DNA of 64,000 nt from Eledone cirrhosa (Eukaryota), in contig OZ024765.1 in NCBI GenBank assembly GCA_964016885.1, positions 12,834,001 to 12,898,000 on the forward strand, read 5' to 3'. The position numbers and the translations under genes are program-made. Shown here one piece after another: positions 1 through 64,000 of the stretch. The notes beneath the pieces are model-generated. The model did not search any database, was not told the origin of the DNA, and was given only the letters and a program-made list of their open reading frames with translations. How positions within the stretch are numbered: the stretch's first letter is position 1; each line of letters starts with the position of its first letter.

Positions 1-1396
1 GATTTAAATACTGCGATTTTGTGAGATAAAGGCTTTACCATGAAAATATAATAGTAAATATAGAGTATAAATAGAGTAATGTAAATGCTAATGGGTTAAC
101 CCTTTCCTTACCATATTGCTTATGACATTGAGTTAGTTTGAATGTTGATGTATCATTTTAACTCCTTCCTTTCCCATATTGCTAATGCTATAGAATGTAT
201 TTGAATTGATTAACGAATTTGGATGGATTACTGAATTTACTGCAGAGTCGTTAGAACATCGGATAGAATGCTTTATGGTATTTGTGCCAGCCCTCTGCTC
301 TCTGAGTTCAAATACTGCCAATCCCTTTCTATCTTTCTCTGGAAGAAATCTGCTGTACTCAGGCCTTGGGAGGGATTGGCTCTGCCAGGCTTAAAATTGC
401 CCAAGAAATGCTGTATGTCAATACGGTGCTTCAACGACTCTGTCGGGAGTTATGGGACCCTACATTCATACATGATGGCTGCCCCCTCATTATATCGTGC
501 AATGGCCATTGCGCGATATAACATTATTAATAATTATCAATTAATGCTATCGTGCAATGCCTGTGCGTGAAGATTTTTTTGTAAAGCAAGGAAAGACTCT
601 GCACTGAGCCAATCCCACTCTCTGAGCGACAGTAGCTATAAACCGAAAAGAAGAAAAGATCAACATCATCGGTAACTACTGAGCTGCAGGTTTTATATCA
701 GAGTTATCCCAGTTTCCTGAGTTGCCTTCTCCTAGAAGAATGCCCTGACAAAGGCTAGGGGTCCTTCACTCCCAGTGGTTTAACCGCGCGATCGGGTATC
801 CAGCCCGATTATTTCTATGTCCCTGCACATATACATACACACGCATACATGTATCTACATATATACATATATACACATGCATACATGTATATACATATTT
901 ACACATTTTTCAATTGCCGTTGACTCTTATGAGTTCTTCCGCCCTTTGTCAGGTTTTGTTTTTTGTCCTGCAGGGTGTCCAAAATCACCTTCCTGACCAT
1001 GTAAACTTGGTGGGGTTGCCGGTTTAGTTGCCGACGACTATACATACATACATACATACTGAATATCTGCTACTGCCCTTTGAGAGTTTGTACTTCACCG
1101 GAGCAGTGGAGCAGAGCGGGGAAACTTTGCTCACTGTGGCTCTCTTCCTTTGCCCCCGCTACACACAGCAGTTCTCTTTTTGGTGCCCTGATCAAAAAGA
1201 AACTTTACCCAATGTGGCTCTACTCCTTGTCCTCCTCCTCCTCCTTCCCCACCTCATCCCCTCCCCTCCCCCTCTACACACAGCAGTTCTCCTCTTGGTG
1301 CCCTAATCAAAAAGTTGGAAAAACCAACAACAACACTAAGAAAATCACAACAAACAATACAAAAAAAACACAAAACCACAACAACTTCCGTTAGTC

Positions 1397-1783
1397 TCAG
1401 TCGGTGTCTGATTCACTGCTGCTGCTTTCGGAGAGCTTATACATCACCGGAGCAGTGGTGCGGGCAAATTTTACCGAACGTGGCTCCTTCCCTCTGCCTC
1501 TTCCTCTACCTCTACCTGAAGTAGTTTTACCTCGGCTGCCCTGCTGCCCTCGTCTTTTCATTGGCAACGTAGAGCCACAGCATTTCGGTAGTGAACCATC
1601 CTCTCTCATCTGCTGAACAACCTCTTTAGCTCGCTTCATTCGTTGTTCGTTGATTGAGGTGCTTGGTTGCTCCTGCTGGCATCGTTGCAATGCCCGCTGC
1701 ACTCTTTTGCTGCTGCACTTCTTACCGAGGATGCCCTCAGCAGCCGGTTCCCTGATGAAGAAGCTGGTGATTTCGAGTTGTTG
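1397..1783 (-). CDS. ERCC5: XPG/ERCC5 last coding exon (QQLEITSFF PIP box; basic RG-rich tail)
   Basis: QxxIxxFF PCNA-interaction motif, SKRVQRAL segment and basic tail; in frame with track ORF 1397..1702; TGA stop at 1399-1397. Confidence 0.88.
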   Translation of the reverse strand, partial: QQLEITSFFIREPAAEGILGKKCSSKRVQRALQRCQQEQPSTSINEQRMKRAKEVVQQMREDGSLPKCCGSTLPMKRRGQQGSRGKTTSGRGRGRGRGKEPRSVKFARTTAPVMYKLSESSSSESDTD

Positions 1784-1850
1784 CTGTGGAAGTTAACAGG
1801 AGGAAAAAAAAAGAATTATATAAATATATCGTCCTTACCACCATTATCCC

Positions 1851-1883
<33 letters not shown>

Positions 1884-2124
1884 TCCCACCACCACCACCA
1901 CCATTATAATCCACATCGCTCCCACCACCATTATCATCATCACCATCCTCACCACAACCACCACCATCACCATTATCATCAGCGCCACCAACACCACCAC
2001 TATTATCATCACCATCCTCACAGACGCCAACAATATTACTACCATTATCACCACCACCACCACCATTATCATCGTCACCCCCACCACCACAACGATTATC
2101 ACCACTATCACCATCATCATCATC

Positions 2125-2670
2125 ATCCAGTGGCCTCAGCCAAATTGGACTCTACAATTGATCTCCACGAGGGTCTGTCGTTCATTGTTGTTGCCAAGTC
2201 CTGGATTTCAATACCAGAATCTCTGGAGATGACATCGGGATAGTAGAGCTTGCGCCCCCTGTTATTAGTGACTGCTTGTGGTTTCCAAAGCACTAATGGA
2301 GACACAGCCTCAGAGGTGGCACGATGGCAGTGGCCAGCAAATCGGGATAGGAGAGCTTGTGTCCCTTGTTATTAGTGACTGCTTGTGGTTTCCAAAGCAC
2401 TAATGGGGACACAGCCTCATAGGTGGCACGATGGCAGGGGCCAGCAAATCAACAACAGTGATATCAAGTGCGTCAAGGATTTCAAGTATCTTGGGTCCTG
2501 GATCATCGACTCTGAGAAGGATTTCGCCATCAGAAGGGCCCAAGAATGGTCAGCTTGCAACAAGATGGATTGAGTTTGGTGCTCAAATCTTTCCAACCAC
2601 ACCAAGATCAGACTCTTCCAAGTAACAATTCAGCCAATCTTGCTCTATGGAAGTGAAACATGGACACTTT
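2125..2670. mobile_element. Rearranged LINE RT fragments
   Basis: + strand VKDFKYLGSWI...DFAIRRAQ.WSACNKM...LLYGSETWT; - strand PLVLWK...RGRKL.YPDVI...DRPSWR; short internal duplication. Confidence 0.65.
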
Positions 2671-2787
2671 CATATCACCATAAACAGTATGGGACACATA
2701 TTAAACAATATCGAAAGCATATTAAACAAATATGACAAAGATTATGAAGATAGATGAAAAGATTCATGATAAAATCTGGTTCCTTAC

Positions 2788-2875
2788 TTTGGCAGGTTTG
2801 TTCAATTCAGATAGAACAGGAAGCAAAACGACATCAGTCTTGTTCTTTGTCCAGCCTAATTTCTCAGAGGTATAT
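2788..2875 (-). CDS. ERCC5: XPG/ERCC5 coding exon 13 (YTSEKLGWTKNKTDVVLLPVLSELNKPAK)
   Basis: Conserved GWxxxKTDxxLxPVL motif; 88 nt; preceded by U12 branch site TTCCTTAAC; GTAAGG donor. Confidence 0.93.
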
Positions 2876-3409
2876 CTTGGAACATACAGTTAAGGAAGGC
2901 CATTTGTAAAATGACTAGTGTATTTTGGAAGAACTGTAATAGATATTTGTGAGGTTCTGAGTTCAAAATATTTTCTGTACACATATTTCACTCAGGATTG
3001 AACACATAATCCCCTCTCCTTCATTCAAAACAAAAACCAACAAGTTAGTCATGTCTGGAACATCTTTGATCATAGATCTGCTGGATCAGGACTGACCGGG
3101 GGCTAAACAACAACAACAACAACAACAACCACAACCACAACCACAAAGAAGGACACATTAGATAATGTAGTTCTAGATACACTATGTCTGAATAAAAGAC
3201 AGGATGGTCACAGCTAGAACAGTTTGGGTCAGGACTGACCAGGAGCTAAACAACAAGGAAGGACACATGAGATAATGTAGTCCTAGATACACTATGTCTG
3301 AATAAAAGACAGGATGGTCGCAACTGGAACATCTTAGATCAGAGGTTTGCTGGATCAGGGCTGATCTGTAGTTAAACAATTTACGATAACCCCCATTTAC
3401 AAAGGATAC
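2876..3409 (-). other. U12-type (minor spliceosome) GT-AG intron of ERCC5
   Basis: 5' site GTATCCTTT (3409-3401); branch site TTCCTTAAC (2897-2889) 13 nt before the exon; no polypyrimidine tract. Confidence 0.93.
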
Positions 3410-3512
3410 AACCGAAGCTCATCTAACTTTGGCAGGGCCCAGGAAAAAGAGTCTTCTGATTCATCTACTTCTGGGTTTTCATATGCTTCAATAACAGCCC
3501 CATTTGGGAAAC
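3410..3512 (-). CDS. ERCC5: XPG/ERCC5 coding exon 12 ([34 protein letters not shown])
   Basis: Conserved FPNxxVxxAYxxPxVDxS...FxW motif; 103 nt; followed by U12-type donor GTATCCTTT. Confidence 0.95.
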
Positions 3513-3625
3513 CTGGAAATATTAAGGACACAATGTAAGGATCACTATCATCAACATCACTTCTGTATATATATATATATAGATATAACTATATTATAAA
3601 CTTCAGCTGCTTAGCACACACCTTT

Positions 3626-4135
3626 CATCATCATCATCATTTTACGTCTGCTTTTCCCTGCTTGCAAGGGTGGGACGGGTCCTTTTCAGCACAGCATCTC
3701 TCCATTCATCACGGTCCTTCGTCATCTCCTCAGTGAGCTTCAGCGATCTGAGGTCAGCTCTCCACCTCCGCCCATGATTTTCATGGTCTTCCTCTACTGC
3801 GTCTTCCTTCTACTGGGATTTCTTGGCACTTCTTTACCCAGTGGTCATCCTCCATGCACATCACAAGTCCATACCAACGCAGTCTTCTCTCCCGCACACT
3901 ACAGCTTATCCCTCTTATACCCAGTTTCTCTCTCAACTCGTCCATGCTTGGTCGTTCACGCACATTGACATTGCACATCTAACGGAGCATACTTGCTTCA
4001 TTTCTCTCCAGCCGTCGCATATCCTCTGCAGTTGCTGCCTATGTCTCACTACCATGCAGCATCGCACATCTCACACAGGCTTTATATAACCGACCTTTCG
4101 TTCGTAGGGAGAAACCCTTCTTTGTTAACAGAGGA
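3626..4135 (-). mobile_element. RTE LINE 3' fragment with intact tail and (ATG)n end
   Basis: MCNVNVRER...RERRLRWYG...GRP, followed by the tail cccgtcccacccttgcaagcagggaaaagcagacgtaaa(atg)n. Confidence 0.8.
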
Positions 4136-4920
4136 AGCGGCTCCCAAAACTTTATATATATATCATCATCATCATCATCCTCATCACTATTTAACGTCTA
4201 TTTTTCCATGCTTGAATGAGTTAGATCGGTCATCCACGTTATGAGATAAGTCTAGCCAGCTGGCCACGCCATCCCTTGCTCAAACAGAACTGTATTTTGG
4301 CTGGGTTTTTTTCGTGTTAGGATGCCCCTCCTAACACCAATAATGTTTACAGTGTGGAACTGGGTGGTCCCATTATGAAGGAGGTCTGACCAGTTGGCCA
4401 CACCATGCCTTGTTCACAGTGGGACCATGTTAGGGCTGGGGTTTTACGACTGCTGGATGCCCTCATACCATCAACTGCGTTTACAGTGTGGAACTGGGTG
4501 GCACTGTTGTGAGACAAGTCTGGCCAGTTGGCCGTGTTGTACCTTGCTCAAAATGGGACACTATTTTGGCTGTGATTATCATCATCATCCATCATTTAAC
4601 GTCCATCGTCGACGCTAGCATGGGTTGGACGGGTTTGTCCCACCTGAGGCAAGATTGGTCGGGAGACCGTGTCTCGCTCATACAGAACCGTTTCTGGCAG
4701 GTTTTCTATGGCTGGATGCCCTTTGTAACACCAACAACATTTACAGTGTGGACTGGGAGCCTTTTGTCGTGTCACCTACACGACCACCTTACAGTGTGGA
4801 CTGGGAGCCTTTTGTCGTGTCTCCTACACGACCACCTTACAGTGGACGGAAGTGAGAGGATGGAGTAGGGGGTGCAGGTTGGGATTATATATATATATAT
4901 ATAAGAAATCTTCTATATAT

Positions 4921-5250
4921 GGAGGCACATGGCTTAGTGGTTAGAGCATTGGCCTTGCAATCGAAAGGTTGTGAGTTCAATTCTCAGACCGGGTGATGTG
5001 TTGTTTCCTTGAGCAAGACACTTTATTTCACATTGCTCCAGTTTACTCAGCTGTAGAAATGAGATGAAAGGGACTGGGATCCCTATCATTCCACTGCAAA
5101 GTGGTCGTGGAGGTGCCACGGCAAAAAAGCACCCAGCACTCACTGTAAATGAGGTTGGTGTTAGGAAGGGCATCCAGCTGTAGAAATCAAGCCAGAATCA
5201 GTTCCCGTCCCACCCCTGCAAGCAGGGAAAAGCGGACGTAAAATGAAATG
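4921..5250 (+). mobile_element. Full-length tRNA-derived SINE with RTE-like tail
   Basis: A box TGGCTTAGTGG, B box GTTCAATTC; near-identical copy at 6750-7080; 3' tail shared with the LINE at 3626. Confidence 0.88.
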
Positions 5251-5378
5251 AATATATGTATATAAAAGGTAAACAGAAATAACAACACAATCGGTACAGT
5301 ATATGGAAGGGATATATTAGGTTAACGTTTGATTATACATACATACATACAGAGAGAGAGAGAACAACAAAGTCCTAC

Positions 5379-5467
5379 CATCATGAATCTCCATTTGTCT
5401 CAGTTTCGACTTCAGTTTGATTTCCTGAGGAATTTTTATCTGATCCCTTGTAGAATCCCACCAGTCC
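5379..5467 (-). CDS. ERCC5: XPG/ERCC5 coding exon 11 (DWWDSTRDQIKIPQEIKLKSKLRQMEIHD)
   Basis: Conserved xWW motif and basic helix; 89 nt, phase 2 to 1. Confidence 0.88.
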
Positions 5468-5519
5468 CTGCAATGGAAAATGAAAGGAAAGTTACACTCC
5501 TCACCTATGATAGGTGCCT

Positions 5520-6062
5520 TAGTCCTACCATATTGTTTTTGTCACAGCTCATACTTATGTAGATTTAGTTAGTCTCCCATGAGGTTGTCTTTCATAGGCA
5601 ATTTCTCATGTGTTTTAATGAAAAGGAGCCTCAATCATATATTGATTTTGTTAAAGCTCACACCTCTGTAGGTTAGTTGGCCTTCATGAGGTAACTCCAT
5701 AGAAGATTTCTTAGGTTTTTTAACATAAGGGGGCTCCAGAACTATCATGTTGTTGTGACAGCTCTCACATATGTAGGTTTAACTGGTCTGCTCTGAGGTT
5801 GTATCTTATGGGCGGTTTCCTGGGTGTTTTAATGACAGGAGCCCAGTCCTATCATGTTGTTGTTACAGCTCATACTTATGTAGGTTTAGCTAGTCTCCTA
5901 TGAGGTTACATATCATAGGAGGTTTTTTTTTATGATAGGGGCTCCAGTTCTATCATGTTGTGGTTGTGACAGCTCTTACTTATGTAGTTTTTGCTGGTCT
6001 TCTATGAGGTTGTATTTCATAGGTTTATCAGGTGTTTTAATGATAGGAGTCCAGTCCTATCA
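5520..6062. repeat. Degenerate ~106-bp tandem repeat (~5 units)
   Basis: ctatcatgttgttgtgacagctc..acttatgtaggttt recurs at about 5525, 5635, 5742, 5849 and 5950. Confidence 0.75.
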
Positions 6063-6334
6063 GCTTTTACTACTACACCAACACTACCACTGCTACTACT
6101 ACTGCTACTACTACTACAACCACTGCTACTACTACTACTACCACTACTACTACTACTACCACTACTACTACTACCACTACGACCACTACTACTACTGCCA
6201 CTACTACTACCACTACCACTACCACTACTACTACTACTGCTACCACCACCACTACTACTACTACAACCACCACTACCACCACCACCACTACTACTACTAC
6301 TATCACTTCAGTGTTAATGTGATGTATTACTCAC

Positions 6335-6479
6335 TTGAGAGTTTTCAAACCATCCAGGTCTTTACCCTTGAATTCTGCAAGTACTTCAAGGGCTGTGACT
6401 GGTCCAACTCCTGCAATTCCAGGGGCATAGTCACTGCCACACAGTAGCGCCATTTTGATCATTCTTTCACGCTCCAGAC
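6335..6479 (-). CDS. ERCC5: XPG/ERCC5 coding exon 10, helix-two-turn-helix (ALLCGSDYAPGIAGVGPVTALEVLAEF)
   Basis: GSDY catalytic Asp and GIxGVGP motif; 145 nt, CAG/GTGAGT boundaries. Confidence 0.97.
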
Positions 6480-6749
6480 CTGCAACAATAACAACAACAA
6501 CAATAACATCATCATCATCATAAATCACATACTGTATAAAGTGGTAGGGCTGATATCACAATAAAATGCTTTATTTTTGTACTCAGCTGAAAATGAGTAC
6601 CAGCAATAGCTGGGGGTTTAACCCTGCGATGGACTGGCGTCCTGTCCAAGGGTGGGAGTCTTGACAAATTCCCGAGCTGTCCCGGGTAACATACACTTTA
6701 ACTAAGCTACTGCCAGCATGGAAGGCAGATGTAATATTATGATGATAAT

Positions 6750-7095
6750 GGAGGCACATGGCTTAGTGGTTAGAGCATTGGCCTTGCAATCGAAAGGTTG
6801 TGAGTTCAATTCTCAGACCGGGTGATGTGTTGTTTCCTTGAGCAAGACACTTTATTTCACATTGCTCCAGTTTACTCAGCTGTAGAAATGAGATGATAGG
6901 GACTGGGGTCCCTATCATTCCACTGCAAAGTGGACGTGGAGGTGCCACGGCAAAAAAGCACCCAGCACTCACTGTAAATGAGGTTGGTGTTAGGAAGGGC
7001 ATCCAGCTGTAGAAATCAAGCCAGAATCAGTTCCCGTCCCACCCTTGCAAGCAGGGAAAAGCGGACGTAAAATGAAATGATGATGATGATGATGA
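6750..7095 (+). mobile_element. Second full-length copy of the same SINE
   Basis: Near-identical to 4921-5250; ends in (ATG)n. Confidence 0.88.
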
Positions 7096-7282
7096 TAATG
7101 GTGATGATGATTGTGGCAGTGGTAGAAGTGGTTATGAGGATGATGATGGTGGTAGTGATGATGATAGTGGTGGTGGTGGTGGTGATGATGACGGTGATTA
7201 TGATTGTGAAAAAAACAAAACACCCTGTACACTCTGTAAAGTGATATGCTGGCAGATCTATATATCTTCATTATACTACTAA

Positions 7283-7470
7283 GGGCGGTGGATTGGCAGT
7301 ATCGGTAGAGGGTCGGACGCCATGCTTTCCAGCATAGTTACGTCCCTTTACGATCTGGGTTCAAATCTCGCCGAGGTTGACTTTGTCTTTCATCCTTACG
7401 GGGTCGATAAAATAAAGTACCAGTAATGCACTGGGTAGTTGCTGGCCTTGTGCCTAAAGTAGAAACAATT
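7283..7470 (+). mobile_element. Second tRNA-derived SINE family (gcctttcatcctt..ggggtcgataaa core)
   Basis: A/B-box-like head; copies at about 8820-9010, 13530-13745(-), 17040-17230(-), 23295-23430, 23690-23820, 34780-34920, 38310-38490(-) and 55990-56225(-). Confidence 0.8.
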
Positions 7471-7481
7471 ATACTACTTAC

Positions 7482-7695
7482 CCAGTGTTTTCTTCACTTC
7501 GGTCATCGTGAAAAACTCCACCTGTTTGTTTTGGTTGAAAAAGTTCTTGTAGACCTTCTCTCCTCCAAACAACCACACATCACTGTCGTCTGTGATTGTA
7601 CCGTCTGTCTGCTTTGTTATGTCTAGGTAGGCACACTGTGCCTCAGCTTCCATTGGCGACACAATGAATGGCACACCAAACAGTTGTAACAGCTC
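7482..7695 (-). CDS. ERCC5: XPG/ERCC5 coding exon 9, I-domain ([24 protein letters not shown]...[10 protein letters not shown])
   Basis: Catalytic EAEAQ and TDDSD motifs; 214 nt, CAG/GTAAGT boundaries. Confidence 0.97.
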
Positions 7696-8491
7696 CTGTT
7701 GATGACACACGACATTCGTTTAGGAAAACAACCATATATATATCGACAGTCGATCGACTTTCGTCAAATTGGACCGAGGAAACAATGTTTCCGTTGGTCT
7801 TTCCAATTGCTAATACTCTCTATCGGTCGCAACTCCAGGTAGAAGGAGCAACGTGAAATAAAGTGTCTTGCCCAAGGACATAATGCATCACCTGGTCCAG
7901 GAATCGAACTCACAACCTCACGACTGTGAATCCAATTCTCTAACCACTCAGCTTGCTTGTATATTACTAAAAGTCTGTGATGGCTTGCTTGGCTGTAACA
8001 TAATGCAGCCAAAAGGGTGCACAATGGCAAAATACTTTGAAAGGAAGTTGACCCTGAAATTGGGATACAAATGGAATAAATCGAAGCACGGTCCCCGAGA
8101 TATGGGGTTTTCTGGGTACCTTCATAAACAGGGAGAGAGAGAGAAAGTTAGAGAGAAAGAGATAGTGGTTGTGAGAGAGTAGATTGAAAGAGAGACATAG
8201 AGAGAGGGAAAGGAGACAGAAAGGGAGAATAGAAGAGTGGTGGTGGTGGTGTTGTGTATATATATATATATTTGAGTGTGTGTGTGTATATATTTATGAC
8301 CAGTGTGTATAGATCACAGACACCCACATATATATATATATACACACGTACATATTCATATATATACATACACACACGTATATATATATATATATATAGA
8401 CAGTCCTATGCGAGCAAGACAATCACTCTTTCCTCAAGTGGGACTACCCCCGTCCAAACCCATGCAAGCGTGGAACACGGACGTTAAACGT

Positions 8492-8522
<31 letters not shown>

Positions 8523-8737
8523 ATGGGACTCCCAGTTTCATTTCACATTATATACATGTCTGTGTATATTTTAATTATTTAAAAATTATTTTTAAGTAAA
8601 AAAATATTTTGAAGTGAACGTGACCTGTTGAGTCACTGGTGGTCTAGTATATATATATAAAATGGCTGACTGAATACAGTTCCTGCCTCTTCTTACTCTC
8701 ATCTATCTTTCTATTTCATCTTTTAGTTCTCATTCTA

Positions 8738-8773
8738 TCTTCTGATGAAGGACTAGTGTCCAAAACGTCAAGA
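8738..8773 (+). ncRNA. Degenerate minimal hammerhead (GAAA changed to AAAA)
   Basis: tctt-CTGATGA-aggactagtgtcc-AAAA-cg-TC-aaga; same 3' flank (atttcaagcgttaa) as the 29083 copy. Confidence 0.6.
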
Positions 8774-9826
8774 ATCTTTCCCTGTTATTTCAAGCGTTAA
8801 ACATTATGTTTAGATAGCATGGCGGTGGATTGGCAGTATCGGTAGAGGGTCGGACGCCATGCTTTGACACATAGAGTTACGACCCTTGCCATTCTGAGTT
8901 CAAATCCCGCCGAGGTTAACTTTGCCTTTCATCCTTACGGGGGTCGAAAAAATAAGGTACCAGTAATGCACTGGGTAATTGCTGGCCTTGTGCCTAAAGT
9001 AGAAACAATTGTGTTTAGATAGCATAATTTTGTAAATTCCCACAAGTGATGGAAAATATTTGTTGTAATATTTTGATAATCTAAAATGCTTTTAAGTGTT
9101 GGTTAGAGTGGAGTTTTTTTACCAGTTCATGCCTGTATGTGTATGTGTGTACATGTGTGTGAGTGTACATGTGTGTGTGTGTGTGTTTAAACATACCTGT
9201 GCTTCTAGTCACATGTGATGGTTGATGTGTGTGAGTGCATGTGTGTGTATGTGTATGTCTGTGTATGTGTGTGAGTGTACATGTGTGTGTGTGTGTGTTT
9301 AAACATACCTGTGCTTCTAGTCACATGTGATGGTTGATGTGTGTGAGTGTACATGTGTGTATGTGTGGTTAGAGTGGAGTTTTTTTACCAGTTCATGCCT
9401 GTATGTGTATGTCTGTGCATGTGTGTGAGTGTACATGTGTGTATGTGTACATTATGTGCATATGTATGTATACATGTGTGTGTGTGTGTACATTATGTAC
9501 GTGTGTGTGCATATGTATGTATACATGTGTGTGTATGTGTACATGTGTGTGTGTCCATGTGTGTGTGCATATGTATGTATACATGTGTGTGTGCATATGT
9601 ATGTATACATGTGTGTGTGTACATTATGTACGTGTGTGTGCATATGTATGTATACATGTGTGTGTGCATATGTATGTATACATGTGTGTGTATGTGTACA
9701 TGTGTGTGTGCATATGTATGTATACATGTGTGTGTATGTGTACATGTGTGTGTGCATATGTATGTATACATGTGTGTGTATGTGTACATTATGTACATGT
9801 GTGTGTGTGTCTGTGTTTAAACATAC

Positions 9827-9946
9827 CTGTGCTTCTAGTCTCATCTGTTCTGAAATGGTGGTTGCCAGTCTCTCCTGCTTTCCTCGTTCTTGCAGCAAAG
9901 CATTGCTCTCTGCTTCCAGTTCTGATTTCATAGTCAACATGTTCTC
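9827..9946 (-). CDS. ERCC5: XPG/ERCC5 coding exon 8 (ENMLTMKSELEAE...KQERLATTISEQMRLEAQ)
   Basis: Conserved helix preceding the XPG I-domain; 120 nt, CAG/GTATGT boundaries. Confidence 0.92.
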
Positions 9947-10560
9947 CTGTGTGAGTGACCATTGGTCAAAGACAATAAACAAATATATTATCATCATTGT
10001 TGTCGTCATCTAGTTTAAACCCTTTAGCTTTTAAACTGGTCATATCCGGCCAGAATTCTCTCACCTCTTTCTGTTCAAACCGGCTGTAACCAGCCACTTT
10101 ATACTGACACTAGTAAAAATACTATAAACATTTGAATTACCAAACTACGTTATCAAGATATTATTGAAGATTGCAAAACAGCACCGTGGCTGCATTAACC
10201 CTTTAGCTTTTAAACCGGCCATATCCGGCCAGAATTTTCTCACCTCTTTCTGTTCAAACTGGTCGTAACCAGCTGCTCATATTGATGATAAGGTATTGTT
10301 CTCAAAATAAATAATATTAAAATCTCATAGATTCAACATGATTTGAGATAATTATGTGAGATAAATCCTTTACCATGAAAATATAATAGTAAATATAGAG
10401 TAATCATCATCATCATCGTTTAACGTCCATCTTCCACGCTAGCATGGGTTGGACAGTTTTGTTCCACTCGAGGCGGAATTGGTTGGAAGACTGTGTCTCA
10501 CTCGTATAGAACTGTCCCTGGCAGATTTTCTACAGCTGGATGCCCTTCCTAACATCAACC

Positions 10561-11830
10561 ACTGGGTGCCTTTTTACCATGTCTCCTACACAACCCCTTT
10601 ACAGTGAGGACTGGGAGCCTTTTTACCGTATCTCCTACATGACCCCTTTACAGTGAGGACTGGGAGCCTTTTTACCGTATCTCCTACACGACCCCTTTAC
10701 AGTGAGGACTGGGAGCCTTTTTACCGTATCTCCTACACAACTCCTTTACAGTGAGGACTGGGAGCCTTTTTACCGTATCTCCTACACAACCCCTTTACAG
10801 TGTGGACTGGGAGCCTTTTTACCGTATCTCCTACACGACTCCTTTACAGTGAGGACTGGGAGCCTTTTTACCGTATCTCCTACACGACTCCTTTACAGTG
10901 AGGACTGGGAGCCTTTTTACCGTATCTCCTACACGACCCCTTTACAGTGAGGACTGGGAGCCTTTTTACCGTATCTCCTACACGACCCCTTTACAGTGAG
11001 GACTGGGAGCCTTTTTACCGTATCTCCTACACGACCCCTTTACAGTGTGGACTGGGAGCCTTTTTACCGTATCTCCTACACGACCCCTTTACAGTGAGGA
11101 CTGGGAGCCTTTTTACCGTATCTCCTACACAACCCCTTTACAGTGAGGACTGGGAGCCTTTTTACCGTATCTCCTACACAACTCCTTTACAGTGAGGACT
11201 GGGAGCCTTTTTACCGTATCTCCTACACAACCCCTTTACAGTGAGGACTGGGAGCCTTTTTACCGTATCTCCTACACGACCCCTTTACAGTGTGGACTGG
11301 GAGCCTTTTTACCGTATCTCCTACACAACCCCTTTACAGTGAGGACTGGGAGCCTTTTTACCGTATCTCCTACACGACCCCTTTACAGTGTGGACTGGGA
11401 GCCTTTTTACCGTATCTCCTACACGACTCCTTTACAGTGAGGACTGGGAGGCTTTTTACCGTATCTCCTACATGACCCCTTTACAGTGTGGACTGGGAGC
11501 CTTTTTACCGTATCTCCTACACGACTCCTTTACAGTGAGGACTGGGAGCCTTTTTACCGTATCTCCTACACGACCCCTTTACAGTGAGGACTGGGAGCCT
11601 TTTTACCGTATCTCCTACACGACCCCTTTACAGTGTGGACTGGGTGCTTTTTTGTTGTGTCACTGACACGACCCCTTTACAGTGTGGACTGGGAGCCTTT
11701 TTACCGTATCTCCTACACGACCCCTTTACAGTGAGGACTGGGAGCCTTTTTACCGTATCTCCTACACGACCCCTTTACAGTGTGGACTGGGTGCTTTTTT
11801 GTTGTGTCACTGACACGACCACTTTACAGT
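10561..11830. repeat. 49-bp tandem array (~26 copies) inside a SINE
   Basis: Unit tttacagtgaggactgggagcctttttaccgtatctcctacacgacccc; the host SINE (10404-11882) has TSD tagagtaat. Confidence 0.95.
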
Positions 11831-11962
11831 GGACGGAAATTGGAGGATGAGATAGGGTGTGTAGGGTGGAGTGTATTGGGTTTAGAGTAATGTAAATGCT
11901 AAAGGGTTAAGTGATGATGATGATGATGATAAAACATACTGCCATGAAAGGTTTAAACTTAC

Positions 11963-12198
11963 CCGAGTCAGACCTTCAAATTCATTAACCTCCACCTTTC
12001 TTTGCAAACCTCTTACTTCCTCCTCTTCCTTCTCCTCATAGTCATCTTCAGTATAAAGTGTATGTACACCAGTCTTGTCATCAGGCATTTGGTTTCTGTC
12101 TTCATCGGCCAATGGTAGAGCTTTGCTCATGTCATGTGACTGGGCATCGCTGTACAGCTTTTCTACATCTTCGATTTCATTCACTTCCACGAGGTCTC
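11963..12198 (-). CDS. ERCC5: XPG/ERCC5 coding exon 7 (DLVEVNEIEDVEK...NEFEGLTR)
   Basis: 236-nt acidic spacer exon; TAG acceptor, GTAAGT donor; phase 1 to 0 matches flanking exons. Confidence 0.8.
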
Positions 12199-13973
12199 CT
12201 ACATATGATGGTATTGGAGGTAGTGGTGGTGGTGATAGTAGAAGTAGTGATGGTGTCAATGGTGGTAGTGGTGGTGGTGGTGGTGGTGGTATTGTCAGTG
12301 ATGGTGGTGATAGTAATAGTAATAGTGGCAGTGACAATAGTAGTGGTGATAGTAGTAGTAGTGGTGGTGTCAATGGTGTTGGTGGTGGTGGTGATAGTAG
12401 TAGTAGTGGTGGTATTGTTAGTGGTGGTGGTGATAGTAGTAGTAGTGATGGTATTGTTAGTGATGGTGGTGATTGTAGTAGTAGTGGTGGTGGTGATTGT
12501 GGTGGTAGTGGTGTTGTCAATGGTAGTGGTGTTATTGGTAGTGGTATTGTCAGTGGTGGTGTAGGTGTTGTCATTGTTGGTGTAGGTGGTTAAGTGAGTG
12601 GTGTAGGTTGTGTTGCGTAGGTGGTAGTGTGGATGGTAGCGTTGGTGGTGTAAATGGAGAGAAAGTAGAAAACAAGAAACACAGTTATAGATATCTATCC
12701 TTAATTAAAAAGAAAAACATAAACAAATATACAGTAGAATAACAACAACAAATACCCAAATAACGTTGTTGTTGTTGTTATAGATGTATTGGACAGAATC
12801 ATTAGACCAAATGCCTTGTGGTATTTGATCCAAGTCCCTGTACACTGTGTTCAAATCTTCCACCAAGATCAAATTTGCTTTTTGTCCTTTCACACAGCAA
12901 CAATGATATGTGTTTTAGGGCCATTTTCCTTGCTAAAGCAGGGATTAGCTTTGCAAGCCCCCGTGATAAGCTTCTCCATCACCCTCAACGTTTGCACCCC
13001 CCTCTTCACTTAACAAGTCTCTGGCTTTCATTTCCTCCTCCATCATCTTTAGACATGAATTTCTTGGGCCTTCCTCCTTCCCTTTCTTCTACATCTCTCA
13101 CATCCATCAATCACTTTCACCAAACACTGACAAGGCAGGGGTTGACCCAAGGCTGTGGCAAATCACACAAAGATGCCACACGGATTGAAGCTGGGACCTA
13201 ATTGAGTGCAGTTCTGGAAATGTCAAGACATTACAATATGCCCCCACACCCCCCACCGCAAGGTGGTCGTGGAGGTGCCACGGCAAAAAAGCACCCAGCC
13301 CACACTGTAAAGTGGACGTGTAGGCACCACGAAAAAGCGCCCAGCCCTCACTGTAAATGAGGTTGGTGTTAGGAAGGGCATCCAGCTGTAGACATCAAGC
13401 CAGAATCAGTTCCTGTATGAGCAAGGCATAGTCAGCCGACCAGACACTGCCCACAACAGGACAACCCGTCTAACCCATGCTAGCGTGGAAGAACGGACGT
13501 AAAACGGTGATGATGATGATGATGATTTCTGATTTAGGCAGAAAGCCAACAATTTTTTGGGGGAAAGGGGAAAGTCGATTAAATTGACCCCAGTGCATTA
13601 CTGCTACTTTATTCTATCTACCCTGTAAAGATGAAAGGCAAAGCTAACCTCAACAGGATTTGAACCCAGAACGTAAAAGGATGTAACTATATGCCTCATA
13701 GTATGTTGTTTGATGCTCTACCAATACTGCCAATCTACTGCCTTTTATATAAGACTTTATTTAGGTTTAATCAATGTATATCAGTTATGTTTCTGAATAA
13801 AAAGCCCCATGAACATTAGTTCAGAGCATCAGTTATACAAGCTTAAATGATATATAAAAAAGGTATATCATCATCATCATCATCATCAACGTTTAACGTC
13901 CGTGTTCCACGCTTGCATGGGTTTGGACGGGAGTTTTCCCACTTGAGGCAAGAGTGATTGTCTTGCTCGCATA

Positions 13974-14876
13974 GGACTGTCTGGCAGGTTTTCTACAGTT
14001 GGATGCCCTTCCTAACACCAACCACATTTACAGTGTGGGGCTGGGAGGTTTTTACCGTGTTGCCTACACGGCCACATTACAGCGTGGACTGTCTGGCGGG
14101 TTTTCTACAGCTGGATGCCCTTCCTAACACCAACCACATTTACAGTGTGGGTCTGGGAGGTTTTTACCGTGTTGCCTACACGGCCACATTACAGCGTGGA
14201 CTGTCTGGCGGATTTTCTACAGCTGGATGCCCTTCCTAACACCAACCACATTTACAGTGTGGGTCTGGGAGGTTTTTACCGTGTTGCCTACACGGCCACA
14301 TTACAGCGTGGACTGTCTGGCGGGTTTTCTACAGTTGGATGCCCTTCCTAACACCAACCACATTTACAGTGTGGGGCTGGGAGGTTTTTACCGTGTTGCC
14401 TACACGGCCACATTACAGCGTGGACTGTCTGGCGGGTTTTCTACAGCTGGATGCCCTTCCTAACACCAACCACATTTACAGTGTGGGTCTGGGAGGTTTT
14501 TACCGTGTTGCCTACACGGCCACATTACAGCGTGGACTGTCTGGCGGGTTTTCTACAGCTGGATGCCCTTCCTAACACCAACCACATTTACAGTGTGGGA
14601 CTGGGAGGTTTTTACCGTGTTGCCTACACGGCCACATTACAGCGTGGACTGTGTGGCGGGTTTTCTACAGTTGGATGCCCTTCCTAACACCAACCACATT
14701 TACAGTGTGGGACTGGGAGGTTTTTACCGTGTTACCTACATGGCCACATTACAGCGTGGACTGTCTGGCGGGTTTTCTACAGCTGGATGCCCTTCCTAAC
14801 ACCAACCACATTTACAGTGTGGGACTGGGACGTTTTTACCGTGTTGCCTACATGGTCACATTACAGCGTGGACTGT
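13974..14876. repeat. 112-bp tandem array (~8 copies) inside a SINE
   Basis: Period 112 is visible in the repeated ORF starts 14115, 14227, 14339, 14451 and 14563. Confidence 0.95.
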
Positions 14877-15208
14877 GTGTTTTTTTGTCGTGACACCTAC
14901 ACGATCTCGTTTGTTTCGGACTGGATGGTGTGGCACCAACATAACTTTACATAGAAGGGGGTGGGGGTGGTGGGACGGGGTGTATTTGTTAGAGATGCCT
15001 ACTATATATATATCAATTGAGGAACTAGTAGTATTTTGTACATATATACAGATATACAGAGTAATTAATGTTAATTGCTCTGTACATATATATATGTAGA
15101 AAATACTAGTGGTTTTATCATGATCATCACCGTTTAATGTCTATTTTTCTCAATATATATATATATATATATACCCTTTATATATCATATATATATATAT
15201 ATCCTTTA

Positions 15209-15242
<34 letters not shown>

Positions 15243-15503
15243 CCTTTATATATATATATATATACCCTTTATATATATCATATATATATATATATCATAT
15301 ATATATACCCTTTATATATATATCATATATATACCCTTTATAGATATATATCATATATATATATATACCCTTTACATATATATATATATCTATACCCTTT
15401 ACATATATATCTATATCTATACCCTTTACATATATATCTATATCCTTTACATATATATATCTATACCCTTTACATATATATATATATATATATATATACC
15501 CTT

Positions 15504-15559
<56 letters not shown>

Positions 15560-15773
15560 CTTTATATATCATCATCATCAATTAACGTCTATCTTCCACG
15601 CTACCATGGGTTAGACAGGTTTGTCCCATTTAGAGGCAAGTTGGGTCGGGTGACCTTGTCTCGCTCATATAGGAGTGGTTCTGGCTGGTTTTCTATGGTC
15701 GGATGCCCTTCCACCCTTTTTTACATATCATTTAAACTTATATAAGACTTTATATATATGATATATAACTCAC

Positions 15774-16746
15774 CCTCTTCGCTATCATCAGACTCAGAGT
15801 GAATTTTCTCTTGTTGAAATTCTTCACTTGGAACAGCCATGTCTCTCTTGGACTCCTCAGTGGCACTAACCCTCTCTATAGTCACATCTGTATTGGCTAC
15901 AGTGCCTATAGTCACATCTCGCAGCAACACTGAACTTTCATCCTGACTGCTAGCTTGTCTCTCAGAAGTAAAGGAACCTTTTGAGTCACCGACAGCAACC
16001 GGTTTAATTTCCGCAGTCTTGGCAACAGATACAGGATTCTCTGGTGCAGTTTGTTTTAAATGAGTCTTTGCTTTAAGTATTTGGTCATCTTCTGATTCCT
16101 CACTATCAGAATCTGATGAAGAAATCTTCACATAAGAGGATGTACTGGTAATATTTCCTGATTCTTCAACAGGCATTTGGGCCACATTATGTTTTCCTGA
16201 TTCAGCTAATTTGGCCCAATTAAACAGTATATTTTTATCGATGCTGAAAAGATTTTGTGAATTTGTGGAGTCTTTACTTTCATTCTCTAATTTCTCTTGT
16301 TCGTTCAGAAAATTTTTTTCTTGTTTAATATTTGGTAGCTTGTCATATGATTTTTTACATTTGCTGGCACCACCAGAACTCATTTCTTCAACCCACTGAT
16401 TACCACTGGTATGTACAGAATCAGGACATCTGTAAGACGGAGGTTGTTTTGTTGTCGACCCTTCATCTGAGGCATCACTCATGTCGTCCTCTTTTATCTC
16501 TTCTTTTGTCCGTTCGATAACTTTGAGAGCAGTATCTTTCTGTAGACCCTTCACAAAGATGAAATGGGAGCTGTCCTCTGAAGCAATCTTCTTTATGTTA
16601 ACGACTTTGTCAGCAAAGCCTGTTTCACTGGTCAGTTTCCCAGACGTTTTGGCTATAATTTCATCCTGAACTCTCACTATCTGGCTACTGATTTTATTTT
16701 GTTTTAGTAGCTTTGATATCTGGTATGAGGCAAAGTCTCCAGCGTC
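15774..16746 (-). CDS. ERCC5: XPG/ERCC5 coding exon 6 (DAGDFASYQISKLLK... large acidic/Ser-rich spacer)
   Basis: 973-nt open frame that includes track ORF 15721..16677; starts with the conserved DFxxYQ motif, contains KIASEDSSHFIFVK; CAG acceptor, G|GTGAGT donor. Confidence 0.9.
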
Positions 16747-17463
16747 CTGAGAAGATACAAAAAAACAAAAACAAAAACAAACTTTAATTTAACCTTCCCC
16801 CCCCCCACTCCAACCTCCACCACCCACTCTCTATTACTGTTCTCCCAGCCTCAAGGAGGAGACAAGCGTCCTGGTGTTGACATGTAGCAGTGCTGGTTCC
16901 ACAATAAAATATGCTCAGTCCACTCTGTAAAGTGGTAGTACTGGTACCATGAAAAAAAGCACCCAGTCCATTCTGTAAAGTGGTAGTGCTTGTGCCATGA
17001 TAAAATGTAACTTAACAAAGGTTCTTTTATAAAATTATAATTGTTTCTACTTTTGGCACAAGGCCAGCAATTACCCAGTGTATTAATGGTACTTTATTTT
17101 ATCGACCCCGTAAGGATGAAAGGCAAAGTTAACCTCGGCGGGATTTGAACTCAGAATGGCAAGGGCCATAACTCTATGCGTCAAAGCATGGCGTCCGACC
17201 CTCAACCGATACTGCCAATCCACATGCCTTATATAAAATTATAATGAAAGGTTTTTAGATAAATATCAACACTTTAAAACAAACAATTTTGTATTGTAAA
17301 ACCAGTGTTTGGAACATAACTTAACAAAAGTTCTTACATAAAATGTTGATGGAAAATGTTTTAGACAAATATTATCACTTTTAAGACAAACAGTTTTATA
17401 TTATAAAAGACTTTAATATAAACAGTTTTGTATCCTAAAATTAGGGTTTAAACATGTAACTAC

Positions 17464-17607
17464 CTCTGGCAATTCATTGATCTGGTTCCATGATGATCGT
17501 TTCATTGATTCTTTGATTTCTCTGAGGAATTCATGTTGGATCTCAGGTGGCAGCGACTGGAATTCTTCAGAATCAACGTTGATGTCCTTGATGTTTTGGT
17601 AATGGGA
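17464..17607 (-). CDS. ERCC5: XPG/ERCC5 coding exon 5 (SHYQNIKDINVDSEEFQSLPPEIQHEFL...NELPE)
   Basis: Contains the FxSLPPEIQHE ubiquitin-binding-motif-like segment conserved in XPG; 144 nt, phase 0-0. Confidence 0.9.
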
Positions 17608-18577
17608 CTGGAAATATGTATGGAGAAGTAGAGAGATAGGTGGAGGGGTGGAGAGGTGGATGGATAGATAAGTAGAGAGATGGGTAGATGGGTGGAGAGA
17701 AGGGTAGATGTGTGGATAGATGGGGAGGGAGGCGTAGATGGATGGAGAGAGGGGTAGATGTGGGGAAAGAGGGGTAGATGGGTGGAGAGAGGGGTAGATG
17801 GGTGGAGAGAGGGGTGGAGAGGGGTAGATGGGTGGAGATTGGGAGAGAGGGGTAGATGGGTGGAGAGATGGGGGAGAGGGGTAGATGGGTGGAGAGATGG
17901 GGGGGAGAGAGAGAGATGGGTGGAGAGATTGGGAGAGAGGGGTAGATGGGTGGAGAGATGGGGGGAGGGGGGTAGATGGGTGGAGAGATGGGTAGAAAGA
18001 TGGGGAGTGAGGTGGAGAGAGGAGTAGTTGGGTGTAGGGATACAGAGGTGGGTGGATAGATGGAGAGATAGGTAAATGGGTGGCTGGGTGAAAAGATGGA
18101 TAGATAGAGAGTTTTGTGTGGGTAGAGAGGTAGACAGATAAATAGGAGAACTAGGTTTGTAGGTAGATGGATAGATAGGTTTGTATGTTGACAGATGGAT
18201 GGGTAGATAGATAGATAAACAAAGAGACAGACAGACTGATGGATATATAGATAGATAGGGAACTGAACACTGTAAAGTGGTTGTGTAGGTGTCACAACAA
18301 AAAGCACCCAGTCCACTCTGTAAAGTGGTCGTGGAGGTGTCATGACAAAAAGCATCCAGTACTCACTGTAGTGGCCGTGTAGGTGTCACGACTAAAAGCA
18401 CCCAGCCCACTCTGTAAATGAGGTTGGTGTTAGGAAGGGCATCCTGCTGTAGAAACCAAGCCAAAATCAGTTCTGTATGAGTGAGACATGGTCACCTGAC
18501 CTGGCATTGCTCACAACAGGATAACTTGTCTAACTCATGCTAGTGTGGAGAAAAGGCTGTTAAACAGTGATGATGAT

Positions 18578-19672
18578 GGATAAACAATGAGACAGACAGA
18601 CAGACAAATAGATAAATAGATAAACAATGAGACAGACAGACAGATAAATAGATAAATAGATAAACAATGAGACAGACAGACAGACAAATAGATAAACAAT
18701 GAGACAGACAGACAGATAAATAGATAAATAGATAAACAATGAGACAGACAGACAGACAGATAAATAGATAAACAATGAGACAGACAGACAGACAGATAAA
18801 TAGATAAACAATGAGACAGACAGACAGACAGACAAATAGATAAATAGATAAACAATGAGACAGACAGACAGACAAATAGATAAATAGATAAACAATGAGA
18901 CAGACAGACAGATAAATAGATAAATAGATAAACAATGAGACAGACAGACAGATAAATAGATAAATAATGAGACAGACAGACAGACAAATAGATAAACAAT
19001 GAGACAGACAGACAGATAAATAGATAAACAATGAGACAGACAGACAGATAAATAGATAAACAATGAGACAGACAGACAGATAAATAGATAAACAATGAGA
19101 CAGACAGATAAATAGATAAACAATGAGACAGACAGATAAATAGATAAACAATGAGACAGACAGATAAATAGATAAACAATGAGACAGACAGATAAATAGA
19201 TAAACAATGAGACAGACAGACAGATAAATAGATAAACAATGAGACAGACAGATAAATAGATAAACAATGAGACAGACAGATAAATAGATAAACAATGAGA
19301 CAGACAGATAAATAGATAAACAATGAGACAGACAGACAGATAAATAGATAAACAATGAGACAGACAGACAGATAAATAGATAAACAATGAGACAGACAGA
19401 CAGACAGATAAATAGATAAACAATGAGACAGACAGATAAATAGATAAACAATGAGACAGACAGATAAATAGATAAACAATGAGACATACAGACAGATAAA
19501 TAGATAAACAATGAGACAGACAGATAAATAGATAAACAATGAGACAGACAGATAAATAGATAAACAATGAGACAGACAGATAAATAGATAAACAATGAGA
19601 CAGACAGACAGATAAATAGATAAACAATGAGACAGACAGACAGACAAATAGATAAATAGATAAACAATGAGG
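18578..19672. repeat. Compound GATA/GACA minisatellite
   Basis: gataaatagataaacaatga(gaca)2-4 repeated. Confidence 0.95.
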
Positions 19673-19786
19673 CAGATAGGTAGACAGATAGATAGATAGA
19701 TAAATAAACAAAGATACAGACAGACAGATAATGAGAGTCAAGTGAAAAGGTATATATCCAAGTTCAAAAGGAAAGGTTCAACTTAC

Positions 19787-19844
19787 ATCTAGGAGGGAAT
19801 GTACACGGTCCCAAGGGGCTTCCTCATTAGCCTCATTAAGGTAT
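19787..19844 (-). CDS. ERCC5: XPG/ERCC5 coding exon 4 (YLNEANEEAPWDRVHSLLD)
   Basis: 58-nt open exon with AAG acceptor and GTAAGT donor; supplies the phase 2 to 0 change needed between exons 3 and 5. Confidence 0.7.
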
Positions 19845-20196
19845 CTTCATCATGAAATACAAAACAAAATATTATAAATAACTAGCAGAAAAGCCACCAT
19901 TCGGGTGGTTTTCTGCTAGCATATGTAGTGTGCATATAGATATCATCATCATCATCAACGTTTTACGTCCGTTCTTCCATACTAGCATGGGTTAGACAGG
20001 TTGTCCTGTTGTGGGCAGTGTCTGGTCGGCTGACCATGCCTTGCTCATACAGGAACTGATTCTGGCTTGATTTCTACAGCTGGATGCCCTTCCTAACACC
20101 AACCTCATTTACAGTGTGGACTGGGTGCTTTTTTGCCGTGGCACCTCCACGACCACCTTGCAGTGGGAGGGTGTGGGGGCTTATTGTCTATATGCT

Positions 20197-20482
20197 TCAG
20201 CTTGTACCCATGGGAGGTCGAGTACTCTGTATTACTGCGTGACGCCAGAGGTCACGGCCGTGTGTCATCGCCTTTGAGAGGTGTAATTGGGTAAGGTCGG
20301 CTTTTATCACCTCATCCCAGATCCTCTTGGGTCTCCCCACTCCGCGGTTTCCATTGACTTCTAGTGCTCTGCACCTTTTTATGCAGCTGTCATCCTTCAT
20401 ACGCATCACATGTCCATACCAACGCAACCGCCTCTCCTGCACACAGCATTTGATTCCTTTTATGCTTAGTCTCTCTCTCACT
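20197..20482 (-). mobile_element. RTE LINE 3' fragment
   Basis: ERRLRWYGHVMRM...GRPKRIW. Confidence 0.8.
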
Positions 20483-20754
20483 TCATATATATGCATGTAG
20501 ATATGATACATCAAATGAAATTATAATTGACAGAAATTGATGAAAGACTGTGTTACACTGTCTTCTGTAATCAGTAAAGTAATCCATGATACATTTAAAA
20601 AAGATATTATATATAAACTGGGGAACCAGCCGAATCAGTTGGAGACGGTGGCTTCTGACAGGACTCACTGGATGAAGTGTTTGAGAACTCTGCCCCCACG
20701 ACCCTCTCAGGAATAAGTGGGCGAAGAAGAAGAAGAAAATAAAAATCAACTTAC

Positions 20755-21008
20755 TGCTGACTTGACTCTGGAAGGTCTTCCAATTCAAACATGTCCCGTT
20801 GGCGGGGTTTAGAAGGCAGGAGACGACTGACCAATTCTGAAGAAGACCCTGCCTCTGTATTACTACTACTTCTGCTACTCCCCTTCTTGGGACTGTCTTT
20901 TTGGATGGTTCTGTTTAAGAGCTGCTGTTTCAGAATATTGTGGAGGATCCGGTCGGAAATTTCACCGGATTTCTCAGAAGCTATTTCCTTTTGTTCACGG
21001 CGGAGAGC
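20755..21008 (-). CDS. ERCC5: XPG/ERCC5 coding exon 3 (ALRREQKEIASEK...RDMFELEDLPESSQ)
   Basis: Open frame continuing the N-domain helix; CAG acceptor, GTAAGT donor; 254 nt, phase 0 to 2. Confidence 0.85.
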
Positions 21009-21387
21009 CTGGGAGAGGACGGTAGATAGGGAGATAGATGGATGGATGGATGGATGGATGGATATAGATAAACAAAGAGAGAAAGCTAGATAGATAGGTA
21101 AATAGATAGATAGATAGATGACATCTCAAGTCTGTCTTAACCCTTTAGCTAGCATTTGAACCAGCCATATCCGGCCAGAATTCTCTCACCACTTCTGTTC
21201 AAACCAGCTGTAACCAGCCCCTCATACTGATGTGAAGGTATTGTGCATGTGTGTGAGTGAGTGTGTCTGTGTGAGAGCTAATAACCTGGCTGAAAGCGAA
21301 CCCTTAACCAGGATATCAGCTGTCTCACTATATGTCTTACCACATGTTTTACCACTAGACTAAACAGACTACCTTGGATAGATAGAT

Positions 21388-21428
<41 letters not shown>

Positions 21429-21934
21429 TAGAGAGATAGATAGATAGATATAGACAGACAGACAGATAAATAGAGAGAGAGAGGTAAATAGATGGATCAA
21501 TAGTCAGCTATATAGTTAGATGGATAGAAAGAGATATGTAGCTGGATAGATGGATATATATATATATATATATATACATATATACACAGATAGATAGATA
21601 CATAGATGGATCAATAGGCAGCTATATAGATAGACAGACAGACAGAGAGATAAATAGATAGAGAGAGATAAATAGATGGATCAATAAACAGCTATATAGA
21701 TATATTTCTTTATTAGCCACAGGGGCACAAAAGAAGGGGACAAATACAAAGGGGGAAGTTTACATACAATAAAAACGTGTAAAATGTTATCACAGATGGA
21801 ATTTAAAAGTTAGTCGATTTTCCCCAATAGAGGGAGACAGTTTATATGGGTAACACATACCCCCGAAAAAAAAGATAGATAGATAAAAATATATAAATGC
21901 GGCACTCCCACGATCATTATGTAGCTATCCCCTA

Positions 21935-22290
21935 ACACTTCCACCATATTGCCAGCTAGTCCTCCACCCACCCACCATGTAGCTATACCACTAAGCAGAA
22001 CACCCCACCATGTAGCTATATTATTACCCACAATACCCCACCACATAGCTACCCCCTATCCAGAACACCCCACCATGTAGCTACACCCTACCCAGAACAC
22101 CCCACCATGTAAATACCCCCACCCCACTCCACCATGCAGCTAACCCCTACCCATAACACCCCACCATGTAGCCATACCAGTACCCACAACACCACACCAT
22201 GTAGCTATCCCACTAGCTACAACACCACACCATATAGCTATACCACTACCCACAATACCCCACTATGTAGCTATGCCACCCCACATGCAA
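21935..22290. repeat. Degenerate ~30-bp tandem repeat
   Basis: caccccaccatgtagcta.accc recurs about 11 times. Confidence 0.75.
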
Positions 22291-22334
22291 TTTCTCTCCC
22301 ACACAGTGAAACAAGACATTAAATAACCACCTAC

Positions 22335-22510
22335 CAAAGTCTGCCATTTCAATACAGGTACACCACCATCAAATACAAAAATTGGTTTGATCCGGTAGTA
22401 AAGCAGCTTACAGACTCGATTGAACAACACTATGAGGTGAGCATTGGGGACAGGATTTCCAGAACGATCCCTCATTCCTTTCGTAGCTTGATGAAGCCAC
22501 AGACTTACAT
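22335..22510 (-). CDS. ERCC5: XPG/ERCC5 coding exon 2 (DVSLWLHQ...NAHL...[18 protein letters not shown])
   Basis: XPG N-domain with the catalytic Asp motifs (I)DVS and VFDG; 176 nt, AG/GT boundaries, phases match neighbours. Confidence 0.95.
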
Positions 22511-23066
22511 CTGGAGTAATGAAAAAAGTTGAGAAGAAAAATATATCTATATTGCTGGCTTTTTAGCTTCGGAAAATATCAGTAAATATAACACAAATAT
22601 ATATAAATATATATCATTTGAAGTTTGAAGGCCACGACAATGTGAAATGTATGAACAAGAATATAAGACAAAGTAAGATGTTATGTTTTATCTTATTTAT
22701 ATGTCCTGATATTTTGAGATAAAATCTCTTCTTCGGAGGGAAATAGCAAGGGACTAGTCCGGGTTTGATGAAATACGTTATATCTTGCTATTTCCGTCTA
22801 CAGAAGAGATTTTATCTCAAAATATCAGGACAGATAAATAAATATGGTAATACATAACATCTTGCTTCATCTTATTTTCTTGTTTGTTCATTTCACATTG
22901 TTGTGGCTTTCAAACTTTACATTTTATACACCATATGCAATGCTTCAAGCAAACTACAACTTCCTCCTATATATAAATGTTTTACTGTGTTGGCCATCAC
23001 ATAGAGTTATAGCCGACATGGACTGGAATTGAATTCTGTCAATCGATTGTTATTGATTAGGCAAAA

Positions 23067-23131
23067 TCCGCTGATGAAGCCATATGTCCATCCTATTACT
23101 GCATTAAATGTGGCTGAAGCTCGAGTTCAGG
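23067..23131 (+). ncRNA. Degenerate hammerhead (GAAA changed to GAAG)
   Basis: CTGATGA-agccatat...atgtggct-GAAG-ctcgag-TT-cagg; palindromic stem III, imperfect stem I. Confidence 0.55.
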
Positions 23132-24211
23132 TATAGATTGAAGGTACCCATTTACATGCGTTGTTTGAAGCAAATAACTATGTGTCTACTCTGGGACTTT
23201 ACTTAACATTACCTATTGAGTACACTGAGATTCAACCGGTACTAACAATGAGACCCATGCTAGTTCTGTTAACTTATTATAAATATATATTTAAAGGTGG
23301 TGAATTGGCAGAGTCACTAGAACGTTGGATAGAATACTTTGCAGTGTTTGTTCAGGCTCTCTGTGTTCAAATCTCGCTGGGGGTCAAGTTTGCTTTTCAT
23401 CATTTGGAGGGTGATAAAAAAAAGTACCAGTTTATTACTGTAGTTGATTCTTTATTTATATCTCTTTCTATCCTTCTCTGGAAGAAATCTGCTTGTTCAG
23501 TCCTGGAGAAGGGTGGGCTCTTCCAGGCTTAAAAAATGTCGAAGAAACGCTGTATGCTACTATGGCACCCCTATGACTCCATCAGGGTTACAGAACCATA
23601 TCAGTATATATATACTATACTTTGGGAGGGTCATGCTGCCAATAAAAACATACACATCTGTTAAATTTCACTTTGGTTTTATTATTAGGGTAGTGGTTTG
23701 GTAGAATTGGTAGAGCATCGGGCAAAATGCCATTGTGGTATTTGTTCTGATTCTTTACATTCTGGGTCCAAATCCTGCCAAAATCCACTTCACTTTTCAT
23801 TCTTCTGGGGTCGATAAATGAAAGGCACACATACTCTCCATAGGCTGTATATAGTGAAGGCAACCCATCTAGGAGAGCAGTTACTCTGAATAAAAACTGA
23901 TGCAGAGTAAAGAGGACCATTAAGTACTGTCAGAGAACCTCTCTAGTGACGGTGACACAATACTAAAAAATGTACCTAGGCCATGTTGTAAAGAGGTTGG
24001 TGATAGGAAGGGCAGCCATCCAGAAAACTTTACCAAAAACCATGAGTAACATCATCATCATCAAACTACCTATTAATCTAAGCAAGCATGGAATAGATAT
24101 TAAACAGTAATGATGATGATATGAAATAAAATAAATGCTGGAAAATAGTAAATTTAGTAAAAAAAAAAAATAAATAAATAAATAAGTCAAAGAAAGAAAA
24201 AATATGTATAC

Positions 24212-24299
24212 CAATAGCCAGGATTTTGCCTTCGAGGGCTTCAAGTCGGACTGGCTTCCCAACAGGTTGAAGTAGGGACCATAGACCGTGAACTCCCAT
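24212..24299 (-). CDS. ERCC5: XPG/ERCC5 coding exon 1 (MGVHGLWSLLQPVGKPVRLEALEGKILAI)
   Basis: Canonical Rad2/XPG N-terminus MGVxGLW; ATG at 24299-24297; 88 nt, phase-1 donor G|GTATAC; polypyrimidine+CAG acceptor just upstream (exon starts at 24312), so a 5' UTR exon lies further upstream. Confidence 0.95.
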
Positions 24300-26683
24300 T
24301 GGTAAAGTGAATCTGAAAAACAAAACATAGGTGCAGGGATAGCTGTGTGTATGTGTGGTGTTGATGGTGGTGGAGGAGGGCTAAAGACTTTGCAAAGCTT
24401 CACTGGTGGTTTAATTTTATCGACCTCGGAACGATGAAAGACAAAGTTGACCTTGGAGGAGGGGCTGTGATAAGAAGTACCCAGGAGTACACTTTGTAAT
24501 GAGTTGCGGGATCCAACGGAGACTATATGGGGATAAAGAGGGTTTTTTAGTCTGGCTGAGGATATAACAACCTCTGTAGTGTTGGGGCCATGATAAAATG
24601 CACCCAGTAGACTCTGTAATGGTTTAAAGAAGGAGCCATGATAAAATACTCCCAGTAAACACTGTAAAGTGGCAGTGTTGGCGCCATGATAAAATGCACC
24701 CAGTATACTCTGTAAAGAGGTAGCATTGGTGCTATGATAAAATACACCCATACACTTAGTAAAGTGGCAGTGCTGGAGCCATGATAAAATACACCCAGTA
24801 TACATACATATATATATAAGGGTAAAGGCCCCCTTCGGTCACGAATGACCATGGAATTTGCACCTAGAAAGTTCTCCTCCAAGGTACAGGTCTGGGCAAG
24901 GTTGTTTGTGGAAGACCAGAAGTCACCCATATATACCAAGGCAGTGGAGAAAAACCAGAGCCAGAGGGTGGTTGAAGGCAAGATGATGCAACAATCTGAC
25001 ACAATACCTTTTGCCCCACAGGGCCTAATATGGCCAGAGATAAGAAACAATTGAGGTCAACCAGGGAAGGCCCTGGATTTGGGATATGTACACATACGCA
25101 TCCAGCTGTAGAAAACACGCCAGACAGTCCACACTGTAATGTGGCCGTGTAGGCAACACGGTAAAAACCTCCCAGCCCCACACTGTAAATGTGGTTGGTG
25201 TTAGGAAGGGCATCCAGCTGTAGAAAACCCGCCAGACAGTCCTATGCGAGCAAGACAACCACTCTTGCCTCAAGTGGGGAAAACCCCCGTCCAAACCCAT
25301 GCAAGCGTGGAACAGGGACGTTAAACGATGATGATGATGATGACACACATACTCAACAGGCTCCTTACAGTTTCCATTTACCAAATACACTCACAATTGA
25401 ATCAAACGCTTTTGTCTTTGATAGAAAAAAAAAGTTAACTTAAAACTCATAAATTTCAGATAGAAATTGACTGAGGATAATGGCTCAGTGGGTATACACC
25501 TTGATTAAATGTTATAATGTATCTGTTTGATCATGGGTTCAATCCTCGATTGCAGTATTTATTTAATTCATTTTTTTTAAAACTTGGTAATGTTTAATGG
25601 CTAAGGGGTTGGGCAATGTCTTTGGCCATTACAGGCCTATTGCAGTCTAAACTATTGCAGCAGTACTCCTTCGAGGGGAAAACCCGACTACGAATCTTCT
25701 ACAGCCTGACCTCCTGGGTGTTGGACATAACACGATTGATGAGAGGTGAGGCGAGTACCTGGATGAGATCGGCTGGCGACTAGCAGGCTCCATGGAGCAG
25801 AGACAGGGGGCCACGTGAGTACTTGGATGAGGGCGGCTGGCGTCCAGCAGGCTCCAAGGACAGAGACCATTGTGGTAACATAAGAAGAGGGAGGCAGAAA
25901 ACAGCTCGTCTTGAGACAGACCAGAGAGGCTGGAAGCTGTCAAGAGAGTGACATCAAAAGCCGGTTAGCCGCGTGGATTTCTCTGGATCCAGTCTAAGAA
26001 GTCCATGTGTGCAAGCAAAACTAGCCGGGGCCTATATGTAGGAGGGAGCCATGTAACTATGACAACCAACGTCAGGTCATGTATTAATAAATCAGTTATA
26101 TACATATATATATGATCTCACGTCTAAACGACTTGAGCTCAACCGTTGAGCACTAAATATTTACAATATATATATATACGAACACACACACATATATATA
26201 TACTCAGGTTTAATGGCTAAATGGAATCACCGACGCACTTACAGGATCATCGAGTCTGTGAGTATCCAGGTGAAACTCTAGAGTAACAAGGCTCACCACT
26301 TAGCTATAATAAATGAACATTTAAACTCTACGCCGGTATTGAGTAGTCATTCTCACATGCGTTAATACACGGATATATATATATATATAGTGCACCTGAG
26401 CACTGTACACAATGATTTCATTATTATTATTATTATATATACACACACACACTTATATATAAATATAAATTCACCGATAATCGTATTTCGGTTGGTAGAA
26501 AAAGCGAAACGAAACGCAAAATCGTAGAAATGCTGGCAAGCGCTCCAATAGTTAAGAAAACTAGAGCTAAACAATATGTTAAAACGCCATACAAACTGAA
26601 AAGTGGTGAAGAAGGCATTAACCACCTAAGCCAAAAAACAAATCATGCTAAACAGGTCAAACAAAATATATAAAAATACTTAC

Positions 26684-26900
26684 AGCTGACATCCGAAGAA
26701 ATGTATTGTTTATTTGTGATTATAGCACTTTTGTAATCTTGCTGAGAGAAGATCTCTACTTCCGTTTCGATGCTTTGTATTAAAATCCCTTTGTAGTATA
26801 TGTCTTACCGGAATTGTCACTCTGGCCATCAGAACTCCAGTGAACGAGTGGTTTTTTCGTTGTACACACGTAACCAGAGATTCTAACAACCCAGAAATGT
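26684..26900 (-). promoter_or_regulatory. Candidate non-coding first exon / promoter of ERCC5
   Basis: Donor-like CT|GTAAGT at 26683; unique sequence with ETS-like CGGAAGT (about 26758-26764) and CCGGAA. The acceptor at 24313 requires an upstream exon. The start position is a guess. Confidence 0.45.
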
Positions 26901-27284
26901 ATGATATATAACGAAAATAAAAATTAAAATACCCTTTTATTTTTTTTGTTATTAATTCCTTATAGATGAATGCAAACTAGTAACCGGTGACATTTCAATA
27001 AACTTCAATGGTTTTGTACGTTTGTAATAAATTTCTTTCACAAGGCATGGCATAGTGTGGTATGGTATGGTAACTCCAGGTGGAGTCGTAGGAGCGCCGT
27101 TTGACATATAGCGTTTCTTGGACATTTTAAGCCTGACCACAGCAGATTTCCAGAGAAGGATAGAATACAATGCTAAAGATAGAAAAACCCCGCATCCTCA
27201 ATTACATAAAACAAGGGGCGTTGGATTTTTTAGCTAAGAGTTTTTGAGGCAAGCTAATACATACGTAATAATACCATGGGTGAT

Positions 27285-27882
27285 ATCGAGGCTAAGGTGC
27301 TGGAATAACCAAGTACCCTCAGCAGGGGCATCACGTGAGAACACGGTACAGCAAGGCTAAGATACTAGAATAGCCTTGCATCAGTAAGGCAGTTTGTTAG
27401 CGGGGCTAAGGTACTGGAATAGCCAAGTACCCTCACTAAGAGCATCACGTGATACATTGATAAGGCTGGCGATGACGAGGCAAAGACACTGGAATAAGCA
27501 AGTGCCCTCATCAGGAGCATCACCTGATACATCGGTATGGCATGGTGATAGCGGGGCTAAGGTGCTTAAATAGTCAAGCACCTTCACCAGGACCATCACC
27601 TGATACATCATTTATGCTGGATGATAGGGAGGCTAAAGTACTGGAATAGCCAAGCACTCGCACCATGAGCATCACGTGATACATTGGTAAGGTGAGGCTG
27701 AGACACTGGAATAGCCAAGCACCCTAATCAGAAGCATCACCTGATATATCGGTAAGGCGAGGCTAAGACACTGGAATAAGGAAATACCCTCATCAGGAAC
27801 ATTACCTGATATATTGGTAAGACAGGGTGATAGCAGGACTAAGGTGCTGGAATAGTCAAGCACCATCGCCATGACTATCACT
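27285..27882. repeat. Degenerate 50-76-bp tandem repeat (~9 units)
   Basis: Recurrent ggctaaggtgctggaatagccaag..ccctcatcaggagcatcacctgatac. Confidence 0.8.
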
Positions 27883-28206
27883 AACCTAATCTAACATTGT
27901 TGCTCTATACATGAGGTGTGTGTGTGTAAATATATGTATATATAGGAATTTAATACAGAAGTAAGGTTACCAAAACAATGGCTGAAGACCACTGAAATAA
28001 ATTCGGTGACTTTTGTATATTCTGTGTCTATATATATATCCTCCTCGTCATCATCATTGTCGTTTTAATGTCCGCTTTCCTTGCTAACAAGGGTTGGATG
28101 GTTTCATGTAAACCAAATCATAGAATGCTTGCCAAACAAGGGTTTGGGAGGACCCTTCAATTTGTGTCAAAGACATGACAACCTCCCTAGTGTTGATGAT
28201 CTACAC

Positions 28207-28499
28207 CAGGCATGGGCAACCTTTTTCGAGAAGCGGGCCGCATGAGATAGGGCTCGTCATCAGGTAGGACGTAAGCACTAATTTACATTCGTGCCCACAT
28301 TAAAAAAAAAGGGAGGTAACTCAGGTTGTTTTGATTTGTTTCTTCAGAATTCGTACACGTTGTTTTCCTCGACCGTAAAAGTGATAGAAAGATAAATTAC
28401 GACTGAAAAGTCGGAGTAAAAAAAATCAGAAAGATTTCGCTTAGGTGACTTAGGCGAGCCATTCAGAAAGCTTCGCGGGTCGGAAGTTGCCCATGACTG
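28207..28499. mobile_element. Non-autonomous hAT (Charlie/Buster-like) element
   Basis: TIRs caggcatgggcaac / gttgcccatgactg; perfect 8-bp TSD atctacac at 28199-28206 and 28500-28507. Confidence 0.88.
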
Positions 28500-28831
28500 A
28501 TCTACACGATAAAAGCACCCTGTATATGCTGTAAATTGGGTGATGTTAGGAAGGGCATTTAGCTGTAGAAAGCTTACCAAACAAGGGGTTATGAGGACCC
28601 TTTAGTTGTGTCAAAAAGCACAGCAACTTCTCTGCACTCGATTTGACCATACGTAAATGGGATACAGACCCCTTGGTCTGTCTGGGAGGTCAGTGATCCC
28701 GCTTCACTATTGACTTAGTTTATTTAGACCTGTCAAACCCTTGCTCGCAGGGAAAGTGGACGTTAAATGATGATGATAACACATCTCTCCACCACACACA
28801 CACACACTCTCTCTCTCTGTATATATATATA

Positions 28832-28912
28832 TACAGAGTGTCCGCCAAAAATGTATACATACTTCGACAGCATTCTAATAAATATATGTATATATTTTGG
28901 AGGGACACCCTA
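28832..28912. mobile_element. Tiny mariner-like MITE remnant
   Basis: Imperfect TIRs ta-cagagtgtccgccaaaaatgtataca / tgtatatattttggagggacaccct. Confidence 0.45.
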
Positions 28913-29082
28913 CACACACACACACACATATATATAAAGAGAGAGAGAGAGTGAGAGAAATATATATGTGTGTGTATATATATATGTGTGTGTATGTAAA
29001 AGATAAACAGAAATAACAACACAATCGGTACAGTATATGGAAGGAATATATTAGGTTAACGCTTGAAATAGCAGGAAGAGAG

Positions 29083-29118
29083 TCTTAACGTTTCGGAAGC
29101 CAGTCCTTCATCAGAAGA
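29083..29118 (-). ncRNA. Minimal hammerhead ribozyme motif
   Basis: tctt-CTGATGA-aggactggcttcc-GAAA-cg-TT-aaga; palindromic ACGT stem III. Confidence 0.78.
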
Positions 29119-29439
29119 AATAATGAGAAATTAGAAAGATTCACTGTGCTCGGGATGAAAAAGACAATCAAAATAAAAAATAAATAAATAAATCGGCTTT
29201 TCATAGCTATAATGTGTTGTGTGTACTTGACTGTATGTGTGTGTATAAGAAATTTATTGTAATTTTCTCCTCTCAGTCAAGTACATACAACATATTATAG
29301 TCATGAAAAGCTTGTTTATTTATTTATTTTTTATTTTTATTTTTATTGTCTTTTTCATCCCGAGCACAGTGACTTCAGGACCCTATTATATAACGGTTGT
29401 ATTGAACAAGTTGTAATTTCGGGGTGACATTTGACTGCG

Positions 29440-29636
29440 ATATGCAGCACATCTAGTTATCACGTGGGAGATTTCCTCGTTGGCTCAGAGTTGTCTCCCT
29501 TCGTTTACGTTCCAATCAGAGAGAGAGAGAGAGAGAGCCGACATTGCACACACTCATTTGTCAACAAACAGGTTGTTGTGCTGTCGGTTGTTTATAAAAC
29601 AAACAGAGACCCGTTTATACCAAACATTCCGTAAGT
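29440..29636 (+). promoter_or_regulatory. Candidate promoter and first exon of a + strand gene
   Basis: E-box CACGTG (29461), CCAAT (29512), GA tract, then donor CC|GTAAGT at 29631. Confidence 0.4.
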
Positions 29637-30173
29637 ATTACCCTATTATAACATTACCTTCAACCTATTTATATCTTTATTCACTAACTCTCTTCTTTTG
29701 CAGTGTTACTAAATTATATATATATGTATGAAAGCTCAATTAAGCTTGAAGACCGGTTAAATGTATTCACCACTTTTTGAGTTTGGTATGTTTACATGTG
29801 TATATACATTAAACGTGTATAAATATATACACATATCAGTCTTGGTTTCTTCTATTTTGTATATATACGAATATAACATTTTATATATAGCTATATACTT
29901 CGGTTACACAGCGCACAAATTAATATATATTTTTATATATTCCGTAAGGTAGAGATTTTATTCACGGTTGTATAAAAAACATTACGAATATGTTTTAAAT
30001 ATATACATAAAAACATTATAAATTGCGAGCAATGTGTGTGTATGTGTATGTGTGTGTGTGTGTGTGTGTACTCATTACATATAAACAATATATATTGATA
30101 ATGTGTCTCGGTACAAAGTTCAATAAACGATATATAACAGGATATATCGATTGAGAAACAAACTAGATCCGAC

Positions 30174-30217
<44 letters not shown>

Positions 30218-30382
30218 TATCCCGGGTTCAATCGGGGGTAACCATAGTAATTAAGGTACTCAATACATAGCAGTATATATATAAGTGTTTCCGTAGGAAA
30301 GGTAAGGGAAAGGAAATGAGAGTGCTCTATGTAGGCTACAGAGCTATTTAGTTATGTAATAAACAACATAAGACAATTATTC

Positions 30383-30449
30383 CATTTACCAAAGGTTTCA
30401 CGAAGACAGACGAGCTCGACAAAGACGTCTGAAATCGCTCATCAGAATG
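30383..30449 (-). ncRNA. Minimal hammerhead ribozyme motif in a PLE-related remnant
   Basis: catt-CTGATGA-gcga...tcgt-GAAA-cctttgg-TA-aatg; the 3' flank (aatggaataattg.cttatgttgtttattac ... tacatagagcactct) matches the large PLE 3' end. Confidence 0.82.
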
Positions 30450-31129
30450 AAATTTTATTTGAAGTGGATGTGAGATATGGATTTAAAAACAAGGGCTAAA
30501 ACAATTGAAAGCGAGGCTGATATAAAATAAAATAACGGACGTAATGTATTATTCCCCATTACATTACGTCCGTTATTTTATATCAGCCCCGCCTTAAATT
30601 ATTTTGGTCTTTGTTTTTAAATCCATATCTCACATCCACTTCAAATAAGAAGTCATTTTTCTCTATTTTCAAATACATCTTACTGTACCAAGTTATTTCC
30701 TTTATTTTCCGCTATTATAAATGGCGATACCTTTTAAATTATATTTTTTAATTTCTATTCTCCACGTAAAGGGACTTTTTTATTTGTATTATTCCTGAGG
30801 CGGTGATGAGTGAAATTACTTAATCAATCGAAATTAACGATTATTGATTACTTCTTCTGGTCACCTTAACGTCTGTGTAAATGAGGTGATTAATCTCATT
30901 TGCATATGAAGCTGTATAAATTGGCTCAACTTTTAATAGAATAGAATTGGAATTTAGCTTCGAGCGTAGCCGTATACAGATATGTATTGGAATTTCGTAT
31001 TTCTAAAGAAATACGGTATGGTTATAAATAAACATTTAAAAAGCCATAGCTATGCAAAAACACATCGACGATTGTCCCCCTTGCTTCTGCTGGACACCGC
31101 CAGGTGGCGATAGCATGCATGGTATAGTC

Positions 31130-31870
31130 TGCCTTTCATTTTGAGAGTAAAGCATTTTGTAGCTAGCAGTGGTAGTAGCTCCCTGAACTTCTTCCATCCC
31201 GTTCTTACTCTGGCTACTGTACTTTCAGAACACCCATCTCTACTGCTAATTTGGTTACCCAGGTAGCAGAAGCTGTCTAGTGTTTCTACCGAGCCCTCCC
31301 AGAATTTGGTAGTGCTTGTTTCCTGTGGCTGTTTGCTGCTTACTGTCCTGCTGCAACCACTACATGTAAAGCCTACATTCTTAGCTAAACTTCCTGAGAT
31401 CTCACTACATCTCTTCTGTACCCATGCATTTGAGGCAGAGGCTGGAATTTCTACCTAAACTTTTCCTACATACTTAGCAAGGCCATTTTCTTGAGGGGAT
31501 CAGTGTTCTGTTTTCTCTTCTACTTACTAGGACTTTAGTCTTTGTCTGGGTGACTCTAAGACCCCTTGTTTCTAGGTCTTGCTTCCTGGTTTGGAATTTC
31601 TTCTCTAGTTCCGCCATAGATTCCACTATGAGTGTGAGATCATCTGCGTACAGGAGTTCCCACAGACAGCTGGTCTTAGACTCCTCTGTTATAGGCTGAG
31701 TACGATGATAAACGGGAGAGGGCTAAGAACAAAGCCCTGGTGGACGCTAACCTGCATGCTAAATTCCTCGCTATAGTCATTGTTAATCCTAACTTTGCTG
31801 ACTGCTCCCCTGCTTGTACAGCCTTCACAAGCCACCCATTTACTCCCAGTTTTCTAAGAGCCCACCAGAT
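31130..31870 (-). mobile_element. Degenerate RTE LINE fragment
   Basis: WWALRKLGV..WLVKAVQ, WELLYADDL, KFQTRKQDLETRGL; frameshifted homologue of 43921-45017. Confidence 0.8.
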
Positions 31871-33638
31871 TATATATAGCATATATATGTACAAAGCGAA
31901 ACTTAAAATCAGTAGGCACCTCTTAACCAAATATACACACCCATCCTACTACCCCTACTCCATCCTCCCACCCCCACCAACACCACCCCTTTCTCTAAAA
32001 AGTTATGTTGGTACCATAACATCCAGTCCAAAATAAATGAGGTCGTGTAGGTGTCACGACAAAAAAACATACAGTCCACGCTGTAATGTGGCAGTGTAGG
32101 TAACATGTTAAAAACCTCCCAGTCCACACTGTAAACATGGTTGGTGTTAGGAAGGGCATCCAGCTGTTAAAATCCTGCCAGACAGTCCCATACGAGCGAG
32201 ACATCGTCACCCGACCAATCTTGCCTCAAGTGGGACAATTCCCGTCTAAACCCATGCTAGCGTGGAGATAGACGTTAAATGATGATGATGATGATGATAT
32301 ATATATAGTATAAACAAAGTCTCATACCCTTAACATGTATGTGCTACCATTGGTATTTATAAATGGGGTTCCTCTGAAGGGTCTTTGGAGTAATATTACT
32401 AGATAGGGTCTGTAGTTCGGAGGTCAGAGAGCCACTACTTCTCTGCATTGGGATCACAGCTCTGGTACTATGGATATGTAGTTAGAATGTCTAAGGAAAG
32501 AATTCAGCTGAAATAGGGTTCCTCCGAAGGGTCTTTTGAGTAACGTTACTTGATTGTGTGTGTAACTCGGATATCAGGGAGTCACTCCAAGTAGAGTCAC
32601 TATTTCATTACCTCGAGATATCACAGATCTGATAGCACAGACAAAGTTTAGAATGTCTCAGGAAATAGTAGAGACCAGAATCACTGGACAGATTTTAAAA
32701 GCAAAGCCAACCAGCTGTAGATCCTGAGGTAGACCATGAGCAAGATGGTTGGATAGCATCCATAAGTTTGGTTGCCCTCACTTGAAGATCCAGCTGAATC
32801 ATTTGAAGAAGGTTTTATCTGATAGGACCCTCTCGATGCCTTGTCTGAGGAGTCTGTCCCCATGACCCTCTCAGGGATAAGTGAGTTAAGAAGAAAGGGT
32901 TTCATAACTGTATATCTGTCCTTCCTATCACCAATCACTTTATAGAATGGACTGGGTACATTTTCATGAAACCACCAGCACTAGGACTTAGGATCATAAT
33001 GTCATCGGTTCAATTCCTGGACTGGGTTGTGTGCTGTTCTTCAGCAAAACATTTCATATCACATTGCTTTAGTATACTCAGCTGAAAATGAGTACTAGCA
33101 GTAGCTGGGAGTTTAACCCTACAATGGACTGGCATCCTGTCCAGGGGGAAGTCTTGTACTCTCAGTTGCTTAACTTTTAGCACGCTAGTAATTTTTAGGA
33201 GTTGTTTCCCTTGATACTACATTAACTATTAAGGGGAGATTACTCTATGGTGTATTTGGTCACCTCCAGTGCTCTGAAGGTTAACATTACACAAACTGGG
33301 ATAAGCACCAGCCCGAATAGCCTCCAGATTCAAGGCAGACTTTAGACGAACTCTAGTGGTATCAACTGTTGGGTCTAAAGATTGTCCTCTAGCCTGTATT
33401 AGTTTTTTTTATTTCAGAGTTACTGTGTTCCTAGACAGGTTGCCTTTACTATGGCTTGCAGAGTCCTTGCCTTTTTTTTTACACTGCAGCAAAAAGAGCA
33501 TAAGGACCACACACCTTTGACATTACTGTATTGTATTCTAAGAACTAGTTCCAGAGTCATGGGTCCCTTAACCCTTTATCATTTACATTACTCTATATAT
33601 ACTATTGTATTTTTGAGGTAAAGGTTTTATCTCACATT

Positions 33639-33772
33639 CCGTATTTCCTGGCGCCGAAGATGCCAAAAATTTGAAATAAAATAATAAACAACCTCTGGCC
33701 TCCAGGACACATGGTAGATTTTTTAGACTTATTTTAGGAAAAAAGTAGCGTCTTCAACGCCAGGAAATACGG
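33639..33772. mobile_element. Tc1/mariner (pogo-like) MITE nested in a TTAA MITE
   Basis: TIRs ccgtatttcctggcg..gaaga.gc / gcgtcttc..cgccaggaaatacgg, followed by TA. Confidence 0.75.
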
Positions 33773-35214
33773 TAATTATCTCACATAATTATCTCACATA
33801 ATTATCTCACATAATATCGAATCTATGAGATTTTGATGTTATTCATTTTGAGAACAATACCTTAAAGTCAGCATGAGTGGCCAGTTACTCCCAGTTTGAA
33901 CAGAAAGAGGTGAGAGAACTCTGGCCGGATATGGCTGGTTTAAATCCTGATGGAGTTTTAGGGACTTTGTCCTTAGATAGAGCACATCATGGGCATTTAA
34001 ACCTAGTCTAGCCCAGTCCCTCTCCATGAATGAACACAGCTGATTTCTTCCAGTCGGAGGGTGGGATGGGGTGGGAGAATGTTCCCAGTCTTGTTTCCAG
34101 CCGTGATAGACATAGCCAGCTGCTAAGAGAGCCGGTGGAGGCTGGGGTGAACACGTCTGGCTTCTGTCCATAAAGCTTATTGAGCAGACTATTAATAATA
34201 ATGATGATAATAATAATGCTATAATTATTTTTATTGCTTCTACCACCATTACTACTTCTATTGTTGCTACTACTTACTACAATTCCTGTTACTACTACCA
34301 CTACTACTACTACCACCACTACAACTAATAATAATAATAAAAATAATTATTTGCTATGAGTGATTTCTGACTTTTAAAAATATCTTAATTTAAATTAGGT
34401 TTTTCTTTTTTTTCTTTTTTGAAAAAATTAAAGAAAAACGAAAAAAAAAGAAGGCAAATCTGCTGTTGCTGCCCCCCCCCCCCCATCCACATCCACATCC
34501 ACACCACTTTCCTCTCTAACCCCATGAAACCTGGCAATATTGTGTGAATTCTCTTGGATTCTTTGGAATTCCTTTGAAAGTATTTGAGAAATGTAAAAAC
34601 TTTCTATACCACCGTTACCATTACCATATATATATTAAACTAGTGTAAGAACTGGTATTGATGGGAATGGTATTAGCTGACAGATTTAGAAGTATTTTTA
34701 TGTTTTATATTTTAATTTCCAAGGTTATAGTGCTGTAGGCGGCAAATTGGTGAATTGGTAGTCGTTAGAATGTCAGCTAGTCGGCAAACTGGCAGAGTCG
34801 TTAAGTCGTCGGATAGAATGCTTTACAGTATTTGTCCCACCTCATTGCGCGCTCTGAGTTCAAATCCCGCCGAGGTCAACTTTGCCTTTCATCCTTTCAA
34901 AGTCGATAAAAAACGTACCTGTCCAGTACTGCGGTCAATTCTTCCTCTATAGAAAAAAATCGGCTGTGTTCAGACCTGGAGAGGGTTGGACTCCGCCAGG
35001 TTTAAAGGTGCCCTATATACGCTGTATGATGGTGCCTCTACGACTCTACAAGGAGTTATGGGATGTTTATCCTTTTTATCCTAGAATGTCAGCTATAATG
35101 CTATGTAGCTTTTGTTTTGATGTGGACGAGTGGAAGTATGATGGCTGAGTGGTTAAGAAGTTTGCTTTGCAATCATTGGGTCCTGGGTTTGATCCCACTG
35201 CTTGGCATCTTAAC

Positions 35215-35735
35215 CCTTTAGTATTTCAGTAATCAGAAGAAGGGAGGTAGGCATAAGAGCCAAACTTGCTGTCTTCAATTCGGTTTACGTGCCAACCCTT
35301 ACCTATGGTCATGAATCCTGGTAATGACTGAAAGAATATGATCACGAATACAAGCAGCCGAAATGGGGTTCCTCCGAAGGGTCTTTGGAGTAATGTTACT
35401 TGATAAAGTGTGTAGCTTGGAGATCAGAAAATCACTCCAAGCAGATTCGCTACTTCTCCGAATTGAGGGATCACATCTCCGATACTCAGGGCATGTGGTT
35501 AGAATGTCTCAGGAAATAATTGCTAGGCAGATCTTACAGGTGAAACCAACAGGTAGGACACCCAGGGGTAGACCCCAAGCAAGATGGTTGGATAACATCC
35601 ATGAGCTTGGCTGGTAATGCTTGGGGATCCAGCCAGATCAGTTGGAGACAGTTGCTTCTGACAGGACCCACTGGAGGGATGTTTGAGGACTCTGTCCCCA
35701 CGACCCTCTCAAGAATAAGTTGGCGAAGAAGAAGC
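35215..35735 (+). mobile_element. RTE-like LINE 3' fragment (second family)
   Basis: LTYGHESW, QAAEMGFLRRVFGV, GHVVRM, GRPQARW; related decayed pieces at 32350-32900 and 20615-20735. Confidence 0.75.
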
Positions 35736-37073
35736 ATTTACATTATTCTATATTTGCTATTGTATTTCATGGAAAACACTTTATTTCACATAATTATCTC
35801 ACATAACATCAAATTTATGAGATTTTGATATTATTTATTTTGAGAACAATATCTTAACATCATAAGTATGAGTAGCCAGTTACAGCTGGTTTGAATAGCA
35901 AAAGGTGAGATAATTCTGTCCAGATACGGCTGGTTTAAATGCTAAAGGGTTAAACCAGCTATGTTTGGCCAGAATTTTCACTTCTTTCTGTTCAAACCGA
36001 CCATAGCTGGCCACTTGTACTGATATTATGGTATTTTTCTCAAAATAAATATCAAAATCTCATAGATTCAATATTATGTGAGATAATTATGTGAGGTAAA
36101 GTGTTTACTGTGAAAATACCATAGTATATATATAGAGTAATGTAAATGATAGAGGGTGAAGCAAGTGATGTTTACCATAGCTTCAGGTCAACTTGTGCTT
36201 TATGAGCAGAATCATAACTAGGGAAAATAGCCCCAATGACAAGCAGTGAAATTACACCCCTGCCCAGCACTGTATTTCTACCTTTGGGCCTAATAATTTA
36301 TATAAATGGTTTAATCATCCAGCCACTGTAGTGTTCTCACCCGTGATAATCAGAGACACATCATACATCTGAAGCAGTTTCTTTTTTCACTCTCCGATGA
36401 GGCTTATTTGACTTTAATAGAACGTGACCCTAGTCCAAGTGGCGCCCCCTTTCAAGTGATACCCATGGCACGTGCCATACTTGTTTAGTGAATTGGTCAC
36501 AGGGTTATTTACTTTTGGTAAACGCCACTGCAGGCCAACCACTAATTAAATTCGATAAAGATATAATAAGGTTAACAAACTCGCTCATAAGTGAACTGTC
36601 CAAGAGCCGGTCGCCAAATAAGCCAAGATGTCTCTTTTCTCCCTCCTTTATAATCCCTAGACCGGAAGTTCAAGGAATCTTCTAGAATTCAACGGGAAGT
36701 AACTCCAATTAGTTTTTTCTCCCCGGGCAAGGTGGCGCGAGTCGCTACACTTGCTATACCCTAGTTAGACTTTTGCTTATGAGGGAAATTGGATAGATAG
36801 AAACTATTTGGAAGCCTGATGGATGGATTTTACCTTTAATTCAAAGGGCTTGCCTTGATGCACAGTCACACTGTATCATCTTCATCAAAGAGAATTATGT
36901 TAAGGATACACGAGTCTGTGGAATGCTCAGCCACCTAGTCAGTAATACAGTAGTAGTAGTAGTAGTAGTAGTAGTAGTTGTTTAAACCCAGGTCAACCAT
37001 GATTCAGCAGACCTATGATGAAAGGTAGTGTTAGCCATAATAATAGTTTCTGTTGTAGTACTGGTAATACTGT

Positions 37074-37697
37074 TTGTGTTGTAGTAGTGCCAGTACTGTT
37101 TGTGTTGTAGTGGTTATATCACCAGTAGTAGTAGTTGTGGTAGTGCTGCTGCCAGTAGTAGTAGTAGTAGTAGTGTTGGTGCTGATGGTGGTGATGTCAC
37201 CAGTTGTAGTAGTGGTGGTAGTGGTGATGTCACCAGTTGCAGTAGTAGTAGTAGTAGTAGTGGTGGTGGTGGTAGTGGTGCTGTCACCAGTTGTAGTAGT
37301 AGTGCTGTCACCAGTTGCAGTAGTAGTAGTAGTGGTGGTGGTAGTGGTGCTGTCACCAGTAGTAGTAGTAGTAGTGGTGGTGGTAGTGGTGCTGTCACCA
37401 GTAGTAGTAGTAGTAGTGGTGGTGGTAGTGGTGCTGTCACCAGTTGTAGTAGTGGTGGTGGTAGTGGTGATGTCACCAGTTGTAGTAGTGGTAGTAGTAG
37501 TGGTGGTGGTAGTGGTGATGTCACCAGTTGTAGTAGTGGTGGTGGTAGTGGTGATGTCACCAGTTGTAGTAGTGGTAGTAGTAGTAGTGGCAATGGTGCT
37601 GACACCAGTTGTAGTAGTAGTGGTGTTGTCACCAGTTGTAGTAGTAGTAGTGGTGGTGGTGCTGTCAGCAGTTGTAGTAGTAGTAGTAGTAGTAGTA
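37074..37697. repeat. (TAG/TGG)n-based minisatellite punctuated by gtcaccag
   Basis: Direct reading; related trinucleotide tracts at 1840-2126, 6068-6305 and 12205-12600. Confidence 0.9.
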
Positions 37698-37966
37698 GGT
37701 ATTTTCATTGCCAATTGGAATGTCAAATAAATTGCATCTCCAAACTGTTATAAATAATATATATTATACAATATATATGTGTGTGTATATATATATATAT
37801 ATATATAGGTATGTGTGGAGTGTATATATGTATATATACACTCCACACATACATATATATATATACACAGACACATGTATATGTGTATATGTATGTGTAT
37901 ATATATATATAGGTATGTGTGCAGTGTATATATATGTATGCATATATACACACACACACACATATA

Positions 37967-38002
<36 letters not shown>

Positions 38003-38599
38003 CACAGACACATGTATATGTGTGTGTGTGTGTAAATAAAATAAAAAATAATAGGAACACAAATTAGTTTTGGTTCCATTAAATTATTTACGAGATTAAT
38101 GAGCTGTATGAAGTGGTGAATGGACTCCCTGGAGAGACAGCTAAGTCTGCAAACCACTTTAAATAATCTGTTGTTATTTCACCCTTTTGATACTAAACTG
38201 GTTCTATGATACAAAGCCAGATTTATATTGTAACCTTCCACCATAATTTTATGTCAGAAATTTTCCCTTTTTAAGTCATGTTTCAAGCACCATGTTTTAG
38301 GCACCGTGTTTAAGGCACAAGGCCAGCAATTATCCCAGTGCATTACTGGTACTTTATTTTATCGACCCCGTAAGGATGAAAAGCAAAGTTAAGCTCGGCG
38401 GGATTTGAACTCAGACCATAAAGGGATGTAGCTATGCTGGAAAGCATGGTGTCCGACCCTCTACCAATACTGCCAATCCACCAGCTTAATAATCGTTTCT
38501 GTTTTAGGCACAAGGTTAACAATTTTGGTGGGACAGGAAAGTCGATTAACCCTAGCCAAAACTGGCCAGAATTCTCTACCTTTTTCTGTTGAAACTGGT

Positions 38600-39085
38600 A
38601 ACTGGGTACTTTTTGTTGTGACACCTACACAACCACTTTACAGTGTGGGCTGGATGCTTTTTGTTGTGACACCTACATGACCACTTTACAGTGTGTGTTG
38701 GTTGCTTTTTGTTGTGACACCTACTTGACCACTTTACAGTGTGGGCTGGATGCTTTTTGTTGTGACACCTACATGACCACTTTACAGTGTGTGTTGGTTG
38801 CTTTTTGTTGTGACACCTACTCGACCACTTTACAGTGTGGGCTGGGTGCTTTTTGTTGTGACACCTACACGACCACTTTACAGTGTGGGCTGGGTGCTTT
38901 TTGTTGTGACACCTACACAACCACTTTACAGTGTGGACTGGGCGCTTTTTGTCATTACACTTACATGACCACTTTACAGTGTGGGCTGGGTGCTTTTTCT
39001 CATGTCACCATCATGACCACTTTACAGTGTGGGCTGGGTACTTTTTGTCGTGTCACCTACATGACCACTTTACAGTGTGGGCTGG
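38600..39085. repeat. 48-bp tandem array (~10 copies), SINE-derived
   Basis: Unit accactttacagtgtgggctgggtgctttttgttgtgacacctacatg. Confidence 0.9.
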
Positions 39086-39592
39086 AGATTTAGTGGTAAG
39101 AGTGTGAGGATTATAGGCATATTTACAATATTTAACTTAAAACTTTTAATCAAATTTCCATTCAGTTTCTTTTCTTTTTTTTTCTTTTGTATTTTTTGTA
39201 TTTTTTGGTGGGGAGAGTACTTTTAATTTTTTTTTTTTTAATATATTTGTATTTATTTTATTGTTGTTCATTTTCTTTTGCTTTTCTTTTTGTTTATCTA
39301 TTTAACTAACACCCCTTCTCTCTTTCCTTTTATTTTATTTTTGTTTCGAGAGGGTATTTTTAATTTGTTTTTATTATTATTATTTTTGTTTTGTTTTTGT
39401 TGTTATTGTTTTATTTTTTGTTTTCCTATTTACTAACACTCCTTCTTTCTCTTTTTTCTCTTCCTAATTACAATTCCAGTTGTTGGTGTTTGGTAAACAA
39501 GAAGACCACATCCTTCTCTGCTTCATTATCTTTTTTACTACTACTACTACTACTACTACTATTATTACTATAATTACTATTAACTCCACAAC

Positions 39593-40000
39593 ATGAAGAA
39601 GTGCCACAGCGTAGACCAGCAGTACAGGGGTCGAGGTGGCGTTGTCTTACGCATGGCATTGCAGAGAAGCCAGAGTGAAAACCACAACGATAGTGACAGC
39701 TTTGGTGGCAGTGGTGATGGCTTGATGGAAAACGCAGACTTCCATTCTTGCATGCTGCTGCCGTACGACGAAGAAATTGCAGAGATGAAGAGATCCGTGG
39801 AAAAGATCCTGGGTGAGGTGAAATCCGAGTACCACGAACCCCTGGCGTTGGAAACTGACTTGCGGAGTTTCGAGGAACCACTTCTTCGGTTGAGAACTTT
39901 CTTGGAGAATAACCAGGACCCTCCCAATAGTTCAGCTCCTGCAGTCAATGGACCTTGTAAGGACCCTATACAGGCACTGAGGGCATTTCTTGATCGTTAA
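39593..40000 (+). CDS. Hypothetical 135-aa protein (family not recognised)
   Basis: Non-repetitive, GC-elevated ORF; strong acceptor upstream (TACTAAC 39431-39437, pyrimidine tract, CAG ending 39479); CAACATG start with an in-frame TAA 12 nt upstream. Confidence 0.65.
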
Positions 40001-40019
40001 AGTGCTTGATGTTGCCTAG

Positions 40020-41100
40020 ACAGATGGATGGATGTATGGATGGATGTATGGATGGATGTATGTATGGATGGATGTATGGATGGATGTATGGATGGATGTA
40101 TGGATGGATGTATGGATGGACAGACAGATGGATGTATGGATGGATAGACAGATGGATGTATGGATGGACAGACAGATGGATGTATGGATGGATAGACAGA
40201 TGGATGTATGGATGGATAGACAGATGGATGTATGGATGGATAGACAGATGGATGTATGGATGGACAGACAGATGGATGTATGGACAGACAGATGGATGTA
40301 TGGATGGATAGACAGATGGATGTATGAATGGATAGACAGATGGATGTATGGATGGACAGATGGATGTATGGATGGATAGACAGATGGATGTATGGATGGA
40401 TAGACAGATGGATGTATGGATGGATAGACAGATGGATGTATGGACAGACAGATGGATGTATGGATGGATAGACAGATGGATGTATGGATGGATAGACAGA
40501 TGGATGTATGGATGGATAGACAGATGGATGTATGGATGGATAGACAGATGGATGTATGGATGGATAGATGTATGGATGGATAGACAGATGGATGTATGGA
40601 TGGATAGACAGATGGATGTATGGACAGACAGATGGATGTATGGATGGATAGACAGATGGATGTATGGATGGATAGACAGATGGATGTATGGATGGATAGA
40701 CAGATGGATGTATGGATGGATAGATGTATGGATGGACAGACGGATGTATGGATGGATAGACAGACGGATGTATGGATGGACAGATGGATGTATGGATGGA
40801 TAGACAGATGGATGTATGGATGGATAGACATGGATGTATGGATGGATAGACAGATGGATGTATGAATGGATAGACAGATGGATGTATGGATGGACAGATG
40901 GATGTATGGATGGATAGACAGATGGATGTATGGATGGACAGATGGATGTATGGATGGATAGACATGGATGTATGGATGGATAGACAGATGGATGTATGAA
41001 TGGATAGACAGATGGATGTATGGATGGATAGACAGATGGATGTATGGATGGACAGACGGATGTATGGATGGATGGTTAGACAGAGGGACGTATGGACAGA
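40020..41100. repeat. Compound GATG/GACA minisatellite
   Basis: gatggatgtatggatggatagaca repeated, directly after the orphan ORF. Confidence 0.95.
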
Positions 41101-41428
41101 CAAGCAGATGGGTGGACAGACAGACAGATGGATGAAGGAAGAGATAGACAGATTTTGAATGGAAGGATGGATGGACAGTTGGATAAACAGACAGGTAGAT
41201 AGAGAGACATACAGACAGACAGATTGATTATTTTATTTTTGATTGTTCATCTTTTGTATTGTATTTCATTTATTGATTCACTTTGAACATCTAATTAAAT
41301 CATTTGAGGTTAATGTTGTTGTTGTTGTTGATATTATATGGTGTAACGTATTGACCCATTTGATATCAAAGTAACCCCAGTATAATAATGATGACAGGGT
41401 ATAAATGCTACAAGAAAATTAATAATCT

Positions 41429-41509
<81 letters not shown>

Positions 41510-42112
41510 TGATCTAAAACTGTATGCTGCAAATGGACAACTCAAAACACTGCAACATAAAGTACATGGATTCACAAAAGAAATATGAATGGAATTTGGA
41601 CTAGAAGAATGTGCCAAGGCAACTCTGAAGAGAGAAAAACTAGTGAAAATACACAAATATAATGCTAGAGATGGGTTAGGCTCTTCATATCAGTGCCATC
41701 TAGTGATGGACTCCAACTGGCCTCTTCGCATAGTGGTGCCATCCAACACCAAGCTCGCAAACTGTGACCCCGCATCTGTTTCTCATCATCCAGTTACCGG
41801 GCCCCCAAAATGGGGACTATGCTGTGAGATTGGTCAGGCTCCTTGTATCAGTGCCATCCAATACTGGGCTCCAAAACTGTGGTTCTGTTGTGAGACGGGT
41901 TTGGCGCGGCCAACTGGCCTGTCCCTCATGACGGAGCCATCCAGTTCCACACTGTAACCATGGTTGGTGTTCGGAAGGGCATCCAGCTGTAAAATACCCA
42001 GCCAAATTTACAGTCCTCGCCAGAGTACGGTGCGACACACGGCCAGACTTGCCTCTCAACAGGATCACCTGTCTAACCCATGCAAGCATGGAAGAATTGA
42101 TGCTAAACGGAA

Positions 42113-42145
<33 letters not shown>

Positions 42146-42624
42146 TATAATCAACGGCTGATTGGTTAGAGAATTGGATTCGCAATCGTGAGGTTGTGAG
42201 TTCGATACCCAGACCGGGTGATGCGTTATGTCCTTGAGCAAGACACTTTATTTCATGTTACTCCTTCTGCCTGGAGTTGCGACCGACAGATAGTATTAGC
42301 AGTTGGAAAGACCAATGGAGGCATTGTTTCCTCAGTCCAATTTGACAACCTTGCACTCCACTCATTAAGCAAATGGGGTCAATCTTGTCAATCGACTGTT
42401 GATATATATGTATATATATACATCCCAAAACATATTATTCCTCACCCCTTGCTGTGCTATAATGCCACCCAATGACAAACAATGCAGTGTTATATAGTAC
42501 ATGGCCATGTATAATAACGAACATGGAGGCTAATGCGGTTTGTTATTCAATCCAGCAATAAATCTGTATATTCAGTGATTAAATATACTATGAAATAAAA
42601 TGTAACATATACATGCATGCATAC

Positions 42625-42655
<31 letters not shown>

Positions 42656-42711
42656 TACATACATATATATATATACCTACATACACACACACACACATAT
42701 ATATACATATG

Positions 42712-42791
<80 letters not shown>

Positions 42792-42841
42792 CACACACAC
42801 ATGCATACATATATATATGTGCACACATTATATATATATAT

Positions 42842-42898
<57 letters not shown>

Positions 42899-42903
42899 TA
42901 TGC

Positions 42904-43194
<291 letters not shown>

Positions 43195-43376
43195 TGCATA
43201 TATATATATATATATAATAAAATTTCAGGTTATCAATAATGTAGTGATAATATATCGTTACGTTAGAGATGAACAGCGTACGTGCAGGTTTGCTCAACGA
43301 GTATAAATTATATTCCGGAGAAATGTAGAAAGGATGAATATAAAATGAAAGTGCTTTTGTTAAAAAAGGAATTTTA

Positions 43377-43430
<54 letters not shown>

Positions 43431-43431
43431 C

Positions 43432-43514
<83 letters not shown>

Positions 43515-43530
43515 CATATATATATATACA

Positions 43531-43895
43531 TATCATCATCATCAACGTTTAACGTCCGTGTTCCACGCTTGCATGGGTTTGGACGGGGGTAGTCCCACTT
43601 GAGGCAAGAGTGATTGTCTTGCTCGCATAGGACTGTCTGGCAGGTTTTCTACAGTTGGATGCCCTTCCTAACACCAACCACATTTACAGTGTGGGTCTGG
43701 GAGGTTTTTACCGTGTTGCCTACACGGCCACATTACAGCGTGGACTGTGTGTTTTTTGTCGTGACACCTACACGATCTCATTTGTTTCGGCCTCGATGGC
43801 GCGGCACCAACATAACTTTACATAGAACGGGGTGGTGTGGATCGGGTGGGGGTGGGGGTGGTGGGACGGGGTGTATTTTGTTAGAGATGCCTACT
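43531..43895 (-). mobile_element. SINE-like retroposon body with (ATG)n tail
   Basis: Core ctggatgcccttcctaacaccaacc...tttacagtgtg; related copies at about 4570-4850, 13240-13525, 18260-18575, 19940-20185, 25098-25342, 31905-32297, 41930-42145 and 63808-64000. Confidence 0.8.
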
Positions 43896-43920
43896 GGCTG
43901 GAGTAGGTTTTACTATATAT

Positions 43921-45013
43921 TTAGGTAAGGCGGGTCTTCTCTGTTACTGAGTACCGCCAAAGGTCTCGGTCCAGTGACATTGTCTTGGAGAGGTGTAAGT
44001 GTGTGATGTCGGAGTTTATCAGCTCGTCCCAGGTTTTTCTAGGTCTGCCTATTCCGTGACTACCGTCTATCTTTATTGCCCTGCACTTTGTTATACAGCT
44101 ATCGACTTTCATGCGCATCACGTGTCCATACCAACGTAGCCTTCTCTCGAGTAAACAACATCTGATCCCTCTTATCTCTAATTTTTTCCTTAGTTCGTTT
44201 ATGCTTTGCCGTTCACGTATATTACTGTTACACATCCAGCGGAGCATGCAAGCTTCGTTCCTCTCTAGTCTGCGTATATCCTCTGCACACAATGCCCAGG
44301 TCTCACTGCCATGCAGCATTGTTGTTCGTATGCAGGCATCGTACAACCTGCCTTTCATTTTTAGTGAGAACCCTTTAGCAGCTAATAGTGGTATAAGCTC
44401 TCTGAACTTTTTCCAACCAGTTCTGACTCTAGCTACAGTACTTTCAGAGCACCCTCCCCCACTGCTGATTTTATCGCCCAGGTAACGGAAGCTGTCCACT
44501 ATTTCTATAGAACCCTCTGCGCAATTGAAAGAGCTAGTATTTTGTGGGCACTTGCTGCTACTTATTGCACCAGAGCACCGGCCACATGTAAAATCTATGT
44601 TCTTAGTTAGCTTACCTGTGATCCCACTACATCTTTTATGCACCCATACTTTGCATTTAGGACATAAAATGGAGTTTCTACCTACGCCTTTCCTACACAC
44701 CGAGCACGACCATTTCCCAGAAGGGACCGCCGCCTTGTTTTCTTTCCTACAAACTAGTACTTTGGTCTTAGCCAGGTTAATTTTAAGTCCTTTTGACTCT
44801 AGGCCGTGCTTCCATGTTTGGAATTTCTTCTCTAGCTCGGCCATTGATTCCGCTATGAGTGTCAGGTCGTCTGCGTATAGGAGTTCCCATGGGCAGCCTG
44901 TCTTGAACTCCTCTGTTATAGCCTGAAGGGCAATAATAAATAGTAGTGGGCTGAGAACAGAGCCCTGATGGACGCTAACTTTTACGCTAAACTCTTCACT
45001 ATATTCGTTGTTA

Positions 45014-45017
<4 letters not shown>
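43921..45017 (-). mobile_element. RTE-clade LINE, 5'-truncated, with an uninterrupted RT C-terminal ORF
   Basis: HQGSVLSPLLF, LLYADDL, FRYLG, RRLRWYGHVMRM, GRPRKTW; Cys/His cluster inside the RT. Confidence 0.9.
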
Positions 45018-45052
<35 letters not shown>

Positions 45053-45084
45053 ATTATGTAATAAACAACATAAGGCAATTATTC

Positions 45085-45138
45085 CATTTACCAGTGGTTT
45101 CTTAAAAGCAAAAGGTTTTGCTTTCAATCCTCAGAATG
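45085..45138 (-). ncRNA. Hammerhead ribozyme motif, mirror copy in the inverted arm
   Basis: Reverse complement of 50788-50841. Confidence 0.8.
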
Positions 45139-45351
45139 AAAAATCCTGGTTTGTTTATTGAATATGGATTCTAAAAACGAAAATGCAATCTATATGAAAG
45201 TGAGGCTGGAAAAGGGAGAAGGAAAGGAAAAATAAAATAAAATAAAACTACACATGCAAACACACACAAAAAAACCCAAAAACCATACTTACACACACAC
45301 ACATATATACACATATAATTTGCACGCATACACATATACACATACACATAC

Positions 45352-45412
<61 letters not shown>

Positions 45413-45513
45413 CACATACATACACATATATATATATAAAGAGCGTACACCTACACACACATACACATATATATACACACATATACACATACATATATTC
45501 ATACATACACACG

Positions 45514-45551
<38 letters not shown>

Positions 45552-45638
45552 TATATATACACATGTACATATCCATACATATATATATATATATATATAC
45601 ATATATATACACATACATATACACACATATACACATAT

Positions 45639-45676
<38 letters not shown>

Positions 45677-46074
45677 GTGTGTACAAGCCTACACATACAC
45701 ACACACATATATATACACACACATATATACATACATTCACACAAACATACAACGTACATACATACACATACATGAATGCACTCCACTACATATTAACACA
45801 CGCAAATAAATATAAGAAAAAAATATATAAATAATATTAACAAATATTTGACAGCGATACATGCCCCAGCTAACAGGACAGACACGCGTGGTAAGTAATA
45901 CACACATAAGCGCATATACATACGTTCGAAATAGTAAACACATACACACACTCTCACACATAAATATACATATACAAATACATAAACACGTACATACACA
46001 TACATACGCAAACACGTACACGTATACAATATAAACACACACATGTATATGTAATTATATACACACACACACAC

Positions 46075-46131
<57 letters not shown>

Positions 46132-46412
46132 CAAAAATATAAAAATATAAACGCACACACACATATAAATACGTAAACACACATATACATACATAGCTAA
46201 ACAATTATACACATGCAAATACGTATATATCAAAAGAACGCACAACCAAATACAAACACACACACATATATACACACACACACACCCACACACAAACCCA
46301 CACATACATAAAAATAAATAAAAACACACGCAACATATACATACATACACGTACATATACATATATACATACATACATATACATATATATATATACACAC
46401 ATATATACACAA

Positions 46413-46446
<34 letters not shown>

Positions 46447-46590
46447 ACGTACACATACACACATGCATACACATACACACACACATATACATGTGTGTAT
46501 GTGTAAAGCTCAGTATTAGATAAGACAAATGAACCTTACATAAACGTATATATAGTAGTAAAGTAATAAAGCCATACAAGGCAATTAATC

Positions 46591-46644
46591 CATTCACCAG
46601 AGGTTTCTTAAAAGCAAAAAAAGTTTCCTTCAATCTTCAGAATG
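46591..46644 (-). ncRNA. Hammerhead-like motif, mirror of the proximal copy
   Basis: Reverse complement of 49286-49339. Confidence 0.65.
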
Positions 46645-47127
46645 AAATATACAAATATATACACACATACAGACACGCACACACACATATATATATATAT
46701 ACATATATATATACATGTACATATATATATATATATATATATACAGACATATATACATACACACATATACACACACATACACATACACACATACATACAC
46801 ATATATATACATACACAAACATATACGTACACATATACATATATACACACAAAAATACATACACATACACATAGGTATGTGAAGGGCAAAACAAAAAGAA
46901 TATATGGGGTGGGGGGGCCTAGAGGAGGTAAAAATATAAAGGGAGGTAAGGGAGAAAAAAAAATATATTTTATAAATACAAGAGTACAGAAGGTAGAAGC
47001 AGCAAAATAAAAGCCGTAGCAAAATTTTCAAACTAAACTTTCTCACGATATCTCTAATTTTAGAAATTCTACAAACACTTTTGTTCTTTCTGATAAAACC
47101 AAAAACCTCTTTGAAGTTAATAGTAAT

Positions 47128-48885
47128 TTGTATAACCAACTTTTAACTAATAGTATTACCAATAAATATCAATTAACTAATAATAATAGCTACAATACTA
47201 TCAATAAAGAAGCTAAAGAACTAGCTAGTTCTTTACAAATAGATAACCGGATTGAAAGCTTAGCTAAGCGTAAAGCATATATTACCCTTAAAGACCATAA
47301 ATTGGACTTTACTAATCGACCTAGTTGTAGACTGATTAACCCGGCTAAATCCGAGGTTGGCCTTGCTAGTAAGAAAATCTTAAGAAAAATAATTATCCAA
47401 ATTAGAACTAACACTGTCCTTTCACAGTGGCTAAATACTTCCTCTGTTATTTCTTGGTTCAATAATATACAAGGTAAAAATAAGTGTAGATTTACGCAAT
47501 TTGATATTGTCGATTTTTACCCTTCTATTACCGTTTCCTTATTAACTAAAGCCTTAGATTTTGCAAGACCCTTCATTAATATCTCCAAATTAGAAGAGGA
47601 CATTATCTTTCATGCCAGAAAAACTTTACTTTTTACTAATGATAAGATTTGGGTTAAAAAGTCAAACCCTGAAAACTCTTTCGATGTTGCAATGGGTTCT
47701 TATGACAGTGCGGATGTGTGCGACTTAGTAGGATTATTCCTTCTCCACACACTCAAAGAGAAATTTCCGTCCCATAATATCGGTTTATACCGTGATGACG
47801 GATTAGCAGTTTCTCATACCACCAATGGCCATAATCTTGATAAATTCCGTAAAGATTTAATTAGTACCTTTGCTAATCTTAACCTTAAAATTACTATAGA
47901 TACGAACCTTACTAATGCTAACTTTCTTGATATTAATCTTGATCTACTTACTGCCTCTTTTAAACCCTATCATAAACCTAATGAAAATCTTAGGTATATA
48001 CACAAAGAGTCTTGCCATCCCCCTATAGTTTTTAATAATCTTATTCCTAACATTAGCCGTAGGATTTCTACTTTATCTTCGTCTATAGACATTTTTAATA
48101 AAGCCGCCCCTTATTATAATAAAGCCCTTAAGAACAGCGGTTTTACAGAAAATATTTCTTATTTACCTATTCCCCCCCCTAAAACTAACCATAATAACAG
48201 GAAAAGGAAGATTATTTGGTTCACACCCCCCTTCTCTCTAAATGTCAAAACTAATGTAGGAAGGAAATTCCTTGAACTATTAGACAAACATTTTCCTCCT
48301 ATTCATAGATATTATAAGATTTTTAATAGGAATGTAGTTAAGATCAGCTACTCTTGTTGTCCATCCATGAAATCCAAAATCACCAGTTCAAACCGTACGA
48401 GGATAAATCCAGGATGCAGTTGCAGGAAGCCGGATGAATGCCCATTGCAGGGTAAATGTAAAACAAAATCTGTCGTTTATGAGGCTAAAATAACGCCAGT
48501 TATCAACAACCAGCCAGCCAGAAGCGAGCGATATGTCGGTATGACCCAGGACAGGTTTAAAACCAGATTTTACTCACATGTCGCTTCTTTTAAACACTCA
48601 GATAAACGAACATCAACGGCCCTCGCAAGTAAGGTATGGGATCTCAAGGATAGTAATATCCCGTACTCTATTGATTGGTCTATATTAGACCATTCGAGGG
48701 AGTACCAAAGGGGCACAAAGAATTGTTCTTTGTGTACCACAGAAAAGTATAGGATTTTGCTAAACTTGAGAGACACTTCCGCTTGCCTTAACTCTAAGAC
48801 TGAGATCTTCAGATGCTGTCCTCATCTGAAATCGCATCTGATCTGTAACTGGATTGACACTCCTACGATAAATCAACCGCCTTGA
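47128..48885 (+). CDS. PLE reverse transcriptase + C-terminal GIY-YIG endonuclease (N-terminally truncated)
   Basis: RT motifs QFDIVDFYPSI, AMGSYDSADVCDLVG, GLYRDDGL; linker CSCRKPDECPLQGKC; endonuclease VVY...YVG...RFKTRFYSH...CSLCTTEK...LN...CPH. The frame stays open back to the inversion junction at about 47025 (NFQTKLSHDI...SDKT), so the TTG start is not the real start. Confidence 0.93.
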   Translation: MYNQLLTNSITNKYQLTNNNSYNTINKEAKELASSLQIDNRIESLAKRKAYITLKDHKLDFTNRPSCRLINPAKSEVGLASKKILRKIIIQIRTNTVLSQWLNTSSVISWFNNIQGKNKCRFTQFDIVDFYPSITVSLLTKALDFARPFINISKLEEDIIFHARKTLLFTNDKIWVKKSNPENSFDVAMGSYDSADVCDLVGLFLLHTLKEKFPSHNIGLYRDDGLAVSHTTNGHNLDKFRKDLISTFANLNLKITIDTNLTNANFLDINLDLLTASFKPYHKPNENLRYIHKESCHPPIVFNNLIPNISRRISTLSSSIDIFNKAAPYYNKALKNSGFTENISYLPIPPPKTNHNNRKRKIIWFTPPFSLNVKTNVGRKFLELLDKHFPPIHRYYKIFNRNVVKISYSCCPSMKSKITSSNRTRINPGCSCRKPDECPLQGKCKTKSVVYEAKITPVINNQPARSERYVGMTQDRFKTRFYSHVASFKHSDKRTSTALASKVWDLKDSNIPYSIDWSILDHSREYQRGTKNCSLCTTEKYRILLNLRDTSACLNSKTEIFRCCPHLKSHLICNWIDTPTINQPP

Positions 48886-49285
48886 ACTCCTTCTCTGCTC
48901 TTTACTTTTGCTACGGCTTTTATTTTGCTGCTTCTACCTTCTGTACTCTTGTATTTATAAAATATATTTTTTTTTCTCCCTTACCTCCCTTTATATTTTT
49001 ACCTCCTCTAGGCCCCCCCACCCCATATATTCTTTTTGTTTTGCCCTTCACATACCTATGTGTATGTGTATGTATTTTTGTGTGTATATATGTATATGTG
49101 TACGTATATGTTTGTGTATGTATATATATGTGTATGTATGTGTGTATGTGTATGTGTGTGTATATGTGTGTATGTATATATGTCTGTATATATATATATA
49201 TATATATATGTACATGTATATATATATGTATATATATATATATGTGTGTGTGCGTGTCTGTATGTGTGTATATATTTGTATATTT

Positions 49286-49339
49286 CATTCTGAAGATTGA
49301 AGGAAACTTTTTTTGCTTTTAAGAAACCTCTGGTGAATG
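49286..49339 (+). ncRNA. Hammerhead-like motif (PLE, proximal copy; cleavage triplet ends in G)
   Basis: catt-CTGAAGA-stem-GAAA-cctctgg-TG-aatg; paralogue of 50788-50841. Confidence 0.7.
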
Positions 49340-49483
49340 GATTAATTGCCTTGTATGGCTTTATTACTTTACTACTATATATACGTTTATGTAAGGTTCA
49401 TTTGTCTTATCTAATACTGAGCTTTACACATACACACATGTATATGTGTGTGTGTATGTGTATGCATGTGTGTATGTGTACGT

Positions 49484-49517
<34 letters not shown>

Positions 49518-49798
49518 TTGTGTATATATGTGTGTATATATATATATGTATATGTATGTATGTATATATGTATATGTACGTGTATGTATGTATATGTTGC
49601 GTGTGTTTTTATTTATTTTTATGTATGTGTGGGTTTGTGTGTGGGTGTGTGTGTGTGTATATATGTGTGTGTGTTTGTATTTGGTTGTGCGTTCTTTTGA
49701 TATATACGTATTTGCATGTGTATAATTGTTTAGCTATGTATGTATATGTGTGTTTACGTATTTATATGTGTGTGTGCGTTTATATTTTTATATTTTTG

Positions 49799-49851
<53 letters not shown>

Positions 49852-50249
49852 GTGTGTGTGTGTGTATATAATTACATATACATGTGTGTGTTTATATTGT
49901 ATACGTGTACGTGTTTGCGTATGTATGTGTATGTACGTGTTTATGTATTTGTATATGTATATTTATGTGTGAGAGTGTGTGTATGTGTTTACTATTTCGA
50001 ACGTATGTATATGCGCTTATGTGTGTATTACTTACCACGCGTGTCTGTCCTGTTAGCTGGGGCATGTATCGCTGTCAAATATTTGTTAATATTATTTATA
50101 TATTTTTTTCTTATATTTATTTGCGTGTGTTAATATGTAGTGGAGTGCATTCATGTATGTGTATGTATGTACGTTGTATGTTTGTGTGAATGTATGTATA
50201 TATGTGTGTGTATATATATGTGTGTGTGTATGTGTAGGCTTGTACACAC

Positions 50250-50287
<38 letters not shown>

Positions 50288-50374
50288 ATATGTGTATATG
50301 TGTGTATATGTATGTGTATATATATGTATATATATATATATATATATGTATGGATATGTACATGTGTATATATA

Positions 50375-50412
<38 letters not shown>

Positions 50413-50513
50413 CGTGTGTATGTATGAATATATGTATGTGTATATGTGTGTATATATATGTGTATGTGTGTGTAGGTGTACGCTCTTTATATATATATAT
50501 GTGTATGTATGTG

Positions 50514-50574
<61 letters not shown>

Positions 50575-50787
50575 GTATGTGTATGTGTATATGTGTATGC
50601 GTGCAAATTATATGTGTATATATGTGTGTGTGTGTAAGTATGGTTTTTGGGTTTTTTTGTGTGTGTTTGCATGTGTAGTTTTATTTTATTTTATTTTTCC
50701 TTTCCTTCTCCCTTTTCCAGCCTCACTTTCATATAGATTGCATTTTCGTTTTTAGAATCCATATTCAATAAACAAACCAGGATTTTT

Positions 50788-50841
50788 CATTCTGAGGATT
50801 GAAAGCAAAACCTTTTGCTTTTAAGAAACCACTGGTAAATG
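50788..50841 (+). ncRNA. Minimal type I hammerhead ribozyme motif (PLE, distal copy)
   Basis: catt-CTGAGGA-ttgaaagcaaaa cc ttttgcttttaa-GAAA-ccactgg-TA-aatg: full core, three stems, near-palindromic stem III. Confidence 0.85.
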
Positions 50842-50943
50842 GAATAATTGCCTTATGTTGTTTATTACATAATAATAATAATTAAGCTCTGTTGCTTACA
50901 TAGAGCACTCTTTTTTCCTGGACTTTTCCGATGGAATTACTTC

Positions 50944-52066
<1,123 letters not shown>

Positions 52067-52344
52067 AGTCCTCCCCAGAGATCTAGATTCTACATTCTAC
52101 AGTATATCATTCTTCTCTCTTGTAAGTCTGTAAATACGATACTGCCAAATACTATACCTAATATGTATATTTCTATTAAGCCAGCTGGTTAATGCTGTAA
52201 TCCCTTCCTACAAGATGTTGTTGTCATCGTTATTGTTGTTATTGTTGTACCCATAATGAGAAATAAGAAAAGTTAATATTGTTAGAGCAATTCTGTTCAA
52301 AATGGGTAAGGGAGAGAACTTTCAGGTTTAAATCTATTAGTCTT

Positions 52345-54540
52345 GGTCTTAGGTTCTTCTGCAGCTTTCAGCACATCGAGCAGCAAGTAGTCGACACCGG
52401 TCACAATCAGCGGTGGCTATTTCGCGCCTGTACCAAGTGATGTTGGCTGCCACCAGGTCTTTTTGGGACGTTTGTCGCCAGGTGATCCTGGGGCAACCCT
52501 GCTTCCGTTTGCTGCCAGGTAGAGTCCAGTTCATCGCAGTTTTCGATTGCTGCCAGGTAGAGTCCAGTTCATCGCAGTTTTCGATTGCTGCCAGGTAGAG
52601 TCCAGTTCATCGCAGTTTTCGATTGCTGCCAGGTAGAGTCCAGTTCATCGCAGTTTTCGATTGCTGCCAGGTAGAGTTCAGTTCATCGCAGTTTTCGATT
52701 GCTGCCAGGTAGAGTTCAGTTCATCGCAGTTTTCGATTGCTGCCAGGTAGAGTCCAGTTCATCGCAGTTTTCGATTGCTGCCAGGTAGAGTCCAGTTCAT
52801 CGCAGTTTTCGATTGCTGCCAGGTAGAGTCCAGTTCATCGCAGTTTTCGATTGCTGCCAGGTAGAGTGCAGTTCATCGCAGTTTTCGATTGCTGCCAGGT
52901 AGAGTTCAGTTCATCGCAGTTTTCGATTGCTGCCAGGTAGAGTCCAGTTCATCGCAGTTTTCGATTGCTGCCAGGTGGAGTCCAGTTCATCGCAGTTTTC
53001 GATTGCTGCCAGGTGGAGTCCAGTTCATCGCAGTTTTCGATTGCTGCCAGGTGGAGTCCAGTTCATCGCAGTTTTCGATTGCTGCCAGGTAGAGTGCAGT
53101 TCATCGCAGTTTTCGATTGCTGCCAGGTAGAGTCCAGTTCATCGCAGTTTTCGATTGCTGCCAGGTAGAGTCCAGTTCATCGCAGTTTTCGATTGCTGCC
53201 AGGTAGAGTCCAGTTCATCGCAGTTTTCGATTGCTGCCAGGTAGAGTCCAGTTCATCGCAGTTTTCGATTGCTGCCAGGTAGAGTGCAGTTCATCGCAGT
53301 TTTCGATTGCTGCCAGGTAGAGTCCAGTTCATCGCAGTTTTCGATTGCTGCCAGGTAGAGTCCAGTTCATCGCAGTTTTCGATTGCTGCCAGGTAGAGTG
53401 CAGTTCATCGCAGTTTTCGATTGCTGCCAGGTAGAGTCCAGTTCATCGCAGTTTTCGATTGCTGCCAGGTAGAGTCCAGTTCATCGCAGTTTTCGATTGC
53501 TGCCAGGTAGAGTCCAGTACATCGCAGTTTTTGATTGCTGCCAGGTAGAGTGCAGTTCATCGCAGTTTTCGATTGCTGCCAGGTAGAGTCCAGTTCATCG
53601 CAGTTTTCGATTGCTGCCAGGTAGAGTCCAGTTCATCGCAGTTTTCGATTGCTGCCAGGTAGAGTCCAGTTCATCGCAGTTTTCGATTGCTGCCAGGTAG
53701 AGTTCAGTTCATCGCAGTTTTCGATTGCTGCCAGGTAGAGTCCAGTTCATCGCAGTTTTCGATTGCTGCCAGGTAGAGTCCAGTTCATCGCAGTTTTCGA
53801 TTGCTGCCAGGTAGAGTCCAGTTCATCGCAGTTTTCGATTGCTGCCAGGTAGAGTCCAGTTCATCGCAGTTTTCGATTGCTGCCAGGTAGAGTCCAGTTC
53901 ATCGCAGTTTTCGATTGCTGCCAGGTAGAGTGCAGTTCATCGCAGTTTTCGATTGCTGCCAGGTAGAGTCCAGTTCATCGCAGTTTTCGATTGCTGCCAG
54001 GTAGAGTTCAGTTCATCGCAGTTTTCGATTGCTGCCAGGTAGAGTCCAGTTCATCGCAGTTTTCGATTGCTGCCAGGTAGAGTCCAGTTCATCGCAGTTT
54101 TCGATTGCTGCCAGGTAGAGTCCAGTTCATCGCAGTTTTCGATTGCTGCCAGGTAGAGTCCAGTTCATCGCAGTTTTCGATTGCTGCCAGGTAGAGTGCA
54201 GTTCATCGCAGTTTTCGATTGCTGCCAGGTAGAGTCCAGTTCATCGCAGTTTTCGATTGCTGCCAGGTAGAATGCAGTTCATCGCAGTTTTCGATTGCTG
54301 CCAGGTAGAGTCCAGTTCATTGCAGTTTTCGAGTGTCATTCGTTGGGCAGGCACAGAATATGGCCAGCAAGGCAGCACCGTCGCTCCGTAACCACTCTCT
54401 TCAGGGTGACCAGTAGATAGTATCAGCAATGGAAAGACCAATAGAAACCTTGTTTCCCTAGTCTGATATGATGAGCTCCGGCCAACTCAGTAAACAAATG
54501 AGGTCTGGGTTCTTGTTGATCCATTTACCATTTTAAATTT
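52345..54540 (-). mobile_element. LINE 3' fragment interrupted by an internal 38-bp tandem array
   Basis: GHILCLPNE..KTAMNWTLPGSKRKQGCPRITWRQT reads across the array once extra units are removed. Confidence 0.75.
52509..54332. repeat. 38-bp tandem array (~48 copies)
   Basis: Unit ttgctgccaggtagagtccagttcatcgcagttttcga; variation almost limited to gtcc/gttc/gtgc. Confidence 0.97.
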
Positions 54541-56659
54541 GGAAAATCCCATCTCCTCTCCATATTGAACACGGTTGATTTTTTTCTAAAGAAGGTGAAA
54601 GTGATAGAGAGGAAGAGAGAAAGAGATATAGAGACAGAATCAACCCCCAGTACTAGACTGGTACTTTTTTTATTGACCTCAATAGAATTAAAAGCAAAGT
54701 TGACTTCAGCAGCTTTTGAATTTAGTGAGTGCAGAGAGCCAAAACAAATACTGCAAAGTATTGTCTTTCATTCTTCCAGGGTCAATAAAATAAAGTTATA
54801 GTCAAGTACTCATTAAAAAATGCTGAAATATCAATTTAAAGACTCATTCTCTTTTATATACATATAATCAGTAATCATTTTACGTCCGCTTTTCCCTGCT
54901 TGCAAGGGTGGGACGGTAACTGATTCTGACTTGATTTCTACAGCTGGATGCCCTTCCTAACACCAACCACATTTACAGTGAATGGTGGGTGCTTTTTTGC
55001 CGTGGCGCCTACACATCCACTTTACAGTGTGGGCTGGGTGCTTTTTGCCGTGGCACCTCCACGACTACTTTGCAGTGGAATGATAGGGACCCCAGTCCTA
55101 TCATCTCATTTCTACAGCTGAGTAAACTGGAGCAATGTGAAATAAAGTGTCTTGCTCAAGGAAGCAACACATCAGACCGGGTGATGTGTTGTTTCCTTGA
55201 GCAAGACACTTTATTTCACATTGCTCCAGTTTACTCAGCTGTAGAAATGAGATGATAGGGACTGGGGTCCCTATCATTCCACTGCAAAGTGGTCGTGGAG
55301 GTGCCACGGCAAAAAAGCACCCACCATTCACTGTAAATGAGGTTGGTGTTAGGAAGGGCATCCAGCTGTAGAAATCAAGCCAGAATCAGTTCCCGTCCCA
55401 CCCTTGCAAGCAGGGAAAAAGCGGACGTAAAATGAAATGATGATGATGATGATGATATAGGAACGAGTAGGGCACCGATGGCTGAGCTCAAGACGCTTTG
55501 ACAGCTAATCCTGGATTAAATGATTTTAGTCTAGTCCAGAATTAGCTGCCGAAGTGGCTTGAGCTCAGCCATCGGGGTCCTACTCGCTCCTATTACCCAC
55601 TCTGCTACCCTAAGTATTGAGTACTTTGGTGCGTTATGGTCCATCTGCTTCCTTACCACATTTCCTTTGTTATATATATATATATATATATATATAAAAA
55701 CCAGGTCTGAATACAAAAGAACCAAACTGTCACTGCTTCCGTCTCTCTCACTATTGTGAGCAAATGGGGTCAACACGCTGCCCCCCCCCCCCCCCCCCCC
55801 CAAGGCAGACAGAATAGAGAAGTACTGAAGCCGACTTAATCAACTTTCTCTTCCCCTAAATTTCTGGCTTTGTACTGAAATAAGAAACCATTTATAACAT
55901 GTTTTTTGTGTTTAATCCCCACGAAGGTCGTGTTGACTTGAAAATAGATTATTTAGTTGTAGAAGCCATAAATATAAGAATTTTGGGATTTTAGTAATAA
56001 TATAATGGTTTCTTATATAGGCACAAGGCCTGCAATTTTGGGGGAGGGGAAAGTCGATTAAATCGACTCCAGTGCGTGACTGGTACTTTATTTTATCGAC
56101 CGCGCAAGGATGGAAGGCAAAGTTAACCTCGGCGGGATTTGAACTCAGATAGTAAAGGGCCGTAACTCTATGCTGCAAAGCATGGCGTCCGAACCTCTAC
56201 CTATACTGCCAATCCACCGCCCTTATAGCAGTAATAATATAATGATAATAATAATTGTTTCTACTTTTGGCACAAGGCCAGCAATTATCCCAGTACATTA
56301 CTGGTACTTTATTTTATCGACCTCGTAAGGATGAAAGGCAAAGTGATGGTGATGGTGATGATGGATGTATTACTGGTGGGAATGGTAGAGAGTGATAGTG
56401 GTAGTGGCACCCCGAGCAGGTATTTGTTCCAGTTTCAGTGGTGTTAAGCAACTAAAAATACAAGATTTCCCCCCTGGTCAGGACACCAGTATATCACAAA
56501 TCTGCAGGCTCATCAGACTGGCATTTAACCCTGTTTTATTGGTGTTAAGGAACTGAGAGTACAGGACTTATCCCTGGACAGGACACCAGTCTGTCACAGA
56601 GGTTAAGTCTGTCACAAGCCCCCAGACTCATCAGGTTGGATGTTTATCTTAATTTTATT

Positions 56660-59600
56660 GTTGTTAAGCAACTGAAAATACAGGACTTTCCCCTCTGGAC
56701 AGGATACCAGTCTGTCACAAGCCTAGAGGGTCATCAGGCTAGTATTTAGCCCAGTTTTATCAGTGTTAAGCAACTGAGAGTACAGGACTTCCCTCTGGAC
56801 AGGATACCAGTCTGTCACAAGCCTAGAGGGTCATCAGGCTAGTATTTAGCCCAGTTTTATCAGTGTTAAGCAACTGAGAGTACAGGACTTCCCTCTGGAC
56901 AGGATACCAGTCTGTCACAAGCCTAGAGGGTCATCAGGCTAGTATTTAGCCCAGTTTTATCAGTGTTAAGCAACTGAGAGTACAGGACTTCCCTCTGGAC
57001 AGGATACCAGTCAGTCACAAGCCTAGAGGGTCATCAGGCTAGTATTTAGCCCAGTTTTATCAGTGTTAAGCAACTGAGAGTACAGGACTTCCCTCTGGAC
57101 AGGATACCAGTCAGTCACAAGCCTAGAGGGTCATCAGGCTAGTATTTAGCCCAGTTTTATCAGTGTTAAGCAACTGAGAGTACAGGACTTCCCTCTGGAC
57201 AGGATACCAGTCTGTCACAAGCCTAGAGGGTCATCAGGCTAGTATTTAGCCCAGTTTTATCAGTGTTAAGCAACTGAGAGTACAGGACTTCCCTCTGGAC
57301 AGGATACCAGTCTGTCACAAGCCTAGAGGGTCATCAGGCTAGTATTTAGCCCAGTTTTATCAGTGTTAAGCAACTGAGAGTACAGGACTTCCCTCTGGAC
57401 AGGATACCAGTCTGTCACAAGCCTAGAGGGTCATCAGGCTAGTATTTAGCCCAGTTTTATCAGTGTTAAGCAACTGAGAGTACAGGACTTCCCTCTGGAC
57501 AGGATACCAGTCTGTCACAAGCCTAGAGGGTCATCAGGCTAGTATTTAGCCCAGTTTTATCAGTGTTAAGCAACTGAGAGTACAGGACTTCCCTCTGGAC
57601 AGGATACCAGTCTGTCACAAGCCTAGAGGGTCATCAGGCTAGTATTTAGCCCAGTTTTATCAGTGTTAAGCAACTGAGAGTACAGGACTTCCCTCTGGAC
57701 AGGATACCAGTCTGTCACAAGCCTAGAGGGTCATCAGGCTAGTATTTAGCCCAGTTTTATCAGTGTTAAGCAACTGAAAATACAGGACTTTCCCCTCTGG
57801 ACAGGATACCTGTCTGTCACAAGCCCAGAGGGTCATCAGGCTAGTATTTAGCCCAGTTTTATCAGTGTTAAGCAACTGAGAGTACAGGACTTCCCTCTGG
57901 ACAGGACACCAGTCTGTCACAAGCCTAGAGGGTCATCAGGCTAGTATTTAGCCCAGTTTTATCAGTGTTAAGCAACTGAAAATACAGGACTTTCCCCTCT
58001 GGACAGGATACCAGTCTGTCACAAGCCTAGAGGGTCATCAGGCTAGTATTTAGCCCAGTTTTATCAGTGTTAAGCAACTGAGAGTACAGGACTTCCCTCT
58101 GGATAGGACACCAGTCTGTCACAAGCCTGGAGGGTCATCAGGCTAGTATTTAGCCCAGTTTTATCAGTGTTAAGCAACTGAGAGTACAGGACTTCCCTCT
58201 GGATAGGACACCAGTCTGTCACAAGCCTAGAGGGTCATCAGGCTAGTATTTAGCCCAGTTTTATCAGTGTTAAGCAACTGAGAGTACAGGACTTCCCTCT
58301 GGACAGGATACCAGTCTGTCACAAGCCTAGAGGGTCATCAGGCTAGTATTTAGCCCAGTTTTATCAGTGTTAAGCAACTGAGAGTACAGGACTTCCCTCT
58401 GGACAGGATACCAGTCTGTCACAAGCCTAGAGGGTCATCAGGCTAGTATTTAGCCCAGTTTTATCAGTGTTAAGCAACTGAGAGTACAGGACTTCCCTCT
58501 GGACAGGATACCAGTCAGTCACAAGCCTAGAGGGTCATCAGGCTAGTATTTAGCCCAGTTTTATCAGTGTTAAGCAACTGAGAGTACAGGACTTCCCTCT
58601 GGACAGGATACCAGTCTGTCACAAGCCTAGAGGGTCATCAGGCTAGTATTTAGCCCAGTTTTATCAGTGTTAAGCAACTGAGAGTACAGGACTTCCCTCT
58701 GGACAGGATACCAGTCTGTCACAAGCCTAGAGGGTCATCAGGCTAGTATTTAGCCCAGTTTTATCAGTGTTAAGCAACTGAGAGTACAGGACTTCCCTCT
58801 GGACAGGATACCAGTCTGTCACAAGCCTAGAGGGTCATCAGGCTAGTATTTAGCCCAGTTTTATCAGTGTTAAGCAACTGAGAGTACAGGACTTCCCTCT
58901 GGACAGGATACCAGTCTGTCACAAGCCTAGAGGGTCATCAGGCTAGTATTTAGCCCAGTTTTATCAGTGTTAAGCAACTGAGAGTACAGGACTTCCCTCT
59001 GGACAGGATACCAGTCTGTCACAAGCCTAGAGGGTCATCAGGCTAGTATTTAGCCCAGTTTTATCAGTGTTAAGCAACTGAAAATACAGGACTTTCCCCT
59101 CTGGACAGGATACCTGTCTGTCACAAGCCCAGAGGGTCATCAGGCTAGTATTTAGCCCAGTTTTATCAGTGTTAAGCAACTGAGAGTACAGGACTTTCCC
59201 TCTGGATAGGACACCAGTCTGTCACAAGCCTAGAGGGTCATCAGGCTAGTATTTAGCCCAGTTTTATCAGTGTTAAGCAACTGAGAGTACAGGACTTCCC
59301 TCTGGATAGGACACCAGTCAGTCACAAGCCTAGAGGGTCATCAGGCTAGTATTTAGCCCAGTTTTATCAGTGTTAAGCAACTGAGAGTACAGGCCTTTCC
59401 CCTCTGGACAGGATACCAGTCTGTCACAAGCCTAGAGGGTCATCAGGCTAGTATTTAGCCCAGTTTTATCAGTGTTAAGCAACTGAGAGTACAGGACTTC
59501 CCTCTGGACAGGATACCAGTCTGTCACAAGCCCAGAGGGTCATCAGGCTAGTATTTAGCCCAGTTTTATCAGTGTTAAGCAACTGAGAGTACAGGACTTC

Positions 59601-59950
59601 CCTCTGGATAGGACACCAGTCAGTCACAAGCCTAGAGGGTCATCAGGCTAGTATTTAGCCCAGTTTTATCAGTGTTAAGCAACTGAGAGTACAGGACTTT
59701 CCCCTCTGGACAGGATACCAGTCTGTCACAAGCCTGGAGGGTCATCAGGCTAGTATTTAGCCCAGTTTTATCAGTGTTAAGCAACTGAGAGTACAGGACT
59801 TTCCCCTCTGGATAGGACACCAGTCTGTCACAAGCCTGGAGGGTCATCAGGCTAGTATTTAGCCCAGTTTTATCAGTGTTAAGCAACTGAGAGTACAGGA
59901 CTTTCCCCTCTGGATAGGACACCAGTCTGTCACAAGCCTGGAGGCTCATA
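56660..59950. repeat. 100/101-bp tandem array (~33 copies) with decayed flanking units
   Basis: cagtgttaagcaactgagagtacaggac... recurs at 56761, 56861, 56961 and onward; the unit is similar to the SINE-like segment at about 33120-33175 and 33295-33330. Confidence 0.97.
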
Positions 59951-61022
59951 AGATTTGGTGTTTATCCCAGTTTCAGTGTTGTTAAACAGTACAGGACTTC
60001 CCCCTGGGTAGGACTCATCAGGCTAGTATTTATCCCAGTTTCAGTGGTGTTAAGCAACCGAGGGTACAGGACTTCTCTCTGGATAGGACACCAGTCTGAC
60101 ACAGGGCTAAAGTCTGTCACAAGCCTGTAGGCTCAACAGATTGGGTATTTAGCCCAATTTTATTGGTATAGGCAGCTGAGAGTGCAAGACAGTTTGTCTA
60201 TCTGAATATAACAGTGGGATGTGATAGGGTGGGTGTGGGTTGGTATTTCTCAATGTAATGGTAGGGCGTCGTTGGACTTAATAAGTTCTTATACTTAGTT
60301 AAAAATCCGACCTTAAGTTTTGATTTTGCTTCCTATATCTCCAGAGTATCTAAAATAATTACCAGTTGTTGTTATTTAGCCCCAATTTGGCAGTCCTTAG
60401 GGCATAAGACAAAATCTTTTTAATTAACTTTGGCAGACCATCATAAAGTTCTGTATTGGTGGTATGACTCATCCATGTGATGTTTAGAACCATCAGTAAC
60501 ATGTCAGGGTACATACATTCTATCTGGCTGATTTTTATATATAGATATGTAACAGTATTTTCAACTAGATTTGAGTCTATTTCTTCAGAATCTCTCACAC
60601 AGTGAGTCATCAATAGCAATCTTTGTTGAGCTATCTTTTCAGTTAACTTTAGCAATTTAGCAAACCACAAACTTCTGTATTGGTGATGATGTGGCTTTTC
60701 CAAGTAAAGTTAAGGTCCATAGGTAACATATGAGGGTATATTCAGTCTAGCTAATACTTATAACAGACTATTTTCAACTAGATTTGAGGCTAATTCTTCA
60801 AGATGTCTCACAGAGTGACTCACCAAAAGCAATCTTTACTGAGATATCTTGTCAGTTAACTTTGTCAGCCCACCATAAAGTTCTGTATTGGAAGTCATGT
60901 GGCTTTTCCAAGTGATCTAGCTTGTTTCCCAGTCACTCTGTCTCACAACCATAGAACAAGACAGATTCAGTTGCTGCTAAAAAGAGGTTTAACTTCTGAT
61001 TAAAAGTGAGTTCTCTTTACAC

Positions 61023-61447
61023 TTAACCCTTTACCCTTTACATTACTCTATATTTACTCTGGTATTTTCGTGGCAAAAGCTTTACTTTACATAATTATCT
61101 CACATAATATCGAATCTATGAGATTTTGATAGTATTTATATTGAGAGCAATACCTTAACATCAACATGAGCAGTTTGAACAGAAAGACGTGAGAGAATTC
61201 TGGATGTATACAACCGCTTTAACCCCTTAGCATTTAAACCGGCCGTATCCGGCCAGAATTCTCTCACCTCTTTCTGTTCAAACCAGCCATAACCAGCCAC
61301 TTATACTGATATTTAGGTATTGTTCTTAAAATAAATAACGTCAAAATCTTGTAGCTTCAATATTATGTGACATAATTATGTGAGGTAAAATGTTTACCTC
61401 AAAAATACAATAGGAAATATAAAGTAATGTAAATGCTAAAGGGTTAA
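61023..61447. mobile_element. Inverted pair of ~220-bp TTAA-flanked (piggyBac-like) MITEs
   Basis: Ends TTAA-CCCTTTAGCATTTA...TAAATGCTAAAGGG-TTAA; other copies at 1-100, 10015-10403 (+11884-11910), 21138-21245, 33568-33945 and 35735-36160. Confidence 0.75.
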
Positions 61448-62131
61448 CTTTGGCAGCCCATCATAAAATAGCTGATTTTCAAGCTGTGAGTGTCCATGTC
61501 TCACAGCCATATAACAAAATAAGACAGATTTAACTGCTGCTAAAGTTACTTAAAAATAAGAAAAGTGCCAGGTACTGGGGTATATTTAACCGACCCCCAA
61601 CCCAGCGCCACCACCACCACCACCACCACCACCCACTCCTATTACCTTGTGTCAATCTATAAAATCCTGACAGTAAACTACAAAATTCTAGAGGAAGGGG
61701 AAAGAATGTTACCATGGCTGGGTCTCTTTATGGGTTCACGAGTTCAAATATCAAAGGTGGCGGATTATGTTGCAGTATTATTTTTAATATGAAATGGAAT
61801 TCTGTTAAAGCAATTTTACAGGATATACTGAGAAGAGGGTATAATGAGGTGGGGTGGTGTGAGGGTGGGATGGGGTGGTGTGGTGTAAGGGTAGGTGGTG
61901 TAAGGATAGGGTAGAGGTGTTAACACAATGTAGAATTTTTGATTGGGTGTGTATGTATATGTATATATATATGTATATGAAAGTGTATATATATGTATAT
62001 ATGTATATCTATATATATATATATGTATATATGTGTATATATATATATGTGTATATATATATATGTGTATGTGTATATGTGTATGTGTATATGTATATGT
62101 GTATATGTATATATATATATATATGTATATG

Positions 62132-62232
<101 letters not shown>

Positions 62233-62321
62233 GTATACATATATATATATATGTATATATATATATATGTGTATATGTATATATGTGTATATCTATCTAT
62301 CTATATATGTATATGTATATG

Positions 62322-62352
<31 letters not shown>

Positions 62353-62599
62353 GTATACATATATATGTATACATATATATATATGTATACATATATATAT
62401 ATATGTGTATATATATATATATATGTATACATATATATATATATATATATATATGTATACATATATATATATACATATATATATATATGTATACATATAT
62501 ATATATATATGTGTATATATATATGTATATGTATATGTATATATATATGTATATATATATATATGTATATGTATATATATATATATGTATATATATATG

Positions 62600-62630
<31 letters not shown>

Positions 62631-62631
62631 G

Positions 62632-62793
<162 letters not shown>

Positions 62794-62932
62794 TGTATAC
62801 ATATATATATATATATGTATACATATATATATATGTATACATATATGTGTATATATATATGTATATATGTATATATATATGTGTGTATCTATGTATATAT
62901 ATATATGTATATATATATATGTGTGTATCTAT

Positions 62933-62964
<32 letters not shown>

Positions 62965-64000
62965 GTATATATGTGTGTATCTATCTATGTATATATATAT
63001 ATGGGGTCGTCAAGTATGATATTTGTAGAAAACAAACGAATTTCTTCAAATTTCATACTTGACGATCCAATATATATATATACATATTTATATGTATATG
63101 TGTGTTTCTTTAGTTGAATGTGTATGTGTGTGAGTTAGCTTGTATATGTATGTTTATGTATATGTTTGGTTATTTTGCCAAAGGCTTGAGTATGTGTATG
63201 TGTGTGTTAACATGTATATGTATGTTTGTGTATACATTCTGCCACCGAAGGCTTCAGTAACTATATGTGTGTGTGTGTACATGTATTTGAATATGAACAT
63301 GAGTGTATGTGTGCCTGTGTTTGTAGTTGAATGCAAATGTGTGTATGCATATGTATTTGTGTGTATATGTATATGTATATTTGTATAGACTTTTGGTTGT
63401 GCCACCGAAGGCTTGAGTAAGTATGTGTGTCTGTGTGTGTATATGTGGTATGTATGTATCTTTGAATGTTAATATGCACTTATATATGCGTGTAGGTGTA
63501 TTTGAATGTGTATATGTGCAAGTATATGTGTGTATTTGAATATGTGTGTACGTGTATGTTTAGGTATGTGTGAGTCTGCATTTATGTAACTCAATTCAAG
63601 TAAGTTAATTGGGTAAAAACCTGAGATGTCTTTGTGTGTACATATAAATATGTATTTATATGTTTATATATATGTATATATATATGTATATATATATATA
63701 TATGTCTATATATATATGATATGTATATGTATGTGTATGTATGTATGTAATGTATGTGTGTGTGTATATATATATCTATATAAATATATCTATATATCTA
63801 TATATATAGTGTAGGTATCATGACAAAAAGCACCCAGTACTCACTGTAAATGAGGTTGGTGCTAGGAAGGGCATCCAGCTGTAGAAACTAAGCCAAAAAT
63901 CAGTTCTGTATGAGCAAGACATGGTCACCTGACTTAGCATTGCCACAACAGGCCAACTCGTCTAACCCATGCTAGCTTGGACATAAAACAGTGATGATAT

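Follow-up and report, generated by a model that had tools for sequence, protein, structure and literature searches.

Head-to-head pairing of long- and short-ended Penelope-like element copies in (TA)n tracts of Eledone cirrhosa and its likely origin from both target strands

Results

The hairpins in a 64,000-nt stretch of the Eledone cirrhosa genome (the window), like many sampled beyond it, are likely insertions of Penelope-like elements (PLEs) in (TA)n, with two copies placed head-to-head, one reaching a long 3´ site and the other stopping at a fixed short site, probably because both target strands primed on the RNA of the same donor. The outer ends fall at two fixed sites, ~45–80 bp apart depending on the family, and nearly always one of each is found per insertion. 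Either arm may be the longer, both arms come from one donor, and (TA)n abuts both outer ends. A preliminary description of the window had reported five inverted repeats with one architecture, a fold-back on the 5´ side of a hammerhead or PLE-like tail. All five are present at about the reported positions, and copy comparisons support the PLE origin in several families and the (TA)n targeting.

A large element with Hydra-clade motifs

The large element is preceded by a (TA)n target tract (45018–45045), which abuts the outer end of its inverted, tail-less arm (45046–47024, minus strand; reference positions 4190 to 2274) with mirror copies of both hammerheads. This arm meets, with a 2-bp overlap, a 5´-truncated ORF (47023–48885, plus strand) that starts at about residue 91 of 710. 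A microsatellite-rich 3´ UTR (48886–50880, plus strand), a 63-bp tail found at this end only (50881–50943, plus strand) and a (TA)n-rich tract (50944–52066) follow. The inverted repeat (45046–47024/48906–50880, the latter being the direct arm) spans 1979 bp at 99.8% identity, with a spacer of ~1.88 kb. A stem search located a type I hammerhead at 50785–50844 (plus strand) with a 7-bp helix I, an intact core, a 12-bp helix II and a minimal helix III, and the arms carry one each (45134, minus; 50792, plus). An upstream hammerhead-like motif (49283–49342, plus strand) has G at the cleavage position and is presumably inactive under the NUH cleavage rule.

A full copy of the family encodes a single 710-aa ORF with a TERT-like RT and, at its C terminus, a GIY-YIG domain. 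The ORF model has a pLDDT of 94.8 and its top nine PDB structure matches are telomerases; the Pfam scan gave no family for the ORF, and the PDB sequence search gave no recognition either. A VVY...YVG motif is seen in the sequence. The RWK and DKT motifs are present, with D114 and K115 invariant across 118 homologues, together with a CxCx5C linker, a GIY-YIG without CCHH, and CxxC and CxH beside conserved E and N. As in EN+ PLEs, a single ORF joins a TERT-related RT to a C-terminal GIY-YIG, and partial tandems, an inverted 5´-truncated copy and a one-sided tail are found; as in the Hydra clade, insertion is into (TA)n. These motifs, set against the published clade description, identify the element as a putative young Hydra-clade PLE. 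It shares with that clade, as characterized by Craig et al. (2021; PMC8557442), the RWK and DKT motifs, the linker, the GIY-YIG lacking CCHH, the CxxC/CxH around conserved E/N, a hammerhead and (TA)n targets. In contrast to the Hydra-clade families described there, which are generally <3 kb, a microsatellite 3´ UTR of 2 kb brings its unit to 4.25 kb. It is also very young and abundant here, whereas Craig et al. found few families outside Cnidaria.

Type I hammerheads, all predicted ribozymes, lie near the 3´ ends of the large element and family s3 (by stem search) and of families s1, s1b, s2 and s4 (by motif, partly decayed). The Rfam scan returned no hammerhead among the 150 listed of 226 matches, and its miRNA matches are microsatellite-driven. 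When five hammerheads were folded as single sequences, the z-scores were weak (-1.2 to +1.2). The contigs of four runs, none of which spans the 47023/47024 junction, are uninformative as to that junction.

Outer ends and arm lengths in the large family

In a locus comparison run with masking, 53 of 75 large-family loci are head-to-head, 21 are single-orientation and one is of another kind. Both outer ends were readable in 45, of which 43 pair a long with a short end, two are long/long and none is short/short; the short end lies 63 bp short of the tailed end. Samples queried by tail cannot contain short/short pairs. In the ORF-selected subset, which was not picked by tail, 32 of 34 are long/short (p=7e-8 relative to a 50:50 choice). 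The tail-less arm has a fixed outer end, and the inner breakpoints vary between copies, as the preliminary description had expected of its fold-back points; the head-to-head polarity and (TA)n flanks it had noted likewise hold well beyond the window.

The route proposed in that description, a single target-primed reverse transcription (TPRT) in which the RT switches at the truncation point onto its nascent cDNA and copies back, fares differently. Under it, the tail-less arm should without exception be a sub-copy of the tailed one. The tail-less arm instead extends further 5´ in 21 of the 43 insertions (by >100 bp in 19, up to 6.3 kb), and at least five arm pairs share no sequence (loci L232, L277 and L283 and two s4 pairs), so copying back cannot be the rule. 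Copying back would also require the new arm to halt at a single fixed internal position in 43 of 45 cases, and single-orientation copies end at either site, five of them at the short one. In its favor, the arms share a donor, several arm-arm junctions hold short templated insertions, near-perfect palindromic junctions are in excess in s3 and s4, and a minority of inverted arms (window site 3, L177, L267, L281 and L286) lack the fixed short end; these arms could be true snap-backs or later deletions. The arm-length data refute copying back as the main route; it may survive as a minor one, and as a general explanation it is distinctly unlikely. In the large family itself, near-symmetric junctions do not exceed independence (p of about 0.13). 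A negative arm-length correlation (rho -0.37) was set aside as a selection effect.

A common donor for both arms

For two microsatellite tracts, the nearest sampled relative of each arm is its partner in the same insertion in 23 of 30 and 19 of 25 pairs; for a third tract this holds in only 14 of 31. Variants found in both arms comprise 9 synonymous and 9 non-synonymous changes, compared with 4:22 for single-arm variants (p=0.02); variants common to both arms therefore look inherited rather than converted. Among inherited substitutions, the sense strand shows a skew towards T>C and C>T (18:2 for both-arm and 24:4 for multi-locus variants), partly owing to pyrimidine-rich third codon positions (65%).

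The variants common to both arms and the one-of-each ends argue against two unrelated insertions, or the RNAs of two donors, placed back to back in one (TA)n hot spot. Insertions do pile up in TA tracts (window sites 1 and 3; L308), and at the long/long locus L224 the arms resemble other copies more than each other. However, most arm-arm junctions lack a TA tract between the arms, and the 53 head-to-head loci compare with at most one tail-to-tail. Back-to-back insertion is thus very improbable, save for the rare long/long loci.

Another proposal (Arkhipova 2013, PMC3846280; Craig et al. 2021, PMC8557442) is that an antisense template primes itself, and that the endonuclease resolves the palindromic intermediate at two staggered sites, leaving a one-sided tail. 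Such self-priming allows the tail on either arm, yields one of each end, and would give the arms a common donor and the junctions a palindromic form; the T>C/C>T skew could also come from an edited antisense template, although the third-position composition accounts for part of it. It cannot give tail-only arms without overlap, and it sits poorly with single-orientation copies that end at either site and with the in vitro finding that RT initiates on sense RNA at the ends of the tail (PMC11167929). We consider it unlikely. Reinsertion of A-to-I-edited sense RNA was rejected, since A>G changes are not in excess: they number 19, compared with 42 T>C, and make up 0 of 40 both-arm variants.

Inverted repeats in the window

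The architecture that had been ascribed to all five sites is clean at two (45046–50943 and 55457–55672); site 3 is atypical, site 1 comprises two neighbors, and the hairpin of site 2 is foreign to the element beside it. At site 4 (55457–55518/55532–55593, 53/62 identical, spacer 13 bp), a tail-less inverted s4 arm (55457–55518, minus strand) faces an s4 arm (55532–55672, plus strand) whose 79-bp tail (55594–55672) ends at (TA)n; of its decayed hammerhead, this arm keeps just the 3´ half. At site 3 (30446–30548/30560–30657, 88/98 identical, spacer 11 bp), the tailed s3 arm (30283–30548, minus strand) has a hammerhead core at 30445, and the s3 3´ end is 80–84% like that of the large element. The inverted arm (30560–30657, plus strand) ends before the usual short end of s3, with no (TA)n on its outer side. 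In the TA tract behind site 3 lies a tail-only fragment of another tailed family (30215–30272, minus strand), whose tail is the same as that of hairpin L320:1178.

The hairpin of site 1 (22610–22750/22784–22928, 121/141 identical, spacer 33 bp) occupies 22616–22966, within an intron, and represents a tailed family of its own, s1b, with a decayed minimal hammerhead within the arms. Its tail-less inverted arm (22616–22762, minus strand) is followed by an arm with a ~45-bp tail that ends at TATATA (22785–22966, plus strand). The hammerhead at ~23070, to which this hairpin had been linked, belongs to a separate 5´-truncated s1 copy (22978–23277, plus strand) in the same TA tract outside the hairpin, and the supposed unit joins unrelated neighbors. 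The same is true of site 2 (29141–29233/29274–29372, 85/93 identical, spacer 40 bp). The hairpin (29141–29372) abuts the 5´ junction of an s2 copy, of which the 3´ end (28997–29141, minus strand) has a hammerhead core at 29114, but it is not s2 sequence; a genome search with it matched only the hairpin itself. Contrary to a placement of hairpins 5´ of the hammerhead, the ribozyme is mostly found within the arms, with each arm having its own, and the unduplicated part is the tail rather than the ribozyme.

Short families

Long/short pairing recurs in s4 (41 long/short, one long/long) and s3 (18 long/short, two long/long). Of 30 s1b loci, retrieved with a query that lacked the tail, 11 are head-to-head and seven of these are clean long/short. 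No inversion adjoins within 150 bp in 30 loci of s1, where one duplicated locus has one further off, or in 30 loci of s2; inversion behavior is thus family-dependent. Near-symmetric junctions exceed independence in s4 (21 vs 14.7, p=0.005) and s3 (8 vs 3.6, p=0.004), which is compatible with an RNA 5´ end or stop common to both arms and also with some fold-back. The s2 and s3-like ends sit 160–1300 bp behind diverged ORF matches (L324, L150, L199 and L222), and no convincing physical link to a PLE ORF was found for s1, s1b and s4 ends among the sampled loci.

Several other readings were discarded. Truncation at the hammerhead cleavage site seemed enriched on visual inspection but was rejected, with ~5 of 109 s4 arm ends within 3 bp, about the same as at neighboring positions. 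The s4 hairpin is not a native helix II, since in long copies helix II is short and its loop differs, and s4 hairpins are not copied as whole units, as their junctions differ. A set of 97 solo s3 ends near -112 was disregarded as cross-matches to the large family.

Proposed mechanism and related systems

On the favored reading, priming from both target strands, the enzyme of the element would nick both strands, and each nick would prime TPRT of the same donor RNA. Two RT active sites, probably of a dimer, would start at the two fixed RNA sites. The two cDNAs may terminate separately or at a common stop, and their 3´ ends would be joined by microhomology, blunt or templated-insertion end joining. 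Survival of one cDNA would leave a plain 5´-truncated copy with either end. In LINE-1 twin priming, the second target strand also primes a second cDNA, and end joining of the cDNAs gives an inversion; there the annealing sites of the second primer are internal and variable, with mostly non-overlapping pieces. Both starts are fixed near the 3´ end here, and the product is therefore a palindrome, unlike that of LINE-1.

A closer parallel is the anole Poseidon element PAc (Frangieh et al. 2024, PMC11167929), for which a dimer is predicted. Its protein nicks and extends both strands in vitro on AT-rich DNA, and two internal RT start sites bound the tail. The start site does not differ between strands, so the strict long/short pairing is not explained by that work. 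PAc belongs to a different clade, and the main text of that report does not invoke both-strand priming for inverted insertions. The insertion ends described here match the only available in vitro data, which gives a sharp biochemical prediction.

The architecture itself is already published. The canonical PLE unit, as given in PMC8557442 and PMC3846280, comprises a partial tandem, an adjacent inverted 5´-truncated copy and a one-sided 30–40 bp tail, and the whole arrangement here is the same, head-to-head polarity included, with tails of ~45–80 bp. What is quantified in addition is the strict long/short pairing, the arm-length symmetry, the non-overlapping arms and the common donor. The same papers call the origin of the inverted structures unresolved. 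At least dozens of insertions in the present genome are near-identical and resolved by long reads, and their ends can tell the models apart. A literature search with thin coverage of subscription papers found no report of the pairing rule, the scale of the hairpins or a tie between PLE hairpins and octopus editing.

Genome-wide abundance and resemblance to MITEs

Among the 47 hairpins of a random 400-kb sample, 21 carry the signature of (TA)n, two arms, a one-sided tail and (TA)n, compared with 1.3 expected by random placement and a maximum of 7 in 2000 placements; in none of the 47 does (TA)n abut both ends of the hairpin itself. The claim of a genome-wide source of hairpins is thereby upheld, and extrapolation suggests roughly 100,000–240,000 such hairpins. 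Wherever transcribed, they would be predicted to fold into dsRNA, and could supply much of it; such dsRNA may serve A-to-I editing or small RNAs, as the preliminary description had suggested. Octopus has an unusually high genomic dsRNA potential and hyper-editing, its repeats being unannotated in the survey that established this, and a lizard Penelope is heavily edited (PMC5625713). The asymmetric signature can be overlaid on existing octopus editing data. A bolder view, which we find rather doubtful, is that paired priming is obligatory for PLE integration (with one RNA bound by a dimer whose two active sites take the long and the short start, the palindrome being the normal product), and that ~10^5 octopod hairpins, about half of short-spaced inverted repeats, are the main source of octopus dsRNA potential and A-to-I hyper-editing.

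Non-LTR retrozymes are defined as tandem non-coding units, each with a complete hammerhead (bioRxiv 10.64898/2026.07.22.740005); each of the five sites shows a single or an inverted 3´ end, with no tandem array. An origin of the short hairpins as terminal-inverted-repeat MITEs or as artefacts of assembly is hardly credible, and this reading is refuted for the tailed families. The (TA)n flanks do recall the Tc1/mariner target, and 26 of the 47 random hairpins lack the asymmetric signature, some resembling fixed-terminus elements. In place of fixed symmetric termini and a conserved interior, however, the tailed families have asymmetric ends, a different junction in each copy, common non-inverted copies and hammerheads, and the large ends, and probably the s3-like and s2 ends, are linked to PLE ORFs; artefactual palindromes would ignore family-specific ends. 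Target-site duplications are illegible inside (TA)n. The caution that such hairpins would be mislabelled as MITEs was well placed and matters for annotation, because PLE scars do look like MITEs, yet their tails are one-sided and their junctions variable.

The large element and its family

Self-comparison of the window found inverted repeats at all five places singled out in the preliminary description. The arms of the large Penelope-like element (PLE) insertion (45046-50943, +; tail 50881-50943) are 1979 bp long, 99.8% identical and flank a 621-codon open frame. A protein search of its own genome scored 148 of 43,407 candidates (top identity 100%), and the complete unit from an actual genomic copy measures 4253 bp, with an ORF of 710 aa and a 2-kb, microsatellite-rich 3' UTR containing two hammerhead motifs. 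Telomerase RTs are the top PDB matches of the predicted fold of this ORF. Like the Hydra clade in the available text of PMC8557442, the protein carries RWK, DKT and CxCx5C, lacks CCHH, and has CxxC and CxH beside E and N. The feature is real and recurrent, a known PLE architecture in families that, assigned by these motifs, appear to be new and Hydra-type. The accessible portions of PMC8557442, PMC3846280 and PMC4209133 already describe the inverted, 5'-truncated copy, a tail on one side only, a bias towards head-to-head pairs, hammerheads and insertion at (TA)n. A non-LTR RT ORF fragment (43921-45017, -; RVT_1 and PHD match) stops at the TA tract entered by the large PLE and does not resume beyond 52066.

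Long and short ends are paired

We fetched 79 stretches around the best 68 of the 148 protein matches and 18 further 3'-end matches; with five overlapping pairs merged and the window included, these made 75 loci, of which 53 are head-to-head (inverted arm pairs), 21 single in orientation and one mixed. Outer ends occupy two fixed positions of the complete unit, 4253 (long, with the tail) and 4190 (short, tail-less), and (TA)n adjoins them in nearly all cases. At eight head-to-head loci one end is interrupted by a gap or by another insertion, or lies past the edge of the stretch; the remaining 45 comprise 43 long/short, two long/long and no short/short pairs, with the adjacent segment at L199 counted as the right arm in place of an older 63-bp piece 700 bp off. 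The ORF-selected subset gives long/short pairing in 32 of 34. Inner breakpoints are spread across kilobases, and junctions at the 53 loci show overlap (20), blunt joining (10) or inserted bases (23), counts that are approximate because they were taken from BLAST edges. No statement of the long/short rule was found in the literature searched; older reviews and the 2021/2024 supplements could be relevant to it and might include octopus Hydra families. So regular a pairing in vivo opens the mechanism of PLE inversion to testing.

Both arms come from a single donor

The preliminary description had proposed that the RT snaps back onto its nascent cDNA at the truncation point. Under snap-back, the copied-back second arm can include nothing beyond the first, and if the first cDNA starts at the short site no tail is available, so the tailed arm is predicted to be the longer one in every pair. 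This was not borne out: among the 43 long/short pairs the tailed arm is longer in 22 and shorter in 21, and five pairs (L232, L277, L283 and two of family s4) share no sequence between arms, a tail-only piece lying opposite a tail-less arm. Both arms nevertheless come from one donor. They are mutual nearest matches in 23/30 and 19/25 cases for two microsatellite tracts (only 14/31 for a third), and variants in both arms stand at 9 synonymous to 9 non-synonymous versus 4:22 for single-arm variants, a synonymous excess as in inherited changes. The head-to-head insertion L214 carries an identical ~2.4-kb internal deletion in both arms, which again points to one donor.

On the sense strand, inherited substitutions in the large family lean towards T>C and C>T: both-arm plus multi-locus variants include 42 of these versus 6 purine transitions, beyond what third-position composition suggests.

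Published explanations of the inversion, in the sections available of PMC8557442, PMC3846280 and PMC4209133, are antisense self-priming and endonuclease resolution. In AT-rich DNA, an anole PLE protein described in the available part of PMC11167929 nicks each strand and extends it, begins RT at two internal RNA sites bounding the tail, and is predicted to dimerize. Both target nicks probably prime RT, one per RNA start site, with RNA of one donor (one molecule or more) as the template for both cDNAs, which would then be end-joined. The fixed ends, pairing and breakpoints are observed directly. The over-representation of near-symmetric junctions in families s3 and s4, and a few inverted arms lacking the fixed short end, count against a pure two-nick version.

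Small hairpins

Thirty loci were sampled for each family named after the small sites. Families s3 and s4 (sites 30215-30648 and 55457-55672) behave like the large family, with 18 long/short and two long/long pairs in s3 and 41 and one in s4, counts that take in incidental copies across all fetched DNA and from which short/short pairs are partly excluded since the queries included the tail. At site 3 itself (30215-30648) the usual short end is missing; of the five sites, it alone matches snap-back as drawn. The 5' ends of both s4 arms cluster at a distance of 135-145 bp from the 3' end, immediately ahead of a U-rich stretch (L151-L180 and incidental copies); those of s3 cluster at 160-177, in part through query selection.

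At site 1 (22621-23280) the hairpin actually belongs to family s1b, which, queried without its tail, has two end classes and is head-to-head at 11 of 30 loci (seven clean long/short, one ambiguous, three with a shortened partner). This hairpin lies between two exons of the host XPG/ERCC5 gene (15721-24290, -) and is therefore probably intronic. The gene has an XPG_N match at 24170-24290, and its exon at 15724-16788 shares 53-55% identity with Octopus XPG, marking the host as an octopod relative. Families s1 and s2, with adjacent inversions at 0/30 loci each, contribute the hammerheads of site 1 and site 2 (28995-29372). The site 2 hairpin (29141-29372) is not s2 sequence and occurred once in the genome search. 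Its ends read CACTG...CAGTG, and it abuts the 5' junction of the s2 copy exactly. More s2 fragments and a hammerhead-like core, hairpin-free and not counted in the preliminary description, lie at 5261-5332, 8727-8810 and 28263 (-).

Genome-wide abundance and dsRNA

In 40 random 10-kb regions (of 80 drawn), 47 non-microsatellite hairpins were found with arms of at least 35 bp and spacers up to 300 bp. In 21 of the 47, (TA)n adjoins one end and lies 30-115 bp past the other, and in none does it adjoin both; random placement predicts 1.3 (maximum 7 in 2000 trials). The suggested "hairpin factory" holds in scale. One or two of these hairpins could be spurious, their "tail" being simple repeat. The 21 come from 16 regions and some ten sequence families, of which the unnamed ones are assigned to PLEs by architecture rather than through a linked ORF. 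An intact hammerhead core faces the tail in five; a further core lies where a longer tail-less arm extends past its partner, the position expected from head-to-head polarity. Of the 19 hairpins with at least 90% self-identity, 12 are of this asymmetric type. Extrapolation gives 52 per Mb, or ~97,000-240,000 genome-wide (Poisson limits, which ignore clustering). At L308:5386-6860, three different tailed hairpin families are stacked in one TA-rich stretch, one with perfect 388-bp arms.

PLE hairpins are a specific candidate for the origin of octopus dsRNA. According to the available text of PMC5625713, O. bimaculoides shows exceptional dsRNA potential and hyper-editing, and lizard Penelope is heavily edited, while octopus is left out of that paper's repeat breakdown; the accessible part of PMC9989829 contained no mention of Penelope. 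The genomic copies examined bore no sign of reinsertion of edited sense RNA.

Other repeats in the window

A tandem array of ~37 copies of a ~100-bp unit (56420-60190, -) combines a CTGATGA core with a 6-bp stem ahead of a purine run and shows no convincing helix I or III; it is either retrozyme-like or an amplified SINE fragment, and its unit partly matches a dispersed repeat at 33127-33174. A 138-aa open frame at 39584-40000 (+) looks exon-like and has no Pfam match. The symmetric ~420-bp fold-back family (35735-36148, 61023-61447; more copies near 10015-10404, 21150 and 33789), without (TA)n or tail, is MITE-like. A different repeat, which ends in (ATG)n, also occurs in head-to-head pairs (54875-55435; L323:6494-6948) and suggests that another retroelement produces them too.

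What the first reader, a model, noticed from the sequence alone, without database searches (positions are those of the whole stretch)
49286..50841. Two diverged hammerheads 1.5 kb apart, one with a non-cleavable-looking site
Seen: same-orientation paralogous modules. The distal one has GUA at the cleavage triplet, the proximal one GUG. Established: hammerheads cleave after NUH (H not G), and PLE minimal hammerheads with palindromic stem III work best as dimers. Inference: the proximal copy may act as a catalytic partner that helps cleave only the distal site (after A50837), defining the RNA end without cutting off the 3' region.
Basis: partly seen in the sequence, partly recalled or inferred. 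Interest (0 to 1): 0.7.

Follow-up and report, generated by a model that had tools for sequence, protein, structure and literature searches.

The report
Jumping gene with a spare hammerhead
Two real hammerhead ribozyme motifs sit in the unusually long tail of a recently copied Penelope-like jumping gene, and the inner one is likely a decayed leftover end that the element carries along rather than a helper that cuts the outer one.

Summary
In detail: two paralogous type I hammerheads, GUG at 49333-49335 and GUA at 50835-50837. They lie in the 2-kb 3' region of a 5'-truncated Hydra-clade Penelope-like element (ORF 47025-48885, inverted arm 45046-47024, TA target). The G is not private: sequencing contigs show the exact proximal haplotype repeated, present under a second organism label, and G probably also on a haplotype about 7% away. 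But the proximal module looks decayed. Its stem II 5' strand is mispaired against the family majority, its helix III palindrome is broken, a C3-G17 trap is predicted, and it has lost a tail hairpin (GCUC...GAGCACU) found behind 40 of 60 related hammerheads. None of 68 distinct related hammerheads has G17. Inserted copies run 43 and 106 nt past the distal cut site, so cleavage there did not set the end of the copied RNA. Best reading: a captured second 3' end that lost function. The partner model is sterically possible but unsupported; cleavage itself was not testable. Side finding: the covarying tail hairpin of Hydra elements.

The parts
45018..45045 (.). (TA)n target, left side
45046..47024 (-). 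Inverted, tail-less copy of the 3' region (mirror of 48906-50880) with both hammerheads; ends 43 nt past the distal cut site
   Evidence: 0 mismatches in 1975 aligned positions, one 4-nt indel in a TA run
47025..48885 (+). 5'-truncated, uninterrupted RT + C-terminal GIY-YIG ORF of a Hydra-clade PLE (P0001; about 90 N-terminal residues missing)
   Evidence: Hydra features
48886..49282 (+). T-rich 3' UTR and TA/TG microsatellite (49057-49283) before the proximal module
49283..49342 (+). Proximal type I hammerhead: intact core, G17 at 49335, mispaired stem II, helix III palindrome broken by U49329
49343..49427 (+). Proximal tail relic; homology to the distal module runs to about 49382; degenerate tail hairpin at 49395-49425
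49428..50717 (+). Microsatellite-rich spacer with short unique stretches, then a T-rich stretch
50718..50784 (+). Family 5' flank of the distal hammerhead, shared in part with the paralogue at 30.4 kb and with family reads; absent before the proximal motif
   Evidence: table 7
50785..50844 (+). Distal type I hammerhead, GUA triplet, A17 at 50837, 11-12-bp stem II, palindromic helix III
50881..50943 (+). 63-nt tail present only on the direct copy; holds the conserved hairpin GCUC...GAGCACU at 50886-50909
50944..52066 (.). (TA)n-rich target, right side

Best explanation
The two motifs are the hammerheads of two related 3' ends of a Hydra-clade Penelope-like retrotransposon now carried in one 2-kb tail, and the inner (GUG) one is likely a captured, decayed end that no longer cuts or helps to cut, while copying likely starts downstream of the uncut outer (GUA) one. 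Shown: the element anatomy, the two end points 43 and 106 nt past the distal cut site, the intact distal module, the damage to the proximal module, and that the proximal haplotype is repeated. Inferred: one end was acquired when two family members came to lie in the same TA-rich stretch (either read-through into a downstream short copy, or a short copy inserting into the UTR; the order is not resolved); the chimera became a master copy; G17 arose early and further changes followed without selection.
For: (1) Inserted ends lie past the cut site, as in Hydra-1_Amil (47 nt) and Hydra-2_Amil (97 nt), counted by eye, and as in PAc, where reverse transcription starts downstream of an uncut hammerhead and core mutants still insert (PMC11167929). 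(2) Family majority at N17 is A: X1 127,734 of 137,836 depth units, X12 895 of 929 reads, X5 186 of 213.5, X6 1 of 1 contig; 0 of 68 distinct hammerheads in 89 related loci have G17; 0 of 26 Hydra rows in File S2. (3) The majority has A49302, C49304, A49307, A49308, A49329 and A49342; the proximal letters there weaken or break pairs, none is compensated; stem II -1.2 versus -8.8 kcal/mol; C3-G17 pair probability 0.98; hammerhead fold 5.8 kcal/mol above the best fold versus 0.5 for distal. (4) The tail hairpin follows 40 of 60 related hammerheads, 0 of 52 upstream controls, is intact in the distal and 30-kb modules and degenerate in the proximal. (5) Ends of different PLE families pile up in TA runs behind related ORFs (L081, L086, L087).
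Against: All 11 core letters of the proximal motif are intact (chance 0.11-0.14 given the number of changes). G17 is shared by the repeated exact haplotype and, by subtraction, by a second haplotype about 7% away that keeps the perfect palindrome, so it is older than several other changes. The A:G ratio in reads partly reflects 5' truncation (short copies carry only the distal end), so it does not show that long copies vary. The paralogue at 30.4 kb also has U at the 49329 position, so that change alone is tolerated. The double-hammerhead fold is not excluded by energy. Folding energies ignore tertiary contacts and protein.
Confidence: 0.6

Rival explanations
1. Disarmed on purpose: once the inner hammerhead lay between the ORF and the working 3' end, cleavage there would cut the template, so G17 was favoured by selection as an off switch, and only then did the rest decay.
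For: G17 appears to precede U49329, U49342 and three tail changes (X5 pieces 10 and 12 by subtraction); no G17 in 68 distinct terminal-type relatives; predicted C3-G17 trap.
Against: One site kept across about 7-10% divergence is expected about nine times in ten by chance; the distal hammerhead also lies upstream of the start sites and is tolerated uncut; PLE hammerheads cut weakly in vitro (PMC4209133). The two informative contigs have depth 4.96 and 6.57.
Confidence: 0.2
2. One reading: the proximal motif lends its core in a strand-swapped double hammerhead that cuts only after A50837.
For: Same orientation, complementary stem I and helix III; mixed dimer gains 7.8 kcal/mol over two monomer hammerhead folds; fold available on the natural 1.56-kb RNA; core intact; G shared; dimer cleavage is known for PLE hammerheads.
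Against: Stem II and the helix III half needed for the productive site are the damaged parts; mixed dimer -1.5 versus distal homodimer -8.0 kcal/mol against free folds; inserted ends run past the site; the 30-kb paralogue and 47 of 50 related elements show no second motif.
Confidence: 0.1
3. The proximal module is still a working alternative 3' end (protein-binding and start site) or a slow-cutting attenuator, for which G17 does not matter or is tuned.
For: Cleavage is dispensable for insertion in vitro; proximal-type tail sequence reaches about 12,900 depth units in X1, ten times the exact haplotype; about 40 X12 reads match to about 49382, the position homologous to the tail-less end; G17 ribozymes can keep activity.
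Against: The conserved tail hairpin is degenerate here; the read table cannot phase tail and N17; those X12 reads may be one locus; both ends of this insertion map to the distal module.
Confidence: 0.1

Closest known systems
Hydra clade of EN+ Penelope-like elements (Craig et al. 2021, PMC8557442), nearest named family by eye Hydra-1_Obim
   Same: RT + C-terminal GIY-YIG, DKT, CxCX5C, CxxC and CxH motifs, (TA)n target, type I hammerhead with near-palindromic helix III (ACCA-N-UGGU in Hydra-1_Obim), inverted 5' copy, ends past the cut site
   Different: 3' region of 2,058 nt with two diverged hammerheads; described families are generally under 3 kb with one sense hammerhead each; tail 63 nt rather than 30-40
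PAc (Poseidon of Anolis; Frangieh et al. 2024, PMC11167929)
   Same: Two end points downstream of the hammerhead with a tail between them; uncut RNA as template
   Different: Different clade; its hammerhead overlaps the ORF start; one hammerhead per pLTR
Dimeric (double) PLE hammerheads (Cervera and de la Pena 2014, PMC4209133)
   Same: Short palindromic helix III, strand-swapped fold possible
   Different: Described dimers are between like motifs in repeats; here the partners are 16% diverged and one has G17; no activity measured
G17 hammerheads (Kalweit and Hammann 2013, PMC3884650)
   Same: G at the cleavage site, C3-G17 trap
   Different: Those were engineered variants of tertiary-stabilised motifs; natural genomic G17 motifs are mentioned there as unpublished
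Terminons of bdelloid rotifers (review PMC6431247)
   Same: PLE units with hammerhead-marked ends and captured sequence between them
   Different: Endonuclease-less, telomeric, up to tens of kb

Membership tests
Hydra-clade PLE | Single ORF with RT and C-terminal GIY-YIG endonuclease | tested here: met
   (YRDD core; VVYEA...YVGMT aligned with 22 relatives); Pfam itself found no RT or GIY-YIG match
Hydra-clade PLE | DKG modified to DKT | tested here: met
   D25 K26 T27
Hydra-clade PLE | CxCX5C linker; CxxC and CxH around the conserved E and N | tested here: met
   C466 C468 C474; C569 C572; C600 H602
Hydra-clade PLE | N-terminal RWK motif | tested here: inconclusive
   lost by 5' truncation; RW(K/R) present in the aligned relatives
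Hydra-clade PLE | Insertion into (TA)n | tested here: met
Hydra-clade PLE | Canonical hammerhead near the 3' end | tested here: met
   distal motif, 106 nt from the end
Hydra-clade PLE | Generally short (under 3 kb; descriptive, not diagnostic) | tested here: not met
   truncated direct copy already spans 47025-50943
Hydra-clade PLE | Placement in the Hydra branch of an RT tree; absence of CCHH | not tested
   no tree with reference clades was built; similarity to Hydra-1_Obim judged by eye
Type I hammerhead ribozyme | CUGANGA, GAAA, A15.1-U16.1, three helices | tested here: met
   both motifs
Type I hammerhead ribozyme | NUH cleavage triplet | tested here: not met
   not met for proximal (GUG); met for distal (GUA)
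Type I hammerhead ribozyme | Match to an Rfam hammerhead model | tested here: not met
Type I hammerhead ribozyme | Self-cleavage | not testable with these tools
   needs in vitro or RNA-end data
Double (dimeric) hammerhead | Palindromic helix III giving a favourable strand-swapped fold | tested here: inconclusive
   distal-distal -8.0, mixed -1.5, proximal-proximal +5.7 kcal/mol against free folds; natural RNA 7.9 above best fold, 1.3 above distal monomer

The most novel reading that the evidence does not exclude
A retrotransposon lineage gained a second 3' end and kept the inner hammerhead switched off at the cleavage site alone (G17), either as a selected off switch or as a one-way catalytic partner for the outer site; this would be a natural experiment on whether PLE hammerheads cut in vivo.
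Probability: 0.25. Interest if true: 0.65.

Novelty: new variant of a known kind. Interest (0 to 1): 0.38.

Why it matters
What PLE hammerheads do in vivo is an open question (PMC8557442). An amplifying element that carries one intact and one G17 hammerhead gives a ready pair for testing dimer cleavage and the cost of internal cleavage. If the inner motif is only a relic, the case is an ordinary example of 3' end capture. The tail hairpin, conserved with covariation across distant Hydra elements, is a candidate for the RNA signal that the RT recognises (inference) and may be the more useful lead.

Tried and rejected
No whole genome is held for this window, so copies could not be listed or phased. 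No RNA holder was listed for the ORF stretch; this says nothing on expression, and no RNA ends were seen. Rfam gave only microsatellite-driven miRNA matches. Pfam found no family. Viral contigs held no relative. Earlier-finding look-ups by sequence and place were empty. The first full-length folding script died without output and was rerun as energy minima only. Naiad membership rejected: endonuclease is C-terminal. The idea that U10.1-A11.1 marks both motifs as defective was dropped because U at 10.1 is common in published Hydra motifs. A first tail-motif pattern was too strict (16 of 64) and was relaxed after seeing the misses, so the 40 of 60 count uses a pattern fitted to these data; its controls are the upstream windows and shuffles. 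An early reading that reads showed a shared junction beyond the proximal module was withdrawn: the laid stretch stops at the module's end. Lunse et al. (PMC5785218) is not held and is known only through a review passage.

Full report
Observation. Both hammerhead motifs are real and in the stated register. The proximal one has C3 at 49290 and the triplet GUG with G17 at 49335; the distal one has C3 at 50792 and GUA with A17 at 50837. They are 83.5% identical over 85 nt. A strict scan finds these two and their inverted copies, and nothing in 200 shuffles of the window. Rfam does not detect them.

Context. The motifs lie in the 3' region of a Penelope-like element. An uninterrupted frame of 621 codons (47020-48885; element sequence from 47025) encodes a 5'-truncated RT with a C-terminal GIY-YIG domain; 2,345 of 8,000 scored candidates are homologues, the best at 59% and most listed ones at 43-48% identity. 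An alignment of P0001 with 22 of the 120 listed hits shows DKT, CxCX5C, CxxC and CxH, the features given for the Hydra clade (PMC8557442 section 11). By eye the protein resembles Hydra-1_Obim; an octopus-like host is my inference, not determined. An inverted copy of 48906-50880 sits at 45046-47024 with 0 mismatches in 1,975 positions, so the insertion is recent and the inverted G is not independent evidence. TA repeats flank both sides.

Where the copied RNA ended. The inverted arm stops 43 nt past A50837 and the direct copy 106 nt past it. The 63-nt difference is element sequence, since a paralogue at 30.4 kb shares most of it (84% over 95 nt). So the template was not cut at the distal site when copied, at least as a linear RNA. 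Hydra-1_Amil and Hydra-2_Amil consensus sequences run 47 and 97 nt past their sites (counted by eye). In PAc, reverse transcription starts at two sites flanking the tail, core mutants still insert, and no RNA reads ended at the cut site (PMC11167929). A circular intermediate made by cutting and rejoining is not excluded (proposed in PMC4209133).

Is the G private? No. Four runs were laid on 49266-49428 at 80% likeness. In X1, contigs identical to the proximal motif have depth 1,083 (49283-49341) and 1,274 (49312-49387) against 6.9-16 for the low-depth pieces listed; depth is not a copy number, but the haplotype is repeated. X5, a different organism label and study, holds the same 76-nt piece with no difference. 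By subtraction of listed depths, X5 pieces 10 and 12 (depth 6.57 and 4.96) use up their 2 and 4 differences at 49329, 49342, 49353, 49355 and 49357 and so match G at 49335; G17 therefore probably also sits on a haplotype about 7% away that keeps the perfect palindrome. This is arithmetic on two shallow contigs. In X1 the non-A residue at 49335 is 10,102 units, of which the two exact pieces give 2,357; the table does not say which letters make up the rest. One site kept over that divergence is expected by chance about nine times in ten, so this dates the G but does not show selection. X6 showed only A (1 contig). Only 18 of 208 pieces were listed.

Is the proximal motif maintained? The family majority reads A at N17: 92.7% of depth in X1, 895 of 929 raw reads in X12 (a RAD library, not a random sample), 87% in X5. 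Part of that excess is expected because short copies carry only the distal end. In 89 related loci 68 distinct hammerheads have A 44, C 13, U 11, G 0, and 0 of 26 Hydra rows in File S2 have G (one non-canonical Chlamys row does). The majority letters at 49302, 49304, 49307, 49308, 49329 and 49342 are the pairing ones; the proximal letters weaken or break pairs with no compensation. Predicted stem II is -1.2 versus -8.8 kcal/mol, the C3-G17 pair has probability 0.98, and the hammerhead fold is 5.8 kcal/mol above the best fold versus 0.5 for the distal motif. Against decay: all 11 core letters are intact, with chance 0.11-0.14, and the 30-kb paralogue also has U at the 49329 position. G17 is not strictly uncleavable: at least 300-fold slower in minimal forms, 8- to 100-fold in tertiary-stabilised ones (PMC3884650).

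A third sign of decay. Behind 40 of 60 distinct related hammerheads with enough downstream sequence lies GCUC...GAGC(A/G)C, starting a median 48 nt after N17; 0 of 52 upstream windows and 0.05 per shuffle round have it, and 12 of the 20 misses have a TA run within the window, 11 of them starting 31-63 nt after N17, as tail-less copies would (pattern relaxed). In 46 distinct inner sequences a 2-nt 3' bulge (UU 35, UC 8, UA 3) is followed by a covarying pair (U-A 22, C-G 22, G-C 1, unpaired 1); 112 of 138 cells pair against a shuffled mean of 73, maximum 86 in 1,000, a control that ignores relatedness. The distal and 30-kb modules fit; the proximal has GUUC, two mismatches above the bulge and no ACU after GAGC.

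The partner model. A strand-swapped fold would let the proximal core cut the distal strand. It is possible: on the natural 1,564-nt RNA it lies 7.9 kcal/mol above the best fold and 1.3 above the distal monomer fold. But the mixed dimer gains only 1.5 kcal/mol over free monomers against 8.0 for a distal pair, and the damaged stem II and the U-U mismatch in helix III fall on the productive side. These are secondary-structure energies only.

Origin. In 50 of 86 related loci with an ORF end, a hammerhead follows at a median 115 nt (73-527) from the estimated ORF end; 3 of the 50 have further, different ones within 2.5 kb, and only 21 of the 86 offer 2 kb of downstream sequence. In L081 the first end is followed by a TA run and a short palindromic insertion of another family. 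Here the proximal motif is 405 nt from the stop and the distal 1,907 nt, which favours the proximal as the original end and the distal as captured by read-through. On the other side, the proximal module begins at the edge of stem I and lacks the family 5' flank that the distal module has, which favours a short copy inserted into the UTR; two unchecked earlier notes report short PLE copies starting at that edge in other genomes. I cannot order the events.

Verdict. Shown: anatomy, end points, sharing of the G, damage to the proximal module. Inferred: capture of a second end, early G17, neutral decay (0.6); selected off switch (0.2); catalytic partner (0.1); alternative start site or attenuator (0.1). 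It is a Hydra-like PLE by motifs, unusual in its 2-kb two-ended tail. Searches listed no title or abstract start describing a PLE with a G17 partner hammerhead, and one search found no paper with the tail motif; these are narrow searches of open-licence papers and most listed papers were not read.

What was read. PMC8557442: passages, outline, section 11, supplement parts 1, 2, 52 of 59 and a supplement search (figure images not seen). PMC4209133: parts 1-2 of 4. PMC11167929: parts 1-2 of 4. PMC3884650: parts 1-3 of 5. PMC6765202 and PMC6431247: passages. bioRxiv 10.64898/2026.07.22.740005: part 1 of 5. The label RTE-like for the neighbouring LINE fragment is recalled, not from a call.

Noticed in passing
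window 50886-50909; loci L001-L089: Conserved tail hairpin of Hydra-type PLEs: GCUC/GAGC stem, 2-nt 3' bulge, covarying upper stem, followed by ACU; behind 40 of 60 distinct related hammerheads and visible by eye in the Hydra-2_Amil consensus. Candidate RT recognition or start signal (inference).
   Followed up: partly
window 30250-31060, minus strand: Third module of the same family: hammerhead 30445-30387 with GUA and a different, longer stem II, same tail and hairpin, preceded by an inverted repeat of roughly 90 nt and no ORF; probably a non-autonomous derivative.
   Followed up: partly
window 29114-29087, minus strand: Minimal Penelope-type hammerhead (helix III ACGU palindrome, GUU triplet) of an unrelated family.
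   Followed up: no
window 26137-26153 (+) and 26567 (-): Two more matches to the tail-hairpin pattern beside TA runs, without a hammerhead found by my scan; possibly tiny PLE end fragments.
   Followed up: no
window 43530-45017, minus strand: 5'-truncated LINE fragment (RTE-like by recall) ending at the TA run into which the PLE inserted.
   Followed up: no
L081 8050-8310: Palindromic mini-insertion of a second PLE family in the TA run just behind a Hydra element's own 3' end.
   Followed up: partly
window 50690-50720: Polypyrimidine tract ending in CAG about 65 nt upstream of the distal hammerhead; could be the 3' splice site of a pLTR intron as known for Penelope.
   Followed up: no
window 52510-53200 and beyond: Tandem array of a unit of about 38 nt right of the TA run.
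   Followed up: no
L079-L089: Hydra-type PLE ORFs occur in 11 contigs labelled as bacterial MAGs; probably animal host DNA in those bins (inference).
   Followed up: no
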